Shown: positions 1-64,000 of the stretch, in pieces
Position numbering within the stretch: position 1 is the first letter of the stretch
Layout: every line of letters starts with the position of its first letter
Assembly: GCA_964512835.1 (NCBI GenBank)
Contig: CAZELA010000001.1
Coordinates: forward strand, 41,372-105,371
Reading direction: 5' to 3'
Source: an uncultured Candidatus Saccharibacteria bacterium
GTDB lineage: Bacteria; Patescibacteriota; Minisyncoccia; Phycocordibacterales; UBA2100
DNA length: 64,000 bases
Position numbers and translations under genes: made by a program
Notes under the pieces: model-generated
Told to the model about the DNA's origin: nothing
The model's database searches: none
The model's input: the letters and a program-made list of their open reading frames with translations, nothing else

Positions 1-4
1 GCTC

Positions 5-697
5 TTGAACAGGATCCGGGTCATGATCGCGGGCTTCGTGATCAAGCGCGCGAAACGCGTGCGCGTCGTATCGGACGCCGTCGCTGCGTCGATCAAAAAG
101 ACGTACGGCGCAAAGATCGATGTGTCGGTACTGCCGATATTCGTCGATCTCTCACGCTTCGCGACCGCCAAGCCGGATATGACGACGTCGCAGCAGTTCC
201 TCAATTTCCCGTACAAAGCGCTCGTGGTGTCGAGACTGGAACCCGAGAAGAATGTCGCGCTTGCGATCAATGCGTTCAAAGAAAGCGCTCCGGAGGACGC
301 GTGCCTGATCATTCTCGGCGAAGGAAGCGAGTACACTGCGCTCGAGCGACTTGTCACAAAACTGGGACTCGATGCGCGCGTATTCTTCGAGGGGTTCAAG
401 GACCCGGCCCCGTATTATGCGCTCTGCGACATACTGCTCGTACCGTCGGTATACGAAGGCTACGGCCAGGTAATCATCGAAGCGCTCGCCGCGCACAAAC
501 CGGTTCTCTCGACCGACGTAGGTATCGCACGGCAGAGCGGGGCAATCATTGCTGCACCTCAGGAGTTCGCGTCTGCGCTCAAACAGTGGTTCGCGAACGG
601 TCCGAAGAGCGCAGCGCTCACAAATTATCCCTACCCGTCCGTGGATGAGTATGTGCGCCTCTACTGTGACGATATTGCGAGTGTAAAAAGCAAATAG
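5..697 (+). CDS. Glycosyltransferase family 1 (GT4-like), C-terminal part; 5' end lies upstream of window
   Basis: ORF runs in frame from the window edge. Contains the GT1 C-terminal signature EGYGQVIIEALAAHKPVLSTDVG (E-x7-E-type motif of GT-B retaining transferases). Confidence 0.7.
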   Translation: MNRIRVMIAGFVIKRAKRVRVVSDAVAASIKKTYGAKIDVSVLPIFVDLSRFATAKPDMTTSQQFLNFPYKALVVSRLEPEKNVALAINAFKESAPEDACLIILGEGSEYTALERLVTKLGLDARVFFEGFKDPAPYYALCDILLVPSVYEGYGQVIIEALAAHKPVLSTDVGIARQSGAIIAAPQEFASALKQWFANGPKSAALTNYPYPSVDEYVRLYCDDIASVKSK

Positions 698-725
698 ACC
701 GCTCGTTCGAGCGGTCTATGAAAGA

Positions 726-1385
726 TCACCATCCGGTTTTTTTCGACTCGTACCGACCAAGCAGATGGTCGGATATTCCACGGATTTCAGCGATGACACG
801 CGAATCGAGATAGTGGCCGCCGAACGATCGTAAACGATCTTCGGCCTGAGAACGCGCGCCTTCCGTTTCCGCGAGTGCGAGCGTGAACGATTCAGCCGGC
901 AAGATATGCGGTGGCACACCTGCCATGCGCATCGAGATACATGCAGATCGCGTGCAGTGGTACCAGCTCGTTACGAATTCGAACGATCCCTCACACAACG
1001 GAATATCGTTATCCCGCAGGAAATTGCGCGCAGCGATAGCGGCGTCATTTGTAGTCCCTGTGGACTGTAGCCACTTGATATGGCGCGCATCACAGCCGAG
1101 ATCCTTAATGAGCATTTCTCGGATCGCATATCCTTGCCAAATAGGCGAGCGCTTGCCGTCGAGCAGGATATGTTCGTGCTTCAGACGACGCTCGTCTTTG
1201 CCTGGAATAACGAGGCGGTCGGTGAATCCGAGGCGGAGCATCGCTGCAAATCCCTCAAGACGCGCGTGTGCGTACTGTGGTTCAAACGAACCGAGGTGTT
1301 CTTCTGCCGGCGCAAAACCGCTCGATCGGGAACTGTCTCGAATGATGTCGAATGCGAGTCCTACCACGACTGTGGAATGCAGCAT
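726..1385 (-). CDS. DUF218/YdcF(SanA)-like protein
   Basis: 219-aa ORF. 'TGTTNDAAIAARNFL' and 'FVTSWYHCTRS' resemble the T-x-x-N-A and TS-x-x-H-M-x-R motifs of the DUF218 family. Weak match. Confidence 0.35.
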   Translation of the reverse strand: MLHSTVVVGLAFDIIRDSSRSSGFAPAEEHLGSFEPQYAHARLEGFAAMLRLGFTDRLVIPGKDERRLKHEHILLDGKRSPIWQGYAIREMLIKDLGCDARHIKWLQSTGTTNDAAIAARNFLRDNDIPLCEGSFEFVTSWYHCTRSACISMRMAGVPPHILPAESFTLALAETEGARSQAEDRLRSFGGHYLDSRVIAEIRGISDHLLGRYESKKTGW

Positions 1386-1486
1386 GTTCAGTTTCTCCAG
1401 CTTCCTCCAGGGTTATGTCACGCCTGAAAGCGGGTGTCAAAGTGCCTCGCTCATCAAATTGCGGACGTGGCTCAAATACGCCATAA

Positions 1487-2395
1487 TTGCGCCCTATGGC
1501 ACATGCACATTCGAAAAAAGGACCGCTGATCGGATTCGTCGGGCAGGGATACGTAGGAGGAAGCTATGCAAACAATTTCGAGAAGCGCGGCTTCTCTGTG
1601 GTGCGATACTCGCTCGAACCAAAATATATTCAGAATAAAGAGGCGATTGCAGCGTGCGACATCGTATTCGTTGCTGTGCCGACCCCGACTACACCCAAGG
1701 GATTTGATTATTCCATCGTTGAAGCAGGACTGAGACTCGTCGGTCCCGGTAAGACCGCCGTCGTAAAGTCGACTCTTTTGCCCGGTACGACAAAACTGCT
1801 GCAAAAGAAATTCCCGAAGATCGCCGTACTCTGCTCACCTGAATTTTTGAGTGTTGCCTCCGCGCAGCAGGATGCGGACGAACCGTTCTCAAACATCATC
1901 GGTGTGCCGGGCAACGGAAAGAAATTCCGTGATGCTGCGGAAGCCGTGCATCGCGTATTGCCGAATGCGCCGTTCTCCCACATCTGCTCCAGTGAAGAGG
2001 CGGAGATGATTAAGTACGCACACAACATCAGCGGATTCATGCAGGTAGTCACGTTCAATGCGCTCTATGATCTTGCTAAGAGCGTCGGCGCAGACTGGAA
2101 GAACATCTATCCGGCAGTGATAGCAGACCCGATGATATCGAACCGCTATTCGAATCCCGTGCATAAAAGCGGACGTGGGGCAGGAGGGGCGTGCTTCATC
2201 AAGGATTTTGCCGCTTTCGCGAAACTCTACAAACAGACCGTCGGGAAAAAAGAAGGAGTCGCCTTTCTGAAGGCCGCGGAGAAGAAGAACATCATGCTGC
2301 TCGTCGGAACGAACAAAGACATGCCGTTGTTGGAGGGTGTATACGGTAAGGGTATTCACAAACTGAAAAAGTCCGCCCGGGCCCCGAAAAAATAG
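1487..2395 (+). CDS. Short UDP-glucose/GDP-mannose 6-dehydrogenase-family protein (NAD-binding and central catalytic domains only)
   Basis: GFVGQGYVGG Rossmann motif. Also CSPEFL, IKYAHN and the GRGAGGACFIKD catalytic-Cys motif typical of UDPGDH. Ends at 302 aa with no C-terminal UDP-binding domain. Confidence 0.6.
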   Translation: MRPMAHAHSKKGPLIGFVGQGYVGGSYANNFEKRGFSVVRYSLEPKYIQNKEAIAACDIVFVAVPTPTTPKGFDYSIVEAGLRLVGPGKTAVVKSTLLPGTTKLLQKKFPKIAVLCSPEFLSVASAQQDADEPFSNIIGVPGNGKKFRDAAEAVHRVLPNAPFSHICSSEEAEMIKYAHNISGFMQVVTFNALYDLAKSVGADWKNIYPAVIADPMISNRYSNPVHKSGRGAGGACFIKDFAAFAKLYKQTVGKKEGVAFLKAAEKKNIMLLVGTNKDMPLLEGVYGKGIHKLKKSARAPKK

Positions 2396-2396
2396 T

Positions 2397-3425
2397 ATGC
2401 GTCTCCTGATCGTCACACAGGCGGTCGATCAGGATGATCCGGTACTCGGTTTTTTTCACCGCTGGATCGAAACGCTTGCGGCACAGGCAGAGCACGTGCA
2501 CGTGATCTGTCTCAAAGAGGGTAGTCACGCGTTGCCTCAAAACGTTGTCGTACATTCGCTCGGTAAAGAAGGCGGCCGCTCGCGTATGAAATACATGAGC
2601 CGGTTCTACACGTACCTGTGGTCCCTCCGGGGTGAATATGATGCTGTCTTTGTGCACATGAATCAGGAGTACGTATTGCTCGGCGGCTTGATCTGGAAAC
2701 TTCTCGGAAAGAAACTGGTCCTCTGGCGAAACCATAAAATCGGGTCGTGGCGGACACGTATCGCGTGTGCGATCGCGGACCACGTGTGCTACACGTCGCC
2801 GGCTGCGTATGTGGCGAAGGCGAACAACGCGGTCATCATGCCGATAGGTATCGATACCGATGCGTTCGCTCCTCGTGAGTCGCCGGTACCGCGATCGATA
2901 CTCTTCCTCGGACGCCTCGATCCGGTAAAGAATGTACACGTATTCATAGGTGCACTTACGCAGCTCTACGAAGCGGGTGTTACGTTCACGGCGGCGATAT
3001 ACGGTTCACCGACCGATCCGAAGTCGATGTATGCACATGACGTACGAAATCAGGCGGCCGTGCTCGCACTGGAAGGCGTGATAACCGTCCACGAGGCAGT
3101 GAGTAACGATGAGGCGGCAAAACTTTTTACGCGCTACGATTTGTACGTGAACCTCACGCCGTCCGGTAGTTTCGATAAGACTATCGGTGAAGCAATGTCT
3201 GCGGGGGCCGTAGTCGTTGCCATGAATGATGCGGTGCGGCCGGTACTTCCACCGGAGATCTTTGTGACGGACGAAACATCCGAGGCTGCGGCCCGCGCGA
3301 TACGGAATGCCCTTGATCTCCCGGCTGATGTACGCGAACGCGTTACGACCGTCTCGCGTCGATATATTCACGAAGATCATTCGCTTGCAAAACTCGCTCA
3401 ACAGCTCATGCCGATGCTTGGCTAG
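2397..3425 (+). CDS. Glycosyltransferase family 1 (GT4)
   Basis: 342 aa. FLGRLDPVKNVHVFIGAL and GEAMSAGAVVVA C-terminal GT1 motifs. Starts 2 nt after the previous stop. Confidence 0.7.
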   Translation: MRLLIVTQAVDQDDPVLGFFHRWIETLAAQAEHVHVICLKEGSHALPQNVVVHSLGKEGGRSRMKYMSRFYTYLWSLRGEYDAVFVHMNQEYVLLGGLIWKLLGKKLVLWRNHKIGSWRTRIACAIADHVCYTSPAAYVAKANNAVIMPIGIDTDAFAPRESPVPRSILFLGRLDPVKNVHVFIGALTQLYEAGVTFTAAIYGSPTDPKSMYAHDVRNQAAVLALEGVITVHEAVSNDEAAKLFTRYDLYVNLTPSGSFDKTIGEAMSAGAVVVAMNDAVRPVLPPEIFVTDETSEAAARAIRNALDLPADVRERVTTVSRRYIHEDHSLAKLAQQLMPMLG

Positions 3426-4216
3426 GTGCGGTGGGCGTAAATGAATTTATACGGCGCAGGTGCGCGTGATACGCGGTAGCCTTGAGCGACCAGTAGGCGA
3501 TCCAGCTCTTCCGGCTCGTGACCGTCGACGCGATGCCACTGCAGGAGTATTGCATCGATACGCTTGAACTCATCGTTACTGAGACTCCCGAGAATCTCGT
3601 ATTCGGCTCCCTCGCAGTTCATTTTCAGAACATCACATTTTGTGACCGCATATTCATTGAAAAAGTCGGACAATGTGACACAGGGAACAACTGCTCCCAC
3701 GATGAGGCCGCGATTTTCGCGATCGAAGAGCGAGCTCGATACGCCGCCGTGCGTGTCCTCGTATGTCTGTCGTTCGCCCGCGGTACCGGCTACACCTTTT
3801 TCTATACAGGTAATGCGATCTGACAAATCGTTTGCCGCAACGCTTTTTTCCAAATATTGAAAAACTTCGTGGTTGAACTCAAATGCGTAGATGTGCGCTC
3901 CGGGCTTTCGGAGGGCGGCGTAGATCGCGTAGGTGCCGATGTGAGCACCGACATCCAAAATGACGGGGGAATCACCGGAGAGTGCCGCGGGATCGCCGTA
4001 GACTTTGTCGACCCAAACCGCTGTAAGGTCGTCGATGCCCCATCCCTGATTCGAAGCGATATAAACCGGTCCGGAGCGCATGCGCAGATGCGTATCGCCG
4101 CTAAAAATGCGGATACGGAACTTCTGCAGAAAAAGCAGCGGCCAGTTGGATAGCAGCTGGTAGGTGCGAGCGAGCCACTGCACGAGTAGGCGGATACGGT
4201 GTATGAGTGTTCTCAT
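3422..4216 (-). CDS. FkbM-family SAM-dependent methyltransferase
   Basis: LDVGAHIGTYAIYAA...YAFEFNHEVFQYL (Methyltransf_21/FkbM signature). Start chosen at the Met whose ATG overlaps the upstream GT2 stop (ATGA at 4213-4216). The annotated longer ORF extends to 4411. Confidence 0.65.
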   Translation of the reverse strand: MRTLIHRIRLLVQWLARTYQLLSNWPLLFLQKFRIRIFSGDTHLRMRSGPVYIASNQGWGIDDLTAVWVDKVYGDPAALSGDSPVILDVGAHIGTYAIYAALRKPGAHIYAFEFNHEVFQYLEKSVAANDLSDRITCIEKGVAGTAGERQTYEDTHGGVSSSLFDRENRGLIVGAVVPCVTLSDFFNEYAVTKCDVLKMNCEGAEYEILGSLSNDEFKRIDAILLQWHRVDGHEPEELDRLLVAQGYRVSRAPAPYKFIYAHRT

Positions 4217-5058
4217 GCGGTGTGGGGGATGCTGAAGAGTTTTGCGAACATGACACGCGTTGCGAGCCACGTAGTAACGATCAGATATTTGAATCTCCAC
4301 AGCTCGTACGATACGGGTAGTTTGTTTCCCCGCGAGATCAGTCGGACACGAAGGAATCGGAGTGTGAAGAGCGCGAGCTGAGCGCTTGTGTGCAGGACCG
4401 CGTACGCCCATTTTCGTGGCGTTATCGAATTGCGGTAGTGGCGTTCGTCCCAGTCCAGTGCTCGCTTCAGACGCTTGCCGTCAAAATCCTCGTATGTGTC
4501 GAACATGGGTACGTACATGACGTTTTTCATAATGCCGACCGGCTCACCCTCGTTGACGACAACGCGCTCGTGCGTCATTTTGGTGTAACCGCCGATCGCA
4601 TCGCGTCGGAAAAATCGGATCTGACGATTGGGATACGTGATCGTGTCGTCGATAATCTCGCCTCGCCAGATATATTTGCGGGGAATCTTGTAAATCCGGT
4701 ATTTCGGGTCGGGATCGGCGACGATCGCGCGTATCTCTTCGATCGCCTCCGGCGAGAGGAATTCATCGGAGTCCAGTCGGAAGTGCCACTGTTCAAGCGA
4801 ATGGTTTACGCACGTGGTACGCGCCACGCCGAAGTCCGTAATTCGTTGCATCGGCTCGTCGGTCTCGATCTGTTTCGTGACACGTGCACCGAGTGATCGG
4901 GCGACTTCCTGCGTTCCGTCGGTCGAATTACCGTCGCATATGAATTTGTCGGAAAAATCAGCGACACTTTTCAATGCACGAGGAAGGTCGGCGGCGCTGT
5001 TGAGCGTCAAAATGCCTACCGATGCGCGTATGGTCTCGCGAGACATGGTACAAACCAT
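4213..5058 (-). CDS. Glycosyltransferase family 2
   Basis: N-terminal GILTLNSAADLPRALKSV...DGNSTDGT (GT2 DxD-type fold), 281 aa. Confidence 0.7.
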   Translation of the reverse strand: MVCTMSRETIRASVGILTLNSAADLPRALKSVADFSDKFICDGNSTDGTQEVARSLGARVTKQIETDEPMQRITDFGVARTTCVNHSLEQWHFRLDSDEFLSPEAIEEIRAIVADPDPKYRIYKIPRKYIWRGEIIDDTITYPNRQIRFFRRDAIGGYTKMTHERVVVNEGEPVGIMKNVMYVPMFDTYEDFDGKRLKRALDWDERHYRNSITPRKWAYAVLHTSAQLALFTLRFLRVRLISRGNKLPVSYELWRFKYLIVTTWLATRVMFAKLFSIPHTA

Positions 5059-5101
5059 ACCGTATTATTGCCGTTCAAACGAGTCGGGGTATCATGTGCG
5101 G

Positions 5102-5824
5102 ATGTCTCAGTCGTCTGTGCGCTCTTCGATCGTTATTCCCGCGCACAACGAGGCGGAAAATCTCGTAATACTCATTCCGAATCTTGCGCGGGCGCTCGCA
5201 TCGCGTAGCGAAGAAAGCGAGATCATTATTGTCGACAATGCATCGAACGACCGTACCCGTGACGTCATTGCGGACTTCCAGAAGACCATGCCGCGGCTCC
5301 GGGTTGTGCCTGAACCGATCATGGGATACGGGAGAGCGGTGCTTACAGGGTTGCGTGCGGCGAGCGGCGACGTGATCGGTATCATACGGGCTGATAATCA
5401 GGAAAAGCCGGAAGATCTCGTCCGTATGCTGGAGTCGCGCGATAGCAGCGGTGTCGACTTTTACAAAGCGATCCGAATGCACCGTTTGAATGACGGCTTG
5501 AAGCGCGTGATTATCAGTAGGGTATACAACGCCCTGTTCAAGATGCTGTTCGGTCTCCGCTCGACCGACCTGAACGCGACACCGAAAGTATTCATCCGCA
5601 AATATCTTGAGGCGGCACAGCTCGAATCGCTGGACTGGTTCATCGATGCGGAAATGGTCATAAAGGCCGAACGGCTCGGATTTACCGTCGCGGAAATGGG
5701 AATCGAGTATCAGCCCCGGCTCAAAGGGTCCTCGAACGTGCGTCTGAAACATGTGTTTGAATTTCTGGGCAACATGCTATCTTGGTACCGACGCGAACGT
5801 CATGGCAAACTTTTGGCGCAATAA
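5102..5824 (+). CDS. Glycosyltransferase family 2 (dolichyl/polyprenyl-phosphate sugar synthase-like)
   Basis: SIVIPAHNEAENL...IIVDNASNDRT...GYGRAV motifs. Start set at internal Met 5102 (MSQSS) downstream of the divergent GT2. The long upstream extension has no homology signal. Confidence 0.65.
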   Translation: MSQSSVRSSIVIPAHNEAENLVILIPNLARALASRSEESEIIIVDNASNDRTRDVIADFQKTMPRLRVVPEPIMGYGRAVLTGLRAASGDVIGIIRADNQEKPEDLVRMLESRDSSGVDFYKAIRMHRLNDGLKRVIISRVYNALFKMLFGLRSTDLNATPKVFIRKYLEAAQLESLDWFIDAEMVIKAERLGFTVAEMGIEYQPRLKGSSNVRLKHVFEFLGNMLSWYRRERHGKLLAQ

Positions 5825-6827
5825 GAACGTTTTCATAACCGGTGGCAACGGATTTTTGGGAGGTCACCTCACAAAGACACTCATCGAGCATGGTGCGAAA
5901 CCTGTGGTTCTCGTCTACGAGGAAAATCCGGGCGGTATTTTTGACGCGGAGCTCGCAAAAAAGGCGACCGTCGTCCGGGGAGACATCCGAAATCTCGCAT
6001 TAATGGACGAGATGCTGCGGTGGCACAATATTGATGTCGTCTACCATCTTGCGGCACAGGCGATCGTGGACCAGGCCATCGATGATCCTCTGGAGACGTT
6101 CGAGATCAATATGCAAGGCACGTGGAATATTCTTGAGGCCTGCAAACGAAATCCTCGCGTCGAACGAATCATCGTCGCCTCGTCAGATAAAGCCTACGGT
6201 CATCATGATCAGCTGCCGTATGCTGAACATTCTCACAGTCTGAAAGCGGCGTACCCGTATGAAGTCTCGAAAGCTGCTGCTGATATGATCACGCAGACAT
6301 TTCATAAGACCTTCGGCACGCCGGTATGCATTACGCGGTGCGCCAACCTCTACGGGCCGGGCGACATGAAAATGAACCGCTTGATCCCGCGCACCATATA
6401 CCAGCTCCACACAAACAAACCGCCCGTAATCCGCGACACGGGAAGCTCGCTGCGCGATTACCTGTTCGTCGAAGATGCTGCCGAGGCATACCGAATGCTC
6501 GCAGAGCAGATGGACGAATCCATGTACGGAGAGGCATTCAATTTTTCAACGAATCAGCCGCTGTCCGTCGCTGAGGCGATCAAGATCATGTCGCGCGAGA
6601 TGAAAAAGAGCATCAAGCCGAAAGTTGTTCAGACGCACGGCATGGAGATCCGTCACCAGTACGCGGCATATGATAAGGCCGAGCGCCTACTCGGGTGGAG
6701 GCCGACACATGACTTTGTCGCAGGCATCCGAAAAACCATTCCGTGGTATCGGAAATACATAGAATCGACGCTCAAGTCGAAGATCCGTGATGTCAAAAAG
6801 CAATCGCGAAAAGCGGTACGAAAATAA
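5802..6827 (+). CDS. CDP-glucose 4,6-dehydratase-like NAD-dependent dehydratase (RfbG/DdhB-like)
   Basis: N-terminus FWRNKNVFITGGNGFLGGHL resembles the RfbG FW-x-GK-x-VF-VTG-x-TGFKG motif. YEVSKAAAD is the Y-x-x-x-K catalytic dyad. ~340 aa. Confidence 0.6.
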   Translation: MANFWRNKNVFITGGNGFLGGHLTKTLIEHGAKPVVLVYEENPGGIFDAELAKKATVVRGDIRNLALMDEMLRWHNIDVVYHLAAQAIVDQAIDDPLETFEINMQGTWNILEACKRNPRVERIIVASSDKAYGHHDQLPYAEHSHSLKAAYPYEVSKAAADMITQTFHKTFGTPVCITRCANLYGPGDMKMNRLIPRTIYQLHTNKPPVIRDTGSSLRDYLFVEDAAEAYRMLAEQMDESMYGEAFNFSTNQPLSVAEAIKIMSREMKKSIKPKVVQTHGMEIRHQYAAYDKAERLLGWRPTHDFVAGIRKTIPWYRKYIESTLKSKIRDVKKQSRKAVRK

Positions 6828-7716
6828 GAAAGTCCTTGTTACGGGGGCCGACGGTCTGATCGGTCGGGCGCTCGTCGCACGTCTCTCCGGAGATGGTGCT
6901 GTGGTTCATGCGGCCCGCCGTACTGACGCGGATCTCACGGATGTCGCGCAGACAGAGGCGATGCTGCGGGCCTTTTCGCCGGACATTGTGTTCAATACTG
7001 CTGCCCGTATCGATATGAGTCGCGACCGTGCGCATATCGACGATATTATTGAGGGTACCTACGGTATTGCACGCAATGTTTTGCGGGCAGCAGAGATCTC
7101 CGGCGTAAAAAAATTCGTCCAATTCGGGACGATCGAAGAGTACGGATCAAACGAAGCGCCGTTCGTCGAGACGATGCGTGAGTCACCGATTTCCGCGTAT
7201 TCGTTGGGGAAAACAATGGCCACACACGAAGCACTGCTGCTTTCAAAGATCTCAGATATGAAGGTGTGCGTCGTGCGTCCGGCAGCGACGTTCGGACCGG
7301 GCAAGCGTGTCGGAATGCTCGTGCCGAACTTCATACGTGCGGCGCTCAGCGGCACAGATTTTAATATGAATGCAGGGGAGCAGGAGCGGGACTTCATATT
7401 TGTGGATGATGTCGCGGAGGCGTCGCTGCGCGCTGCACTCAGCGACCGGACCGACGGCGAGATCATCAATGTCGGATCAGGTATCGGTATGACAGTGCGC
7501 GGGTTCGTCGAGTCTTTGAACGAGGCGATGGGAAACCCGATCGCCGTCCATTTCGGCGCAGAGCCGTATCGGATCAACGACACCATGCGTTTTTTCATGA
7601 ATATAGACAAAGCGAAGAGACTGCTTTCATGGGAGCCCGAAGTGGCGCTGTCGGAAGCGCTGAGAATCACGGTCGAATGGTACCGGGCGAACGCGGATAT
7701 TTTCGGGGCGTCCTGA
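6787..7716 (+). CDS. NAD(P)-dependent epimerase/reductase (SDR, CDP-/GDP-sugar 4-reductase-like)
   Basis: VLVTGADGLIGRALVARL Rossmann motif, YSLGKTMAT (Y-x-x-x-K), 309 aa. Sits between the 4,6-dehydratase and the E1-like gene. Confidence 0.6.
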   Translation: MMSKSNREKRYENKKVLVTGADGLIGRALVARLSGDGAVVHAARRTDADLTDVAQTEAMLRAFSPDIVFNTAARIDMSRDRAHIDDIIEGTYGIARNVLRAAEISGVKKFVQFGTIEEYGSNEAPFVETMRESPISAYSLGKTMATHEALLLSKISDMKVCVVRPAATFGPGKRVGMLVPNFIRAALSGTDFNMNAGEQERDFIFVDDVAEASLRAALSDRTDGEIINVGSGIGMTVRGFVESLNEAMGNPIAVHFGAEPYRINDTMRFFMNIDKAKRLLSWEPEVALSEALRITVEWYRANADIFGAS

Positions 7717-7737
7717 CCGTGGTATTGTTTCCCGACT

Positions 7738-8952
7738 ATGGCAAAAAAGAATCCGTATCCGCGTGTCCCGTACGCGCATGCAGTTTTCGGGAATGAGGAG
7801 CGAAAGGCGGTGAATAGCGTTCTGAAGACACCCCAGATCGTGGCGGGTGCATATGCGGCGAAGTTCGAATCCAAAGTCGCGAAACTATTCGGCAAGAATC
7901 ACGGGCTCCTGGTGAATTCCGGGTCGTCCGCGAACTTGCTCGCGTTTGCGATCGCTCATCTTCCGGAAGGTTCCGAGGTGATTACTCCGGCGCTTACCTT
8001 CTCAACGACCGTTGCGCCGATAGTCCAGAACCGTCTGATACCGGTATTCGTTGACGTTGAGCCGGGGATGTACACGGTGAATGTTGATCAGGTTGAGCGC
8101 ATGATCACATCTAAGACTCGTGCGCTGATGATTCCGTCGCTCCTGGGAAATATTCCGGACTATGTCCGTTTACAGAAGATTGCAAAGAAGCACAAGCTGC
8201 TGTTGATCGAAGATTCATGCGATACGCTCGGTCCCACGATCGACGGGAAACCGACGGGTCTCTACACTGACATCTCGACCACCAGTTTCTATGCGTCGCA
8301 TATCATTACGGCCGCAGGGCAGGGCGGTATGATCTGCGTGAATACCGACGAGGATTACAAAGAGGCTCGCGTGCTTTCCGGCTGGGGTCGCCAGTCCGCC
8401 CTGAACGAGTCCGAAGATATTCATATTCGGTACGAATCCCGCGTTGAGGGCAAGCCGTATGATTCCAAATTCATCTTTTCCCAGATCGGATACAACCTGA
8501 GAACAACGGACATTGTCGCCGCATTCGGTCTCGAGCAGATCAAGAAACTGAAGACCTTTGAGAAAGCCCGGCGGTCAAACTTTGCAGCCCTTCTCAAATT
8601 TTTCTCGAAATACGAAGACTACTTCGTGTTGCCGAAGCAGGCGAAAAATGTGAAGACCAGTTGGCTCGCATTTCCGCTCACTATTATGAAGGATGCGCCG
8701 TTCACCCGACTTGAACTGGTGACCTGGCTCGAGGAGCACAATATCCAGACCCGGCCGATTTTCACCGGCAACATCCTTCGCCAGCCTGCGTTCAAGGGGA
8801 TCGAGCATATCGAAATGCCCGAGGGATACCCGGAGTCGGATCACATTATGGATAACGGTGTATTGATCGGCTGCCACCACGGACTCACCGCAAAACAACT
8901 CGATCACATCAGGAGTACGATGGTGGAGTTTATGGATCGCATCACGGGATAA
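7738..8952 (+). CDS. DegT/DnrJ/EryC1-family PMP-dependent sugar 3-dehydrase (E1/RfbH/ColD-like)
   Basis: 404-aa DegT-fold protein. In the SF-x-x-[K]-x-x-x-G-[EQ]-GG active-site motif the sequence is SFYASHIITAAGQGG, i.e. His replaces the Schiff-base Lys. This is the hallmark of the 3-deoxygenation enzymes E1 (DdhC/RfbH) and ColD. Confidence 0.6.
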   Translation: MAKKNPYPRVPYAHAVFGNEERKAVNSVLKTPQIVAGAYAAKFESKVAKLFGKNHGLLVNSGSSANLLAFAIAHLPEGSEVITPALTFSTTVAPIVQNRLIPVFVDVEPGMYTVNVDQVERMITSKTRALMIPSLLGNIPDYVRLQKIAKKHKLLLIEDSCDTLGPTIDGKPTGLYTDISTTSFYASHIITAAGQGGMICVNTDEDYKEARVLSGWGRQSALNESEDIHIRYESRVEGKPYDSKFIFSQIGYNLRTTDIVAAFGLEQIKKLKTFEKARRSNFAALLKFFSKYEDYFVLPKQAKNVKTSWLAFPLTIMKDAPFTRLELVTWLEEHNIQTRPIFTGNILRQPAFKGIEHIEMPEGYPESDHIMDNGVLIGCHHGLTAKQLDHIRSTMVEFMDRITG

Positions 8953-10453
8953 GTCCGTAAACATCGAATCGTCCGTATGACAGCATCGGACGATATTCGT
9001 CCCTCAAACGCTGCATGTGGGGCGCGTCGAACGCGGCACTAAATCCTTCCAATCCCTCGGACGGCATAACGATGAAGTCCGGTAGTTCCGCCGATCCGAA
9101 ATCGAGCGGATTGTTTCCCACCGAGAGGGACTCGTTCACCACGAAAAAACTGTATTTTTGTGACGCATCAAAGAACATTGATACCTGCGGCGCGTGGATG
9201 AATGCGATCGTCTCTGACGGCTGCACGCTATGCTGCAATCGCGCAGCCACGACTTGTGCGTCATCGCTCTCATATATATCTGCGTAATAGATAAGGTGGA
9301 TGCTCTGCAGGATTATCAATACTGCGATCGCGACACCGCCTACCACACGCAGGCCGGGAAGTGCCCAGCCAATGCGTATCGTTCGTACATATGCGGCAAT
9401 CGCATCGATCGCGGCGGGAACTAATGTAGCAAGCCAGAGCTGGAGCGGTAAAAGGTATTTAAACCATCCCGGTGAGCGCAAGAAGTACAAAAAGCCGAGC
9501 GTTCCGTATGTCAGCACGAATGTCCCGATGAAACGGTCTTTTTGCATGCCTGTCCGAAGCATCCATGCGAGCAGAACGATACCCGTGAGAATAACGAGAT
9601 AGATCAACGTCGTCTCGCGGAACAGATTCGACAGATTTGAAAGAATATTTCCGCTTTGTGAAGAGGCGAGACCGAATGTCGGTTTCGTAAAGAATAGTAC
9701 GGTATCGTGCCACCACGTCGCGCTCAGGGGTCCGGGCAGGTACACGCATAACTCCATCACGACAGGGATCGCCGCACCGAAAGCGGTTTTTAGTAGCGGT
9801 GTAAGGACGGAGCGCCGGTGCTCGACGACGAGTGCGACGGCAACGGCGAACGAAGTAAATACATACACGGACGGCCGACTCACCATACAGAGGCCGAGTA
9901 GTATGCCGGAGAGAAACGGGTACACGCGGATAGTCATGAGCGTGAGGAACATAAGGGTCATACCGGCGATGTCGCCCATCACCATCCGCCCATTGTTATG
10001 AAACGGAGGAAGAGATGCGAGGAGGTACGCGGCAGCTACCCCATACCATGGTCCGAATTGTCGTCTGACGAACATGTAGGCGGCAACAATGCATGCAAGC
10101 ATCCATACGATCGAATACGCACGCGCAGTTGCGACATCGAATCCTGATACAAAGAACAGTGCCGCGAGCGGAAGCGACACCGTGATACCGGAACTGTTGG
10201 CGATATGCGGACGTTCCGAGAACGTATGCGGCGCGGTCACGACATCGAGCACGCCGTAGGAGGCAAGATTCCGTGCCTCCTCGATCATAAATCCTTCGTC
10301 GAACGACAATCGGGGCTTGGTTGTGAGTGTCTGAAACGCGTATACCGATACTGTTATGAGAAGTAGAGCAACGAGCCACTCGGGGCGGATGCGGGCGATT
10401 CGTTCGCGCAGCGTCATGGTCACAACATCATACCCGTTGTCCCGTTCGTGCAC
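8942..10453 (-). CDS. GT-C membrane glycosyltransferase (PMT/ArnT, GT39/GT83-like)
   Basis: 503 aa, many TM helices. N-terminal loop SFDEGFMIEEARNLASYG matches the DE-x-Y...A-x-N-x-x-x-G motif of the ArnT/PMT family. Confidence 0.55.
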   Translation of the reverse strand: MHERDNGYDVVTMTLRERIARIRPEWLVALLLITVSVYAFQTLTTKPRLSFDEGFMIEEARNLASYGVLDVVTAPHTFSERPHIANSSGITVSLPLAALFFVSGFDVATARAYSIVWMLACIVAAYMFVRRQFGPWYGVAAAYLLASLPPFHNNGRMVMGDIAGMTLMFLTLMTIRVYPFLSGILLGLCMVSRPSVYVFTSFAVAVALVVEHRRSVLTPLLKTAFGAAIPVVMELCVYLPGPLSATWWHDTVLFFTKPTFGLASSQSGNILSNLSNLFRETTLIYLVILTGIVLLAWMLRTGMQKDRFIGTFVLTYGTLGFLYFLRSPGWFKYLLPLQLWLATLVPAAIDAIAAYVRTIRIGWALPGLRVVGGVAIAVLIILQSIHLIYYADIYESDDAQVVAARLQHSVQPSETIAFIHAPQVSMFFDASQKYSFFVVNESLSVGNNPLDFGSAELPDFIVMPSEGLEGFSAAFDAPHMQRLRDEYRPMLSYGRFDVYGLIP

Positions 10454-10461
10454 TACGGACT

Positions 10462-10938
10462 ATGAAATGCGATACTGCCCCCATGATCACGGGTGTGCTC
10501 AAGCGTTTACAGACGACCGTACGGCGTATGTATTGGATGCGTCGGTTCGGCTCGTGCGGGACCGATCTGAAAATATACGGTCGCATTTCTGCGTTTCCCT
10601 CGGAGCATGTGCATGTCGGTTCGCATGTATCGATCAATGACCTCGTTATTTTGAATGCGCGCGATCATATTACGATCGGCAGTCACGTCAGCATCTCGCC
10701 CGGAGTCATTATCAATACCGGCGGACTGAATTATGAGCAACCTCGAGGTGAGAGAGGTCACTCAAAGGCGCCCGTTGTGATCAAGGACGGTGCCTGGATA
10801 TGTTCAGGAGCGATCATTAACCCCGGGGTGACGATTGGCGAAGATGCGGTCGTGGCTGCAGGTGCTGTAGTTACGAAAGACGTCGAGGCGAGAACAGTTG
10901 TAGGTGGGGTGCCGGCGACGGTCATAAAACGTTACTGA
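10462..10938 (+). CDS. Hexapeptide-repeat (LbH) O-acetyltransferase (WcaF/maltose acetyltransferase-like)
   Basis: Repeated [LIV]GxxxxI hexapeptides (IGSHVSISPGVIIN, IGEDAVVAAGAVVTKDV), 158 aa. Confidence 0.65.
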   Translation: MKCDTAPMITGVLKRLQTTVRRMYWMRRFGSCGTDLKIYGRISAFPSEHVHVGSHVSINDLVILNARDHITIGSHVSISPGVIINTGGLNYEQPRGERGHSKAPVVIKDGAWICSGAIINPGVTIGEDAVVAAGAVVTKDVEARTVVGGVPATVIKRY

Positions 10939-10995
10939 AGTGCAGGTCGGTCACGTCGGGGTGGTAACCGGCCTTTTTACGTATACAATCGCGTC

Positions 10996-12123
10996 ATGTC
11001 AGGACGCATGATCATTCTTTTCGCCGGGCGGTTAGGCGGCGAAAAAGCTGATGCCTTGTTTGTCCGGGAAAGCGCAGCGTCCTTCGCCGCAGCCGGCATT
11101 GAGACGATCGTCATCGCACCCCGCCGCCTCCGTCGCGGACACTATTCGAGCGATGTGTTTCGAACAGTGTACCTGCCGACGGTCGATCTCTTCGATATTC
11201 CTATACTCTGGAGTCTTGCTAATGTGTGCAACCTGTTCTTTTTCTCGATCAGTACGCTGGTATGGTTGTGGCTTAGGGGTTCACGGGATGACGTCATACT
11301 TTGCAACGAGCCGATACCACTGTGGTTTGCATCGCTACGGTCTTCGCATACGGTCTATGAGGTTCATATTTTCCCCGAACGAAATCACAGGCTCTACGGT
11401 CGGTTCTTCAGGCGCGTGCAGTTATTTGCACCGATAACGGACTGGACCGCCCGTCAGCTCGGATCAGTATTTGGCATCGCTTCTGAGCGTATCGTGGTCT
11501 CCCGGAGCGGCGTTAATCTGAATATGTTCTCATCCGTTTCCGGTCTCGATGCGAGACAGCAGCTTGGACTGGAAGCGGGTCGGAGTATCGTGGTCTATAC
11601 CGGCCATTTGTATGACTGGAAGGGTGTCGATACGTTGGCGGCGGCGGCACGGAGTTTGCCGGACGTCCTGTTTATCTATGTCGGAGGAACAGACGGTGAC
11701 GTGAGGAGGCGACGCGAGCAATGGAAGGAAATACAGAATATCGATGTGCGCGGGAGCGTTCCTCATCACGAAGTCGGACTGTGGCAGTCTGCTGCAGACG
11801 TGCTCGCGATACCGAACTCCGCCTCAGAGCCGATATCGGTGCACTACACGTCGCCCATGAAGCTGTTTGAATATATGGCCAGCAAGCGGCCTATTGTTGC
11901 TTCTGATCTCCCTTCGATCAGGGAAGTACTGAGCGACGACAGTGCGTACTTGTTCACGCCGGATGATCCGTCTGCACTCAGCGCCGCACTACGGCTCGCC
12001 CTGAATGACCCGAATGCATCGCTACGCGCCGAAGCAGCGTTCAGTAAGGTACAGAACTTCACGTGGGACGTGCGATCGGCGCGGATCCTCCGGCATTTCG
12101 GCTATACTGACGCGACGTTATGA
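10996..12123 (+). CDS. Glycosyltransferase family 1 (GT4)
   Basis: PMKLFEYMASKRPIVASDLPSIREVL C-terminal GT1 motif, 375 aa. Confidence 0.7.
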   Translation: MSGRMIILFAGRLGGEKADALFVRESAASFAAAGIETIVIAPRRLRRGHYSSDVFRTVYLPTVDLFDIPILWSLANVCNLFFFSISTLVWLWLRGSRDDVILCNEPIPLWFASLRSSHTVYEVHIFPERNHRLYGRFFRRVQLFAPITDWTARQLGSVFGIASERIVVSRSGVNLNMFSSVSGLDARQQLGLEAGRSIVVYTGHLYDWKGVDTLAAAARSLPDVLFIYVGGTDGDVRRRREQWKEIQNIDVRGSVPHHEVGLWQSAADVLAIPNSASEPISVHYTSPMKLFEYMASKRPIVASDLPSIREVLSDDSAYLFTPDDPSALSAALRLALNDPNASLRAEAAFSKVQNFTWDVRSARILRHFGYTDATL

Positions 12124-13499
12124 GCGTTGTAAAAACGGTCGGCAAAGGCGTTGCATGGACCTCCGGGGCTATTCTGGTGGGCAAGATACTCACCATAGCG
12201 AACATTTTTATCATTCTGCGGAACCTGACCGTGTACGAGTACGGGTTCAATGAGCTTGTCCTCTCGATCATTTCGACCGTGGGGATTCTATTGTTGCCGG
12301 GACTCGTTACAACCATTATCGCGGACCTCTCCGTAGAACGTGGCCGTGAGAATCTCGCGGCGATGAAACAGATATTTACACAGTATTTTTTTCTTAACCT
12401 TGCGCTTGGATTTCTGGCATGGGCCGTGCTTTTTTTCGAATCTGCACCGATCGCAACATGGGCCGGTAACCCGTACGCGGCGCAGTTCCTCCACATCGCG
12501 TCGTTCCTGTTCCTGATCTCACCGATGCGTACGATTACGATCACGCTATCGACCGTAATGCTTCGGTATTTCGAACAGTCATTCTACAACGTGTTCGAGG
12601 AGGCATTTAAGATGATTCTCATGCTCGTGCTGCTTGTGCAGATGCACACCGGCATCCACGGACTCATGTATTCCATCGTGTTGTCACAGCTGTTGGTCGT
12701 TCTCCTGTACCTGCCGCGCACCATTTCCGCGTACCGGCACTTTGCGGATGCCGAGTCAGAGAGCGGTATATTTTTCTGGAATCTCGTTCGGGAACATCGA
12801 AAGTGGAGCATCGCATCCTCGTATATCGGAACACTGACGCAGAATGCGAGATTGTGGGGTATTAAGGCGCTCTTGGGTACGGAGGCGGTCGGACTGTTCG
12901 CGTTCGCGTACGGTGTCATGAACAATATTACGTCGCTAGTGCCGCTCTCTTCGGTAATCGCCCCGGTGATCCCGCATTATATTGATAAGCGCGATCAGCT
13001 CGTGCGGATGGTGCGCGCATCGGTAAAGATTCAGATAGCGGTAACCGTCGGGTTCCTTGTGCTCGCGCTCATAATCAGTAATGCCGTCGTCCGCATGTTC
13101 TTCCCGAACTATATTGAGGCGATCCCGCTCGTATACATTATGTTGTTCTCGATTGTTCCGAACGGTATTGTCAGTGTCTATACACCGGTCTTCAATGCGT
13201 TCAAGGAACAGCAGTCATTGTTCATGTCGAATGTGTTTAAAGCCGTGCTGATGTGTGTTTCATTGCCGGTCTCGGTTTATTTTTTCGGGAGTCTCGGAAG
13301 TGCGATCGAATTGAATCTGACGACCTACATCAACAGCATCGAGCGCCATATACGGCTGCAAAAGCTGCTCCCCACATACTCGCTTTCCTGGTCGGTGCTG
13401 TTCAGGTCAGACGCCTACGAGCGTGAGGCCGCTTCCACGGTCATGAAGGGATTGTTGGGCAAGCTCGGAGCCTTTACTCGCGCGAAAAAGAATTCATAA
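12120..13499 (+). CDS. Wzx-like polysaccharide flippase (MOP superfamily)
   Basis: 459 aa, ~12-14 predicted TM helices. N-terminal GKGVAWTSGAILVGKIL typical of Wzx/PST family. ATGA overlap with upstream GT1. Confidence 0.6.
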   Translation: MSVVKTVGKGVAWTSGAILVGKILTIANIFIILRNLTVYEYGFNELVLSIISTVGILLLPGLVTTIIADLSVERGRENLAAMKQIFTQYFFLNLALGFLAWAVLFFESAPIATWAGNPYAAQFLHIASFLFLISPMRTITITLSTVMLRYFEQSFYNVFEEAFKMILMLVLLVQMHTGIHGLMYSIVLSQLLVVLLYLPRTISAYRHFADAESESGIFFWNLVREHRKWSIASSYIGTLTQNARLWGIKALLGTEAVGLFAFAYGVMNNITSLVPLSSVIAPVIPHYIDKRDQLVRMVRASVKIQIAVTVGFLVLALIISNAVVRMFFPNYIEAIPLVYIMLFSIVPNGIVSVYTPVFNAFKEQQSLFMSNVFKAVLMCVSLPVSVYFFGSLGSAIELNLTTYINSIERHIRLQKLLPTYSLSWSVLFRSDAYEREAASTVMKGLLGKLGAFTRAKKNS

Positions 13500-13510
13500 T
13501 TGCCCGAACC

Positions 13511-14173
13511 ATGAAAAACCTCATTAAACGCGCAATGGAGCGCTTCGGTATCGGACGCGTGCAGCCGGGACAGATCGTCATCAACACACGTCAGCTCAAC
13601 AATATTCTGTACTACGCCGATGTCTTCAAGCTCGTCGACGGCGTTCAGGGATCGGTCGTTGAATGTGGCGTGGGAAAAGGTAGGTCATTCCTGTATCTGT
13701 CGTACCTGATTCAGAAGGAGGGCAAGTCCCGACTGCTCTGGGGATTTGACTCATTTGAAGGTTTTCCTGAGCCGGCTCCGGAAGATGCCGGTGAAAGAAA
13801 TCCGCAGAAAGGCGAGTGGTCCGACGGTATCAATATTGCCCGGATACGGAATGTGCTCACGGTCGCCGGTATCGGTGAGCAGTGGATTGAAAAAAACGTA
13901 CGACTCGTGAAGGGGTTCTTCAATGAGTCGCTCGGCAGATACGACGGCACACCGATTGCGCTTTTGCATGTTGATGCCGACCTGTACCAATCGTACATGG
14001 ATGTCTTGCGAGCGCTCTTCCCAAAAGTCGCGAAGAACGGTGTCGTATTGTTCGACGAGTACAATGAGGCCGCGTGGCCCGGCGCAAAAAAGGCGGTAGA
14101 CGAATTTTTCCGCGACATGCCGTATGAAATCAAACGACACCCGTCGGGAAAGTATTACCTCATCAAATCGTAA
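13511..14173 (+). CDS. TylF/MycF-family sugar O-methyltransferase
   Basis: VVECGVGKGRSF and HVDADLYQSYMDVLRALFPKVAKNGVVLFDEY match the macrocin-O-methyltransferase family motifs. Confidence 0.65.
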   Translation: MKNLIKRAMERFGIGRVQPGQIVINTRQLNNILYYADVFKLVDGVQGSVVECGVGKGRSFLYLSYLIQKEGKSRLLWGFDSFEGFPEPAPEDAGERNPQKGEWSDGINIARIRNVLTVAGIGEQWIEKNVRLVKGFFNESLGRYDGTPIALLHVDADLYQSYMDVLRALFPKVAKNGVVLFDEYNEAAWPGAKKAVDEFFRDMPYEIKRHPSGKYYLIKS

Positions 14174-14212
14174 GGGATCACGTTCCGGTCGAGCCCATAC
14201 ACCACCTTCACC

Positions 14213-14941
14213 ATGACAACCGGTCTTTCTAATGAACAGCAGGTCATGGAACGGAGGTTTGCACTTCCGTACAACTGGCTGAAGGGCGACCATACGCGAC
14301 ACGTCCGACAAAAGAACGGTCTGTGGTCGCTGGCGCTCAGTTGCGCGGGTGATCTGAAAGGTTCCCGCGTGCTCGACGCAGGATGCGGCGACGGATGGTA
14401 TTCGGAAAAAATGGTGCGCGAGGGTGCCGTAGTGTCGGGTATCGACTATTCTGAGCGCGCAATAGCATTTGCGCGGGACATCCTGCCGACCGCCGATTTT
14501 CAGGTCGCATCAATCACTGCACTGCCGTTTGCTGATGAAACATTTGACGTGTCGTTTTCATTCCAGGTGATCGAGCATCTTCCTCCGGATCAGGTTCCGC
14601 ATGCTATCGCCGAACTCGTTCGCGTGACGAAAAGGGGAGGCAAGATTATTGTGTCGGTACCTTCGGTCGTTCGGCCCAAGTCAGCGGCTCACTATCAACA
14701 TTTCACCGAGGCATCGCTACGCGATCTTTTTAAGGCATTTGTTTCGCAGAGTGATGTATATGGCCAGGAGCGACATACACCCGCGCTCTGGTTCGTGGAG
14801 CGGTTCATTCAAAACCGGATATGGACTCTTGAGGCGCTCGGCGTGTGGTTCAATCGGGTAGTCTTCCCGCGCTTGTACAACAGAACGGCTACGGATAAGG
14901 GCTACAATCTCGTCTTCGCCGGCACGCGATCTTCGACATGA
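14213..14941 (+). CDS. Class I SAM-dependent methyltransferase (Methyltransf_11-like)
   Basis: VLDAGCGDGWYS motif I and the DVSFSFQVIEHL post-I region. Confidence 0.6.
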   Translation: MTTGLSNEQQVMERRFALPYNWLKGDHTRHVRQKNGLWSLALSCAGDLKGSRVLDAGCGDGWYSEKMVREGAVVSGIDYSERAIAFARDILPTADFQVASITALPFADETFDVSFSFQVIEHLPPDQVPHAIAELVRVTKRGGKIIVSVPSVVRPKSAAHYQHFTEASLRDLFKAFVSQSDVYGQERHTPALWFVERFIQNRIWTLEALGVWFNRVVFPRLYNRTATDKGYNLVFAGTRSST

Positions 14942-16323
14942 CCAACAGAGCCCTGATTGCCGTACTCGCTGCAGCGCTCCTCGTCCGTCTTGCGCTATTT
15001 TTTGCCCTCCTTCCGTTGGGGGAAGAGAAGGCATTTTATCTCGGAGACACCGTTGGATACCTGCGATACGTTGAGAATCTGTCAGCCGGTCACGGATATA
15101 CCGAGTCTGTAGCATCCCCGTATATCCCGAGCGGAATGAGAACTCCGGGACTGCCGTTCATATTCCTTGGTGTGAAGATAGCTTTCGGAACACTGATTCC
15201 CTACGTTGTGATTCAGATCGTGATGGCGCTCGGGATCATCATAATCGCATATCGCATAGCACTCGTTTCGACGGGGAGCGAAAAGCTTGCCCTCGGTGCG
15301 GCAATCTTGTCCGCCTTTGAACCCTACTCGGTGTTCATAAATATGTCGCTTTTGACGGAGACTGTTTTTTCGCTCGTGTACCTCGCTGCCATACTCGCAT
15401 TGATGCGGTATGTGCAGCGCAGAGGGTGGGCCATGCTTGGTCTGTCATCGGCGCTTTTCGGGGTTGCGGCGCTCATACGACCCATAGCGGAATTTATGCC
15501 GCTTTTGATAATCGCACTCGTTCTTTTTATTGACGCGCCTCGGATGTGGTTCCGCGGAGTAATCCTCGCGACAATACCGTTTCTCATCGTGTTGTCCCCG
15601 TGGCTGATCAGAAATTATTCGGTCCTCGGAAGCGCGAGTGTATCGACCGGCGGATATCAGAATGTCTACTCCGACCTCGGCGCAACGATACTCTCGTATA
15701 AGAACGGTACCGAGTGGTACGTGGAAAAAATGAAACTTAATGCTGATTTTGCGGCGCGTCACAATATAGCCGTCGAGGACCTCCAACAGTATCCGAAATT
15801 GAACGGCGCATTTCTAACGGAGGGTCTTGCGATCATGCGCGAGAATCCGCTACCGACGTTAAAAGCTGCCGCGACGGTTTTCATAGCATTCTTTACTAAC
15901 GACGCGTGGGCCTACTACCTTCAATACTGGGGATGGATGCCGACGTTTACCTACGGCATCGCTCCGATCCAAATTCTGATGCAGGATGGTCCTGTCGTCG
16001 CGTTTGAAAAGATATCGGCTGCGGGTGGTCTCGGACTTATTGTGCCGCTTATGGGTCGCGTATTCTGGATAGTCATCAGCCTGTGCTTCTTTGTGGGATC
16101 AGGCTGGTGGATATGGTGTGGCGGCGAAAAGCGGATCTTCGGCCTATTGTTTCTATTGACTGCGTTATACATGGTGACACTCTGCTTTTCGAATGGAGCG
16201 GGAATAAACGGCAGGTATCGATATCCGATTAATCCCGTGCTGTATGCGCCGGCATTGTTCACCATGTTCGCGCTCTGGAGACGGCTCATGATAGGCTGGA
16301 TGCGTTGGAAGGTTAGCCCATGA
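14938..16323 (+). CDS. GT-C membrane glycosyltransferase (PMT_2/dolichyl-phosphate-mannose mannosyltransferase-like)
   Basis: 461 aa, polytopic. N-terminal GDTVGYLRYVENLSAGHGYT resembles the PMT_2 family loop. ATGA overlap with upstream methyltransferase. Confidence 0.5.
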   Translation: MTNRALIAVLAAALLVRLALFFALLPLGEEKAFYLGDTVGYLRYVENLSAGHGYTESVASPYIPSGMRTPGLPFIFLGVKIAFGTLIPYVVIQIVMALGIIIIAYRIALVSTGSEKLALGAAILSAFEPYSVFINMSLLTETVFSLVYLAAILALMRYVQRRGWAMLGLSSALFGVAALIRPIAEFMPLLIIALVLFIDAPRMWFRGVILATIPFLIVLSPWLIRNYSVLGSASVSTGGYQNVYSDLGATILSYKNGTEWYVEKMKLNADFAARHNIAVEDLQQYPKLNGAFLTEGLAIMRENPLPTLKAAATVFIAFFTNDAWAYYLQYWGWMPTFTYGIAPIQILMQDGPVVAFEKISAAGGLGLIVPLMGRVFWIVISLCFFVGSGWWIWCGGEKRIFGLLFLLTALYMVTLCFSNGAGINGRYRYPINPVLYAPALFTMFALWRRLMIGWMRWKVSP

Positions 16324-17255
16324 AATACTCAATTGTCATACCGGTCTATAACGAAGCGGGTAATCTTGTGCGACTCCACGAGCGGATCGCAGCTGTCGTA
16401 CCGAAACTCGGCAACACCGAAGTTCTGTATGTGGACGACGGCTCAAGGGATGCGAGCATCGAGGAGTTGCGCTCGATCGCCGCGTCGGATTCCTCTGTGC
16501 GGGTGATCCGTTTCGGAAGGAATTTCGGTCAGACTGCTGCGATGGCAGCCGGCTTTGAGCACGCGACGGGCGACGTGATTATCCCGATGGATGCGGACCT
16601 ACAGAATGATCCGGCTGACATCCCGATGCTCGTGGCGAAACTTGCAGAAGGCTACGATGTCGTCTCCGGATGGCGCAAGAACCGACAGGATGACTCGCTT
16701 CGCACCGTACCGTCGAAGATCGCGAATAAGCTGATCGCACAGGTAACCGGAGTCGCTATCAGCGACTACGGATGCTCGTTAAAGGCGTATCGCCGCGACG
16801 TACTCGACGGCGTGCGGTTGTATGGTGAAATGCATCGCTTCATTCCGGCCTATGCGGCGTGGAATGGCGGTCGTGTCACTGAAGTCGAAGTCTCGCACCA
16901 TCCCCGTACCGTCGGCTCATCGAAATACACTATTTGGAGGACCTTCAAAGTGATTCTGGACCTGCTTGTCGTAAAATTCCTGACTACATACTTTTCGCGC
17001 CCGATGCATTTTTTCGGCATCGCAGGATTCATCAGTATTTTCGTTGCCGGTGCCGCGTTCATGGGGGCACTGATATTAAAATTCGGTTATGGTGTCTCGT
17101 TTATTCTTACGCCGTTGCCGCTGCTTTCGGCACTGTTTTTCATAGTGGGCGTCCAATTTGTTTTGATGGGCATCATCGCGGAAATGGTCACGCGAACGTA
17201 CTACGAATCGCAAGGTAAATCGACGTACCGTATCGCCGAAAAGATAAATTTCTAA
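16320..17255 (+). CDS. GT2 polyprenol-phosphate glycosyltransferase (GtrB/ArnC/DPM1-like)
   Basis: YSIVIPVYNEAGNL...YVDDGSRD...DADLQND motifs plus two C-terminal TM helices. ATGA overlap with the upstream GT-C gene, forming a donor-synthase/GT-C pair. Confidence 0.7.
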   Translation: MKYSIVIPVYNEAGNLVRLHERIAAVVPKLGNTEVLYVDDGSRDASIEELRSIAASDSSVRVIRFGRNFGQTAAMAAGFEHATGDVIIPMDADLQNDPADIPMLVAKLAEGYDVVSGWRKNRQDDSLRTVPSKIANKLIAQVTGVAISDYGCSLKAYRRDVLDGVRLYGEMHRFIPAYAAWNGGRVTEVEVSHHPRTVGSSKYTIWRTFKVILDLLVVKFLTTYFSRPMHFFGIAGFISIFVAGAAFMGALILKFGYGVSFILTPLPLLSALFFIVGVQFVLMGIIAEMVTRTYYESQGKSTYRIAEKINF

Positions 17256-17262
17256 TCCCGAT

Positions 17263-19125
17263 ATGTGTGGGATCGCAGGGTTTCTCGGGTCGGGCGATGA
17301 GCAAACGCTTGCGCGCATGTGCGACGCGCTCTCCAAACGCGGTCCCGATGACCATGGCGTCTGGAGCGGGGGAGGAATCGGGCTCGCACATACACGCCTA
17401 GCGGTGATCGATCTCTCAACGAACGGTCATCAGCCGATGAAAAGTAGTAGCGGCGAAACCGTGATCTCATTCAACGGGGAGATCTATAACTACAAAGAAT
17501 TGCGTCGCGAGATCGAGAGTTCCGCCGGATATGTGTTCCGGACAGAGAGCGACACCGAAGTGATCTTGGCGGCATACGAATCATATGGTACCGCAGGCTT
17601 CGCAAAACTTGACGGCATGTTTGCGTTTGCCCTCTACGATGCGAAGCGCGACGAGATGTATCTTGTCCGCGACCGATTTGGAAAAAAGCCCCTCTACTGG
17701 GCGATTTTTGACGGAACGCTTTTGTTTGGCTCCGAGCTCAAGGCGCTCATGCGGCACCCATCCTTCAAAAAAGTAGTCGACCCGGTTTCGCTTGATATGT
17801 ATCTGGCGTACGAATATGTGCCTACACCGTTCTCGATATTCAAAGGTGTCAGCAAATTGGAAGCTGCTTCCTACCTCACCTATAAAAAGGGAGTCGAGCC
17901 CGTCATCAAAACATATTGGATGCCTCCACAGAGCCGGTCCGAGGATTCGTTCGCGAAAGCACTCGAGACCACGGATGTGCTTTTTGATGCGGCCGTCGCA
18001 AAGCGACTCGTGAGTGACGTGCCGCTTGGCGTGTTCCTTTCCGGCGGAATTGATAGTTCAGCGGTCGCGTACTATGCGAAGCGTCACGGCGATGTACGGA
18101 CATTCTCAATCGGGTTTGAGGATCCGGATTTTGACGAATCGACGTATGCGCGGGAAGTGGCGAAGTCACTCGGTACGTCGCATACGGAGGAGATATTCTC
18201 GTCTGCGAAATGCGTCGAGATCATACCCGAGGTATTGGGATATCTTGATGAGCCGATGGCAGACGCCTCGATATTGCCGACATCACTCCTTTCCGGTTTT
18301 ACACGTGCACATGTGACGGTCGCGCTCGGCGGCGATGGCGGTGATGAACTGTTCGCCGGGTACCCGACCTTTCAGGCCGAAGCGCTCGTCGGTGCATACA
18401 CACGCATCCCGAAGCCGATCCGCAGCGGTCTGATCGAGCCGCTTGTCCGCGCGCTTCCGGCCGGCGACACGAACATGAGTATTGATTTCCGTTTAAAACG
18501 CTTTGTTTCGGGCGCCGGGGCCGAGGAACACGAGCGTCACCAGCGCTGGCTTGGTGCGTTCACAAGCGATGCAGAGCGCACCGCGCTCATGAGGGCTCAA
18601 TCGGGCGGAGATCCGTTCATGCGACTGCGGGAATATTTTGACGGCGCGACGAATCGCGATGATCACCTGAACCGCTTGCTCTGGTCGTATGCACGCACAT
18701 ACATGATGGACGAGGTGCTCGTAAAAGTGGACCGTGCGAGCATGATGCATGCGCTTGAAGTTCGTACGCCTTTTTTGGACACGGCGTTAGCGGAGTACGT
18801 TATGAGCTTGCCGTATGCCTACAAATATCGGGGGATGACGGGCAAACGACTGCTCAAGGCGCTGATGCGCGGTAAGCTTCCCGACGCGGTGATTGATCGT
18901 CTCAAAAAAGGTTTCGGTATTCCACTTGCGAGGTGGCTGCGCACCGATATGAACAGGCTCATGCACGAACTCCTTTCTGATGAGGCCATCGTGCGTTCCG
19001 GCGTATTCGAGCAGACAGTCGTGCGCCGACTTGTCGCGGAACATGAGTCAGGCAGGGCAGATCACCGAAAAAAAATATGGACGCTCATGGTGTTTCAAAT
19101 GTGGCACAATACGTGGAACGTATAA
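17263..19125 (+). CDS. asnB: Asparagine synthase (glutamine-hydrolysing)-family amidotransferase
   Basis: N-terminal MCGIAGF (Ntn Cys2), SGGIDSS PP-loop, 620 aa. Confidence 0.8.
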   Translation: MCGIAGFLGSGDEQTLARMCDALSKRGPDDHGVWSGGGIGLAHTRLAVIDLSTNGHQPMKSSSGETVISFNGEIYNYKELRREIESSAGYVFRTESDTEVILAAYESYGTAGFAKLDGMFAFALYDAKRDEMYLVRDRFGKKPLYWAIFDGTLLFGSELKALMRHPSFKKVVDPVSLDMYLAYEYVPTPFSIFKGVSKLEAASYLTYKKGVEPVIKTYWMPPQSRSEDSFAKALETTDVLFDAAVAKRLVSDVPLGVFLSGGIDSSAVAYYAKRHGDVRTFSIGFEDPDFDESTYAREVAKSLGTSHTEEIFSSAKCVEIIPEVLGYLDEPMADASILPTSLLSGFTRAHVTVALGGDGGDELFAGYPTFQAEALVGAYTRIPKPIRSGLIEPLVRALPAGDTNMSIDFRLKRFVSGAGAEEHERHQRWLGAFTSDAERTALMRAQSGGDPFMRLREYFDGATNRDDHLNRLLWSYARTYMMDEVLVKVDRASMMHALEVRTPFLDTALAEYVMSLPYAYKYRGMTGKRLLKALMRGKLPDAVIDRLKKGFGIPLARWLRTDMNRLMHELLSDEAIVRSGVFEQTVVRRLVAEHESGRADHRKKIWTLMVFQMWHNTWNV

Positions 19126-19127
19126 GT

Positions 19128-19847
19128 ATGGACGTACATCAATATCACGAGATAGCAGAGCTCGACGCCTCCAACTGGTGGTACACATCCAGGCGCCTGC
19201 TCGTTGAGCGGCTGATGAAAACATACGTGCCGTCACGCGGCTCTGCACTTGATCTCGGATGCGGCACGGGCGCGCACGCGTCCGTCCTACAGGCACATGC
19301 TGACCGCATAACCGGTATCGACCCGTCTGAGGAGGCGCTGCATCACGCCTCGACGCGCGGGTATGACACGCTCCTGCGCGCAGGCGCTGAATCTATACCG
19401 CTTCCCGATGGCTCGTTCACATTTGTGCTTGCGACTGACGTGCTCGAGCATGTAGACGACAGGGCAGCGGTACAAGAATTGAGACGTCTTCTTTCCGGGG
19501 ACGGGATCGTGCTCGCGACGGTGCCCGCGTTCCGATTCCTCTGGCACGGGAACGATGACCATAGCCACCATCTTCGACGATATTCCCGAGACGAGCTGTT
19601 CTCGCTGTTCAGTGAGAACGGTTTTCATGTCCAAACAATCGGCTACTGGAACCGCTTGTTCTTTGTCCCGGTGTGGATCACAGCTCGTCTGTATCGCAAA
19701 AGTGATGCCGCGCTAAAAAACAACCTTTCATCCATTCCGCGTTTTCTTGATCCGATTCTCACGCTATGGATGCGCATCGAGAATTCGATCCTGTCGTTCC
19801 TCCCGTTCGGCGTTTCGCTCTACATCGTGGCGAAAAAGCGGGTCTAA
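19128..19847 (+). CDS. Class I SAM-dependent methyltransferase
   Basis: ALDLGCGTGAHASVL motif I. Start set at the Met 2 nt after the asnB stop; the ORF track extends it upstream to 19077. Confidence 0.55.
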   Translation: MDVHQYHEIAELDASNWWYTSRRLLVERLMKTYVPSRGSALDLGCGTGAHASVLQAHADRITGIDPSEEALHHASTRGYDTLLRAGAESIPLPDGSFTFVLATDVLEHVDDRAAVQELRRLLSGDGIVLATVPAFRFLWHGNDDHSHHLRRYSRDELFSLFSENGFHVQTIGYWNRLFFVPVWITARLYRKSDAALKNNLSSIPRFLDPILTLWMRIENSILSFLPFGVSLYIVAKKRV

Positions 19848-20821
19848 TTCCGCCCTTCAAGAAGTCGAATGATTGTCCGCGTGCGCTCTTCACGTGCCGC
19901 AGGTGCGAGGTGATTGACCGTATCAAAGAACGAGTCGTCGCTGTACACGAAGTCGGATTGCGATCCGAGTATGTGCGTACCGAACAGCTCATGCATCCGG
20001 GCCTCGGATCGCACGAGGTCATGAGCGGCGAGGCGCGCAAGTGTTTCCGGGAGTGCCGGCCAAGAAATATACACGTGCACCCCGCGCTGCTCCTCGGTTT
20101 GTATAAAGGCCGCTATGCGGGCAAGCGTTGTTTCATTGAGCGGAAGCAATAGTGTCTGAGCGGAGCTTGTGCTGAGTTCGCTGCGGGGCAATCGGTACGT
20201 TTCGTTGTCGGACGCGCGATCATCACCGAACGTATTAAATCCGCTCTTACGGTATACGCGGTGATACAGGGTATCGGACCTTCCTGTGAAAGGTCGAACG
20301 ATATACCTGCCGACCATGCTGACGACGCGCGTTGAGAGCCACGTGGGGAACTCACGCACGACCGCGACGAGTGAATGAGTATTCGAGAATGCATAGCGCA
20401 ATCCCGCGGGATTGGCCTGGGCAGCTTCGAGTACAAGAAAACCCGACGCTGAGGGCGACGCGGTCAGAATATCGTATTCCGGGATGATGACCGTTGTGTC
20501 GCCCGAGTTCAGTCCGCCGTGCGCCTGCGAAAGCAGATAGTCGATACGGTATCCGGCGTAGAGGCCGAGGTTAACGGGATGTAGGTCGGTTTCCTCGTCG
20601 ATCAATTGCGAATCGAGACCGAACGCGAGACCTGAACCGCCGATGAATACGGCCCGGGGGTGCGGAGCGTCGTTCAGACGCTTCTCTTTTATGATCTGTG
20701 CGGCGCCGTATGCATCATCGTCTTTGCTTGCAATAAGTATGACGGCAATAAGCGCGGCTACGATCAAAACGCAGATTGCTATATCTACACAATATTTGAA
20801 GAATGTTTCGCGCTCGGTCAT
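19844..20821 (-). CDS. AlgJ/AlgX/DltD-like membrane-anchored protein (putative O-acetylation partner of the MBOAT)
   Basis: N-terminal TM helix then extracytoplasmic domain. Immediately downstream of, and overlapping by a few nt with, the MBOAT gene, as in the AlgI-AlgJ and DltB-DltD pairs. No strong motif recognised. Confidence 0.35.
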   Translation of the reverse strand: MTERETFFKYCVDIAICVLIVAALIAVILIASKDDDAYGAAQIIKEKRLNDAPHPRAVFIGGSGLAFGLDSQLIDEETDLHPVNLGLYAGYRIDYLLSQAHGGLNSGDTTVIIPEYDILTASPSASGFLVLEAAQANPAGLRYAFSNTHSLVAVVREFPTWLSTRVVSMVGRYIVRPFTGRSDTLYHRVYRKSGFNTFGDDRASDNETYRLPRSELSTSSAQTLLLPLNETTLARIAAFIQTEEQRGVHVYISWPALPETLARLAAHDLVRSEARMHELFGTHILGSQSDFVYSDDSFFDTVNHLAPAAREERTRTIIRLLEGRN

Positions 20822-20829
20822 ATCAATGT

Positions 20830-22338
20830 TCAGAACTGGAAATAGATGAAGGGAACTGACGTTGCAAACTGTCCGCATACGAGGACAAAGACCGTAGCTG
20901 CACTGTATGCGAATAGGCGGGCTGTTCTGGGCAAGCGGCCCATGATGCGCGGCAGTATGCCGTGCGCGCGCATGTAGTCGATTGTCTCGAGTATCACGAT
21001 ACCGACGAGTGCGATCGGCACCCCCTGTAGAACAGACAGCGATGTGTCGAACAAGATTGCATGTTTGATGCCCGAGAGGCTCAGGAGATCAGATGCGAAC
21101 GATCCGAGTCCGGTTCCGAACCGGCCGATCATATACAGCGCGCTCGCGAGGTCCGTCGCGCGGAAAAATACCCACGTCACCGAGATGATCGAAAAGGTGC
21201 AGATGATCTGCCAGGCGACGTGCAGACGCTCCAGCGGACCGCGGAACACGAACTGCGTGATTCGGGAGCGCGATGGTCGCGTTATATCCGAGATAATCAT
21301 ATAGAGCGCGTTCAGTGCTCCCCAGATTACAAACGTCCACGCTGCGCCGTGCCACAGACCGCTCAGCAGAAACGTCACCAAAAGGTTGCCGAAGCGGCGT
21401 GACGATGAGACGCGACTGCCGCCGAGCGGGATATAGACGTAATCTCTGAACCAGCTTGATAGCGAGATGTGCCAGCGACGCCAAAACTCAGCGACTGAAC
21501 GGGACGCGTACGGGCGGTTGAAGTTAAGTACGAGCTCGTATCCGAACAAGGTGGCCACGCCGCGTGCGATGTCGGTATAGCCGGAGAAGTCGCAATAGAT
21601 CTGATACGAGAACATCGCTGCGGCGATCATGAGAGAGGGGCCGGAGAATTGATCGGGTGCCGCAAAGGCGGCGTTGACTGCGGGTGCAAGATTATCTGCA
21701 ATGACCAGTTTCTTGAAGAATCCCCACAGGATCAGTTTTGTTCCTCTTCGTGCCCGGTCAAGATCAAAACGTCGACCCTCGAGGATTTCGTTAAGGAGGT
21801 GTGTCGGGCGTTCGATCGGTCCCGCCACAAGCTGCGGAAAAAAGCTCACGTACAGTGCGAGTTTACCGAAATGTGTAGTCGGTCGGACCGACCCGCGATA
21901 GACCTCGATGGTGTAGCTCAGGCTCTGAAAGACATGGAAGGAGATACCGATCGGTAACAGCACATCCAAGACCGGGACGGTCGCGCCGGATCCAAGTGCA
22001 TGCGCAATCGCGCCGTAGGAGCCGAGTACGAAGTTGAAGTATTTAAAAAAGAAAAGGATCCCAAGGTTGGCTGCGAAGCTCACTAAGAGCCATGCGCGCC
22101 GTATATTTTTGTCGGTATTGTCGGCGATCCGCAGCGCGCATGCATAGTCGATCGCTGTTATACAGAGGAGGAGTACACCGTATTCGGGCTTCCATGCCAT
22201 GTAGAAGACGTAGCTCGATACAAGGAGAAAGAGCCACCGGAAGCGTTCCGGCAACAGGTAATACACCGCCGTGACGACCGGAAGAAAGACAAGAAACCTG
22301 ATGTCGACAAAGCTCATATGAGAGCCTGAAGATATCAA
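20830..22338 (-). CDS. MBOAT-family membrane O-acyltransferase (AlgI/DltB-like)
   Basis: 502 aa polytopic. FLPVVTAVYYLLPERFRWLFLLVSSYVFYMAW N-terminus and a conserved His-containing region (WRRWHISLSSWFRDYVYIPLGGSR) typical of MBOAT. Confidence 0.75.
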   Translation of the reverse strand: MISSGSHMSFVDIRFLVFLPVVTAVYYLLPERFRWLFLLVSSYVFYMAWKPEYGVLLLCITAIDYACALRIADNTDKNIRRAWLLVSFAANLGILFFFKYFNFVLGSYGAIAHALGSGATVPVLDVLLPIGISFHVFQSLSYTIEVYRGSVRPTTHFGKLALYVSFFPQLVAGPIERPTHLLNEILEGRRFDLDRARRGTKLILWGFFKKLVIADNLAPAVNAAFAAPDQFSGPSLMIAAAMFSYQIYCDFSGYTDIARGVATLFGYELVLNFNRPYASRSVAEFWRRWHISLSSWFRDYVYIPLGGSRVSSSRRFGNLLVTFLLSGLWHGAAWTFVIWGALNALYMIISDITRPSRSRITQFVFRGPLERLHVAWQIICTFSIISVTWVFFRATDLASALYMIGRFGTGLGSFASDLLSLSGIKHAILFDTSLSVLQGVPIALVGIVILETIDYMRAHGILPRIMGRLPRTARLFAYSAATVFVLVCGQFATSVPFIYFQF

Positions 22339-22340
22339 AT

Positions 22341-23483
22341 TTGGCCCGTTCGTATAGCGTGTACCGGCTTGCTCACGTCGGCAAATATAGACATACTACG
22401 ATCGCTACAGAGACGTATATGCACACAATCCGCTCACACGCGTTCGTCCTGGGAACCCTATTGCTCCTCTGTTTTAGTGTCGCATTCCTGAAACTCGGCA
22501 CGGTGGGTACGACCCGCAGTGGTGACTACGAAACGTACGTGCAGACCGCGATGTATTTAAAGGGTGAGCCCGTGGAACCAAGCACGCCAATGACCATACC
22601 GCAGCGTCTGTTGAAGCCGCTTGCACCGCTCACTGTTGCAGTCCTCAGCGAATATATGAGTTTTCCGTCAGCGCTCCTGCTGCAATCTTTGGTTTTTTAC
22701 GGGGCGTTGGTGATCGCACTGTATCTGCTTGCGTATGAATTTTTTCGCGAACGGACCTACGCTGTGTACTTTGTCCTGCTTTCAGCACTGAGTTATCCCG
22801 TGCTGAAGTACGGGATTGATGTGTATACCGAGACAGGGGCGCTCTTTTTTTATGTACTCTCCCTGTATTTCACGCTACGGTTCTCTCGAAACGCTTCGCA
22901 TAAACTGTTCCTCGTTAACATTTGCACGATCGCGGTCGGATTCATGTGGAAGGAATACAGTGTCGTTTCAGGCATTGTGTTCGGTTTCGTGATCTTGTTC
23001 CATCCCGAGCTTTCGCTACGTCGGAAGACGGTTTACATCGCGATATACACCCTGCTCATCGGCGCTATCACCGTCCCGCTACAACTCTACGTTCTAAGAA
23101 CATTCGATTTCACGTTTCTTACCTGGTACCGCCTCGGAGGCGCGACCGGTTTTTCATACGAGTTCACGCTGAAAAATATCGTCAAAAGTACCGCGGCACT
23201 TATTGGTATCGCGTGGCTTGCGGTACCCGGGGGACTTCGACGAATGCAGGATATGGACGGACCGCATAAAAGATTCCTATGGACTGCGCTGCCTGTTCCG
23301 CTCATCGGATATGTGTGGGGGTATATATCATCGCGGTTACTGTACGTGGTTGCGATTCCGTATCTGATCGTCGCTCTCATTGAAATGAGGTCATGGAGCC
23401 CGCGCGCTCAATACATTTTTGTCGGGCTCGCGATTATCGCGAATTTCGCATGGCTTTTCCTTTCATATCGGATTACCCTGTAA
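22341..23483 (+). CDS. Polytopic integral membrane protein (possible GT-C-type glycosyltransferase/polymerase)
   Basis: ~10 hydrophobic segments, no recognisable soluble domain. The true start may be the internal Met at 22419. Confidence 0.35.
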   Translation: MARSYSVYRLAHVGKYRHTTIATETYMHTIRSHAFVLGTLLLLCFSVAFLKLGTVGTTRSGDYETYVQTAMYLKGEPVEPSTPMTIPQRLLKPLAPLTVAVLSEYMSFPSALLLQSLVFYGALVIALYLLAYEFFRERTYAVYFVLLSALSYPVLKYGIDVYTETGALFFYVLSLYFTLRFSRNASHKLFLVNICTIAVGFMWKEYSVVSGIVFGFVILFHPELSLRRKTVYIAIYTLLIGAITVPLQLYVLRTFDFTFLTWYRLGGATGFSYEFTLKNIVKSTAALIGIAWLAVPGGLRRMQDMDGPHKRFLWTALPVPLIGYVWGYISSRLLYVVAIPYLIVALIEMRSWSPRAQYIFVGLAIIANFAWLFLSYRITL

Positions 23484-23486
23484 CCG

Positions 23487-24866
23487 ATGAAGACGATATT
23501 TCTCTCCGTGTATGACGGCGACACTGAAAAGAATGTGTTGCGTACCGGTACGTTTCCGTTGTTGAAAGCATCGGGACATCGGATTGTTCTACTGATCCGC
23601 GGTGACGATCGTCTCGCGTACTATAAAAGGGAATTCGAGGAGGGGAGTGTATTCGTGGAATCGCTCCCCGTTGCGACAACGGCCGCGGAGCGGTTTTGGT
23701 ACTTTGTCGGGTGGAATACGCTCCCGACGCGTGCCGCGGAGATTCGGCGGCACATGTATCTTGCGCGAGGGTGGCCCCGATCGCGTTATCTCTTTGGGCG
23801 GGCGCTCGGTTTTCTGGGACAGTTCCGTGTGTGGCGTGAATGTTTACGAATGCTCTATGGCGCTATGCCTGACACGTATGCAAGCGCTTTATTCGAAAAG
23901 TACCGACCCGACATACTCTTTGCGCCGGGAATGTTCTCTCCGGAGGACTGCCGACTATTGCGTCAGGCGAAGCGCCGCAGCGTGAAAACGGTCGCAACGG
24001 CCAAGAGTTGGGATGTGTTGACGACAAAAGCGTTCACGAGAGTCAAAGCTGACAGGCTTCTGGTATTCAACGAATTCAACCGTCAGGAAGCGATTGAGCT
24101 GGGTGATTACCCGCCTGCCCACGTCGTTGTGACGGGTTTCCCGCAGTTCGATGCGTACGCACACGCAGAGCTATTTTCGACGCGCGAGGATTTTTTTGCA
24201 CGGCTCGGCTTGGATCCCGCGAAGAAGCTCGTGTGTATCGCGGTTCCCGGCGACTGGAAAACGCCGTACACGAAACAGATCATGGCAGAGCTTGACCGTC
24301 GTATCGAAAACGGCGCGATCCGAAAACCGGTCCAGGTCCTCGCACGTTTCCATCCGAAGTATCCCGATGCGGCAGAAGGTTTGAAACTGAAGCATTTTGT
24401 TTTCAATCGACCCGGTACGCACCTCTCTGCCACGAAGGAATTTGCGATTGATGTCGGAGTCTCGGGGACCTTTGCGTGGACGTTCACCGACGCGGATATT
24501 CGCCATCTGGCCGACACGATGAAATACAGCGACGTCGTAATCAATACAGAATCCACGCTTACTTTGGATGCATCCGCGAACGATACGCCGGTGATCCTGA
24601 TCGGATATGACGGTGATGAACAGGTGCCGTACTGGGATTCCGTGGCGCGCATCTATGAGCGCGAGCATTACACGCATGTGACAGATACGGGCGCCGCGCC
24701 GCTCGTTACGGATCACGATGGGCTTGTCGCGGCGATCAATACATTCCTGGATGATCCCGAATATAAGCGAGCCGAGAGGGAATCGTTGAAAAAAGACATG
24801 CTGTTCAGGATTGACGGCAAAGCGGCAGAGCGAGTTGTAGGGACCATACTCCAGTTGGTGGGGTAA
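23487..24866 (+). CDS. GT-B-fold protein, possibly CDP-glycerol glycerophosphotransferase (TagB/TagF)-like
   Basis: 459 aa. Weak resemblance of LVCIAVPGDWKTPY to the TagF YAPTWR region. Located in the glycan locus. Confidence 0.3.
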   Translation: MKTIFLSVYDGDTEKNVLRTGTFPLLKASGHRIVLLIRGDDRLAYYKREFEEGSVFVESLPVATTAAERFWYFVGWNTLPTRAAEIRRHMYLARGWPRSRYLFGRALGFLGQFRVWRECLRMLYGAMPDTYASALFEKYRPDILFAPGMFSPEDCRLLRQAKRRSVKTVATAKSWDVLTTKAFTRVKADRLLVFNEFNRQEAIELGDYPPAHVVVTGFPQFDAYAHAELFSTREDFFARLGLDPAKKLVCIAVPGDWKTPYTKQIMAELDRRIENGAIRKPVQVLARFHPKYPDAAEGLKLKHFVFNRPGTHLSATKEFAIDVGVSGTFAWTFTDADIRHLADTMKYSDVVINTESTLTLDASANDTPVILIGYDGDEQVPYWDSVARIYEREHYTHVTDTGAAPLVTDHDGLVAAINTFLDDPEYKRAERESLKKDMLFRIDGKAAERVVGTILQLVG

Positions 24867-24910
24867 AAAAGATCGGCTCCGCGCAAGGCGGAGCCGTATG
24901 AGTCGAAAGA

Positions 24911-25975
24911 TCATGCCACACGAGCACTGTGCTCGTGTGCGAATACGGCGCCGAGCATTGCGGCGAGCGATTCCTGTGCAGACATGCGCCTCACCGCTGT
25001 CGATTGATGTGAGCGCAGTATGGTCGGATTGTCCGCAATGATGAGCATTGCCGTCGCGAGCTCCACCCATGTCTCGTTGTAGATATCGAGCACTGCGCCG
25101 GAGTCGTAGAAATAGCCGAACCAGCTCCCGGTGTCCTTCTTCAGCCAGTCCTGCGACGAGTCTTCGAAGTAGTCGATCACAGGTATCAATTGCGCAAGCG
25201 CGTGCACACGCAATGACGTGCCGTTGATCACAAGATCGACGCCGGGTAGCAAATCATCACCCGTTCCGTCGTACCAGTACAGCTGCACGTGGTGTGCTTC
25301 GGCAATCGTCGTGAGGTGCGCGTACCGCTCCTGCTCCGCCTTGTCGCCGGGGTGGCGGGAGAGAACGACGAGTCGATTCTCCCAATGCAGGCCGGCAGCG
25401 CGGATCGTGGCTTTCCACACGGTGATGTTGTGATCGGGGTCTTTCGTGCCCGGAGCAAACACGACGTACTGTCGTTCGTTTGCGTGCACGAGTGCTCGCG
25501 CCTGATCACGGTCCTTCGGTTCAAAGTACGTTGCCCACTGCGGATTTCCCGTAGCGGTCACCTGCGCGGCAGGGAACGTCGTCGTTGCAGCAATCATCTC
25601 ATCCTCGCTGACCACCAGCACGAAGTTCGCCTTGAGGCGAAACTCGGCAAAGTGATCCCGCCGGTATGCGCCGTGTGCGTCGGCGAAGAAGCCGAACCGC
25701 TTACGGTGTGTGAGACAGAATCGAGCGGCGTCGATTTCGACGCCGGCGTTCTGTTCGGATGACATGCCGATCACAACGACGTCTGCGTTCTTCACTTTTT
25801 CCTCGAGTCCGAAGAGGCTTGGTCCGAGGATCGAGCCTCCGTCGAGAAGGATGAAATCGGTGCTGAACCCGCTTTCGGCCGCATGGCTTATCAGCATGCG
25901 CAGCGCCTTTGACGGGGTCGTGTCGTGGGCGACACACAAGAGCGTAGGGGCTTTGGTGCGGTCCTGTTGAGCCAT
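24911..25975 (-). CDS. Hypothetical protein (GT-B-like alpha/beta; NeuC/PseG-type accessory role possible)
   Basis: 354-aa ORF with alternating alpha/beta pattern. The only minus-strand gene beside the neuA/neuB-like pair. No diagnostic motif. Confidence 0.3.
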   Translation of the reverse strand: MAQQDRTKAPTLLCVAHDTTPSKALRMLISHAAESGFSTDFILLDGGSILGPSLFGLEEKVKNADVVVIGMSSEQNAGVEIDAARFCLTHRKRFGFFADAHGAYRRDHFAEFRLKANFVLVVSEDEMIAATTTFPAAQVTATGNPQWATYFEPKDRDQARALVHANERQYVVFAPGTKDPDHNITVWKATIRAAGLHWENRLVVLSRHPGDKAEQERYAHLTTIAEAHHVQLYWYDGTGDDLLPGVDLVINGTSLRVHALAQLIPVIDYFEDSSQDWLKKDTGSWFGYFYDSGAVLDIYNETWVELATAMLIIADNPTILRSHQSTAVRRMSAQESLAAMLGAVFAHEHSARVA

Positions 25976-26064
25976 TTCGGCCTCCCGGGCTGTGACTTTG
26001 AACTCGGAGACTTATGACACACTATTGCCATTCTGACAAGACACGTGCAAAAAGACGATGTACA

Positions 26065-26808
26065 ATGCGCGGCATGGAAATTTTGGCCATCATTCCGGCC
26101 CGAGGGGGCTCCAAGGGTATACCGGGCAAGAACATCAAACCGCTTAACGGTCGACCGCTCATTGCGTGGACTATCGATGCTGCAAAGGGTTCAAAACACA
26201 TCACACGCACCATTGTCTCGACCGACGACGAGGGAATTGCCGCTATTGCGCGAGAACACGGTGCTGAGGTGCCGTTCATTCGACCGACCGAGATCTCGGG
26301 GGACCTCTCAACCGATGTAGAATTCCTGACCCACGCGCTCGATCATCTTCAGGAGACCGAAGGATATGTGCCGGATGTTGTGCTTCGTTTGCCGCCGACA
26401 TCGCCGCTGCGTACAGCTGCGCATATCGACGAGGGGATCGAGGTGCTCTTGAATGACGAATCGCTCGATGCGGTTCGCCCGATCGTCGAAGCACCGAAGC
26501 ATCCGTACAAATTCTGGAAGATCGCGCAGGACGGCACAACGCTCGAACCGTTCCTCCCGAAAGCATTTACCGGATTTGACGAGCCGCAGAATCTGCCGCG
26601 ACAGCTGTTCCCGAAAGTCCACATGCACACGGGCGCCATGGATATTATGCGTACTAAAACGGTGCGCGAACTTAAATCGACGTCGGGAAAGCGCCTCGGA
26701 TTTTTCTTTATGTCTCCGGAAGATTCGGTCAATATCGATTCCCCGATGGACTTTGAAATGGCTGAGAAATATCTTACGTTCAAGGGAGAGGCAGAGAGGG
26801 GTATATAA
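26065..26808 (+). CDS. neuA: Acylneuraminate (nonulosonic acid) cytidylyltransferase, CMP-NeuAc synthetase family
   Basis: ILAIIPARGGSKGIPGKNIKPLNGRPLIAWTIDAA is the canonical CMP-sugar synthetase N-terminus (CTP_transf_3). Confidence 0.75.
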   Translation: MRGMEILAIIPARGGSKGIPGKNIKPLNGRPLIAWTIDAAKGSKHITRTIVSTDDEGIAAIAREHGAEVPFIRPTEISGDLSTDVEFLTHALDHLQETEGYVPDVVLRLPPTSPLRTAAHIDEGIEVLLNDESLDAVRPIVEAPKHPYKFWKIAQDGTTLEPFLPKAFTGFDEPQNLPRQLFPKVHMHTGAMDIMRTKTVRELKSTSGKRLGFFFMSPEDSVNIDSPMDFEMAEKYLTFKGEAERGI

Positions 26809-26867
26809 GGCAACGATTTGTTGATTTGTATAGTTGACGAATTGTGCATCCACGGCACAATTTGCAC

Positions 26868-28397
26868 ATGACTACTTCAAGCGGCAAGTTCGACTTTACC
26901 GACCTTTTTACCCTGGAGATGGCGAATAACCATCAGGGCTCCGTTGATCACGGCCTTAAGATCATCGACCAGTTCTCGAAAGTTGTTAAAAAGCACGGCG
27001 TGAAAGCCTGCATCAAACTCCAGTTTCGCGATCTGGATACGTTTATTCATCCGGCAGACATAAAGAAGACCGACAATAAGCACGTGCCGCGCTTCCTCTC
27101 CACGAAACTCACGCGAAAGGATTTCAAAGTACTCGTCGATGCCACCCGAAAGGCCGGGCTCGTGACGATGGCAACTCCGTTTGACGAGGCCTCTGTTGAA
27201 ACCGTTAAAGAGTTGAACGTCGATATTTTGAAGATCGCATCGTGCTCCGCGAAGGATTGGCCGCTTTTGGAGAAAGCCGCAGCTGCCGGTAAACCGATGA
27301 TTGTGTCGGTGGGTGGAATGACGATTGAAGAGATCGACCGCTTGGTCTCGTTCCTCGATCACCGGTATGTACACTTTGCGCTGATGCACTGCGTCGCAAT
27401 TTACCCGACGCCGAACAATAAATTGAACCTCGGACACATCGAGATCCTCCGCGAGCGTTATCCCGGTATCATGATCGGATTCTCGACCCACGAAGAACCG
27501 GACAACATGGCGGCTATTCAGATCGCCTATGGTAAGGGTGCGCGGATTTTCGAGCGACATGTGGGGGTTCCGACGAAGACGATTTCGCTCAATGCGTATT
27601 CCTCGACTCCGGAACAGATCGACCGTTGGATAGAGGCATGGAAAGTCGCACGAGACGCCGAAGGCCCTGCAACATGGGAATCCGATCCTAAAGAAGATGC
27701 GGATCTCGCGTCCCTCAAGCGTGGAGTCTTTGCAAAGAAAGCGATCAAGAAGGGTCAGTCGCTCAAGCGTTCAGACGTGTATTTTGCATTCCCGTACCGC
27801 GAAGGCCAGCTCTCCAGCGGTGAATTCAAAGAGGGAATGGTCGTTTCCGACAAGGCGTACAAGATCGACGAAGCGATAGCGCACGCAACAAGGGATTTCA
27901 CACCGACCGCGCAGGATCTCGTGTATCACCCGATCCACGAAGTAAAAGCGATGCTCAACAAGGCAGGCATTGCGCTCCCGGTCGATTTTTCGATCGACCT
28001 CTCGCATCACTACGGACTCGAAAACTTCCGCAAGGTCGGAGCCGTCATCATCGATGTCATTAACCGCGAGTACTGCAAGAAGATCATCGTGCAGCTTCCC
28101 GGGCAGGAACACCCGTATCATCACCACCTGCAAAAGGAAGAGGCGTTCCATGTGCTCTCCGGTGTGATGGAGTTGGAGCTTGAGGGCCGCCGAATGACGT
28201 TGCATCCGGGCGATGTTGCCGTCGTGCAACGCGGCGTGAAGCACCGCTTCTGGACCGACACGGGCGTTATATTCGAAGAGGTCTCGTCGACGCACTTCAA
28301 CAATGATTCGTTCTACGAGGATACCGCCATCAGTAACTTGCCGCGCGAAGCACGCAAGACAAAACTCTCAAATTGGGGTCGCCACCATTTCGACTAA
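26868..28397 (+). CDS. neuB: N-acylneuraminate/nonulosonate synthase (NeuB family) with C-terminal cupin extension
   Basis: EMANNHQGSVDHGLKIIDQ (NeuB TIM-barrel N-terminus) and KPMIVSVGGMTIEEI. A SAF-like segment is followed by an extra ~120-aa cupin-like tail (PGQEHPYHHH...HPGDVAVVQRGVKHRF). Confidence 0.7.
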   Translation: MTTSSGKFDFTDLFTLEMANNHQGSVDHGLKIIDQFSKVVKKHGVKACIKLQFRDLDTFIHPADIKKTDNKHVPRFLSTKLTRKDFKVLVDATRKAGLVTMATPFDEASVETVKELNVDILKIASCSAKDWPLLEKAAAAGKPMIVSVGGMTIEEIDRLVSFLDHRYVHFALMHCVAIYPTPNNKLNLGHIEILRERYPGIMIGFSTHEEPDNMAAIQIAYGKGARIFERHVGVPTKTISLNAYSSTPEQIDRWIEAWKVARDAEGPATWESDPKEDADLASLKRGVFAKKAIKKGQSLKRSDVYFAFPYREGQLSSGEFKEGMVVSDKAYKIDEAIAHATRDFTPTAQDLVYHPIHEVKAMLNKAGIALPVDFSIDLSHHYGLENFRKVGAVIIDVINREYCKKIIVQLPGQEHPYHHHLQKEEAFHVLSGVMELELEGRRMTLHPGDVAVVQRGVKHRFWTDTGVIFEEVSSTHFNNDSFYEDTAISNLPREARKTKLSNWGRHHFD

Positions 28398-28399
28398 CC

Positions 28400-29065
28400 A
28401 TGAAGGTTGTCGTATTTGATTTCGACGGGGTGCTTATCCCTTCAGAGGAGATTAAGCAGAACGGGTATCGTTGGATGTTCAGTGAATTCGGCGAAGATGT
28501 ACCGGAAGAGGCGATACGACTCGCGCGCGAGGAGTTTTCGAACGCGCGCGGTAACCGCTACGACATCATCCGGTCTATATGCGCTCGTATCGGCAAGACC
28601 GATATCGAGTCCGATGTCACGAAATATGCGGAGCGATTCGGCGATGTGGTCCGGAACAAGCTCGCAGCGTTCACGGTCGAGCCAAACGTGCGGGCCATGC
28701 TCGAGCGTGCGGGGAAAGGCGGTCCGCTCTACATCAACTCGAACACCCCTGACGAGCCGCTCAAAGAAACGCTGCGCTCGCTCGGCATCGCGGATCTGTT
28801 CAAGGGGGTTCGCGGGTCGAGTGACGGGAGTTCAAAGGCCGATCGTCTCCACGACATCGCGCGTGCCGAGGGAGTAACGGCGAGTGACTTGGTGTTTATC
28901 GGCGACGGCGAGGGTGATCGCGCAGCTGCCGAGATGGCCGGTTGCGAATTCATCGGTATCGCAACAGACCTGAACGGTTGGAAGACCGGCTCCGAGTTCA
29001 CGGTGCTTGGATCCGTCTCTGAGTTCGGGATATCAAAGCGCGGCGGATTTGAGCGCATGGTATAA
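28400..29065 (+). CDS. HAD-superfamily hydrolase/phosphatase
   Basis: VVFDFDGVL (motif I DxDGV) and FIGDGEGD (motif IV). Confidence 0.6.
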   Translation: MKVVVFDFDGVLIPSEEIKQNGYRWMFSEFGEDVPEEAIRLAREEFSNARGNRYDIIRSICARIGKTDIESDVTKYAERFGDVVRNKLAAFTVEPNVRAMLERAGKGGPLYINSNTPDEPLKETLRSLGIADLFKGVRGSSDGSSKADRLHDIARAEGVTASDLVFIGDGEGDRAAAEMAGCEFIGIATDLNGWKTGSEFTVLGSVSEFGISKRGGFERMV

Positions 29066-29095
29066 AACAGTACAACTAATTTTTTTTTGATTCTT

Positions 29096-30163
29096 ATGCA
29101 TGTAAAAGTCTACGGAGCAGGTTCTATCGGTAATCATTTAACTCAGGCATCGCGTCGTATGGGGTGGGACGTGACTGTCGTTGACAGGGATCAGAAAGCG
29201 CTCGATCGCATGAAGCAGGACATCTACCCGACCCGCTACGGCGCGTGGGACGAGACGATCAGGCAATATGTCGCGGGCTCTGAGCCGAAAGGTGAGTACG
29301 ACATCGTCATGCTGGGTACACCGCCGAATGTGCGCATTCAGGTGGCGCTCGCGGCGCTCAAGGAAAAGCCGAAACTTATGCTGCTTGAAAAGCCGCTCTG
29401 CGGACCTGACGCAAAAGATCTTAAAAAACTTATTACGCTCGCAAAGAAACAAAAGACAATACTGCTCGTCGGTTATGATCACGGTGTTGCAGAGTCGGTT
29501 CAGTTCATCGTCTCAATGCTCGATAAGAAGCCGGTCGGCGAAATCCTCACGCTCGATGTTGAATTTCGTGAACACTGGGAAGGTATTTTCAAGGCGCACC
29601 CGTGGCTCTCGGGACCGAAAGATACGTATCTCGGATATATCGGTCGCGGAGGGGGTGCGTCCGGTGAGCATTCACACGCGCTGCATTTGTGGCAGTATCT
29701 TGCCCGTGTTGCCGGGCTCGGCACGTGGAAAGAGGTCAGTGCTGTATACGATATGAAGAAGAGCGGCGCGACCGAATACGACGCAATCGCCTCATTCACA
29801 TTCATGACCGACAAAAAGAAGGTGGGTCGTGTTATTCAGGACGTCGTAACGAAACCGACACGCAAATGGGCTCGGATCCAGGGAGAGAGCGGGTACATTG
29901 AGTGGTATTGCGGCGGCGATCCCCGCGGCGATGTCGTCAAATGGAAGACGTTGCGGGACGAGAGCGAGCAGGTTCGGGTTTTCGACAAAAAAAGGCCGGA
30001 TGACTTTTACCGAGAGATGCTCCACATCGACGATATTCTGCATAAGCGGGTGAAATACTCAGACTCGCCGATCAATATTGAAAGTGGCATCAGGGTCATA
30101 GAGGTGCTCAAAACAGCATATCCGAAGCGTGGTACGCCGCGCTCCGCCATTAAAAAGCTCTGA
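29096..30163 (+). CDS. Gfo/Idh/MocA-family NAD(P)-dependent oxidoreductase
   Basis: VKVYGAGSIG N-terminal Rossmann motif and LLEKPLCG (the EKP motif of the family). Confidence 0.5.
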   Translation: MHVKVYGAGSIGNHLTQASRRMGWDVTVVDRDQKALDRMKQDIYPTRYGAWDETIRQYVAGSEPKGEYDIVMLGTPPNVRIQVALAALKEKPKLMLLEKPLCGPDAKDLKKLITLAKKQKTILLVGYDHGVAESVQFIVSMLDKKPVGEILTLDVEFREHWEGIFKAHPWLSGPKDTYLGYIGRGGGASGEHSHALHLWQYLARVAGLGTWKEVSAVYDMKKSGATEYDAIASFTFMTDKKKVGRVIQDVVTKPTRKWARIQGESGYIEWYCGGDPRGDVVKWKTLRDESEQVRVFDKKRPDDFYREMLHIDDILHKRVKYSDSPINIESGIRVIEVLKTAYPKRGTPRSAIKKL

Positions 30164-30177
30164 CCGCAAGGGGGTGG

Positions 30178-32412
30178 GTGCGTGATACACTGGGCACCAT
30201 TATGACCCTTGAAAAGATCCTCCGAGGAGTTGCGATCGCGTCAGTGTTTGCCCTCCCGTTTATCTGCCTTATTGTTGCATCGTCACTCTTTTTCCCGTTC
30301 ATCACGGGTAAGAATTTTGCGTTCCGTATCATTACCGAGGTCGGGTTTGGTGCCACACTCGCGCTCATGTTCGTGGCCCGAGAATACCGGCCGAGACGCT
30401 CTCTGGTATTGATTGCACTGAGTGTTTTTACATTTGCGATCCTGATCTCGGATCTTTTCGGTGCGTATCCGTCCAAAAGTCTTTGGAGTAATTATGAGCG
30501 CATGGACGGATGGGTTACGCTCATCCATCTCTTGATGTATGTGATCGTTGCGGCATCCGTTATGCGCACCGAACGAATCTGGCGATGGCTCATGTGGACC
30601 TCGCTGGGAGTGTCGGTGTACCTGACGATCTACGGCCTGCTCCAGATCGCGGGCGTTACGGCGCTTGGTCAGGGCGGTGCCGGTGGCCTTGGTGCTCGTA
30701 TCGACGCAACCTTCGGAAATCCGATCTATTTCGCTGTCTACATGCTGTTCCATGTCTTCATCGCAGCTATGTTGTGGGCACAGGCATGGGTGGAGCGCGG
30801 TCCGGGCAAGCGCATGACGGTATCGTTCGTTTACGGTGCGATCATCATCGGCGACACATTCATGCTGCTCGCGACTGCGACCCGAGGTACGATCCTTGGG
30901 CTTATAGGCGGCGCACTGCTTGCAGCCGTACTGGTCCTTCTGCAGGCGAATCACTCCAAGACAGCGTGGCGAGCAGCGGCGGCAGGTGTCGTTGCGATCC
31001 TTGTGCTCATCGGCGGTTTTTGGCTCATCCGTGACGCATCGTTCGTGAAGAAGATCGGCTTCCTGCAGCGTATGGCAACCATATCGACGACCGATAACAC
31101 CGTAAAGGCGCGATTCTATAACTGGGGCATGGCATGGAAGGGCGTACAAGAGCGCCCGATATTCGGCTGGGGCCAGGAGAACTACGCGATCGTATTCGAC
31201 AAATACTATGATCCGCGCATGCACGGGCAGGAACCGTGGTTCGACCGCGTCCACAACATAATCTTTGACTGGCTGGTTGCCGGAGGATTTGTGGGACTTA
31301 TCGCGTACCTCTCGATCTTTGCCGCAACGCTCTTTGTGATCTGGCGCAGCGGAGCCTTCACTGTCGCCGAACGTGCGCTTATTACGGGGTTGCTCGCCGG
31401 GTACTTCATCCACAATTTCTTCGTATTCGACAACGTGACGAGTTACATCCTCTTTGGGACCGTACTCGCGTTTGTTATCTACCGTCACACGCAGTTCGAA
31501 AAGACGAAGCCGGTCATGTCATTCGGTACACTTTCCGAAAGTGCGCTACCGTTTGTCGCCATTGCGGCGGTCATACTGGTTTGGGGTGTCGCATGGGGCG
31601 TGAACGGTCGTCCGATGGCGGCAAACCGGGCCCTTCTTTCAGCACTCGCTACGCAAGGTAATCTGCAGGCGACATTCGAAGGGTTCGAGAAGGCGATATT
31701 CTACGGTACGTTCGGGAGCCAGGAGGCTCGCGAGCAGTTGGCGCAGGGTTCGTCGCAGATCGCGCAAGCGAATATTCCGAACGAGGTTAAACAACAATTC
31801 TACAATCTTGCGACCGAACAGATGACGATTCAGGCCGCGGAATCTCCGATGGATGCACGATTCCCGTTGTTCCTTGGTGTGTTGTACGATTCCTTCCAGG
31901 ATTACAAGAACGGACAGATCGCGCTCGAAAAGGCACAGGAACTTTCCCCGAAGAAACAGTCGATCATGTACGAGCGCGCACAGAATGCGGAGCTGCAGGG
32001 TCAGACAGAGCGTTCCATCGATTTGTACAAACAGGCGTTCGAACTCGACGAGAACCTGACCGATCCTCGCATTGTGTATGCTGCGGTGCTGATCCGAAAT
32101 AGCCGCGCTGCGCAGGCGGACGCTATTCTTGCGCCGATCATACCGACCGGTCAGGCAGCCGATCAGCGCATTCTCGCGAGCCTTGTCTCAATCAAGGACT
32201 ATGCACGCATCGCGCCGATATGGAATGCGTACATCGCAAAACACCCCGAAGACGTGCAGGGATTCTTCACGCTCGCAGCCGTCTACTACCAACAGGGCGA
32301 CAAGGCGCGAGCTATATCGACCTTGCAGGATGCGGTCAAGGCGCACCCGGAAGTGAGCGGACAGGTCACCGAGATCATTCAAAAGATCCAGTCCGGTGCC
32401 GCGGTCAACTAG
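30178..32412 (+). CDS. O-antigen ligase/Wzy_C-domain membrane protein fused to C-terminal TPR repeats
   Basis: ~400-aa polytopic N-terminal part with a large loop (WGMAWKGVQERPIFGWGQENY) typical of O-antigen ligase/polymerase. C-terminal ~250 aa of TPR-like helices (YERAQNAELQGQTERSIDLYKQAFELD, YYQQGDKARAISTLQDAV). Confidence 0.65.
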   Translation: MRDTLGTIMTLEKILRGVAIASVFALPFICLIVASSLFFPFITGKNFAFRIITEVGFGATLALMFVAREYRPRRSLVLIALSVFTFAILISDLFGAYPSKSLWSNYERMDGWVTLIHLLMYVIVAASVMRTERIWRWLMWTSLGVSVYLTIYGLLQIAGVTALGQGGAGGLGARIDATFGNPIYFAVYMLFHVFIAAMLWAQAWVERGPGKRMTVSFVYGAIIIGDTFMLLATATRGTILGLIGGALLAAVLVLLQANHSKTAWRAAAAGVVAILVLIGGFWLIRDASFVKKIGFLQRMATISTTDNTVKARFYNWGMAWKGVQERPIFGWGQENYAIVFDKYYDPRMHGQEPWFDRVHNIIFDWLVAGGFVGLIAYLSIFAATLFVIWRSGAFTVAERALITGLLAGYFIHNFFVFDNVTSYILFGTVLAFVIYRHTQFEKTKPVMSFGTLSESALPFVAIAAVILVWGVAWGVNGRPMAANRALLSALATQGNLQATFEGFEKAIFYGTFGSQEAREQLAQGSSQIAQANIPNEVKQQFYNLATEQMTIQAAESPMDARFPLFLGVLYDSFQDYKNGQIALEKAQELSPKKQSIMYERAQNAELQGQTERSIDLYKQAFELDENLTDPRIVYAAVLIRNSRAAQADAILAPIIPTGQAADQRILASLVSIKDYARIAPIWNAYIAKHPEDVQGFFTLAAVYYQQGDKARAISTLQDAVKAHPEVSGQVTEIIQKIQSGAAVN

Positions 32413-32491
32413 TTGCACGCGAACATCACGGCGCTATACTGCGCGTGTGAGTGTCACAATGTGTGATGCTTCCAAAGTTGAAAGACGAATG

Positions 32492-32520
32492 TACCGCCCG
32501 AAAGGGCGGTATTTCGTTTC
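32492..32520 (+). terminator. Rho-independent terminator after the O-antigen ligase gene
   Basis: taccgccc-gaaa-gggcggta perfect 8-bp GC-rich hairpin followed by a tttcgtttc U-rich tract. Confidence 0.55.
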
Positions 32521-32680
32521 CGGCCCAAGATAACATGTCATCTGCACCGTTATGGGCGCCCACGCGAATTCCTCAATGTACGTTCAGTACATCTCGGAAT
32601 GCGCGTTGCCCATGACTTGCATCTGTCACGTTCTGTCGGGCCTTGCAAATACAGTTCTAAAAAGACGCTCCTTTGATCAC

Positions 32681-32716
32681 AAATTAAAAACAGCTTCCGA
32701 GTGGAAGCTGTTTTTG
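32681..32716. terminator. Bidirectional intrinsic terminator-like hairpin
   Basis: aaattaaaaa-cagcttcc-gagt-ggaagctg-ttttt: an 8-bp stem flanked by an A-run and a T-run. Lies 3' of the minus-strand poly-Lys mini-ORF. Confidence 0.5.
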
Positions 32717-32756
32717 CAAACCGATCTGATCCGAAGATCGTATCGGGAAGCGAGAA

Positions 32757-32813
32757 CTATGCTCGCTTCTTAGCCTTCTTGGCCTTCTTTGCTGTCTTCT
32801 TCTTTTTTGCCAT
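32757..32813 (-). CDS. 18-aa poly-lysine mini-ORF (MAKKKKTAKKAKKAKKRA)
   Basis: ATG at 32813, stop TAG at 32757-32759, followed within 40 nt by the hairpin/T-run at 32681-32716. Too short for any homology argument. Confidence 0.2.
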   Translation of the reverse strand: MAKKKKTAKKAKKAKKRA

Positions 32814-33293
32814 GGTATTTTTTCTCGGTTGAGAGTATTCAATGGTATTAAATGTCGACCATCGCTTCGCGCGCGAAACGCAAGAGCGTTTAAATAATTA
32901 TTACACTCATGTGTGCGCTCGCTACGCATTGCGCATATAAGTGTGGATAACTCGTCATGTAAAAAATCTGAAGAAAATGTTTGAAAACTTTCTCAAACGA
33001 ATTTTTTTTCAAAAAAAGCGAGAACCAAAAAACAAATGCGTGCATTTGTTTTGAAAACGCGCGGTTTTCAACGCGTCGATTACGACGCTACTTTCCTCCA
33101 CGTGAAAACTGTTGTTTTCCCGAACCCTTTCATTTTTGGAGCACGCAGCGCACTCGTATGGGTCTTTTTATATTGACACCATGTGCCAATACAAAAAGAC
33201 GCAGGGCGGAAGGATGAAAGACGGGGAGTCTTTCATCCGGTTTGCGAAGCAAAATCCCGGTTGTGAGCGAAGCGAACAAGGGATAGGGCGAGC

Positions 33294-33363
33294 GAGCTCG
33301 CACCCGCCCCCCCCTTTTTTTTCCAAAAGAAAAGGACGCAGGGCGGAAGGCGGGTGCGAGCTC
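33294..33363. repeat. 15-bp perfect inverted repeat (gagctcgcacccgcc / ggcgggtgcgagctc) around a C8-T10 homopolymer loop
   Basis: Arms at 33294-33308 and 33349-33363. Loop contains cccccccc-tttttttttt. Adjacent direct repeat gacgcagggcggaagg at ~33199 and ~33336. Confidence 0.5.
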
Positions 33364-33530
33364 CAAAAAGTGAAAGTCTTATGTGAGTGCCGCCGCCCTC
33401 CGCGCTGCGTCCTTTATCGAAGCTGGGGTAAGCGTAGCATCGTGGCTGTGTTTTACAATCCTTTCCGCTCGGGCTTCGTACTGCGCCGCTTCATGTATTT
33501 TGGGGGCTTTTTGGGGTAGGATGGGCACTT

Positions 33531-36056
<2,526 letters not shown>

Positions 36057-36148
36057 AGCCGTATCTCGGCATCCGAGCTCGCCATATATTGTGCGATATC
36101 TCGGATAGGAAGATGTATCTCGGCAATCTACTAGATACTTAGTTTGGT

Positions 36149-36176
36149 GAGCGGCGGTCAGCAGACCGTCGCTTTT
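36149..36176 (+). terminator. Putative intrinsic terminator after secA
   Basis: agcggcggtc-agca-gaccgtcgct stem (1 mismatch) followed by tttt. Confidence 0.4.
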
Positions 36177-36327
36177 GATCTGCAGGTAGTCCTGAACACT
36201 CGCCTTGCGAGGCGTACGCGATACGTGTGGGAGTAGGGTAGAAGGCGGGCGCCGTGCGATGGGTGCCTCGTTCGAGCCGGGAGCCGGGGTTGTGGAGTGC
36301 GGGGGAAGCATCTGGTACAGTTCGGCG

Positions 36328-37758
36328 ATGGAAGAATTTGAGGCAACGATCGGGCTCGAAATACACGCAGAACTGAAGACGACGACAAAAATGTTTTGCT
36401 CGTCACGGAACGACCCGTTCAATGCAGCGGCTAATACTCATATTTGCCCGGTCTGTCTCGCGCACCCTGGAACACTTCCTGTAATCAACAAGGAGGCGGT
36501 CAGACAGGTTCTTCGCGTGGGGATCGCGCTCGGATCACGTCTTGCCGACTACACGGAGTTTGATCGTAAGAACTATTTTTATCCGGACCTGCCAAAGGGT
36601 TACCAGTTGAGCCAGTTTGAATATCCATTGGTATCCGGCGGTAAGCTCTTGGATGTAGAGATCACACGCGTGCACCTCGAGGAGGATACCGCGAGTTCGG
36701 AACACGATGATGCAACCGGTACGACGCGTATCGATTACAATCGTGCCGGTGTCCCGCTCATGGAACTTGTAACAGAGCCGGTTATAAAGTCGGCGGAACA
36801 AGCCGGTGCTTTTGCCCGTGAGCTACAGCTCATGCTGCGCTACTTGGGTGCGAGTGATGCGAACATGGAGCGAGGCGAGATGCGGGTAGAAGCGAATGTG
36901 TCTGTCGCACCGAAAGGAACTCGAAGCGCGGGGTATGTGGAGATCAAAAATCTGAACTCCTTCAAGGCGATGGAGCGTGCCGTCGCGTATGAGATAAAGC
37001 GACAGACGGCACTTGTTCGGGCCGGGGGAACGATCGAAAAGCAGACGCTGGGGTGGGATGACGCCAAGCAGGCAACCTTCCCACAGCGGACCAAGGAGGG
37101 CAGTGCGGACTACCGGTACTTTCCCGATCCCGATTTGCCTTCGCTCAAGCTCTCGGAGATCCCGGAGTTCTCGCAGGAAGCATTACGCGCGGATATGGGC
37201 GAGATGCCATCTGAAAGGCGTCTGCGCTACACCGGTGCTTCGATAAAGGTAGATGACGCTGATGCGTTCGTGCGTGACCCCCGATTCGGTGACTTTTTTG
37301 ATGCGGTCTCAAATAGTATGGATTCCGATGCCGCTCTGCTTGCGGCAAACTATATCGCAAACGACCTGGTAAAAATCGTCCGAGATATCGAAGACCGAGA
37401 TACGAAATCAATGGATATTTTGCCTGTTTCAGCCGACCATTTTCGCGCTCTTGTCACTCTTGCAAAGAAGGGTTCGATCAGTTCGCGAGTTGCCAAAGAT
37501 ATACTGCTCAAAATGGCGACGGAGGGGGTAGACCCGGAGGTGTATGCAAAAGAGCAAGGGCTTCTCGTTTCAGAAGACGCAGAATCACTCAAAAAAGTGG
37601 TTTCTGATGTTTTGAATGCCAACCCGACGGTCGTAGCTGACTTTAAGGCCGGTAAGGGTGCGGCCCTCGAATTCTTGCTTGGACAATGTATGCGTGTCTT
37701 GCGTGGTGCAGGGAATCCCGAGACCCTGAGAGCGCTTCTGAGCGACTCCATGAAGTAA
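36328..37758 (+). CDS. gatB: Asp-tRNA(Asn)/Glu-tRNA(Gln) amidotransferase subunit B
   Basis: FEATIGLEIHAELKTTTKMFCSSRN...HICPVCLAHPGTLPV (GatB N-terminus) and the C-terminal GatB_Yqey domain. Start placed at MEEFE (36328) rather than the upstream Met at 36205. Confidence 0.85.
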   Translation: MEEFEATIGLEIHAELKTTTKMFCSSRNDPFNAAANTHICPVCLAHPGTLPVINKEAVRQVLRVGIALGSRLADYTEFDRKNYFYPDLPKGYQLSQFEYPLVSGGKLLDVEITRVHLEEDTASSEHDDATGTTRIDYNRAGVPLMELVTEPVIKSAEQAGAFARELQLMLRYLGASDANMERGEMRVEANVSVAPKGTRSAGYVEIKNLNSFKAMERAVAYEIKRQTALVRAGGTIEKQTLGWDDAKQATFPQRTKEGSADYRYFPDPDLPSLKLSEIPEFSQEALRADMGEMPSERRLRYTGASIKVDDADAFVRDPRFGDFFDAVSNSMDSDAALLAANYIANDLVKIVRDIEDRDTKSMDILPVSADHFRALVTLAKKGSISSRVAKDILLKMATEGVDPEVYAKEQGLLVSEDAESLKKVVSDVLNANPTVVADFKAGKGAALEFLLGQCMRVLRGAGNPETLRALLSDSMK

Positions 37759-37827
37759 TCCCCATATCCACAGCGTATCTCGGATGCGCGAGAGTTTTGC
37801 CTGTACCGAAGGGTATATACTGGCGCG

Positions 37828-38772
37828 ATGTCAGACGAACTCTTCCTGAATGGAAAAACCTACGTCTCCTCAAAAAAAGCGGCTGAATCGACAGGTTATG
37901 CCCGCGACTACATCGGGCAGCTGGCACGAGGTCACCAGATTGACGCGGAGCGCGTCGGCGGCCTGTGGTACGTATCCCTCGAGTCTCTACGGGGCTACGA
38001 AAAGAATGCGGAGATCGCCAAAGCGCAACCACCGGTAAGCGTGGGATCCAAAGAGGCGGACTCCGCGTTGAGTTTCGAAGGAAAAGAGTACATATCGGCA
38101 TCCCGAGCATCGAAATTGAGCGGCTATAATCAGGATTATGTAGGGCAGCTGGCCCGCGGAGGCAAAATTCCGTCTCGACAGATCGGAAACCGTTGGTACG
38201 TCGACAGTGCGGCGCTCGTGAAGCATAAGGCGGAGAAAGACGCGCTGCTTGCCGCGGTTCAAGCCGAGTCGGTCGGTCTAAAGACTGGTTCATACGCGCA
38301 TGCGCCGAACCCAACAAGGGAAACCCAGATGATTTCGTTGCCGAAAGTCACCTATATGCAGGAAAGTTCCGCTCTTATGCCGATGATCCCGGAGAAGAAA
38401 CCCGAGATTCACTATCCGGTCAGTAATTTCTCGGAAGTTCGGCCTTCTGGCGACGTGCCTAGAGCTTACGACGCACCTGAGACGATACAAAGCCGTGTCT
38501 CCGCAGTTACTACGAGGCCGGCATTTATAACCCAGCATGAGTCAAAAAAGCGCTCGAAACGACTCATGCCGATTTCCATAGGTGTCCTAACCATCATTTT
38601 GATGCTATCAGTCGGCATCACTGCAACGCGAGGGACTGCATCATTTGCCACGATTCGGGATTCGGGTGCTGTATCTGCAATGACGGCGTCAGCCGTAGAA
38701 GCAACAGGGTATCTTGGTGACATTATAGAAGATCTCGTATCACCCGAACTCATCTACGAAAGAGGTCAGTAA
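37828..38772 (+). CDS. Membrane protein with two tandem N-terminal HTH_17 (Xis/MerR-like)-type motifs and one TM helix
   Basis: Two ~50-aa repeats, (Y/F)xS..+A+..GY..DY(I/V)GQLARGxxI...(V/I)G..WYV..xxL, at aa 5-55 and 83-135. TM segment ISIGVLTIILMLSVGITA near aa 250. The same motif opens the giant ORF downstream. Confidence 0.5.
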   Translation: MSDELFLNGKTYVSSKKAAESTGYARDYIGQLARGHQIDAERVGGLWYVSLESLRGYEKNAEIAKAQPPVSVGSKEADSALSFEGKEYISASRASKLSGYNQDYVGQLARGGKIPSRQIGNRWYVDSAALVKHKAEKDALLAAVQAESVGLKTGSYAHAPNPTRETQMISLPKVTYMQESSALMPMIPEKKPEIHYPVSNFSEVRPSGDVPRAYDAPETIQSRVSAVTTRPAFITQHESKKRSKRLMPISIGVLTIILMLSVGITATRGTASFATIRDSGAVSAMTASAVEATGYLGDIIEDLVSPELIYERGQ

Positions 38773-39305
38773 ACATTGTTCGGATAAACGAAATAACTAA
38801 TAAATAAGCCGTATATTAGGCTCGCAACGGAAAGCGCTGCGGGCGTTTTTAATACTGGTCACGTGAAGGGTGGCTTGGGATATCGATGGGGGCCGCGATC
38901 AGGAAAAGAGTCCGGTCCGTTCAAAAACTACTGCTAGAACTACTGCAAATACAGGGGGGGGTCTACAGGTGCTCGGGAACAGGCTATGGCGGCTCAGTTG
39001 AAAGACGTGTATCCCGTTACGAATTCAGTGCGTCCTAAGGAACTCTCGTTCGCGTTCACGGCTTTAAAAAATGCCGTCAATCGGATGCTCGACAGAAGAA
39101 CCTATACCCAAAAGTGGGAAGTTCGGATTTGATCGTTCCATAACAGCTATGGGACACGTTCCGCTTTGTAATCGAAGTACGGTTTGACGAGAAGAAAAGA
39201 AAAATATTTGATTGATGAACTTATCCACTCGTGTGTGTCCGATACGTGTCCGATGTCCGAAATAGCTAGTAAAATACTAGTAAATTCGTTCGCGCGAAAT
39301 CGTTC

Positions 39306-42300
39306 ATGTCCGAAGAACATTATTTCGAAGGCATCAAATTCGTTGCGGCAGCTGACGCTGCCGCAACGTTTGGTTTTAAGCGTGACTACATCGGGATTCT
39401 GTGCAGAACGAAAAAAGTTAACGGACGTCGTATCGGACGCAATTGGTATGTAGATGAGAACTCGCTCAAATCTTTTTTAGTGTCTCAAGAACATGCGCGC
39501 GCGCAGCGACGATTGGATCTTGCAGCCCAGAGATCTCAAGAATACAGAAATGCTCATACGCCTGAATCAGCGCCTGCAATCTTGCCTCCCACGGAGCAGA
39601 AGGCCAGCCCGGTGGTTAAGGCGACCGCGGCCTTCACGGCAGCCACGATCGCTTCGTTGCCGAGTGTGGCTGATGCAAGAACGGTTTTTGAAAAGGCGAA
39701 CGCTATAACACAAAAGTCGGCAGAGACGGCGATAGCGCACGGTACACGGGTTGTCGAAAAAACGATGGACGGTATTCGGATTCCTGCCGGCGCATCGCTT
39801 GAAGTGGTCCGCACTTCGATCCAGGCATCCGCTGCACACGCGCCCATCTACGCTGCCACGCCGTTTAGTGAACTCGTGCATAAAGCTTTTGCGCTCACAC
39901 TCGCATTCGTTCTCACGTTCGGCACGTACTCGCTCGTGGATCCCACATACGCACGGGTTGCGTTTACCACGGTGAAAGATTCGGCGAACAATATTTCGCT
40001 GGGAGTTGAACAGTTAAGCGCATTCGTTTCGAATCCGCGCTTGTCCGTTTCGTTTGCTGATGTAAACCCCGCTGCCGTCGCGTCCTCGCTTTCCGGTTCT
40101 GTTCCTTCGTTTGCAGAGAAGTTGGCGCGCGGTATTAATGCGTCGATTAATAATTTCGTTTTCGCGGTCGCGTTTCCGGGATACGTGTACGGCACGCCGG
40201 CAACGCCGCACATGAACCGAGGAACTGTTGCGGTGCAGGTCGTTCCGCAGGGGCGAGTCACTCCCGGCACGAGCGAATCTCCGGTTCGAGAGCCGGTGGC
40301 CGTGGGCACCGGGGCTCCTGCGCAGACGACGGTCATTACAAATCCCATTCGCGAACGGGTAGTTGAAAGGGAGCGCGTTGTTATAGCGGGCGGTATAACA
40401 GAGGAGGCGCTTACCGCTCGATTGCAGGCGCTCGAAAATGCGCTCTCTGCAAGACTCTTCGGCCTTACAAGTGCTAATTCAACGGCGATTGCTCAGAACT
40501 ACAACGTAATTGCACAAACGAATCGCATCGACGTGCTCAACGGTGTCGACATCAGCGGTTCGACGTTTAGCGGTGGAACGATATCGAACACGACCATCAG
40601 CAACGCGACAATCTCAAACGCATCGCTTTCAGGCACGACTACACTCGGCTCGCTCAGCGTAACGGGTAATGGGACCACGACCTTCTCGGGGGGGATCGCA
40701 GTCACCGGAGGCTGCATCACGGTGAACGGTACATGCTTGGGTGCCGGTGGCGCCGGCAACCCGGGCGGCTCTGCGGGACAAGTGCAGTTCAACGACGGGG
40801 GTGTATTCAACGGCGCGGCATCATTTACGTTTAATACGGCGACAGGTGTGGTTGCGGCCACGGGTGTTTCCACAACGGTCGCAACGTCAACGAACATGAT
40901 TGCGGTTAATGCAACGTCGACGAATCTCTTTTCGTCGATTGCACGATTTAATTCCGCGATCATCGACACGCTTGTATCATCCGCAACCACCATCACGAAT
41001 TTGGTGGCGACGAACTCGACGACGACGAATCTGAATATCTCCGGCACAGTTTCAGGTGCGGGTCTCGCATCGTGCTCGGGTGTAGGGGAGAAGCTGTTGT
41101 ACAACGCGGCTACGCGCCAGTTCACCTGCGGTACGGATCTCGATTCCGGAAGCAGCGGCTTCTCGACGACAAGTACACAGTATTTCTCGTCGGTCGGACT
41201 CGCGTTCTCGACCACCTCGAGTGACTACTGGCTTACAACGAAGAACATCACGGCATTCTCTACCACATCGGCTGATTACTGGAAAACGCAGAATAACTTT
41301 CATTCGACGACATCGTTTGCCTACGATCTTTCGACATACAGCCTCGGTTCGTTCTTTTCGACGACCTCGGTCGCGTATTGGGATTCGACACAGTTCCGCT
41401 GGGCTACGACGTCTACCGACGCGTGGCTTGCTACCAAGACGACCGATCAGCTTACCGAAGGGGTTACGAATCGCTACTACTCCAATGCGCTCGTAAACGG
41501 CTTTATTGCAGGATCATCGTCGATTCCGAAGACGTTTGCCAATAACACATTTACCGGCGGAAACACATTTACCGGATCGACCACGCTCGCGAACGCCACC
41601 TCCACCTCCTTCAACACCAACCTCCTCGGCATCGGCGGTACCTCGTACTTCTCATCACTCACCGGTAACGGCCTCCAGAACGTAGGCGGTGCACTCACCG
41701 TCAACCAGGGCCAAGCCTTCTCCACGACATCGGTCGCATTCTGGGACTCCACCCAGGCACGATGGGCAACGACGTCCACCGACTACTGGAAGACCCAGAC
41801 CAACTTCTACTCCACGACATCTGCTGACTACTGGAAGACGCAGAACAACTTCTTCTCCACCACAAGCGCATCCGCGTTCCTCACCCTCAACCAGGGCAAT
41901 GCGTTCTCAACCACATCAATCGCATACTTCGTCTCCAACGGTCTCGCATTCTCCACCACCTCCGCCGACGCATACCTCTCGCTCAACCAGGGTCTCGCAT
42001 TCTCGACAACCTCCGCAGCCTTCCACCTCTCGACCTACGACAAGGGCTCGTTCTTCTCCACGACATCAGTGAACTACTGGGAGGGAACGCAGAGCCGCTG
42101 GGCAACCACATCGTCTGATGCGTGGCTCGCCACCAAGGACAAGGGCTACTTCTTCTCGACCACGTCGGCCCAGAACTTCCTTGCACAGAACACCGGTGCC
42201 GCATTCTCCACCACCTCAGCATCCTTCTTCTCATCCGTCGGTCTCGCATTCTCGACGACATCCGCGTCGTACTTCCTTGCGCAGAATGACTCGTCGTTCT

Positions 42301-45300
42301 CGACGACGAGTGCGGATTACTACAAGTCACAGAATAATTTCTTCTCCACCACCTCCGCATCAGCCTTCGCTGCAAATGGTCTCGCATACTCCACCACCTC
42401 TGCAGACTTCTGGCTCTCGACCAAATCACTCTCTGCCTTCTCCACCACCTCTGCAGACTTCTGGCAGACCCAGCGCAACTTCTTCTCCACCACGAGTGCA
42501 AGTGCATGGTCTGCAGTCGGTCTCGGCCACTCCACCACCTCCTTCGCCTACAACCTCTCCACCTACGACAAAGGATTCTTCTTCTCCACGACATCCGTGA
42601 ATTATTGGGAGGGAACGCAGAGCCGCTGGGCAACCACATCGTCTGACTACTGGCTCTCGACCAAGAACATCAGCGCGTTCTCTACGACGAGCGCCGAATA
42701 CTACGCACAGGCCTCGTCATCGATTGCAAAGACATTTGCAAACAACACCTTCACCGGCACCAACAGCTTCCAGAATGTAACGGCGACGCAGGCCACCTCC
42801 ACCTGGTTCTTCGCCTCCACCGCAAGCACCACCAACAGCTACGCCACCAACGCCACCACGTCCGTCATGTACGTCGGCACCTTCGCCGGCGCCGGTCTCA
42901 CCTCGTGCTCCGGCAGCTCCGACAAGCTCTTGTGGAACGCCACCACCCGTCAGTTCCAGTGCGGAGCTGATGCCGGTGCAGGCGGCGGCATCACCGCTCT
43001 CGGTGCACAGTTCTCGAGCGTACAGACCGGCTCCGCACAGACCTTCGCCACAACATCCGACACCAACATCGGTCTCACCATCGTTTCCTCCGGTGACACC
43101 CATACCTTTAGCCCCACGTGGACCGGCACACTCGCCGGCAGCCGCGGCGGTACCGGCATCGGCACGGTCTCACAGAACGGCCTCCTCATCGGCGGTGCAG
43201 GCAATACCTGGGCGCAAGTTTCCACCTCGTCCCTCGGCATCAGCACCACCAACCTTGTCGAAGGATCCAATCTCTTCTACACCGACGGTCGCGTGCAGAC
43301 CTACCTCAACGGCGTGAACAAGACGTTCTTCTTTGCCACCTCGAGCGCAGACTACTGGCTCACCCAGCAGAACATCAGCGCGTTCTCCACCACCTCCGCT
43401 GACTACTGGAAGACGCAGAACAACTTCCACTCGTCCTCGTCATTCGCCTACAACCTCTCGACCTACGACAAAGGATTCTTCTTCTCCACGACATCGGTGA
43501 ATTATTGGGAGGGAACACAGAGCCGCTGGGCGACCACATCCGCCGCGTACTTCCTGTCACAGAATCAGGGAAATGCGTTCTCGACGACGAGTGCGGATTA
43601 CTACAAGTCACAGAACAACTTCTTCTCGACCACCTCTGCTTCGTACTTCGCATCCACCGGTCTCGCATACTCCACAACCTCCAGCGACTTCTGGCTCTCG
43701 ACCAAATCACTCTCTGCCTTCTCCACCACGTCCGCAGACTTCTGGCAGACCCAGCGCAACTTCTTCTCCACCACGAGTGCAAGTGCATGGTCTGCAGTCG
43801 GTCTCGGCCACTCCACCACCTCCTTCGCCTACAACCTCTCGACCTACGACAAAGGATTCTTCTTCTCCACGACATCGGTGAATTATTGGGAGGGAACACA
43901 GAGCCGCTGGGCAACCACATCGTCTGATGCGTGGCTCGCAACAAAGTCCACGACGAATCTCGCCGAAGGAAGCAACCTGTACTACACATCTGCCCGTGCC
44001 ACGTCGTCATTCATTGCATTGCTCGGCGCTACAACCACTGATGCGCTCACTGAAGGCACAAACAACAAGTACTACACCGATGCCCGTGTGAATTCGTACA
44101 TCGCGGGCTCAACGACGATCCCGAAGACCTACACGACCAACACCTTCACCGGCACCAACTCCTTCCAGAACATCACCGCAACCGGAGCAACCACAACCTC
44201 GCTCTCCACCGGTATCGCATCCACCTCGCTGCTGTTTGTCTCCAACACCACCAACGCACTCCTCAACACCTCTGCATCAGGCCAGGTACAGGCAACCACG
44301 TTCTCCGGACCGCTCTCATTCACCGGCGGCCAGCTCACCATCACGCAGGCAAACGGAGCAGGGCAGAACGGCTACCTCGCATCCACCGACTGGACCTCCT
44401 TTAATAGTCGTCTCTCGACATCGTCGCTCGTCATCGCAGCAGGGCAGGGTCTGGCATTCTCCACCACATCATCTGATTACTGGAAGACGCAGAACAACTT
44501 CTTCTCGACAACCTCCGCCTCTGCCTTTGCAGCAAACGGCCTCGCATTCTCCACCACATCCTCCGACTACTGGCTCACCACTAAGAGTCTCACCGGATTC
44601 TCGACAACCTCCGCTGCCTACTTCGCATCCCTCGGTCTTGCATACTCCACCACCTCGACCCTCGCAGATCTCACGACCTACAACAAAGGCTTCTTCTTCT
44701 CGACAACCTCTGCCTCAGCATTCGCAGCCAACGGTCTCGCGTTCTCCACCACCTCCGCTGACTTCTGGGCATCCACCGGTCGTGCGTACTCCACGACATC
44801 CGCGAACTACTGGTCATCTGTCGGTCTCGGATTCTCGACCACATCATCCAACTACTGGTCATCCCTCGGTCTCGGCCACTCCACCACATCGGTCGCATAC
44901 CAGCTCACACAGCCTGTCATCTTGGGTAATGCCACCTCGACCACGTTCTTCGCTACCACCGCATCCACCACCAACTTCTACTCCAACAGCAGCCGTTTTG
45001 GTTCATCGACAATCGGTTCACTGACGCTCGTTGGTACGACAACCGGAGCGAATGGAATCAACATTGCAGCAGGGTGCTTTGCTATCAATGGTACGTGTGT
45101 GGGAACGAACCAGGCAACAAACGTAGGCTTCGACTTTACGCCGAATACATACGGCACGACCCCAAGCAATTCCACGTCGACCCTGATCGGATTCACCGCA
45201 GGTATTTATTCGGTTGCTTCTTCAACAATCGGCGGCGGCGCTCAGGGGAGCGGACTTACAATATTCGGCGGCGCAACGACAACGGGTAGTCAGCGAATTG

Positions 45301-48300
45301 GTGGTGACCTGATCGTGCTCGGTAATGCGACCACAACGAATTTCTTTGCAACGATCGCATCGAGCACCAATCTGAACGCGCAGTCCGCAAGTTTCGTATC
45401 AGCAGCGATCAACAGCGCCACGCTCGCGGGCGGTTCTCTGTCGGGGACGTTCACCGGCTCGCCGACGTTCTCCGGCAACCCGACGTTCTCCGGCCTCCCG
45501 ATATTCTCCTCCGGGTTCCTGTCTGTCGCCTCTACTACGATCGGTAACGGGACGGCGATCGGAGGCTTAACAATCTCCGGCGGCGCAACGACAACAGGCG
45601 CTTTGACCGTTGTCGGTACAACCCGACTCAACAGCACGCTCACGCTCGACACCGCAATAGCGTGTACTGGTGCATCGGCATTGCAAACTGACGGGTCCGG
45701 ACATGTGGTCTGCGGAGCGATCTCCATCGGAGGTTCTTCCACCGCCGGCGGCTGGACAACGAACAACACGGGTCGCGTATCGCTATCGACCACGACCGAT
45801 ATGGTCGTTGTTGGCGCGTCCTCATCGCCGTACGCAAAGCTCACGGTTATGTCGGGTGGTGCCGCGACAACAACGCTTGCTCTTGTTGCTGCGTCGGGAC
45901 AAACGGCAAATATACTTGATATCTATGGCCCGAGCGGATCGATCAACTCCGCGTTTACTGCAGCGGGGAATTTTGGTCTCGGAACATCAACGCCGGGTGC
46001 AAAGTTTGCGATCGTGGGTAATGACGGCGACAGCAACATCAATCTGTTCCAGATTTCGTCGAGCACCGGCGGTGTTGCTACGGAGCAGCTGACATTCACA
46101 AACAAGGGATTCTTGGGTATCGGTACGGCAGCGCCCACGTATCCGCTTGAAGTTGTTGCGAGTCGAAATGCGGGCCAGTCACTCGTTAAGCTGCAGAATA
46201 CCCATTCGTTCGGTGTAACAGGATTTGAGCTCTTCAATAGTGCCGGGACAAAGTCGGCAGTTTTCGGGTGGGGTAATTCGAACGAATCTGTGTACCCGGA
46301 CACCGCCTTCATCGGATCGACTTCGAATATGCCGTTTGTGTTGCTTGCCGGTAACGCTGAGCGTATCCGTCTGAATCCGGACGGTAATGTGGGTATCGGT
46401 CAGTCAAACCCGAGTACGACGCTCGATGTGGGCGGCACAACAACCGCGACAGCATTCATTGCGTATGACACGGTTAATGCGTCTCAGTTCACGTATGCAT
46501 CCACCACTGCCGTCAGTGCAAATTCGCTGTACACATCGAATTTGCGGGTGAGCGGCACATTGACGCAAACCGGCGGCGCGACATCAAGCCTATCGAATGG
46601 CTTGAGTATCGCGGCGGGATGCTTCTCGGTGAACGGCACCTGTGTGCCGCTCGCAAACGACGGCACCTTCTCCACCACATCCGCTTCGTACTTCTCGTCC
46701 CTCGGTCTTGCATACTCCACCACCTCGACACTCGCAGATCTCACGACCTACAACAAAGGATTCTTCTTCTCCACCACCTCTGCCTCTGCCTTCGCAGCCA
46801 ACGGTCTTGGATTCTCCACAACATCAAATAACTACTGGTCGTCTGTCGGTCTTGGATTCAGCACCACCTCCGCAAACTACTTCCTCAACTCCACCACCTC
46901 GACCGGATTCTCCACGACATCGGCCAACTACTTCTTGAGCCAGAACCAGGGCAACGCATTCAGTACCACAAGTGCAAACTTCTGGTCGTCGGCAGGTCTT
47001 GGCTTCAGCACAACATCCGAGAACTACTACAAGTCCCAGAACAACTTCTTCTCCACGAGCTCCGCATCATTCTTCGCATCCAACGGCCTCGCATTCTCCA
47101 CCACATCCTCTGACTACTGGCTCACCACCAAGAGCCTCACCGGATTCTCTACAACCTCCGCTGCCTACTTCGCATCCCTCGGTCTTGCATACTCCACCAC
47201 CTCGACGCTTGCAGATCTCACGACCTACAACAAAGGCTTCTTCTTCTCCACAACATCAGCCTCCGCCTTTGCAGCAAACGGCCTCGCATTCTCCACCACC
47301 TCCTCCGACTTCTGGGCATCGACCGGTCGTGCGTACTCCACCACATCGGCCAACTACTGGAGCGCTGTCGGTCTCGGATTCTCGACCACATCATCCAACT
47401 ACTGGTCATCCCTCGGCCTCGGCCACTCCACCACATCAGTCGCATACCAGCTGACACAGCCTGTCATCTTGGGTAATGCCACCTCGACCACGTTCTTTGC
47501 TACCACTGCATCCTCGAGCAATCTCTTCACCAACACTGCAACCGTCGGATCCCTCACGGGCGGCACGGGCACGTTCTCCGGTACACTCACCGCAAACGGC
47601 GGCATCACCCTCGGTGGTGCACTCACGGCAGCAGGGAACAACGTGACCGGTATCGGTACTGCATCCACGTCTAACCTGACGGTCTCCAATATCCAAAACA
47701 GCATTCTCTCAACCGGTGCCACCGGTGGCGTTGTCGCTGCCACTATCTCGAGCCCGCTCCAGTTCTCCGGCGGTGCACTCTCGATCCAGGTCGCGAACGG
47801 AACTCAGAACGGCTACCTCTCGTCCACCGACTGGACCTCCTTTAATAGTCGGCTCTCGACCACAACCCTCGGTCTCTTCGACAAGGGCTACTTCTTCTCC
47901 ACCACCTCTGCCTCTGCCTTCGCAGCCAACGGCCTCGCGTTCTCTACCACATCCTCCGACTACTGGCTCACCACCAAGAGCCTCACCGGATTCTCTACAA
48001 CCTCCGCCTCGTACTTCTCGTCACTTGGCCTCGCGTTCTCAACCACATCCTCTGACTACTGGAAAACCCAGAACAACTTCTTCTCGACAACCTCTGCCTC
48101 CGCATTCGCAGCCAACGGCCTCGCATTCTCCACCACCTCCGCGAACTTCTGGAGCTCTGTAGGCCTCGGTCACTCCACGACATCAGTCGCGTACCAATTG
48201 ACTCAGATTCCGGTGATGACAAATGGGTTCACTGCCTTTGCTTCATCTACCATCGGCAACGGTACCGCGACCGGAGGTCTTACGGTCAGCGGACGAGCAA

Positions 48301-51300
48301 CAACGACAAGCAATGCCTACTTCAACGGACTGCTCAGTATAGGTTCGAGTACGCCAAACGCGCTGCTGAGCATCATGCAGAAGTATGGAAATACCAATAC
48401 GTCACTGTTTGAAATCGGATCATCAACGAGTGCGACTGGGGCAACGGGTAGCCAGTATCTGACAGTTCTAAGCTCAGGCGATGTCGGTATAAATACAAGT
48501 ACGCCGTCTGCACGTCTCTCTATCGCTGGAACAACTGCAACCGTTACCGGTGCCAGCGCACCGCTCGCGCTGTACGTCCAAGGTGGCAATGGTGCCGGCG
48601 GTTCGCCGGGGGGCGTGGGCGGCGGTATTTCGCTCGTGGGCGGCAATGGTGGTCAGACTGGGCTTGGTCTTGCAGGAAACGGAGGAACAATCACGCTTAA
48701 AGCGGGCCAGAGCGGAGGCGGTTCAATCGCAAACCAGTATTTGAATCCGTCACAGTTGACCGTATCTACACAAAATATTTCGCTGACAGCAGGCACTGGA
48801 TTAACGGGTAACGATCCGGGTGGAAGCATCAACTTAACAACGGGTTCTGCAGACTTTGGCGCGATCGCCGGCTCCTTTAACTTTTACGGAGGATCGTCTA
48901 CTTCGGCCGGTGGAGATTTCAACTTCATCGGTGGGTTCGCAACGAGTACTTCTGCGACAGCGCGAGGAGGGAACTTCTCAGTCACGGCAGGTTCAGGTGC
49001 AACCACAAGTCTTAATGGTGTGGCTTCTGGAGGAAATGTCATTTTGAACGCGGGTGCGAAAAGTCTTGGAGGCGGATCCAATGGTAGTATCTTGCTCGGC
49101 AACGTTCTCGGTAACGTTGGTGTGGGGGGTACGTCGTCACCATTCGCACTTCTCACTGTCTTCGCGTCGTCGACTGCGACAGGATTCAACAACACGCCGT
49201 TCGCTATCGCATCATCTTCTGGAACCGCAACAACCACGCTCTTCACCGTCTCGAATACCGGCTCCACCACGATTGCAAATGGTGTAAACATCACGGCCGG
49301 CTGCTTCGCTGTAAACGGTACGTGCCTAAGTGCGGGAGACGGCACGTTCTCTACCACATCAGCTTCGTACTTCTCGTCACTCGGTCTTGCGTTCTCAACC
49401 ACATCGACCGACTACTGGAAGACACAGAACAACTTCTTCTCCACCACCTCCAACAACTTCTGGAGCTCAGTCGGTCTTGGCTTCAGCACCACCTCCGCAA
49501 ACTACTTCCTCAACTCCACCACCTCGACCGGATTCTCGACGACATCAGCCAACTACTTCCTGAGCCAGAACACGGGCAATGCATTCTCCACTACATCCTC
49601 CGACTTCTGGGCATCCACCGGTCGTGCGTACTCCACCACATCGGCCAACTACTGGAGCGCTGTCGGTCTCGGATTCTCGACCACATCATCCAACTACTGG
49701 TCATCCCTCGGCCTCGGCCACTCCACCACATCAGTCGCATACCAGCTGACACAGCCTGTCATCTTGGGTAATGCCACCTCGACCACGTTCTTTGCTACCA
49801 CTGCATCCTCGAGCAATCTCTTCACCAACACTGCAACCGTCGGATCCCTCACGGGCGGCACGGGCACGTTCTCCGGTACACTCACCGCAAACGGCGGCAT
49901 CACCCTCGGTGGTGCACTCACGGCAGCAGGGAACAACGTGACCGGTATCGGTACTGCATCCACGTCTAACCTGACGGTCTCCAATATCCAAAACAGCATT
50001 CTCTCAACCGGTGCCACCGGTGGCGTTGTCGCTGCCACTATCTCGAGCCCGCTCCAGTTCTCCGGCGGTGCACTCTCGATCCAGGTCGCGAACGGAACTC
50101 AGAACGGCTACCTCTCGTCCACCGACTGGACCTCCTTTAATAGTCGGCTCTCGACCACAACCCTCGGTCTCTTCGACAAGGGCTACTTCTTCTCGACAAC
50201 CTCCGCATCTGCCTTCGCAGCAAACGGTCTCGGATTCTCGACAACATCAAATAACTACTGGAGCTCAGTCGGTCTTGGCTTCAGCACCACCTCCGCAAAC
50301 TATTTCCTCAACTCCACCACCTCGACCGGATTCTCCACCACCTCAGAAAACTACTACCAGAACTCGTCATCAACCGTCGTCACTGCCTACAAGACCAACA
50401 CCTTCACCGGCACCAACTCCTTCCAGAACATCACCGCAACCGGAGCAACCACAACCTCGCTCTCCACCGGTATCGCATCCACCTCGCTGCTGTTTGTCTC
50501 CAACACCACCAACGCACTCCTCAACACCTCTGCATCAGGCCAGGTACAGGCAACCACGTTCTCCGGACCGCTCTCATTCACCGGCGGCCAGCTCACCATC
50601 ACGCAGGCAAACGGAGCAGGGCAGAACGGCTACCTCGCATCCACCGACTGGACCTCATTCAATAGCCGACTCTCGACATCGTCGCTCGTCATCGCAGCAG
50701 GGCAGGGTCTCGCGTTCTCCACCACCTCGTCTGATTACTGGAAGACGCAGAACAACTTCTTCTCCACGAGCTCCGCATCATTCTTCGCATCCAACGGCCT
50801 CGCATTCTCGACCACCTCCACGGACTACTGGAAAAACCAGAACAACTTCTACTCGACAACCAGCGCGAACTTCTGGGCAGCGCAGGGTCTCGCGTTCTCG
50901 ACAACATCGAATAACTACTGGTCATCCGTAGGATTAGGTCACTCAACGACATCGGTTGCGTACCTGCTCACGCAGACACCGGCGATGACGAACGGCTTCA
51001 CCGCGTTTGCAAGCTCAACGATTGGTAACGGCACGGCAACAGGAGGACTCACTATTAACGGAGGGGCGACAACGACAGGGGACTCAAATGTCGGAGGATT
51101 CCTTCATCTGAACAGTACGACTGGGGGTATCAAAATTGATGGAAATTACTTCCTGACCACGAATACGTCCGTTGGGTCAACGCTCCTCGGCGCGGGTGCC
51201 GGCGGTGCCGCGACGAGTAGCGCCATAAACTACACGACTGCCTTTGGGTACAACGCTTTGAATAGACTAGCCGCTGGTGGTGTGGCGAACGCCGCGTTCG

Positions 51301-54300
51301 GCTTCCGGGCACTGGAATACAATACAACCGGTGATTTTAATGTTGCTGTAGGTAACGAAGCGCTCGGTGTGGTAACTACCGGTTCAAATAACATTGGAGT
51401 CGGCTTTAATGCGGGCGGGGCAATTACAACGGGTGGAGATAACGTTGTAGTCAGTTTCAACGGAGGGGTAACAGGCATTACTACCGGATCGTTCAACACG
51501 GTTCTTGGAAACTCCGCAGCTAATTCGATGTCTGCTGGCGGTAGTAACGTGGCAGTCGGTTATCAGGCGCTGTATGCTTCGGCAAACTCAAGTTCATCTG
51601 TTGCGGTTGGTCGCGCAGCAGGCGGCAACAACTCAGCAGCAAGCAGTACAACGTACATCGGATATCGCGCGGGTGTCGGTACGGGCGCCCATACTTCACA
51701 AGGATCCGTGGCATTTGGTGCCCTCGCAGGAGCAAGCTTTGCCACAGGTTCTGATTTCAATACGTTGTTGGGCTTCGGTGCAGGGTCGGCGATTACAGGT
51801 GGAGCTCGTAATATCTTGCTTGGTGCGTCAGAAACTGCGAGTAACCTAACAACCGGATATGAGAACATAGGGATCGGTAGTAATATTTTCTTCCCGACTG
51901 CTTCTTCGAATCTCCACCTCAACATCGGGAACCTTATCCTCGGTACGCTCCCGGCTACCACAACCGGCTGGAAGCTCCCAACAACGGGTACCATCGGCAT
52001 CGGCACCACGTCGCCGACCGCGCGATTCGGCATTGCGCTCAACAACGGCGGAACGCTTACCACAGCCTTCCAAATCTCATCATCAACCGCAAACGCAACC
52101 ACCACGCTTTTCTCCATCGGAAACACCGGCTCAACGACTGCGGCCAACGGCTTCAACATCACCGCCGGCTGCTTTGCAATCAACGGCACGTGCTTGAGCA
52201 CGGGCGCAGACGGCACGTTCTCCACGACCTCCGCCTCGTACTTCTCGTCACTCGGTCTTGCATACTCCACCACCTCGACACTCGCCGATCTCACGACCTA
52301 CAACAAAGGATTCTTCTTCTCCACGACCTCCGCCTCTGCCTTTGCAGCAAACGGTCTCGCATTCTCGACAACATCGGTTGCATACCAGCTCACACAAACA
52401 CCGGTCTTCACCAACGGCTTCACGGCGTTCGCAAGCTCGACCGTGGGCGGTGGCACAGCAATAAGTGGCCTCACGATCTCCGGAGGTGCAACAACAACGG
52501 GGAACGCGTACTTCGGCGGAAATATCGGAGTGGGTACCACGTCACCGTTCTCACTCTTCGCCCTTTCTGCAAACAACGGCACCAACTACCCGGGTAACAA
52601 CCTGTTCGTTATTTCTTCCTCGACATCAAACAGTACGGTCAATCATTTTGCAATTGATAACGTCGGTCGTGTGACTGTGGGCACGAATGTCGGTTCGACA
52701 ACAGGTCAGTTCGCCGTAATGGCGGGTGCGACAACAATACAGTTCGCAAGTACCATTTCCACTGGTCTCAATACCCCGTATTCCGTTTCCGTCCAAGGTC
52801 GATATGCATACGTCGCGAACAATGGCAACAACACGCTCGTTACCTTCGATGTCTCCAATCCTGCCACACCGGTGCAAGTATCAAGTGTGACCGCAGGGAT
52901 CAGCAGCCCAGTATTCGTATCTGCCCAAGGCCGATACGCATACGTTGTGAATAACGGCAATAACGCTATCGTCACGTACGACATTTCCAACCCTGCCGCT
53001 CCGGTACAAATCGCGAGTATCACAACCGGTCTAAGCGTTCCAACCGCCGCCGCTATCCAAGGACGCTATTTATATGTTTCGAGCTTCTCAAACAACGCTC
53101 TCGTTATCTTCGACATTTCCAACCCTGCCGCTCCGGTACAAATCGCGAGCATTACAAGTGGGCTCAGTAATCCGCGATCAGTCACGGTTCAAGGCCGATA
53201 TGCCTATGTAAACAGTGGTGGAAACAGCGCACTCGTCATCTTCGACATCTCCAATCCAGTTTCACCGATATTCGTCTCAAGCATCACAACAGGTCTCAAT
53301 ACCCCGTACTACACAGTTTCAGTGCAAGGCCGATATGCTTATGTCGTGAGCAATGGCAACAATGCGCTCGTTATTTTCGACGTTTCGAATCCCGTGTCAC
53401 CGGTACAAGTCTCTAGCATCACCGGCAATCTCAACGGCCCGCGTGCGGCGAGTGTCCAAGGCCGATATGCATATGTTGCGAGCGGCAACAACAACGCCCT
53501 CGTTACCTTCGATATCTCTAATCCTACTGTTCCTGTACAGGTCTCGACGGTGACGACAGGTCTCAGTGGTCCTCGCGCTATCACAGTTCAGGGCAGATAC
53601 GCATACGTTGCAAGCGGTGGCAACAGCTCACTCGTCACCTTCGACCTCGGCGGCGCCTACATTCAGCAACTTGAAACCGGTGGTCTCGAAACAGGTACGC
53701 TCGCGGTGCGCAACGGAATTCAGGCGATGGATGCAACGTTATGGGGATCGCTCATAGTCGGCCGTTCGCTCAACGTAGGCGGTACCGGTACGTTCCTCAC
53801 CTACAACTACAGCGCAACCTCATCGAACCCGAATGCTGCATCCTCGACAGCACTCTCAGCAACCGGCATCGATTCCAACACAGCTGGCATTTCGGATGTC
53901 TTGTCAGTCACGCACTACTCCACATCCACTTCCGTCGCGGGCACTGGCACCGGATTGCTCTTCAATGACACAACACTCTGCTCGCTTGCGAATTGCGTAA
54001 ACTCCACCACCACTGCAACATCAACCGCACGCATCGCATCCGTACTCACCAATGTATCCACGACTTCACCGACCTCCGATCTCGCGTTCTTCACCAAGAA
54101 CTCTGCAAACGGACTCAACGAGTGGCTTCGCCTCACGTCTGCAGGTAGCCTCGGACTCGGCACATCAACACCGACCGCAAAATTCTCGATCTTCAATCAG
54201 TTCGGAGGCACGAGCGCGACACTCTTCTCAATCGCATCCTCCACGAACGTTGCAGGTAGCACCAACACATCATTCCTCTCTGTCTCATCCACAGGCTTTG

Positions 54301-57300
54301 GTACCACCACACTCTCTGGCTTGAACATCGCAGGCTCAGCAACATCGACATCAAATGTAGGCTTCAACATCACTTCCGGCTGCTACGCAGTAAACGGCAC
54401 GTGTCTCACGGCGGGAGGCAGCTCCGCATCCTCTACACTCCTCGCAGACTTCAATACATTCACAAACAGTCAGCAATTTAAGGGCGGACTTCTCTCGTTC
54501 GCGTCCAGCACAATCGGTAACGGCACTGCGACGGATGGACTCACCATCTCCGGTGGTGCGACCACAACAGGGAATGCGTACTTCGGCGGCATCATCGGTT
54601 TGAACCCACTTCTCAGCGCGTCTTCGACCATCTTTAGTTTGGGCGGCCGCGCGTTCCTCTCTGGTACTACATCGTCAGTTGCAAATACATCCGGCGGGAA
54701 TACATTCCTCGGCCTTGATTCAGGCAGCAATATCACAAAGGGCTTCCAAAACACTGCGCTCGGATATCAGGCACTTCAGTTTGCCACCTCGACGTCGGAC
54801 AACGTTGCAATCGGCTACGAGGCGCTCAGTGGCAGCAGTTTGAGCGGTGGCGGTAACGTCGCCATCGGTACATCTGTGCTCGCGGCTAACACCACCGGTG
54901 TTTCCAACGTAGGGTTGGGATCTGCAGCGCTACTCGGGAATACGATCGGGTCATACAACTTCGCATTGGGCGCGCAGACATTGCAGAACAACGTAAACGG
55001 TTTTGATAACCAGGCGATCGGTAACTTCAACATGTTCTCGAACGTGTCCGGAAGCTCGAACCTCTCGATGGGTTCTGCGGCGCTCAGCGCAAGCGTAACC
55101 GGAAATAACAACGTTGCGCTCGGATTTGGTGCGTCAGACAACAACCGTTCGGCTACGAGTACCATCGCAATCGGTTCAAATGCTGCCGCAGGACCGGTGT
55201 CGTACTTCAACCAGGGCGGCACAGTAATTGGATATCAGGCGGGCTTTAGCTTCGCCACGAGCTCCGACTTCAACACATTGATTGGATATCAAGCGGGCTA
55301 TGGGATAACCAACGGCAGCAACAACATCGTGATTGGCACCGCAACATCGTCGACTGGTGTAAACAACATCACCAGCGGATCGCAAAACATCCTCATCGGA
55401 AACAACATCGGACTCCCGTCAGCGACCGCCAATGGCCAGCTTAATATCGGTAATACAATCTTCGGAACGGGCCATACAAACACGGGCACCACACTCTCGG
55501 TCGGGAACATCGGCATCGGCACAAGTTCGCCGCTGTCTGCACTATCTCTTCAGAAAAACTTTGGTGCTACTACCACAAATCTCTTCTCCATTGCTTCATC
55601 AACAAACGCCGCGGGTACTACCAACACATCCATCTTCTCCATCGGCAACACCGGCTCCACCACCATTGCAAACGGCGTAAACATTACCGCGGGCTGCTAC
55701 GCAGTCAACGGCACCTGTCTCTCGATTGGTGGTAGCTCTGCGTCATCGACACTCCTCGCAGACTTCAATACCTTCACAAACAGCCAGCAATTTAACGGCG
55801 GACTCCTCTCGTTCGCGTCCACCACTATCGGCAACGGCTCTGCAATCGGAGGCCTTACGATCTCAGGTGGTGCGACGACGACGGGACTCTCAATTCTTCA
55901 GGGAGGTATCTTCTCACTTGCGTCATCAACTATCGGTGCAGGTGGTGCAACAACGGGGCTCACTATCTTTGGTGGAGCCACAACCACCGGCAATGCCTAC
56001 TTCGGCGGTCTGCTGAGTGTCGGCTCGACGACGCCGTTTGCAAAACTCGCACTTAGCCTTACCAGCACCGAAACAAATGCAAACGCACTCTTGATCGCCT
56101 CGTCAACGGCAAACATTTTCAGCGTAAATAACAGGGGCCAGGTCGGCATCGGTGGCACCACCGCTACGTCGTCGATTGCACAGTTCTCGATCTTCCCGTC
56201 GGCAGGCAGCAGCACAATTCAGCGTATTGCATCGACCACATTGTCACAGGCAGCGTTCGATATCGTGGTCCAGGGCCGATATGCATATATTCCAATCAAC
56301 GCGGGCGCAGCGTTCGAGATCTGGGATGTATCGAATCCGGAAAATCCGGTTCGCATGTCTCAAACGAGCACGAGCAACAATCTTCAGGGAATTGCCGTGC
56401 AGGGCAACTACGCATACACGTCGGGTACTACCGCAGCAAATGGCCTCCAGGTGTGGGATATCTCGAATCCGCGCTCACCGATCTTGCTTGCAACAAAGAC
56501 CACAAATGCTGCTGTTGTGGGGATTGCCACCCAGGGGAACTACGTATACTTGGCTGATTTCAATGGAGGCTCGAACATCGCAAATAACTTCGAGATCTGG
56601 GATGTCAGTGATGCGGACAATCCGGTACGCGTCGGCCAAGGATCACTTGCTTCAACTCCGCACGACGTGAAGGTAGTGGGTAAGTATGCATATTTCGTCG
56701 GCTACAATACCTCGAACAACTTCGAGATCTGGGACATTTCAAATCCGTCATCGCCCGCCCGCGTCTCGGCATCCGCTACGACTGTCGATTACTACACAGT
56801 CGATGTGCAGGGTAGGTACGCGTACCTCGCTAACTCGTTCTCCCCAACGTTTGAAATTTGGGATATCTCGAATCCTGTGTCTCCTGTGCGCATGAGTTCG
56901 CCTGTAACGAACATGCTCACGGTGCAGGTAAAGGCGGCAGGTCGCTATGCATACGTCCTTGGTGGTGCAAATTCTACAAACGCGCTTGAAGTATGGGATG
57001 TGTCCAGCACAACGGCTCCGTATCGCGTCACGCAGCAGTCGCTCTTTGGCGGATCGGGTCAGAACCTCGCAGTGTCGGGGCGCTATGCGTACACCGTGAG
57101 CAGTAACGCGACGCGCAACTTCGAAATCTGGGATCTCGGTGGAGCCTACATCCAGCAGCTCGAAGCTGGTGTGCTCGAGGCCGGACACTTGGTGCTGCGA
57201 AAGGATCTCGTAGCAGACAACGGTAAGTTCCTCACGGGCCTCACGGTGGGCAATGGTTTGAATGTGAACGGCACGCTGAGTCTTACTGCTTCAGCTGGTA

Positions 57301-60300
57301 ACGCGACCACGACAGCAAGTCAAGGCTTCTCGATCTTCTCGGTGCGCAGCGCATCATCGAGCGCGCCGTTCTTGAACGCGCTCTACAACGGTAATATCGG
57401 CATCGGTACCACGAGCCCGCTCTCGGCGCTCTCGATCCAGAAGAACTACGGTGCAACCACCACGAACCTGTTCTCCATCTCGTCGTCGACGATTGCCGGC
57501 GGCACCACGAACAGCGCACTGTTCACGATCAGCAACACCGGCTCCACTACTGCGGCCAACGGATTCAATATCACCGCAGGCTGCTTCGCGGTGAACGGCA
57601 CATGCTTGGGTAGCGGTAGCAGTGCATCGTCTACATTGCTCGCCGACTTCAACGTGTTTACCAATCGTCAGCAGTTCAATGGCGGACTGCTGGCGGCAGC
57701 GTCGAGCACTATCGGTGCGGGAGGTACAGGAACAGGACTCACGGTCTCTGGTGGTGCTACCACAACCGGCCTCTCGGTACTGCAGGGCGGTATCCTCTCG
57801 ATAGCATCGTCTACGATCGGCGCAGGTGGCGCCGGTACCGGCCTCACCATTTTTGGCAGCGCCACCACTACATCGAACAGCTACACGGGCGGTTTCATCG
57901 ACACGTCTGCCTCAGCGGGCGGGTTTAAGATGGGAGGAATTCTTCTCGGTTACGCTTCCAGTACAAATCTCGGGACGTTCTTCGGATATGCGGCAGGAGG
58001 CCAAAATGCCACAACAAGTAGTGCCGCGAATAATACATCAGCCTTCGGCTATCAGGCGTTGTCGGGCAATAACACAGGTGTGCAGAATACCGGAATCGGC
58101 GCCGGTGCTTTGAAGGCAAATACGACAGGCACCGTTAACACCGCCGTCGGTTATCAAGGAATGCTCTCGAACACGACAGGCGCAAATAATACGTCTGCAG
58201 GCGGCGGCTCACTACAGAAAAGCGTAACCGGCGGCAACAATGTCGCGATAGGATATCAGGCGTCTCAGAGCAACCTCTCTGCGACGAATACAGTGGCAAT
58301 TGGCGCAAATGCTGCCTGCGGCAACTTCTCCGGCGGGTGTTCAAACTATGATGCGGAGGGCTATACCGTGCTCGGATACAACGCCGGCGCAAACTTCTTG
58401 AGCGGAGCCGACTACAACACGCTTATCGGCTACCAGGCCGGTGCAACGATCACTTCAGGCTACTCGAACATCATCCTCGGAAGTAACAATGCTTCGAGTC
58501 CGTTTCTCGCAGGTAATTTGCTAGGCGGCAGCGGCAACATTGGCATCGGCAACAATACGTACTTTGCTAACGGCAGTGCAAATAATCAGCTCAATATCGG
58601 GGGGCTCGTGATGGGTACATTGCCTGCCACTTCATCAGCGTTTGCATTGCCGACATCCGGCACCATCGGTATCGGGACGACGTCGCCGACCGCTAAGTTC
58701 GGTATCGCGATCAATAATGGCGATACGCTCCAGACGCTCTTCCAGATTTCATCATCGACTTCGAACTCAACCACTACATTGTTCTCGATCAGCAACACCG
58801 GTTCTACGACGATCGCCGGAATCTTGAACGTGGGAAGCGCATCCACAACGAATGTCTCTGCAACGAATGTATATACAAGCGCCCTCACGCTATCGAGTGT
58901 TGGCACGTGCAGTGGCGGCAGTGCGCTCCAGTCAACCGGCGGTGTCGTATCGTGCGGCGCAGTAACGATCTCCGGTGCTTCTGCCGGCGGCGGCTGGGTA
59001 GCGTCGAATAGCAAGATCATTCAGGCGACCTCGTCGGTACTCGTGGCAATGGGTGCAGCAACATCGACGCCCTATGCGCAGCTCACCGTCACATCCGGCG
59101 CGACAGCAACGACGACACTCGCGCTTCTTGCGGCGAGTGGTCAGACCTCGGATATCCTGCACATGTACAACAGCTCAGGCATCCTCTCCACAGTATTCAA
59201 TGCGGCAGGTCTCCTTGGTATCGGTACGTCAACGCCATTCGCAGACATCTCGATTCAGAACAACTATGGTTCTGTGGGAACCGTGTTCGAAATCGCGTCA
59301 TCCACGAACACTGCAGGCACAGCGACTGCGTCAATGTTCAGTGTCATGAGCAACGGCAATGTTGGTATCGGTACAAGCTCGCCGTGGGCAAAGTTGTCGG
59401 TCATCAGTAATGCTGCGAGCAACGAATATAGCCCGCTCTTCGTGGTTGCGACGTCATCGACGTGGAATAACGGCGGTCAATCACCGATTATCTACGCCTT
59501 TGCGACGACCACTGGCGCTCTCGACTTCGCGCGCGTCGCGATTGGCACCTCGACCGGATGGGGATCGGCGGGCATTCTTGATCAGTTGACCGTCGCAGGG
59601 CGTATCTACAGCACCTGGAAATATGCCTCCTGTGATTTCCCCGTGATGTCACAGGTAGCAGCGCTCACGGCGAATACACTTAACTTCTGCGGTCCGTTCG
59701 CATTCACTATCACCGGTACTACGGGCGGTACAACGATCGCGCCCGCTGCGGGCCAGGCGTGGAATCCGGGACAAGTCATACTCTCCACTGGTGCATCAGG
59801 AACTTCAGGCGCGGGAGCTTCGGTGCGATCAGTTGTACCGATTGCTGCGGCGACGTCGAGTCCTGTTATCGAGGCGGTTGTTCGACCCGACATGACCAAT
59901 GCAACATCGTCGATGCTGCTGATCGGTTTCAACGGGCAGTATAGCTCCGGACCCACTATCGGCTCTGAACCCAGCACGTTCGTCGGTTTCGTTGCTTCGA
60001 CGACTAACGCGAACTGGTTTGCCCTGGTACGAAATGGAGGGAACCGAACCACTCCCGTTGATACCGGATTCGCGTCAACGACGAATGTCACGGGGCTTTC
60101 AGCGGCGCGGCGAATGCGCGTCGAAGTGACGCCCTCGGAGGCACGCTTCCTTATAAATGGTAATGTGGTTGCGCGAATAACAACAAACATTCCGTCCGCG
60201 GATCTTGCACCGCATATGTCCATCGCGAACGCGATAAAGTCAGGTGGCCTCCGAATGACTCCTAACGTGGCAAAACTTGGCCTCAGTCAGATACGTGTAT

Positions 60301-61487
60301 GGGTGGACGATCCACCCGGTGAGTTCTCAGGTGAGAGTTCACCTGGGTCGGGATCGGGTGAGCCAGCCGAAAACTACGAATGGGTGAACGGCGCCGATAT
60401 ATCCACCGCATACTTCGCCGACAATGGAGAGGAAATAGGGAAATCGTACGGCAAGCTGATATCAATCGACGACTCGGCGACGACGACCGTAAAGATCACG
60501 GATCATGCTTACGACCAAAAATTGATGGGCGTTCTCACGATGAGTTCACAGGTTACGCTTGGAACACAGTATAAGTCGACAGTTCGAGTCGCTACTGCAG
60601 GGCGAGTTCGTGTGAGTGTGTCCGACGAAAACGGGGCAATTGCAGTGGGCGATCCTATTACATCAGGCACGATAGTAGGTCTCGGAATGAAGGCTACCCG
60701 CCCCGGTCAAATAGTGGGACGAGCGCTCGAAGCCTACGATCCGCTACAGCCGAATACGACATGCGGATTCATCGACATTTCGATGCAGCATTGCCAAGCT
60801 GAGATTCTGATTGCACTTAGCCCGTCGTTCAACATGAACGTGTCATCGATGGCGGACGTAGCGTTCGCAGATCTCACTGATGCGATGACCTACTTGGCAA
60901 GCACCACCGAGGCTACTGTGGGTGATCTTGGTGCAGTTGTCTTCGGTCAAATCACCGCAAAGGTTGCGATTGTCAAAGACTTCTTCGCAGACAAGATCTT
61001 TGCGAACCGTGTCGAAACCAAGGAGCTCTGCGTCGAAGATGTCTGCGTAACCAAGGCACAATTCCTCAACATGGTGCAGGCTGCGAGCGCCGGTGCTGCT
61101 ACAGGAGGCACGGGGAGTAGTGGCGGATCCGGAAGCGGTGACACAGGGGGTGGTGATGCGGCAACGAGCACGCCCGATACAGAAGCCCCTGTAATTTCGG
61201 TTGTTGGTGCGAATCCCGCGCTCATCAGTGTCGGTGATACCTATTCAGATCTAGGGGCAACTGCGCTCGATAATGGCACGTATACGCTGCCTGTTATGGC
61301 GTCGCTCGACGGGGGACCGCAGATGGATTCTGAGCTTATTCAGCTCGACACATCTGCTGCCGGCGAACACACCATTACCTACACTTCGACCGATACTTCC
61401 GGCAATGTAGGCACCGCTACCCGTACCGTCATCGTAAATGCACCTTCGTTCGGTGGCGCGGAAGCTGGCGGTGAACAGGGTCTATAG
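39306..61487 (+). CDS. Giant (7,393 aa) repeat-rich cell-surface protein
   Basis: Single uninterrupted 22,182-nt ORF. Order of parts: N-terminal HTH_17-like motif, TM helix (~aa 190-215), >100 x 16-aa FSTTSxxYW repeats, eight NITAGCFAVNGTCL two-Cys modules, three G-x-x-A-x-G beta-helix (Hep_Hag/tail-fibre-like) regions, two LVIVD propeller blocks, a jelly-roll-like region, and a DUF5011 Ig-like C-terminus. Confidence 0.8.
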   Translation: MSEEHYFEGIKFVAAADAAATFGFKRDYIGILCRTKKVNGRRIGRNWYVDENSLKSFLVSQEHARAQRRLDLAAQRSQEYRNAHTPESAPAILPPTEQKASPVVKATAAFTAATIASLPSVADARTVFEKANAITQKSAETAIAHGTRVVEKTMDGIRIPAGASLEVVRTSIQASAAHAPIYAATPFSELVHKAFALTLAFVLTFGTYSLVDPTYARVAFTTVKDSANNISLGVEQLSAFVSNPRLSVSFADVNPAAVASSLSGSVPSFAEKLARGINASINNFVFAVAFPGYVYGTPATPHMNRGTVAVQVVPQGRVTPGTSESPVREPVAVGTGAPAQTTVITNPIRERVVERERVVIAGGITEEALTARLQALENALSARLFGLTSANSTAIAQNYNVIAQTNRIDVLNGVDISGSTFSGGTISNTTISNATISNASLSGTTTLGSLSVTGNGTTTFSGGIAVTGGCITVNGTCLGAGGAGNPGGSAGQVQFNDGGVFNGAASFTFNTATGVVAATGVSTTVATSTNMIAVNATSTNLFSSIARFNSAIIDTLVSSATTITNLVATNSTTTNLNISGTVSGAGLASCSGVGEKLLYNAATRQFTCGTDLDSGSSGFSTTSTQYFSSVGLAFSTTSSDYWLTTKNITAFSTTSADYWKTQNNFHSTTSFAYDLSTYSLGSFFSTTSVAYWDSTQFRWATTSTDAWLATKTTDQLTEGVTNRYYSNALVNGFIAGSSSIPKTFANNTFTGGNTFTGSTTLANATSTSFNTNLLGIGGTSYFSSLTGNGLQNVGGALTVNQGQAFSTTSVAFWDSTQARWATTSTDYWKTQTNFYSTTSADYWKTQNNFFSTTSASAFLTLNQGNAFSTTSIAYFVSNGLAFSTTSADAYLSLNQGLAFSTTSAAFHLSTYDKGSFFSTTSVNYWEGTQSRWATTSSDAWLATKDKGYFFSTTSAQNFLAQNTGAAFSTTSASFFSSVGLAFSTTSASYFLAQNDSSFSTTSADYYKSQNNFFSTTSASAFAANGLAYSTTSADFWLSTKSLSAFSTTSADFWQTQRNFFSTTSASAWSAVGLGHSTTSFAYNLSTYDKGFFFSTTSVNYWEGTQSRWATTSSDYWLSTKNISAFSTTSAEYYAQASSSIAKTFANNTFTGTNSFQNVTATQATSTWFFASTASTTNSYATNATTSVMYVGTFAGAGLTSCSGSSDKLLWNATTRQFQCGADAGAGGGITALGAQFSSVQTGSAQTFATTSDTNIGLTIVSSGDTHTFSPTWTGTLAGSRGGTGIGTVSQNGLLIGGAGNTWAQVSTSSLGISTTNLVEGSNLFYTDGRVQTYLNGVNKTFFFATSSADYWLTQQNISAFSTTSADYWKTQNNFHSSSSFAYNLSTYDKGFFFSTTSVNYWEGTQSRWATTSAAYFLSQNQGNAFSTTSADYYKSQNNFFSTTSASYFASTGLAYSTTSSDFWLSTKSLSAFSTTSADFWQTQRNFFSTTSASAWSAVGLGHSTTSFAYNLSTYDKGFFFSTTSVNYWEGTQSRWATTSSDAWLATKSTTNLAEGSNLYYTSARATSSFIALLGATTTDALTEGTNNKYYTDARVNSYIAGSTTIPKTYTTNTFTGTNSFQNITATGATTTSLSTGIASTSLLFVSNTTNALLNTSASGQVQATTFSGPLSFTGGQLTITQANGAGQNGYLASTDWTSFNSRLSTSSLVIAAGQGLAFSTTSSDYWKTQNNFFSTTSASAFAANGLAFSTTSSDYWLTTKSLTGFSTTSAAYFASLGLAYSTTSTLADLTTYNKGFFFSTTSASAFAANGLAFSTTSADFWASTGRAYSTTSANYWSSVGLGFSTTSSNYWSSLGLGHSTTSVAYQLTQPVILGNATSTTFFATTASTTNFYSNSSRFGSSTIGSLTLVGTTTGANGINIAAGCFAINGTCVGTNQATNVGFDFTPNTYGTTPSNSTSTLIGFTAGIYSVASSTIGGGAQGSGLTIFGGATTTGSQRIGGDLIVLGNATTTNFFATIASSTNLNAQSASFVSAAINSATLAGGSLSGTFTGSPTFSGNPTFSGLPIFSSGFLSVASTTIGNGTAIGGLTISGGATTTGALTVVGTTRLNSTLTLDTAIACTGASALQTDGSGHVVCGAISIGGSSTAGGWTTNNTGRVSLSTTTDMVVVGASSSPYAKLTVMSGGAATTTLALVAASGQTANILDIYGPSGSINSAFTAAGNFGLGTSTPGAKFAIVGNDGDSNINLFQISSSTGGVATEQLTFTNKGFLGIGTAAPTYPLEVVASRNAGQSLVKLQNTHSFGVTGFELFNSAGTKSAVFGWGNSNESVYPDTAFIGSTSNMPFVLLAGNAERIRLNPDGNVGIGQSNPSTTLDVGGTTTATAFIAYDTVNASQFTYASTTAVSANSLYTSNLRVSGTLTQTGGATSSLSNGLSIAAGCFSVNGTCVPLANDGTFSTTSASYFSSLGLAYSTTSTLADLTTYNKGFFFSTTSASAFAANGLGFSTTSNNYWSSVGLGFSTTSANYFLNSTTSTGFSTTSANYFLSQNQGNAFSTTSANFWSSAGLGFSTTSENYYKSQNNFFSTSSASFFASNGLAFSTTSSDYWLTTKSLTGFSTTSAAYFASLGLAYSTTSTLADLTTYNKGFFFSTTSASAFAANGLAFSTTSSDFWASTGRAYSTTSANYWSAVGLGFSTTSSNYWSSLGLGHSTTSVAYQLTQPVILGNATSTTFFATTASSSNLFTNTATVGSLTGGTGTFSGTLTANGGITLGGALTAAGNNVTGIGTASTSNLTVSNIQNSILSTGATGGVVAATISSPLQFSGGALSIQVANGTQNGYLSSTDWTSFNSRLSTTTLGLFDKGYFFSTTSASAFAANGLAFSTTSSDYWLTTKSLTGFSTTSASYFSSLGLAFSTTSSDYWKTQNNFFSTTSASAFAANGLAFSTTSANFWSSVGLGHSTTSVAYQLTQIPVMTNGFTAFASSTIGNGTATGGLTVSGRATTTSNAYFNGLLSIGSSTPNALLSIMQKYGNTNTSLFEIGSSTSATGATGSQYLTVLSSGDVGINTSTPSARLSIAGTTATVTGASAPLALYVQGGNGAGGSPGGVGGGISLVGGNGGQTGLGLAGNGGTITLKAGQSGGGSIANQYLNPSQLTVSTQNISLTAGTGLTGNDPGGSINLTTGSADFGAIAGSFNFYGGSSTSAGGDFNFIGGFATSTSATARGGNFSVTAGSGATTSLNGVASGGNVILNAGAKSLGGGSNGSILLGNVLGNVGVGGTSSPFALLTVFASSTATGFNNTPFAIASSSGTATTTLFTVSNTGSTTIANGVNITAGCFAVNGTCLSAGDGTFSTTSASYFSSLGLAFSTTSTDYWKTQNNFFSTTSNNFWSSVGLGFSTTSANYFLNSTTSTGFSTTSANYFLSQNTGNAFSTTSSDFWASTGRAYSTTSANYWSAVGLGFSTTSSNYWSSLGLGHSTTSVAYQLTQPVILGNATSTTFFATTASSSNLFTNTATVGSLTGGTGTFSGTLTANGGITLGGALTAAGNNVTGIGTASTSNLTVSNIQNSILSTGATGGVVAATISSPLQFSGGALSIQVANGTQNGYLSSTDWTSFNSRLSTTTLGLFDKGYFFSTTSASAFAANGLGFSTTSNNYWSSVGLGFSTTSANYFLNSTTSTGFSTTSENYYQNSSSTVVTAYKTNTFTGTNSFQNITATGATTTSLSTGIASTSLLFVSNTTNALLNTSASGQVQATTFSGPLSFTGGQLTITQANGAGQNGYLASTDWTSFNSRLSTSSLVIAAGQGLAFSTTSSDYWKTQNNFFSTSSASFFASNGLAFSTTSTDYWKNQNNFYSTTSANFWAAQGLAFSTTSNNYWSSVGLGHSTTSVAYLLTQTPAMTNGFTAFASSTIGNGTATGGLTINGGATTTGDSNVGGFLHLNSTTGGIKIDGNYFLTTNTSVGSTLLGAGAGGAATSSAINYTTAFGYNALNRLAAGGVANAAFGFRALEYNTTGDFNVAVGNEALGVVTTGSNNIGVGFNAGGAITTGGDNVVVSFNGGVTGITTGSFNTVLGNSAANSMSAGGSNVAVGYQALYASANSSSSVAVGRAAGGNNSAASSTTYIGYRAGVGTGAHTSQGSVAFGALAGASFATGSDFNTLLGFGAGSAITGGARNILLGASETASNLTTGYENIGIGSNIFFPTASSNLHLNIGNLILGTLPATTTGWKLPTTGTIGIGTTSPTARFGIALNNGGTLTTAFQISSSTANATTTLFSIGNTGSTTAANGFNITAGCFAINGTCLSTGADGTFSTTSASYFSSLGLAYSTTSTLADLTTYNKGFFFSTTSASAFAANGLAFSTTSVAYQLTQTPVFTNGFTAFASSTVGGGTAISGLTISGGATTTGNAYFGGNIGVGTTSPFSLFALSANNGTNYPGNNLFVISSSTSNSTVNHFAIDNVGRVTVGTNVGSTTGQFAVMAGATTIQFASTISTGLNTPYSVSVQGRYAYVANNGNNTLVTFDVSNPATPVQVSSVTAGISSPVFVSAQGRYAYVVNNGNNAIVTYDISNPAAPVQIASITTGLSVPTAAAIQGRYLYVSSFSNNALVIFDISNPAAPVQIASITSGLSNPRSVTVQGRYAYVNSGGNSALVIFDISNPVSPIFVSSITTGLNTPYYTVSVQGRYAYVVSNGNNALVIFDVSNPVSPVQVSSITGNLNGPRAASVQGRYAYVASGNNNALVTFDISNPTVPVQVSTVTTGLSGPRAITVQGRYAYVASGGNSSLVTFDLGGAYIQQLETGGLETGTLAVRNGIQAMDATLWGSLIVGRSLNVGGTGTFLTYNYSATSSNPNAASSTALSATGIDSNTAGISDVLSVTHYSTSTSVAGTGTGLLFNDTTLCSLANCVNSTTTATSTARIASVLTNVSTTSPTSDLAFFTKNSANGLNEWLRLTSAGSLGLGTSTPTAKFSIFNQFGGTSATLFSIASSTNVAGSTNTSFLSVSSTGFGTTTLSGLNIAGSATSTSNVGFNITSGCYAVNGTCLTAGGSSASSTLLADFNTFTNSQQFKGGLLSFASSTIGNGTATDGLTISGGATTTGNAYFGGIIGLNPLLSASSTIFSLGGRAFLSGTTSSVANTSGGNTFLGLDSGSNITKGFQNTALGYQALQFATSTSDNVAIGYEALSGSSLSGGGNVAIGTSVLAANTTGVSNVGLGSAALLGNTIGSYNFALGAQTLQNNVNGFDNQAIGNFNMFSNVSGSSNLSMGSAALSASVTGNNNVALGFGASDNNRSATSTIAIGSNAAAGPVSYFNQGGTVIGYQAGFSFATSSDFNTLIGYQAGYGITNGSNNIVIGTATSSTGVNNITSGSQNILIGNNIGLPSATANGQLNIGNTIFGTGHTNTGTTLSVGNIGIGTSSPLSALSLQKNFGATTTNLFSIASSTNAAGTTNTSIFSIGNTGSTTIANGVNITAGCYAVNGTCLSIGGSSASSTLLADFNTFTNSQQFNGGLLSFASTTIGNGSAIGGLTISGGATTTGLSILQGGIFSLASSTIGAGGATTGLTIFGGATTTGNAYFGGLLSVGSTTPFAKLALSLTSTETNANALLIASSTANIFSVNNRGQVGIGGTTATSSIAQFSIFPSAGSSTIQRIASTTLSQAAFDIVVQGRYAYIPINAGAAFEIWDVSNPENPVRMSQTSTSNNLQGIAVQGNYAYTSGTTAANGLQVWDISNPRSPILLATKTTNAAVVGIATQGNYVYLADFNGGSNIANNFEIWDVSDADNPVRVGQGSLASTPHDVKVVGKYAYFVGYNTSNNFEIWDISNPSSPARVSASATTVDYYTVDVQGRYAYLANSFSPTFEIWDISNPVSPVRMSSPVTNMLTVQVKAAGRYAYVLGGANSTNALEVWDVSSTTAPYRVTQQSLFGGSGQNLAVSGRYAYTVSSNATRNFEIWDLGGAYIQQLEAGVLEAGHLVLRKDLVADNGKFLTGLTVGNGLNVNGTLSLTASAGNATTTASQGFSIFSVRSASSSAPFLNALYNGNIGIGTTSPLSALSIQKNYGATTTNLFSISSSTIAGGTTNSALFTISNTGSTTAANGFNITAGCFAVNGTCLGSGSSASSTLLADFNVFTNRQQFNGGLLAAASSTIGAGGTGTGLTVSGGATTTGLSVLQGGILSIASSTIGAGGAGTGLTIFGSATTTSNSYTGGFIDTSASAGGFKMGGILLGYASSTNLGTFFGYAAGGQNATTSSAANNTSAFGYQALSGNNTGVQNTGIGAGALKANTTGTVNTAVGYQGMLSNTTGANNTSAGGGSLQKSVTGGNNVAIGYQASQSNLSATNTVAIGANAACGNFSGGCSNYDAEGYTVLGYNAGANFLSGADYNTLIGYQAGATITSGYSNIILGSNNASSPFLAGNLLGGSGNIGIGNNTYFANGSANNQLNIGGLVMGTLPATSSAFALPTSGTIGIGTTSPTAKFGIAINNGDTLQTLFQISSSTSNSTTTLFSISNTGSTTIAGILNVGSASTTNVSATNVYTSALTLSSVGTCSGGSALQSTGGVVSCGAVTISGASAGGGWVASNSKIIQATSSVLVAMGAATSTPYAQLTVTSGATATTTLALLAASGQTSDILHMYNSSGILSTVFNAAGLLGIGTSTPFADISIQNNYGSVGTVFEIASSTNTAGTATASMFSVMSNGNVGIGTSSPWAKLSVISNAASNEYSPLFVVATSSTWNNGGQSPIIYAFATTTGALDFARVAIGTSTGWGSAGILDQLTVAGRIYSTWKYASCDFPVMSQVAALTANTLNFCGPFAFTITGTTGGTTIAPAAGQAWNPGQVILSTGASGTSGAGASVRSVVPIAAATSSPVIEAVVRPDMTNATSSMLLIGFNGQYSSGPTIGSEPSTFVGFVASTTNANWFALVRNGGNRTTPVDTGFASTTNVTGLSAARRMRVEVTPSEARFLINGNVVARITTNIPSADLAPHMSIANAIKSGGLRMTPNVAKLGLSQIRVWVDDPPGEFSGESSPGSGSGEPAENYEWVNGADISTAYFADNGEEIGKSYGKLISIDDSATTTVKITDHAYDQKLMGVLTMSSQVTLGTQYKSTVRVATAGRVRVSVSDENGAIAVGDPITSGTIVGLGMKATRPGQIVGRALEAYDPLQPNTTCGFIDISMQHCQAEILIALSPSFNMNVSSMADVAFADLTDAMTYLASTTEATVGDLGAVVFGQITAKVAIVKDFFADKIFANRVETKELCVEDVCVTKAQFLNMVQAASAGAATGGTGSSGGSGSGDTGGGDAATSTPDTEAPVISVVGANPALISVGDTYSDLGATALDNGTYTLPVMASLDGGPQMDSELIQLDTSAAGEHTITYTSTDTSGNVGTATRTVIVNAPSFGGAEAGGEQGL
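44140..44510 (+). repeat. ~370-bp near-identical internal duplication (second copy at 50395-50770)
   Basis: Both copies encode NTFTGTNSFQNITATGATTTSLSTGIASTSLLFVSNTTNALLNTSASGQVQATTFSGPLSFTGGQLTITQANGAGQNGYLASTDWTSFNSRLSTSSLVIAAGQGLAFSTTSSDYWKTQNNFFST. The antisense ORFs 44129-44344 and 50387-50602 differ by one residue. Confidence 0.75.
47299..47895 (+). repeat. ~600-bp near-identical internal duplication, copy 1
   Basis: Nearly base-for-base identical to 49596-50192 (offset ~2297 nt). The antisense 114-aa ORFs at 47399-47743 and 49694-50038 are identical in the ORF track. Confidence 0.8.
49596..50192 (+). repeat. ~600-bp near-identical internal duplication, copy 2
   Basis: See 47299-47895. 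Only scattered single-base differences (e.g. gcatcGaccgg vs gcatcCaccgg). Confidence 0.8.
52750..53690 (+). repeat. LVIVD-type beta-propeller block 1 (8 x ~43-aa blades)
   Basis: Blades of the form QGRYAYVANNGNNTLVTFDVSNPATPVQVSSVTTGLSxP. G-x-YAYVA...L-V-I/T-F-D-I/V-S-N-P is the LVIVD repeat consensus. Block ends with LVTFDLGGAYIQQLETGGLETG. Confidence 0.65.
56250..57185 (+). repeat. LVIVD-type beta-propeller block 2 (7 blades)
   Basis: FEIWDVSNPENPVRMSQ, LQVWDISNPRSPILLAT, FEIWDISNPSSPARVSA etc. Ends with FEIWDLGGAYIQQLEAGVLEAG, the same terminal motif as block 1. Confidence 0.65.
61180..61440 (+). other. C-terminal DUF5011-like Ig-fold domain of the giant protein
   Basis: EAPVISVVGANPALISVGDTYSDLGATALDNGTYTL...HTITYTSTDTSGNVGTATRTVIV matches the DUF5011/HYR-like bacterial Ig pattern (APVItl.G.npv.v.vG..Y.D.GatA.D..dG). 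Preceded by a Gly/Ser linker. Confidence 0.5.
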
Positions 61488-61531
61488 CCGTGATAACGGA
61501 ACACTCGTGACCAGTACTGACAATGCCCGGA

Positions 61532-62509
61532 TTACCGTGAGAATGATGAGAATATCTTTGCCGCCAGCGATTCGATGATCGTCTGCAGTCGGTCTTCGCT
61601 AGTTCCTTCCGTCAATATACAAAAGAGGAACGGACGTGACGGGGCATACACGATGCCACAGTCGTGGAACTTCAGCGAAACGACTGTGCCATCCGGGCTT
61701 AATTCGCGGCGAACGCCGAATTTGTGTGCCATTTTCACCGTCTGCGGAATGCCTGACCGCGCACCGGTAGAGATCGCTGTATCTGCTAGGATCTCAAGCG
61801 CCTTCTGCGAGTAGAGGGGGGTCAGGTAGGAGCTTTGGTACAGAGAGCGGAAAATGTTTGCGTACGAGCGCGCGTTCACTATCTGATCACCCATAGACAT
61901 ACCCGGGCGCACCGCCATGCCGAGGTCGGCGTACACATTCAATAGAAATTCATCAGAGAGGCGATTTACGAGCAGGGCATACGCATCGTTATCCGAGTAT
62001 TTGATCATCTGCTCTATGACCTGCTCCATTGTGTATTCCTGGCCCGCAACGAGGCGGTACTCGGGCTCAACACGGTCGTTTTCGGACACCAAACTGTTCT
62101 CGCTGAATACTATTTTTTGATCCAATATACTGGGCTCGATCTCCGCGTATTTGAAGATCGCAATCATAACAGGTACCTTAAAAAGACTGGCGGGCGCGTA
62201 TTCCTCCTTCTCATTGACACCCATCCATTGCAGTGTCGTCAGGTCACGCACCCATACAGATATACGCGTTGCGTCCCGATTCAGTTCGTACTGCTTTACA
62301 TCCTTTTCGAGAGCCGACCGCAATGTTGTGAGAATGTCTGTGCTCTGTGTGTACTCGTCGCAGTTGAAATCCGGGCGAATAAGCTCGAATTTGCCGGTGC
62401 ACTTTGAATTCTCCCGTGCCATGGGGGTCTCCTTTTGCCAGAAGAGGAGCAGTCCGGTTAATGATGCCGACAGCGCGGCCGTAATGGCTACCAGGAACCA
62501 GCGATTCAT
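61532..62509 (-). CDS. Class A beta-lactamase-like/PBP-like serine hydrolase with N-terminal signal/TM segment
   Basis: S-x-x-K (PASLFKVP), SDN (KYSDNDAYA) and a KTG-like HKFG triad in canonical order and spacing. N-terminal hydrophobic segment LVAITAALSASLTGLLLF. Confidence 0.65.
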   Translation of the reverse strand: MNRWFLVAITAALSASLTGLLLFWQKETPMARENSKCTGKFELIRPDFNCDEYTQSTDILTTLRSALEKDVKQYELNRDATRISVWVRDLTTLQWMGVNEKEEYAPASLFKVPVMIAIFKYAEIEPSILDQKIVFSENSLVSENDRVEPEYRLVAGQEYTMEQVIEQMIKYSDNDAYALLVNRLSDEFLLNVYADLGMAVRPGMSMGDQIVNARSYANIFRSLYQSSYLTPLYSQKALEILADTAISTGARSGIPQTVKMAHKFGVRRELSPDGTVVSLKFHDCGIVYAPSRPFLFCILTEGTSEDRLQTIIESLAAKIFSSFSR

Positions 62510-62550
62510 GCGCGAATGCTAGCATGGTCGCTCGAAAGCTGCATGTTGCT

Positions 62551-63231
62551 CTACTCAGCTGAAGCGCTCTCCCGATAGTATGCCTGGGCTTCAAAAAGCA
62601 TCGTCGAGAGCGAGGTCGGGGCATCAAATAGAGCAAACACTTCGTTGCCCAAAAGCCTACGTTCAATCCGTTCAATTCCGATATGATCAGGAAGGCTTGA
62701 ATATTTATACGAACGTAGCTTCTCTTCGATCTTGCCTACATTGCCCGCGCCCTGTTTCCAGTTCGGTTCATACAGCTCAACAGGATTCATATGCACGTAG
62801 TTGATCGCGTGCTTGAAGTATCTGTCCGTCGATAGGTGTTTCGACTTATACGAGCCGGCAAACAGCGCTCCGGAACGTTCGTTCTTCTTATTGAAGTACA
62901 TCGTATAGCCGGTAAATACTTTCTGCATAAACGTAGCTATCCCGCCTTGCTCAACCTCTTTCAATACAAAATGCACATGATTCGGCATAAGGCAGTACGC
63001 CCCGATCTCTACAAGCGGGACAAATGCTGAATGCCGATCACTATTAAGCAGGCGGGGGAGCGAAGGCGAGTAGAGGTTGGAAGGTAGGAATTTCTTCGGC
63101 AGATTGCCAAGGTACATCTGCAGCATGAATCGTTCATAGTCCCGTGTGTCCATGAACACTTTTCGCTTGTCGGCACCACGATTAAAACAGTGATACCACT
63201 CACCAACTTCGATCGGAATACGATTAGCCAT
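62551..63231 (-). CDS. IS200/IS605-superfamily Y1 (HUH) transposase, RAYT/COG1943-like
   Basis: WYHCFNRG N-terminal motif, HUH motif MPNHVHFVL, and YVHMNPVE catalytic-Tyr helix (compare YI-x-NPVKAGLV of RAYTs). 226 aa. No tnpB adjacent. Confidence 0.75.
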   Translation of the reverse strand: MANRIPIEVGEWYHCFNRGADKRKVFMDTRDYERFMLQMYLGNLPKKFLPSNLYSPSLPRLLNSDRHSAFVPLVEIGAYCLMPNHVHFVLKEVEQGGIATFMQKVFTGYTMYFNKKNERSGALFAGSYKSKHLSTDRYFKHAINYVHMNPVELYEPNWKQGAGNVGKIEEKLRSYKYSSLPDHIGIERIERRLLGNEVFALFDAPTSLSTMLFEAQAYYRESASAE

Positions 63232-63250
63232 GCGAGAATCGTACCACTAG

Positions 63251-63273
63251 CCTCGAGGTTTAACCTCGAGGCA
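63251..63273. repeat. 23-bp palindrome gcctcgaggt-tta-acctcgaggc immediately 5' of the RAYT gene (REP/IS-end-like hairpin)
   Basis: Perfect 10-bp arms; located 20 nt upstream of the transposase start codon. Confidence 0.6.
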
Positions 63274-63471
63274 TTTGGGGAAAAAATGCCGTACTCAAAC
63301 ACTTAGCCCGGAGGGGGTATAGCGCACCGGCAATCACAACTCGCGCCGTCAGGCTGAAATACGCTCGGTATCGCATATCTATATACTGTGGGCCTTATTG
63401 TAGGCGGCAAACTACACTTGGGCAAAGCTGTACACAGGCCGCTCGCCCCGAGGATGCTACACTTTCAGTAT

Positions 63472-64000
63472 ATGGCTCGCGTGGCAATCAACGGCTTTGG
63501 CCGCATCGGACGGTGCTTTCTTCGGTCTTCGTACGGACGGGGAGAGATCGAGATCGTCGCTATTAATGACCTTACTACCCCTGAAAATCTCGCGTATCTC
63601 CTCAAATACGACAGCGTGTACGGCAAAGCGCCGTTCACCGTGTCATCGGAACCCGGCGCGATTATCGTCGACGGAAAAAAGATTCCGGTCCTTGCTGAAC
63701 GCGATCCCGCAAAACTTCCGTGGAAAGACATGAACGTCGATATTGTTATCGAATCGACCGGATTCTTTACCGACGGTGAAAAGGCGAAGGCACACGTTGA
63801 TGCCGGAGCCAAGCATGTGATTATTTCTGCGCCTGCAAAGGGGCAGGGTGCCGACACGATCCTCATCGGGGCGAACGAAGATCACTTCGGCGGTTCGTCC
63901 GTTACATCGAATGCATCATGCACAACGAACGCAGCATCGCCGCTCATCGGTGTACTCGACGAAGCGATCGGTATCGAGCGAGCGCTCCTGAATACAACGC
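63472..64000 (+). CDS. gap: Glyceraldehyde-3-phosphate dehydrogenase, N-terminal part (runs off window end)
   Basis: Manual translation from ATG 63472: MARVAINGFGRIGRCFLRS...IVAINDL...SNASCTTNAASP (the NAD-binding GFGRIGR motif and the catalytic ASCTTN motif). No stop before position 64000. Confidence 0.85.
   Translation, partial: MARVAINGFGRIGRCFLRSSYGRGEIEIVAINDLTTPENLAYLLKYDSVYGKAPFTVSSEPGAIIVDGKKIPVLAERDPAKLPWKDMNVDIVIESTGFFTDGEKAKAHVDAGAKHVIISAPAKGQGADTILIGANEDHFGGSSVTSNASCTTNAASPLIGVLDEAIGIERALLNTT

Follow-up and report, generated by a model that had tools for sequence, protein, structure and literature searches.

The first 32,412 positions of the window (the whole 64,000-nucleotide stretch analysed here, from a Kaiserbacteria-like Patescibacterium) form a surface-glycan biosynthesis gene cluster, as confirmed by Pfam, NCBIfam and PDB comparisons of its gene content. 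We put it at about even odds that we see here part of a Wzx-dependent surface-glycan cassette in which GT-C enzymes decorate the glycan; these enzymes are most likely glycan decorators rather than protein glycosyltransferases. The genes of the cassette are as follows.

5..697, + strand: GT4 glycosyltransferase, C-terminal part (Pfam Glyco_trans_1_4, E 1e-25); the locus extends past the left end of the window
1487..2395, + strand: short-form UDP-glucose/GDP-mannose dehydrogenase-like protein (Pfam UDPG_MGDP_dh and its N domain)
2397..3425, + strand: GT4 glycosyltransferase (Pfam)
3422..4411, - strand: FkbM-type methyltransferase (Pfam Methyltransf_21, E 5e-21)
4213..5058, - strand: soluble GT2 glycosyltransferase (Pfam Glycos_transf_2; no TM segment by hydropathy)
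4814..5824, + strand: GT2 glycosyltransferase (Pfam Glycos_transf_2, E 7e-23)
5751..6827, + strand: NDP-hexose 4,6-dehydratase-like SDR (Pfam Epimerase/GDP_Man_Dehyd; top NCBIfam match, under cut-off, dTDP-glucose 4,6-dehydratase)
6787..7716, + strand: SDR epimerase/reductase (Pfam Epimerase, E 1e-42)
7738..8952, + strand: DegT/EryC1-type sugar aminotransferase (Pfam, E 8e-78)
8942..10453, - strand: GT-C #1, 503 aa, at least 8 TM segments, FDEG motif after TM1 (Pfam PMT_2, 29.4 bits; hydropathy; motif)
10462..10938, + strand: cytoplasmic hexapeptide-repeat acyltransferase (Pfam Hexapep)
10996..12123, + strand: GT4 glycosyltransferase (Pfam)
12120..13499, + strand: Wzx-type flippase, at least 9 TM segments (Pfam Polysacc_synt_3 and Polysacc_synt; hydropathy)
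13511..14173, + strand: TylF-type O-methyltransferase (Pfam TylF, E 4e-30)
14213..14941, + strand: class I SAM methyltransferase (Pfam Methyltransf_11)
14938..16323, + strand: GT-C #2, 461 aa, all-helical (Pfam PMT_2, 32.7 bits; AF2; Foldseek; alignment)
16320..17255, + strand: ArnC/GtrB/PgfS-type polyprenol-phosphate sugar synthase, GT2 domain and C-terminal TM hairpin (PDB, NCBIfam, hydropathy)
17263..19125, + strand: AsnB-type glutamine amidotransferase (Pfam Asn_synthase, E 1e-100)
19077..19847, + strand: class I SAM methyltransferase (Pfam Methyltransf_11)
19844..20878, - strand: single-TM protein, TM at 33-51 (hydropathy; no Pfam or NCBIfam match)
20830..22338, - strand: MBOAT membrane O-acyltransferase (Pfam MBOAT, E 2e-31)
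22419..23483, + strand: GT-C #3, 354 aa, small form, GDYETY motif (Pfam PMT_2, 30.4 bits)
23487..24866, + strand: TagF-like (Glyphos_transf) transferase (Pfam Glyphos_transf, E 6e-8; weak NCBIfam BFO_1060 family match)
24911..25975, - strand: conserved soluble protein (orthologs in relatives L006 and L048; no Pfam or NCBIfam family match)
26014..26808, + strand: CMP-sugar cytidylyltransferase, CTP_transf_3 (Pfam, E 1e-23)
26844..28397, + strand: NeuB-type synthase fused to a cupin domain (Pfam NeuB, E 8e-41; Cupin_2)
28373..29065, + strand: HAD phosphatase (Pfam HAD_2)
29087..30163, + strand: GFO/IDH/MocA oxidoreductase (Pfam)
30178..32412, + strand: Wzy_C-domain membrane protein with C-terminal TPR domain (Wzy_C-TPR), the conserved core gene that ends the cassette (Pfam Wzy_C, E 2e-20, and TPR families)

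This inventory agrees with much of a sequence-only reading of the locus, which had named Wzx- and Wzy_C-type machinery (both found by Pfam, at 12120-13499 and 30178-32412), four methyltransferases (3422-4411, 13511-14173, 14213-14941 and 19077-19847, by Pfam), two acetylation systems (found by Pfam as two acyl-transfer systems, the hexapeptide acyltransferase and MBOAT) and AsnB. The true start of the GT2 frame at 4814..5824 is probably near 5100, because its domain starts at residue 105. The short dehydrogenase-like protein also occurs in its 301-aa form in the relative L050. The TagF-like transferase, kept in L006, L008 and L048, is possibly a CMP-sugar/nonulosonate transferase.

From these gene identities we infer the following sugars and order of steps. 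Cytoplasmic enzymes would produce activated sugars by two routes: the dehydratase, DegT aminotransferase and hexapeptide acyltransferase would yield a 4-amino-4,6-dideoxyhexose-type sugar, and NeuB-cupin, HAD phosphatase and cytidylyltransferase a CMP-activated nonulosonate or Kdn-like sugar. The GT4, GT2 and TagF-like transferases would then build a methylated, amidated oligosaccharide on a polyprenol carrier, which Wzx would flip across the membrane. At the outer face the three unrelated GT-Cs would transfer single sugars, with polyprenol-phosphate sugars as donors; the ArnC/GtrB-type synthase, predicted to be translationally coupled to GT-C #2, would make one or more of these. There the glycan would also be O-acylated by MBOAT and a partner; extracytoplasmic acylation of polysaccharides usually relies on an MBOAT together with a single-TM protein, and the protein at 19844..20878 is likely that extracytoplasmic partner. 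Finally, Wzy_C-TPR would complete the pathway, either polymerising the glycan or attaching it to an acceptor, which may be wall, lipid or protein.

A decorating role for the GT-Cs is supported by their position, scattered among the genes for nucleotide sugars, cytoplasmic glycosyltransferases, Wzx and methyltransferases. In such layouts GtrB/GT-C modules decorate the glycan of the same cluster, as in the Gtr and streptococcal Gac/Scc clusters, which the arrangement here resembles. Counting against the glycan-cassette reading, no initiating phosphoglycosyl transferase, chain-length regulator, LCP-type wall ligase or GtrA- or ArnE/F-type flippase for a polyprenol-phosphate sugar was seen within the window, whose left edge cuts the cassette and leaves its start and the initiating transferase outside view.

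Three to four PMT/ArnT-like GT-Cs had been proposed; three stand by their Pfam PMT_2 matches, weak but real at just over the gathering score of 26.1 bits, and there is no fourth. GT-C #3 starts at 22419 rather than 22341, going by the start of P0142, a database protein identical to it. The AF2 model of GT-C #2 is confident (pLDDT 89.9), and its Foldseek matches with probability >0.9 are, apart from two GPI-transamidase entries, GT-C enzymes, with weak E-values; model and matches together confirm a GT-C fold. Its alignment shows an invariant D37 in the GDxxGY loop-1 motif, and its profile matches yeast Pmt1 weakly (E 0.022). The three enzymes are mutually unrelated at BLAST level, none has a PDB sequence match or an NCBIfam family, and a Pfam search for GT39-defining features found neither a PMT (PF02366) match nor a MIR domain in them.

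The adjoining gene does encode the GtrB/DPM1-like synthase that had been proposed: the protein aligns full-length with PDB structures of ArnC (E 6e-61) and GtrB (E 3e-43) and with the NCBIfam PgfS model (E 1e-51), and also matches DPMS in the PDB (E 8e-19), its NCBIfam ArnC and PgfS matches falling under the equivalog cut-offs. Hydropathy places C-terminal TM segments at 234-286, and its gene shares 4 bases with the 3' end of GT-C #2. In monoderms, a GtrB-type synthase with a GT-C can O-glycosylate Ser/Thr-rich surface proteins, as in S. mutans Pgf and S. pyogenes/S. pneumoniae GtrB+PgtC2 (10.1101/2024.05.05.592596; PMC5856776), and on these precedents the capacity for protein O-glycosylation is therefore present in the locus. 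That such pairs glycosylate proteins directly, and that the acceptor is not readable from sequence alone, weighs against glycan decoration. We nevertheless judge it improbable that the synthase and at least one GT-C form a dedicated PMT/Pgf-type system placing single sugars on the STTS motifs of the giant protein encoded beyond the cassette; of the protein-glycosylation model put forward earlier, the enzyme identifications and the capacity hold, and the dedicated system with the fibre as substrate is not supported. The genes that bear on this are:

33531..36056, + strand: SecA with all four SecA domains, within the conserved neighbourhood and outside the glycan pathway (Pfam; synteny)
36205..37758, + strand: GatB (Pfam)
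37828..38772, + strand: membrane protein with two HTH_17-like modules and one TM segment at 246-264 (Pfam HTH_17; hydropathy; repeats)
39306..61487, + strand: giant surface protein, 7393 aa (motif count, domain layout, repeat analysis)

Contrary to what had been stated, the cassette does not lie immediately upstream of the giant gene: a 1.1-kb intergenic region with terminator-like hairpins, secA, gatB and the HTH_17 gene intervene (6.9 kb). The GT-C genes, inside a Wzx-type cassette, lie 16-29 kb from it with the two housekeeping genes secA and gatB between, a separation that favours the glycan-cassette reading. From N- to C-terminus the giant protein comprises an HTH-like domain, a signal-anchor-like hydrophobic segment (aa 194-212), repeat arrays, LVIVD propellers and an Ig-like domain. 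It contains 110 TTS and 91 STTS motifs, the latter fewer than the >100 claimed but ~27-fold over-represented against the 3.3 expected from composition, a point for the dedicated system. They lie in 10 arrays between aa 620 and 4354, most commonly spaced by 15 residues, and form the invariant core of a 15-residue repeat (G-L-A-F-S-T-T-S-A-D-Y-W). Whereas the known streptococcal substrates are disordered regions, this repeat is aromatic-rich at conserved positions, is no obviously disordered linker, and is modelled by AF2 with low confidence as beta strands.

Among relatives, the order of variable glycan cassette, Wzy_C-TPR, SecA, GatB, HTH protein and variable large surface protein was found in at least six genomes (the window, L009, L047, L048, L050 and L051), the L049 stretch stopping short of the large-protein slot. 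This order, large surface protein included, persists down to 52% Wzy_C-TPR identity, which counts against the glycan-cassette reading; other genes are inserted into the block in L049 and L051. Cassette content ahead of Wzy_C-TPR differs among relatives; Wzy_C-TPR itself stays 52-79% identical, with 2980 homologs across Kaiserbacteria/Paceibacterota and a constant length of ~740 aa, and is a core gene. Across these groups the conserved portion is made up of Wzy_C-TPR/SecA/GatB/HTH/large protein, without the GT-C/GtrB pair.

The GT-C #2/ArnC/AsnB trio is sporadic, being kept in L006 and L008 within one block (GT-C #2/ArnC/AsnB/methyltransferase/TagF-like/CTP-transferase/NeuB/HAD/GFO/Wzy_C-TPR), and is absent from the visible cassettes of relatives retaining STTS giants. 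GT-C #2 has few orthologs (about 9), and the contigs of L047 and L048, where an STTS giant still fills this slot, carry none. The same genomes also encode complete STTS paralogs at other sites, whose flanks contain no homologs of these glycan genes. The dedicated system finds some support in GT-C #3, whose orthologs occur in all four cassettes adjoining STTS giants (the window, L009 by near-identity, and L047 and L048, where they adjoin Wzy_C-TPR), essentially one clade and so about one independent observation; in L050 the slot protein lacks STTS arrays and no GT-C was seen within 10 kb upstream. However, the GT2-GtrA fusion with which GT-C #3 is normally paired in relatives is missing from the window. 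In L053 a GT-C #3-type enzyme and this partner stand alone amid housekeeping genes; the family therefore does not require a co-encoded glycan, a point against glycan decoration. Overall, the comparison lends no specific support to glycosylation of the giant protein by the GT-Cs, which may nonetheless occur.

The constancy of Wzy_C-TPR brings in a tentative alternative that partly overlaps the glycan-cassette explanation and differs from it in the acceptor. The cassette would make a polyprenol-diphosphate-linked oligosaccharide, the GT-Cs only trimming or decorating it, and Wzy_C-TPR would be an O-oligosaccharyltransferase acting en bloc on exported surface proteins, among them the giant STTS protein. 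Patescibacteria have no outer membrane and no lipid A to act as acceptor, and a constant Wzy_C-TPR beside changing cassettes would be more readily expected of a glycan-promiscuous ligase than of a polymerase specific to one repeat unit. PglL and WsfB, the latter the Paenibacillus alvei S-layer O-OTase, are reported to have this same layout of Wzy_C and C-terminal TPR, and the P. alvei cluster likewise holds an AsnB homolog, wsfA (PMC2943079). O-OTase genes often adjoin their targets (PMC3643930), the order from cassette to large surface protein is kept, with the giant protein encoded four genes downstream of Wzy_C-TPR, and in C. difficile SLCT-11 secA2 and slpA adjoin the glycosylation locus (PMC6254364). 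Against such a transferase, Wzy_C-TPR does not match Pfam PglL_A (PF15864) and has no PDB sequence match beyond its TPR part. A simple, crude hydropathy count gives ~12 TM segments, three of them past the catalytic loop, and the TPR domain would therefore be cytoplasmic. The slot protein varies, its STTS motifs sit in the aromatic-rich repeat described above, and with gatB and the insertions inside the block the order may be inherited rather than functional.

Inherited order would also explain the nearness of the giant gene if Wzy_C-TPR made only a wall- or membrane-anchored polymer, capsule-like or a teichoic-acid-like secondary cell-wall polymer, an equally tentative alternative. A TagF-like transferase, Wzx, Wzy_C, an MBOAT system and side-chain GT-Cs, all present in the cassette, are standard parts of Gram-positive wall-glycopolymer loci; Wzy_C-TPR is the only polymerase candidate in the window, and the conserved block contains housekeeping and inserted genes. 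Yet the sequence of a Wzy polymerase normally changes along with its repeat unit, unlike that of Wzy_C-TPR, the lack of any LCP ligase or chain-length regulator within the window tells against such a polymer, and the order beside the large surface protein appears to outlast divergence that usually erases unlinked gene order.

The surface-sugar cluster of this ultra-small bacterium (Patescibacteria) is thus genuine but fairly ordinary. If a protein is glycosylated, Wzy_C-TPR would be a better candidate for the transfer than the GT-Cs, and the conserved large-surface-protein neighbourhood is a hint that the glycan and the large protein are somehow linked.

Open reading frames (ORFs) of the window, whose G+C content is 51-58%, were assigned with Pfam and NCBIfam. 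Glycan-biosynthesis genes densely fill positions 1-32412, and every enzyme named in the sequence-only reading (GT-C transferases, a GtrB-type synthase, Wzx, Wzy_C, methyltransferases and AsnB) is present. The Wzx and Wzy_C parts of a Wzx/Wzy pathway are present; an initiating phosphoglycosyl transferase was not seen in the window, and the cassette continues past the left window edge, where it is cut at position 1. No GtrA-type flippase, GT2-GtrA fusion or tRNA gene was seen in the window, and Rfam families were found neither over its whole length nor in the long spacer that follows the cassette.

Features of the glycan cassette and of the genes that follow it
within 1-32412: three GT4 transferases and two soluble GT2 transferases
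within 1-32412: short UDP-glucose-dehydrogenase-like protein
within 1-32412: 4,6-dehydratase-like SDR, second SDR, DegT aminotransferase and hexapeptide acyltransferase
within 1-32412: Wzx flippase (Polysacc_synt_3)
within 1-32412: four methyltransferases (FkbM, TylF and two of class I)
within 1-32412: AsnB amidotransferase
within 1-32412: MBOAT protein and its single-TM neighbour
within 1-32412: TagF-like transferase
within 1-32412: one set of CTP_transf_3 cytidylyltransferase, NeuB-cupin fusion, HAD phosphatase and GFO oxidoreductase
8942-10453 (-): GT-C#1, PMT_2-matching membrane protein
14938-16323 (+): GT-C#2, PMT_2-matching membrane protein
16320-17255 (+): ArnC/GtrB/PgfS-type synthase
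22419-23483 (+): GT-C#3, PMT_2-matching membrane protein
30178-32412 (+): Wzy_C protein of 744 aa with a C-terminal TPR domain (Wzy_C-TPR), at the end of the cassette
33531-36056 (+): secA
36205-37758 (+): gatB
37828-38772 (+): HTH_17 membrane protein of 314 aa
39306-61487 (+): giant STTS-repeat protein

The only PMT-type Pfam match of the three membrane proteins is PMT_2 (PF13231), with scores of 29.4, 32.7 and 30.4 bits that lie barely above the gathering score of 26.1. A fourth GT-C, allowed for by an earlier count of three to four, was dismissed, since of the two ORFs left unassigned one has a single TM segment and the other none. The three proteins show no detectable similarity among themselves; the start of GT-C#3 at 22419 and its length of 354 aa were set by an identical database protein (P0142). 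About nine orthologs of GT-C#2 were found at 41-48% identity, the nearest named one in Candidatus Kaiserbacteria, plus remoter relatives. In a 19-sequence alignment of this family D37 is invariant, as part of a GDxxGY motif that directly follows TM1; the corresponding acidic motifs right behind TM1 of GT-C#1 (FDEG) and GT-C#3 (GDYETY) were each read from one sequence. The acidic residue that GT-C enzymes keep in their first extracytoplasmic loop is supported by an alignment for GT-C#2 and by one sequence each for the other two. The AF2 model of GT-C#2 (pLDDT 89.9, pTM 0.90) is wholly helical and has no soluble domain. When it was compared with the PDB by Foldseek, 31 of the 33 top matches were GT-C enzymes (probability ~1; PglB, STT3, AglB, ArnT, PimE, ALG3, Pmt1/2/4 and EmbB) and the other two were GPI-transamidase entries, all at weak E-values (1e-3 to 0.2) and TM-scores of 0.34-0.52. 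The modelled fold of GT-C#2 is that of a GT-C enzyme, of a subfamily that these matches do not decide; for GT-C#1 and GT-C#3 the classification comes from PMT_2 and hydropathy.

Placement in GT39 or GT83, as had been proposed, was not possible. Neither the PDB sequence search nor NCBIfam gave a match for any of the three proteins, the 19-sequence GT-C#2 profile reached yeast Pmt1 alone (E 0.022, ~110 residues), and Foldseek ranked oligosaccharyltransferases (OSTs), ArnT, PimE, ALG3 and PMTs together. Of the GT39 features, PF02366, MIR and PMT_4TMC had no match at E<=0.01. The NCBIfam ArnT model was likewise unmatched, and ArnT scored no better than OSTs in the Foldseek comparison of GT-C#2 (E 1e-2, TM-score 0.35-0.40). 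Since Patescibacteria are not known to have lipid A, the acceptor of ArnT is expected to be absent, which together with the lack of an ArnT match disfavours an identity as lipid A transferases.

The GT2-type protein encoded at 16320-17255 aligns end to end (residues 2-306 of 311) to ArnC (E 6e-61) and to Synechocystis GtrB (E 3e-43), and to archaeal DPMS with E 8e-19; its GT2 domain is followed by a C-terminal hydrophobic hairpin at 234-286. From its sequence it is predicted to be a polyprenol-phosphate sugar synthase, to which no sugar is assigned as its scores stay below the equivalog cut-offs of the NCBIfam models for both ArnC (232 bits, cut-off 529) and PgfS (E 1e-51; 176 bits, cut-off 500). 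The last four bases of the GT-C#2 gene are also the first four of the synthase gene.

A GT2 synthase with a C-terminal TM hairpin, multi-TM GT-Cs acting outside the membrane, and genes that sit in or serve a glycopolymer pathway are features shared with Gtr-type decoration systems (GtrA/GtrB/GtrX of the Shigella and Salmonella O-antigen; GacI/GacL and Scc of streptococcal rhamnopolysaccharides; CsbB/YfhO and GtlA/GtlB of teichoic acids). Unlike these systems, the window has three unrelated GT-Cs that share one visible synthase, has no GtrA-type flippase, and comes from a Patescibacterium. The Arn pathway of lipid A aminoarabinose modification (ArnB/ArnC/ArnT) offers a second comparison: ArnC is the protein that the synthase matches best in structure and sequence, and the locus also encodes a DegT-type aminotransferase, an SDR and an N-acyltransferase, which makes polyprenol phosphate carrying an N-acylated amino sugar a plausible donor. 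The differences from the Arn pathway are an ArnC score far under the equivalog level, the lack of an ArnT match and of an ArnA-type formyltransferase, and the expected absence of lipid A. Gtr and streptococcal side-chain systems add side-branch sugars to a glycan. In the most economical reading, the GT-Cs would do the same here, decorating the lipid-linked or the polymerised glycan.

The alternative is that the GT-C/GtrB pair forms a dedicated O-glycosylation system for the giant STTS protein, as the sequence-only reading had held. In its favour, the Pgf system of S. mutans (PgfS/PgfM1/PgfE/PgfM2) and GtrB/PgtC2 of S. pyogenes and S. pneumoniae also combine a GtrB-type synthase with GT-Cs in monoderms, where they glycosylate Ser/Thr-rich proteins (10.1101/2024.05.05.592596; PMC5856776), and in the window, too, the gene of a surface protein very rich in Ser/Thr is close by. 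In contrast to these systems, the synthase scores below the PgfS equivalog level, the enzyme genes are not beside the candidate substrate, and the putative sites belong to a 15-residue repeat with aromatic positions instead of a disordered tail. The cassette had been described as directly upstream of the giant gene; in fact, Wzy_C-TPR is followed by a terminator-like hairpin (32491-32512), a 1.1-kb spacer, secA, gatB and the gene of the 314-aa HTH_17 membrane protein.

Comparison with relatives points in the same direction. A scan for STTS arrays, with one genome per species, gave 38 loci, nearly all in Patescibacteria (labelled Paceibacterota, Minisyncoccia, Nomurabacteria and 'Saccharibacteria'). 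When all window proteins were compared with these loci by tblastn, the order SecA, GatB, HTH protein and STTS giant was found to be widely kept, and the sole glycan-locus protein detected in the flanks was Wzy_C-TPR, of which three close relatives show the C-terminus. Six loci (L012, L014, L026, L037, L039 and L040) hold complete STTS paralogs that are far from secA/gatB and have none of these glycan genes nearby. For Wzy_C-TPR itself 2980 homologs were detected, whose length is constant at close to 740 aa and whose identity across Kaiserbacteria and Paceibacterota is 52-79%. The common order is a variable glycan cassette, Wzy_C-TPR, SecA, GatB, the HTH protein and a large protein (1973-8310 aa), as seen in six contexts with identities from 97% down to 52% (L009, L047, L048, L049, L050 and L051; the L049 sequence ends after the HTH gene). 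Additional genes are inserted in the conserved block of L049 and L051. The giants of L047 and L048 carry STTS arrays, and the large protein of L050 combines a classical signal peptide with Kelch-like repeats and lacks STTS arrays.

The GT-C genes follow a different pattern. The trio of GT-C#2, ArnC and AsnB is kept in two relatives' loci (L006 and L008) together with TagF-like, cytidylyltransferase, NeuB, HAD and GFO genes, and a GT-C#2 ortholog is absent from the L047 and L048 contigs. The GT-C#3 family is more widespread (~54 members); its members adjoin Wzy_C-TPR in L047 and L048 and are paired with a GT2-GtrA fusion in three further loci (L051, L052 and L053). In the last of these the two-gene module (6976-9255) lies outside glycan cassettes, amid housekeeping genes (MurJ, LepA, HisRS, DsbA/B), and resembles a Gtr-like system in minimal, stand-alone form, for which the acceptor would necessarily be made elsewhere. 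The enzymes of the protein-glycosylation reading stand, but layout and comparative data point away from a dedicated fibre-directed system: the cassette varies as a unit and is closed by a conserved Wzy_C-TPR, with GT-C/synthase modules that come and go inside it.

Several small elements were observed in the spacer. Behind Wzy_C-TPR, two hairpins and a T-rich tail come after a conserved TATACT box (32436-32525), an arrangement that recurs in L009, L047, L048 and L049 with compensatory changes at 8 of 30 predicted pairs across five genomes; it is a candidate small RNA of ~80 nt without an Rfam family. A tiny conserved lysine-rich ORF lies on the minus strand at 32761-32817 (MAKKKKTAKKAKKAKKRA), near-identical in L009, L047 and L048 and with a similar counterpart in L049, and a terminator-like hairpin (32686-32715) lies 3' of it on that strand. 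Further downstream, a long G+C-rich hairpin (33337-33420, plus half a copy near 33198) precedes the secA start by ~110 nt and hardly varies among the window, L009, L047 and L048; its Rfam matches are at chance level only, and a role as leader or regulatory element of secA is possible. Beyond the giant gene, an IS200/Y1-transposase-like gene (62551-63231, minus strand) recurs in L011, L013, L022, L031, L049 and L051 at varying positions, in or beside the conserved block or beside other STTS loci, and such an element could drive rearrangement of these surface genes.

The SecA encoded in the window is of full length, has all four SecA Pfam domains and adjoins gatB, and looks like the housekeeping copy. 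An accessory SecA2/SRRP system was considered and rejected, as homologs of SecY2, Asp and GtfA/B are absent from the window and the SecA found there is a complete protein encoded beside gatB. The order secA, gatB, (HTH protein) and large surface protein is kept in distant Patescibacteria (L009-L046), with SecA down to 56% identity. Giant proteins of Omnitrophota have been reported with SecA-like domains (10.1101/2023.11.21.568195). SecA may be linked to giant-protein export.

The giant protein comprises 7393 aa, 29% of them Ser/Thr. It contains 91 STTS motifs where 3.3 are expected from its composition, a strong enrichment that upholds the earlier estimate in kind, if not in its number of more than 100. 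The motifs form ten arrays between aa 620 and 4354, with a modal spacing of 15 residues (47 of 90 spacings) and the repeat consensus G-L-A-F-S-T-T-S-A-D/N-Y-W-x-S-x, in which the aromatic positions are strongly conserved; a literature search on the FSTTS repeat found nothing relevant. One array was modelled with AF2 on a self-alignment of 12 arrays; the model shows beta strands at a pLDDT of 53.6, too poor to judge exposure, burial or disorder. The remainder of the protein carries LVIVD propellers and a C-terminal Ig-like domain. Its N-terminus is HTH_17-like and its most hydrophobic segment (aa 194-212) resembles a signal anchor, from which export is plausible. The giant protein and the 314-aa protein before it both start with HTH_17/excisionase-like modules (39306-39500 and 37828-38772; two copies in the 314-aa protein), after which one hydrophobic segment follows; a cytoplasmic DNA-binding-like domain heading a giant surface protein is unusual, and it is kept in L047, L048 and L051. 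Over 40001-56000, where the giant gene encodes its repeats, GC skew is strongly negative, down to -0.27. Directly after the giant gene, the minus strand (61532-62509) encodes a member of the class A beta-lactamase family (Beta-lactamase2, E 2e-32) that has a hydrophobic segment at its N-terminus.

If a protein is glycosylated by this locus, Wzy_C-TPR is a better candidate for the transfer than the GT-Cs. Its Wzy_C domain (E 2e-20) followed by a C-terminal TPR is the architecture reported for the S-layer O-oligosaccharyltransferase (O-OTase) WsfB and for PglL (PMC2943079). That likeness, the expected lack of lipid A in the cell, and the conservation of the enzyme while the glycan genes change all favour it, as does its conserved neighbourhood with secA and a large surface protein, which recalls the C. 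difficile SLCT-11 cassette (PMC6254364). With S-layer glycosylation loci, namely the SLCT-11 cassette and the slg clusters of Geobacillus stearothermophilus and Paenibacillus alvei (PMC2943079; PMC6254364), the cassette shares a terminal Wzy_C enzyme with TPR (compare WsfB), an AsnB homolog (compare wsfA), and nearness to a secA gene and a large surface-protein gene. It differs in that secA looks housekeeping here, beside gatB, and in that the surface protein is a 7393-aa membrane-anchored fibre and not an S-layer protein. Several points weigh against Wzy_C-TPR as a protein glycosylator, and its O-OTase role is putative. PglL_A (PF15864) was unmatched at E<=0.01, and where a PglL-type enzyme would carry PglL_A/PglL_B motifs and lie beside its target, the candidate target is four genes away. 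The TPR would be cytoplasmic according to a hydropathy TM count, a crude and unreliable method, and gatB lies inside the conserved block. In the literature on Patescibacteria and O-antigen ligases we found no study of this gene.

Across Kaiserbacteria and Paceibacterota, a fixed core of Wzy_C-TPR, SecA, GatB and the HTH membrane protein is flanked by two hypervariable determinants. We consider it unlikely that this is a surface-fibre glycosylation island, in which a swappable cassette and a swappable giant membrane-anchored protein flank the core, and Wzy_C-TPR, possibly aided by the small GT-C#3 family, puts the glycan of the cassette on the STTS repeat as the fibre leaves the Sec channel. 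The conserved architecture is the most interesting by-product of the analysis, and through it the glycoprotein hypothesis becomes testable, though not established. Were the glycan not on the fibre, the locus would be a standard wall-glycan cassette, valuable mainly as a catalogue entry and as a caution that substrates should not be deduced from neighbouring genes when a genome is very small. Very little is known of the surface molecules of Patescibacteria, which live attached to other microbes. In this Kaiserbacteria-like lineage the decorated-glycan locus takes up ~5% of a roughly 0.6-Mb genome, and the giant repeat protein a further 22 kb. A glycan attached to the fibre would make this the first system of a glycoprotein adhesin to be described in the group; and if the island reading is true, the 15-residue STTS repeat would represent a new sequon of O-glycosylation in bacteria, and these episymbionts would possess a glycan-coated, fast-diversifying attachment organelle.

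What the first reader, a model, noticed from the sequence alone, without database searches (positions are those of the whole stretch)
39306..61487. 22.2-kb single ORF: membrane-anchored 7,393-aa modular surface protein of unrecognised overall family
One uninterrupted reading frame occupies a third of the window. Its modules are individually recognisable (LVIVD propellers, Hep_Hag/tail-fibre-like beta-helices, DUF5011 Ig domain, jelly-roll-like region). They are embedded in a super-repeat architecture (16-mer STTS arrays + two-Cys module + beta-helix) that I cannot assign to any described adhesin, S-layer or RTX/trimeric-autotransporter family. It starts with a cytoplasmic-looking HTH_17-like motif and a TM helix rather than a signal peptide, and ends without an LPXTG, C-terminal secretion or choline-binding motif. 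It also sits directly after a ~32-kb glycan locus. An HTH-like head, a single TM helix and a giant Ser/Thr-rich ectodomain together suggest a novel type of anchored, probably heavily glycosylated, envelope fibre or adhesin.
Basis: partly seen in the sequence, partly recalled or inferred. Interest (0 to 1): 0.85.

Follow-up and report, generated by a model that had tools for sequence, protein, structure and literature searches.

The report
Giant membrane-anchored phage-fibre-like surface protein
A real 22-kb gene from a Kaiserbacteria-like ultrasmall bacterium encodes a 7,393-residue surface fibre, held in the membrane by an unusual DNA-binding-type head plus one membrane helix and built from modules also found in phage fibre genes; it belongs to a conserved, so far undescribed family and is probably used to grip other cells.

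Summary
The ORF is real: 39306-61487 (+), 7,393 codons, no internal stop. Independent assemblies reproduce both ends.

It is not an orphan. Its N-terminal 400 aa consist of an HTH_17 head, one conserved membrane helix, a stalk and a short coiled coil. This region defines a family found in 41 Patescibacteria genomes (Kaiserbacteria/Paceibacterota). The gene almost always sits in the same order: Wzy_C/TPR, secA, gatB, a small 2xHTH_17+TM paralogue, then the giant gene.

Ectodomains differ widely between these positional orthologues, from 929 aa to more than 3,700 aa. The window's ectodomain is assembled from phage-fibre-type parts:
- about 90 copies of a 15-18-aa "FSTTS" repeat. It has no Pfam or PDB match, but it occurs in about 100 other proteins, three of which I located inside phage head-tail gene clusters;
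- three tailspike-like beta-helix regions;
- two seven-bladed LVIVD propellers;
- a concanavalin-A-like domain;
- probably a domain resembling the phi29 gp12 C-terminal auto-chaperone;
- a terminal Ig-like domain.

My best reading is an N-in/C-out anchored, probably trimeric, glycan-binding attachment fibre of an episymbiont. Glycosylation and the role of the HTH head remain untested.

Novelty: a new variant of a known kind (giant patescibacterial surface proteins). Interest: about 0.6.

The parts
39306..61487 (+). Giant ORF, 7,393 aa
   Evidence: Uninterrupted frame. aa 1-1712 are collinear at 88% identity with the independent contig L003, with identical repeat counts in the arrays. aa 6863-7393 are 99.8% identical to P0258 from a JGI contig.
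39306..39485 (+). Cytoplasmic HTH_17-type head (aa 1-60)
   Evidence: Window copy: HTH_17 E=0.03, 15 bits. 37 of 40 family N-termini hit PF12728 at E<=0.01. 39-42% identical to the two HTH_17 modules of the upstream gene.
39486..39884 (+). Variable cytoplasmic linker (aa 61-193)
   Evidence: Poorly conserved and variable in length among homologues. 24 K+R against 19 D+E in aa 1-192.
39885..39938 (+). Single TM segment (aa 194-211, AFALTLAFVLTFGTYSLV)
   Evidence: Top hydropathy window of the whole protein (1.82). The same segment, with an FGTY motif, is the top window in all 38 homologues scanned.
39939..40505 (+). Conserved extracellular stalk with heptad-like segment GGITEEALTARLQALENALSARL (aa 212-400)
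   Evidence: Invariant columns in the 3-sequence alignment. Matched end to end in many of the best profile hits, 144 of which score E<=1e-30. The same ERVVE...GG(I/V)(T/S)E..L..RL..LE.KL stalk occurs in P0016 and P0023, which lack the HTH head. The heptad spacing was read from the sequence.
41142..52385 (+). Zone containing the 12 FSTTS repeat arrays, interleaved with QNGYLSSTDW modules, Cys-pair modules and G-rich beta-helix-like stretches (aa 613-4360)
   Evidence: Arrays and periods. Consensus F-S-T-T-S-A-x-(Y/F)-(W/F)-x-x-x-G-L-x. Shared with 106 database proteins. No Pfam or PDB hit for a 45-aa profile. AF2 on aa 2690-2990 gave pLDDT 34.
51114..51704 (+). Tailspike-like beta-helix region 1 (aa 3937-4133)
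   Evidence: phrog_4636 'tail spike protein', E=1.9e-11.
52743..53705 (+). LVIVD seven-bladed beta-propeller 1 (aa ~4480-4800)
   Evidence: PF08309, E=6e-42. Seven QGRY.YV blades followed by the DLGGAYIQQLE motif. phrog_22523.
54453..55262 (+). Tailspike-like beta-helix region 2 (aa ~5050-5319)
   Evidence: phrog_4636 E=7e-19; phrog_23837 and phrog_6002 'virion structural protein' E~1e-14.
56223..57200 (+). LVIVD seven-bladed beta-propeller 2 (aa ~5640-5965)
   Evidence: PF08309 E=1.5e-28. TIGR04312 choice-of-anchor B, sub-threshold. Seven blades plus the DLGGAYIQQLE motif.
58170..58496 (+). Tailspike-like beta-helix region 3 (aa 6289-6397)
   Evidence: phrog_4636 E=4.8e-7.
59697..60302 (+). 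Concanavalin-A-like (lectin/glucanase-fold) domain (aa ~6798-6999)
60399..60833 (+). Beta-barrel domain, possibly a phi29 gp12 C-terminal (auto-chaperone)-like fold (aa ~7032-7176)
61197..61436 (+). Terminal Bact_surface_Ig-like (DUF5011) domain (aa 7298-7377)
   Evidence: PF16403, 39.8 bits against 27. pLDDT about 90.
37828..38772 (+). Conserved upstream partner gene: 2xHTH_17 plus a C-terminal TM helix (314 aa)
   Evidence: PF12728 E=2.8e-7, two stretches. TM at aa 246-264 with about 50 aa beyond it. Present immediately upstream of the giant gene in most of the fetched loci that have upstream sequence.
30178..37758 (+). Syntenic neighbours: Wzy_C+TPR (30178-32412), secA (33531-36056), gatB (36205-37758)
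   Evidence: Pfam. Same order in most of the 41 related loci.

Best explanation
The gene encodes the window organism's version of a conserved, lineage-specific envelope fibre of Kaiserbacteria/Paceibacterota (Patescibacteria, also called CPR).

Anchoring and topology. The protein is a bitopic membrane protein with its N-terminus inside and C-terminus outside. About 190 aa stay in the cytoplasm and start with an HTH_17 (excisionase/MerR-type) head. One conserved helix (aa 194-211) crosses the membrane. The remaining roughly 7,180 aa are exported; Sec is assumed, since there is no cleavable signal peptide.

Ectodomain. Outside the membrane, a conserved stalk and a short coiled coil are followed by a lineage-variable concatenation of modules of the kind phages use for fibres and tailspikes:
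- FSTTS 15-18-residue repeat shafts;
- Cys-pair knots;
- tailspike-like beta-helices;
- two LVIVD propellers;
- a distal concanavalin-A-like domain;
- a gp12-C-like barrel, where other family members carry Peptidase_S74;
- a terminal Ig-like domain.

Inferred mechanism. Three chains probably register at the C-terminal auto-chaperone-like domain and at the N-terminal coiled coil, and fold into a long trimeric fibre. The lectin-fold tip and the propellers would then bind glycans or surface structures on a host or partner cell. On this reading the fibre does for an episymbiont what a receptor-binding fibre does for a phage. Module shuffling with the phage gene pool would retune its specificity.

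Shown versus inferred. Shown: the ORF, the family, the synteny, the domain identities and the phage context of related modules. Inferred: topology, trimerisation, C-terminal processing, the binding function, glycosylation, and any role of the HTH head and its 2xHTH partner.
For: - ORF integrity, and independent recovery of both ends.
- 41 related loci, all Patescibacteria, in the order Wzy_C/TPR-secA-gatB-2xHTH/TM-giant.
- Head and TM segment conserved; ectodomain length 929 to >3,700 aa and module content very different between positional orthologues.
- A profile of the head region finds 144 representatives at E<=1e-30, up to 3,958 aa long.
- HTH_17 at family level.
- All 17 Cys pairs lie after the TM segment.
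- FSTTS modules are shared with 106 proteins. P0003, P0004 and P0005 lie between capsid and tail genes of phage or prophage contigs.
- PHROG tailspike / virion-structural hits.
- Peptidase_S74 occurs in related proteins and in a head-family member, P0154, at the position of the window's barrel domain.
- The gp12 and K1F C-terminal domains are trimerisation auto-chaperones that are cleaved after folding (PMC3357383).
- Very large surface proteins inferred to mediate host contact are already reported in other Patescibacteria (PMC11809585; PMC13059738).
Against: - There is no experimental or expression evidence.
- aa 1713-6862 are seen only in this assembly. Repeats of up to 668 bp at 98% identity exist, so copy number and length could be mis-assembled.
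- AF2 gave no usable model for the FSTTS shaft (pLDDT 34), so 'fibre' and 'trimer' are inferences.
- The gp12-like assignment rests on one predicted model and on hits whose query range was not printed. A sequence profile of that domain finds nothing in the PDB.
- No match in cultured-phage genomes by tblastn.
- The phage-encoded FSTTS proteins begin with signal-peptide-like segments. This is odd for virion parts and leaves their own role open.
- The ConA fold is equally compatible with an enzyme (GH16/PL7) as with a lectin.
- No dedicated TM or signal-peptide predictor was run.
Confidence: 0.6

Rival explanations
1. The fibre is a depolymerase or predatory weapon rather than an adhesin. On this view the tailspike-like beta-helices and the GH16/PL7-fold domain are enzymes that cut the host's capsule or cell-wall glycans, as phage tailspikes do, and as has been proposed for giant genes of predatory Omnitrophota.
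Against: Sequence identity to any enzyme is 5-15%. No catalytic residues were checked. L-type lectins and the SraP adhesin module match about as well. There is no Pfam hit to any hydrolase or lyase family.
Confidence: 0.12
2. The protein is a membrane-tethered one-component regulator, ToxR/CadC-like in logic. The ectodomain would sense contact and the HTH_17 head, with its 2xHTH partner, would bind DNA to change transcription.
For: A DNA-binding-type head on the cytoplasmic side of a single TM helix, strongly conserved, including the TM sequence (FGTY). A conserved paralogous 2xHTH+TM gene next door.
Against: A 7,000-aa ectodomain that varies from 929 to more than 3,700 aa between orthologues is an unlikely sensor. 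No operator, DNA-binding data or regulated genes are known. RodZ shows that an HTH head on a bitopic protein can instead bind a protein (my own knowledge, not tested). This role could coexist with the fibre role.
Confidence: 0.1
3. The protein is a non-adhesive structural coat, an S-layer-like or mucin-like glycoprotein scaffold. On this view the Ser/Thr-rich repeats are mainly carriers of O-glycans made by the neighbouring locus.
For: 29% Ser+Thr. Three PMT_2-type GT-C genes, NeuB/CMP-transferase genes and a syntenic Wzy_C+TPR gene upstream.
Against: The same FSTTS repeats occur in phage-encoded proteins of Proteobacteria, without this locus. Aromatic and Gly-Leu positions are as conserved as the STTS positions, which suggests a folded repeat. 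One gene copy with a single anchor fits a fibre better than a lattice. Distal lectin-fold and propeller domains suggest binding.
Confidence: 0.1
4. The gene is real but its length is an assembly artefact: the internal order or copy number of repeats is wrong, or two genes are fused.
For: Near-identical internal repeats (668 bp at 98%, 446 bp at 95%, 511 bp at 90%). Most related contigs break soon after the repeats begin. No listed family member exceeds 3,958 aa.
Against: The frame stays open for 22 kb. A related strain assembled independently shows the same array structure through aa 1712, with essentially no indels in the arrays. The C-terminal 531 aa are recovered separately. Orthologues longer than 3,700 aa run off the fetched flank on long contigs.
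Confidence: 0.08
5. The gene is a prophage or mobile-element tail-fibre gene that happens to lie here.
For: Phage-type modules. An IS200-like Y1 transposase about 1 kb downstream.
Against: The gene occupies the same chromosomal slot after secA-gatB in most of the 41 related loci, which come from different MAGs. Its head is conserved, and no phage genes flank it in the window.
Confidence: 0.02

Closest known systems
Phage receptor-binding fibres and tailspikes with C-terminal intramolecular chaperones (phi29 gp12 appendage; K1F endosialidase / Peptidase_S74 fibres; T5 pb1)
   Same: Modular repeat shaft followed by beta-helix regions that match PHROG tailspike families. A distal lectin-fold domain like those in many phage RBPs in BFVD. 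A predicted domain resembling the gp12 C-terminal fragment. Relatives carry Peptidase_S74. FSTTS modules are shared with genes inside phage head-tail clusters.
   Different: The gene is chromosomal, in a fixed slot, and not part of a virion gene set. The protein has an N-terminal HTH head and a TM anchor instead of a virion-attachment domain. It is 5-10 times longer. It has no S74 domain of its own. There is no sequence match to cultured phages.
Serine-rich repeat adhesins of Gram-positive bacteria (SraP/GspB type)
   Same: A giant Ser/Thr-rich surface protein with a lectin-fold binding module. SraP's ligand-binding region is the top Foldseek PDB hit. The gene lies near secA and a large glycosylation locus.
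   Different: No long KxYKxGKxW-type signal peptide, no LPXTG, and no SASA-type dipeptide repeats. The repeats here are 15-18-aa aromatic-containing units. The adjacent secA carries all four canonical SecA Pfam domains and is 57-97% identical across the loci, so it appears to be the housekeeping copy. An accessory SecA2/Y2 system was neither seen nor tested.
Trimeric autotransporter adhesins (YadA/Hia)
   Same: The sequence shows N-x-A-(I/V)-G-x-x-A-L type repeats reminiscent of YadA-head/Hep_Hag repeats. Both are presumed trimeric fibres with coiled-coil segments.
   Different: Hep_Hag, YadA_stalk and YadA_anchor are not detected. The anchor is N-terminal and in the cytoplasmic membrane, not a C-terminal outer-membrane barrel.
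Bitopic HTH-TM proteins (RodZ; ToxR/CadC-type membrane-bound regulators)
   Same: A cytoplasmic helix-turn-helix head, one TM helix, then an extracytoplasmic domain.
   Different: The HTH class differs: HTH_17 / excisionase-like, against Xre-type in RodZ and OmpR-type wHTH in ToxR (my own knowledge). The ectodomain is thousands of residues of fibre modules. No homology was tested or claimed.
Giant surface proteins reported in other Patescibacteria (Patescibacterium danicum >5,000-aa FhaB-domain proteins; Absconditicoccaceae large membrane proteins)
   Same: Very large, surface-targeted, without full-length homologues. Domain reshuffling and a host-attachment role have been proposed (PMC11809585; PMC13059738).
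   Different: Different domains: no FhaB, FN3, PKD or integrin hits here. Also a different anchor (HTH_17 head + TM), a conserved secA-gatB synteny and phage-fibre module content. None of these features appeared in the papers I retrieved.

Membership tests
HTH_17 (PF12728) domain family | Score at or above the Pfam gathering cut-off (27 bits) | tested here: inconclusive
   Window head: 15 bits, E=0.03, below the cut-off. The upstream paralogue scores 31.1 bits and is 39-42% identical to the head. 37 of 40 family N-termini hit at E<=0.01, best 6.3e-7. Membership therefore holds by homology, not by the window sequence's own score.
Patescibacterial 'HTH head - TM - stalk' fibre family (unnamed; defined here) | N-terminal MS(D/E)E..F.DG...RDY(I/V)..L.R head, the TM segment ...L(T)FGTY..VDP, and the stalk ERVVE...GG(I/L)(T/S)E..L..RL | tested here: met
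   Alignments A1 and A2. The TM segment is conserved in 38 of 38 homologues. Profile search.
Patescibacterial 'HTH head - TM - stalk' fibre family (unnamed; defined here) | Genomic slot downstream of secA-gatB-(2xHTH_17+TM gene) | tested here: met
   The window, and most of the 41 related loci that have upstream sequence.
LVIVD repeat beta-propeller (PF08309) | Pfam score above the cut-off; about 7 repeats of roughly 42 aa | tested here: met
   141 and 98 bits against 20.2. 7+7 blades.
Bact_surface_Ig-like / DUF5011 (PF16403) | Pfam score above the cut-off | tested here: met
   39.8 bits against 27.
Phage tail fibre with Peptidase_S74 intramolecular chaperone (PF13884) | C-terminal S74 chaperone domain | tested here: not met
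   No PF13884 hit in the window protein. It is present in relatives P0016, P0048, P0053 and others, and in head-family member P0154. A gp12-C-like fold may replace it.
Phage tail fibre / tailspike (as a virion component) | Encoded in a phage structural gene cluster | tested here: not met
   The neighbours are secA, gatB, a beta-lactamase-fold gene and glycan genes. The chromosomal synteny is conserved.
Trimeric autotransporter adhesin | Hep_Hag/HIM head repeats and a YadA_anchor C-terminal barrel | tested here: not met
   No Pfam hits at E<=0.1 for the whole protein or at E<=5 for the segments.
LPXTG sortase-anchored surface protein | C-terminal LPXTG, then a hydrophobic stretch, then a basic tail | tested here: not met
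   The C-terminus is ...NAPSFGGAEAGGEQGL. The only LPT(T/S)G strings are internal.
RTX / FhaB-type giant adhesins | HemolysinCabind nonapeptide repeats, or a TPS / haemagglutinin domain | tested here: not met
   No such Pfam or NCBIfam hits.
Serine-rich repeat protein (SRRP) adhesins | Extended signal peptide, SRR dipeptide-type repeats, LPXTG, and an accessory SecA2/Y2 locus | tested here: not met
   HTH head and TM instead of a signal peptide. 15-18-aa repeats. No LPXTG. Only one secA is visible in the window, and it carries all four canonical SecA Pfam domains. A second secA elsewhere could not be tested.
Concanavalin A-like lectin/glucanase fold | Jelly-roll beta-sandwich superposable on ConA-like structures | tested here: met
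phi29 gp12 C-terminal auto-chaperone fold | Structural match to PDB 3GQH; trimerisation and autocleavage | tested here: inconclusive

The most novel reading that the evidence does not exclude
Kaiserbacteria and their relatives have domesticated the phage receptor-binding-fibre toolkit into a core, chromosomally fixed host-recognition organelle. A trimeric fibre thousands of residues long would be assembled through a phage-type C-terminal auto-chaperone. It would be tethered by a conserved TM helix to a cytoplasmic DNA-binding-type head that, together with a paralogous 2xHTH membrane partner, couples surface contact to the chromosome or to gene expression. The FSTTS 15-residue unit would be a new fibre fold shared between phages and cells.
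Probability: 0.15. Interest if true: 0.85.

Novelty: new variant of a known kind. Interest (0 to 1): 0.6.

Why it matters
How ultrasmall Patescibacteria recognise and hold on to their hosts is largely unknown outside a few cultivated Saccharibacteria, where type IV pili are implicated.

This locus offers a concrete, conserved candidate for the large Kaiserbacteria/Paceibacterota branch. A single gene in a fixed chromosomal slot has a constant anchor and an ectodomain that is rebuilt from phage-fibre modules in each lineage.

If the reading is correct, it would:
- link phage receptor-binding evolution to episymbiont host range;
- provide a marker gene (the head region) for finding such fibres in fragmented metagenomes, where the repeats break assemblies;
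- define a widespread 15-residue repeat with no solved structure;
- provide an unusual HTH-TM anchoring module to test.

Tried and rejected
A 5,000-aa query timed out.
- A word-indexed search with the N-terminal 420 aa found only two fragments. The genome-contig scan and the profile search were needed to reveal the family.
- PDB sequence searches found nothing: both halves of the protein, the head profile (one chance hit), the FSTTS profile and the barrel profile. The barrel profile gave only an insignificant E=0.62 hit to the Aureispira grappling-hook protein GhpA.
- Pfam on ten unassigned segments at E<=5 gave nothing useful: a pentapeptide hit at E=0.039 and chance 'Microcin' hits on the repeats.
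- NCBIfam gave only sub-threshold propeller hits.
- tblastn of a 1,001-aa super-repeat against 50,697 phage records found no match.
- AF2 of aa 2690-2990 with an 11-row alignment failed (pLDDT 34).
- I considered whether the 15-residue FSTTS unit is an adenovirus-type triple beta-spiral (same period, G-L-x-F core; from memory). No sequence support was found, so I leave it as a lead only.
- Prophage origin is rejected on the basis of synteny.
- The context look-up for the Rhodopseudomonas protein P0017 failed.
- No tRNA or Rfam family is present in the window.
- Literature searches for this family (Kaiserbacteria + surface protein; HTH_17 + Patescibacteria; CPR + tail fiber) found no description of it.
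Full report
**1. The observation**

The window contains one uninterrupted frame at 39306-61487 (+), with an ATG start, 7,393 codons and a single terminal stop. The composition is extreme: T 14.9%, S 14.2%, G 11.9%, A 11.6% and N 7.7%, with only 5.8% charged residues after aa 420. The strongly negative GC skew across the gene probably follows from this amino-acid composition.

The start codon is validated by homology. Forty related N-termini begin with the same MS(D/E)E..F.DG motif.

Internal DNA repeats are diverged. The longest near-identical pair is 668 bp at 98%, followed by 446 bp at 95% and 511 bp at 90%.

Two independent pieces of public sequence reproduce the ends:
- L003 comes from a different study. 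It is 88% identical and collinear with aa 1-1712. There are essentially no indels inside the repeat arrays and one 48-aa indel in a non-repeat module.
- P0258, from a 2.6-kb JGI contig, is 99.8% identical to aa 6863-7393.

The middle of the protein (aa 1713-6862) is not independently confirmed.

**2.

Confirmed:
- Two LVIVD propellers, each with seven blades followed by an identical DLGGAYIQQLE motif.
- The terminal PF16403 Ig-like domain.
- The S(T/S)(T/S)S arrays: 12 arrays and about 90-100 units. The period is 15 in 59 units, 17 in 17 units and 18 in 10 units. The consensus is F-S-T-T-S-A-x-(Y/F)-(W/F)-x-x-x-G-L-x. Together they make up about 18% of the protein.
- The Cys-pair modules: CxxxNGTC eight times and C-x15-17-C four times. 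Of 35 cysteines, 34 form 17 close pairs, all downstream of the TM segment. This fits an extracytoplasmic location.
- A single hydrophobic segment at aa 194-211.
- No C-terminal LPXTG.

Corrected:
- Pfam does not detect Hep_Hag. The three N-x-A-I-G-rich regions instead hit PHROG tailspike and virion-structural families.
- The window's own HTH_17 score is below threshold.
- The gene is separated from the glycan locus by secA, gatB and a 314-aa gene.

The glycan locus itself (1-32.4 kb) is real. It contains GT1, GT2 and GT4 glycosyltransferases, a UDP-sugar dehydrogenase, epimerases, a DegT aminotransferase, a flippase, methyltransferases, an asparagine synthase, an MBOAT, three PMT_2-type GT-C proteins, NeuB with a CMP-transferase, and a Wzy_C+TPR protein.

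**3. The organism and the family**

A pattern scan of one genome per GTDB species, using the aligned N-terminal 400 aa, returned 41 loci. All are Patescibacteria, mostly Candidatus Kaiserbacteria, Paceibacterota or Parcubacteria.

In nearly every locus with enough upstream sequence the gene order is the same as in the window: Wzy_C/TPR, secA, gatB, a roughly 320-aa protein with two HTH_17 modules and a C-terminal TM helix, and then the gene with the HTH head. The secA copies are 57-97% identical across loci. The giant gene is therefore a positional orthologue in a conserved chromosomal slot, not a prophage gene.

Three regions are conserved across the family:
- the head, for which 37 of 40 N-termini hit HTH_17 at E<=0.01;
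- the TM segment, which carries an invariant-looking FGTY..VDP motif;
- the extracellular stalk, which ends in a heptad-like GGITEE.L..RL..LE..LS segment.

Everything after that is lineage-specific. Complete orthologues are 929, 1,600, 2,121, 2,145, 2,466 and 3,156 aa. Three others exceed 3,700 aa and run off the fetched flank. Most of the rest end where their contigs break.

FSTTS arrays occur only in the window's near relatives and a few others. Other orthologues use (G)IGT(T/S)SP-type modules and have different C-termini.

A profile of the head region, searched against 1.84 billion representative proteins, finds 144 hits at E<=1e-30 and 1,372 at E<=1e-10. The latter are mostly matches to the head alone. 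The longest listed hit is 3,958 aa. NCBI names some members only as 'helix-turn-helix domain-containing protein'.

**4. Where the ectodomain modules come from**

A 1,001-aa super-repeat (aa 2400-3400) finds 106 proteins of 550-1,750 aa that carry the same FSTTS units and accessory motifs (QNGYLSSTDW.SFNSRLST, LTEGSNLYYT, HSTTSVAYQLTQ).

- Most begin with a signal-peptide-like segment followed by a GGTG motif.
- Some begin with HTH heads.
- Several end in Peptidase_S74, the endosialidase-type intramolecular chaperone, with or without PF16403.

I examined the genomic context of four of them. Three lie inside phage structural modules, downstream of the capsid genes and followed by tail or other late genes:
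- P0005, in a Bradyrhizobium sp. ORS 285 prophage with portal, Mu-like protease, capsid and tail-tube genes;
- P0003, on a contig with portal, capsid, tail-tube and tape-measure genes;
- P0004, on a contig with terminase, capsid and an M23 lysin.

The fourth, P0008, lies in the same Paceibacterota MAG as orthologue L007, among unannotated genes.

The window's three beta-helix regions match PHROG tailspike and virion-structural families, and the propellers match a PHROG of unknown function. No cultured phage genome matches by tblastn. The FSTTS unit has no Pfam or PDB counterpart.

**5. The distal end**

AF2 on aa 6740-7393 with a 16-row alignment gave a mixed model with a mean pLDDT of 65. It contains three reasonably confident domains.

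- **aa ~6798-6999** is a concanavalin-A-like jelly roll.
  - The top Foldseek hit is the ligand-binding region of the staphylococcal serine-rich adhesin SraP.
  - Many phage proteins with ConA-like or Mtd-type tips match in BFVD.
  - This domain is homologous in sequence to the C-terminal ends of the phage-encoded P0003, P0006 and P0014.
- **aa ~7032-7176** is a well-predicted beta-barrel.
  - I assign those hits to this barrel by elimination, because the tools do not print query ranges. A sequence profile of the barrel finds nothing significant in the PDB.
  - The gp12 and K1F C-terminal domains are trimerisation auto-chaperones that are cleaved after folding (PMC3357383).
  - In relatives such as P0016, and in head-family member P0154, the equivalent position just before a Cys-containing helix and the terminal Ig-like domain is occupied by Peptidase_S74.
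- **aa 7298-7377** is the Ig-like domain.

AF2 on an FSTTS-containing stretch failed (pLDDT 34). That is what one would expect of an obligate oligomeric fibre, but equally of a shallow alignment.

**6. Most likely mechanism**

Shown:
- a conserved N-terminal HTH_17-type head, one TM segment, a stalk and a hypervariable ectodomain;
- paired cysteines only in the ectodomain;
- phage-type modules;
- a lectin-fold distal domain.

Inferred:
- The protein is inserted N-in/C-out as a signal-anchor protein, and the 7,180-aa ectodomain is exported, presumably by Sec.
- Three chains register through the C-terminal chaperone-like domain and the juxtamembrane coiled coil to form a long trimeric fibre.
- The ConA-like domain and the propellers bind surface glycans or structures on a partner cell.
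- Recombination among repeats and exchange with phage fibre genes diversify its specificity.

This matches what has been proposed in general terms for very large surface proteins in other Patescibacteria (PMC11809585, PMC13059738), but with a different anchor and domain set.

The role of the HTH head and of the conserved 2xHTH+TM partner is unknown. Candidate roles are an anchoring or organising module, binding of a protein partner (as RodZ does), or ToxR-like signalling.

O-glycosylation is plausible but untested. The supporting evidence is 29% Ser+Thr, three PMT_2 genes and a syntenic Wzy_C+TPR gene. The same repeats occur in proteobacterial phage genes, which argues that STTS is primarily a structural motif.

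**7. Rival readings and what I rejected**

The rival readings are listed in the rival explanations with their probabilities:
- a depolymerase or predatory function of the beta-helix and GH16/PL7-fold parts;
- a membrane-tethered regulator;
- a glycoprotein coat;
- inflation of the length by assembly error;
- a prophage gene.

The prophage reading is effectively refuted by the synteny. An assembly artefact cannot be excluded for the middle 5,000 aa without long reads.

**8. Novelty and score**

Giant, rapidly reshuffled surface proteins are already known as a phenomenon in Patescibacteria, so the kind is known. I did not find the following described in the searchable literature:
- this family as such;
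- its HTH_17-TM anchor with a paralogous partner gene;
- its fixed position after secA-gatB;
- the FSTTS repeat;
- the clear sharing of modules with phage fibre genes, including a gp12-like or S74 chaperone position.

I rate it a new variant of a known kind, with interest of about 0.6. It is a good, testable candidate for host recognition in a large uncultivated clade, but it has no functional data and its shaft structure is unresolved.

Noticed in passing
window 39341-39368 (+), inside codons 12-21 of the giant ORF: A perfect 12-bp stem with a 4-nt loop, followed by a T-rich run (terminator-like), lies 36 nt after the start codon. Predicted MFE is -26.6 kcal/mol for the 48-nt stretch. Close relatives (L003, L004, L006, L007) keep a strong hairpin at the same place with changes on both arms. 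Distant homologues have weaker hairpins or none. It could regulate translation or transcription, or it could be a by-product of the palindromic Ala-Ala-Asp-Ala-Ala codons.
   Followed up: partly
window 37828-38772 (+): A 314-aa protein with two HTH_17 modules and a C-terminal TM helix, leaving only about 50 aa outside. Its modules are paralogous to the giant protein's head (39-42% identity). It sits immediately upstream of the giant gene in nearly all related genomes, so it is a likely functional partner.
   Followed up: partly
window 62551-63231 (-); also L013, L016, L021, L026, L030, L032, L039, L042: An IS200-like Y1 transposase-domain gene (226 aa, PF01797 E=1.6e-6). Homologues at 32-42% identity lie at varying positions within the same secA-to-giant-gene neighbourhood in eight other genomes. 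This is a recurrent association.
   Followed up: no
window 8942-10453 (-), 14938-16323 (+), 22341-23483 (+), 30178-32412 (+): Three PMT_2-type GT-C (protein-O-mannosyltransferase/ArnT-like) genes and a Wzy_C+TPR gene lie in or at the end of the glycan locus. The Wzy_C+TPR gene is syntenic with secA and the giant gene in most related genomes. They are candidates for protein O-glycosylation, but this was not tested.
   Followed up: partly
loci L044 (10001-13840), L046 (10001-14926), L048 (10001-13618): FSTTS-repeat proteins lie in phage head-tail modules, yet they start with signal-peptide-like hydrophobic segments followed by a conserved GGTG motif. That is unusual for virion components, so their own role (virion fibre or exported protein) is open.
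   Followed up: partly
locus L047 (10001-14815), same MAG (GCA_043780835.1) as orthologue L007: A second, signal-peptide-bearing FSTTS protein (P0008, 1,604 aa) is encoded in a Paceibacterota genome, within a run of same-strand genes that mostly have no Pfam hits. This may be an unrecognised prophage or a surface-protein island.
   Followed up: no
window 38773-39305: A 533-nt spacer upstream of the giant gene with no ORF of 150 aa or more. It contains repeated GTGTCCGA(T) motifs just before the start codon. There is no sigma-70-like promoter match and no Rfam hit.
   Followed up: partly
window 61532-62509 (-): A Beta-lactamase2-fold (PF13354) protein with an N-terminal hydrophobic segment, convergent with the giant gene. 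The two stop codons are only 44 nt apart, and no terminator-like site lies between them.
   Followed up: no
window 32413-33530: A 1.1-kb stretch between Wzy_C/TPR and secA holds only a 135-aa ORF (33112-33519) with no Pfam hit. A similar gap separates the two genes in the related loci.
   Followed up: no
window 60399-60833 (barrel domain profile A6): The only PDB sequence hit, and not a significant one (E=0.62), was to repeated segments of the 5,898-aa grappling-hook protein GhpA of Aureispira, another giant surface protein used to catch prey.
   Followed up: no
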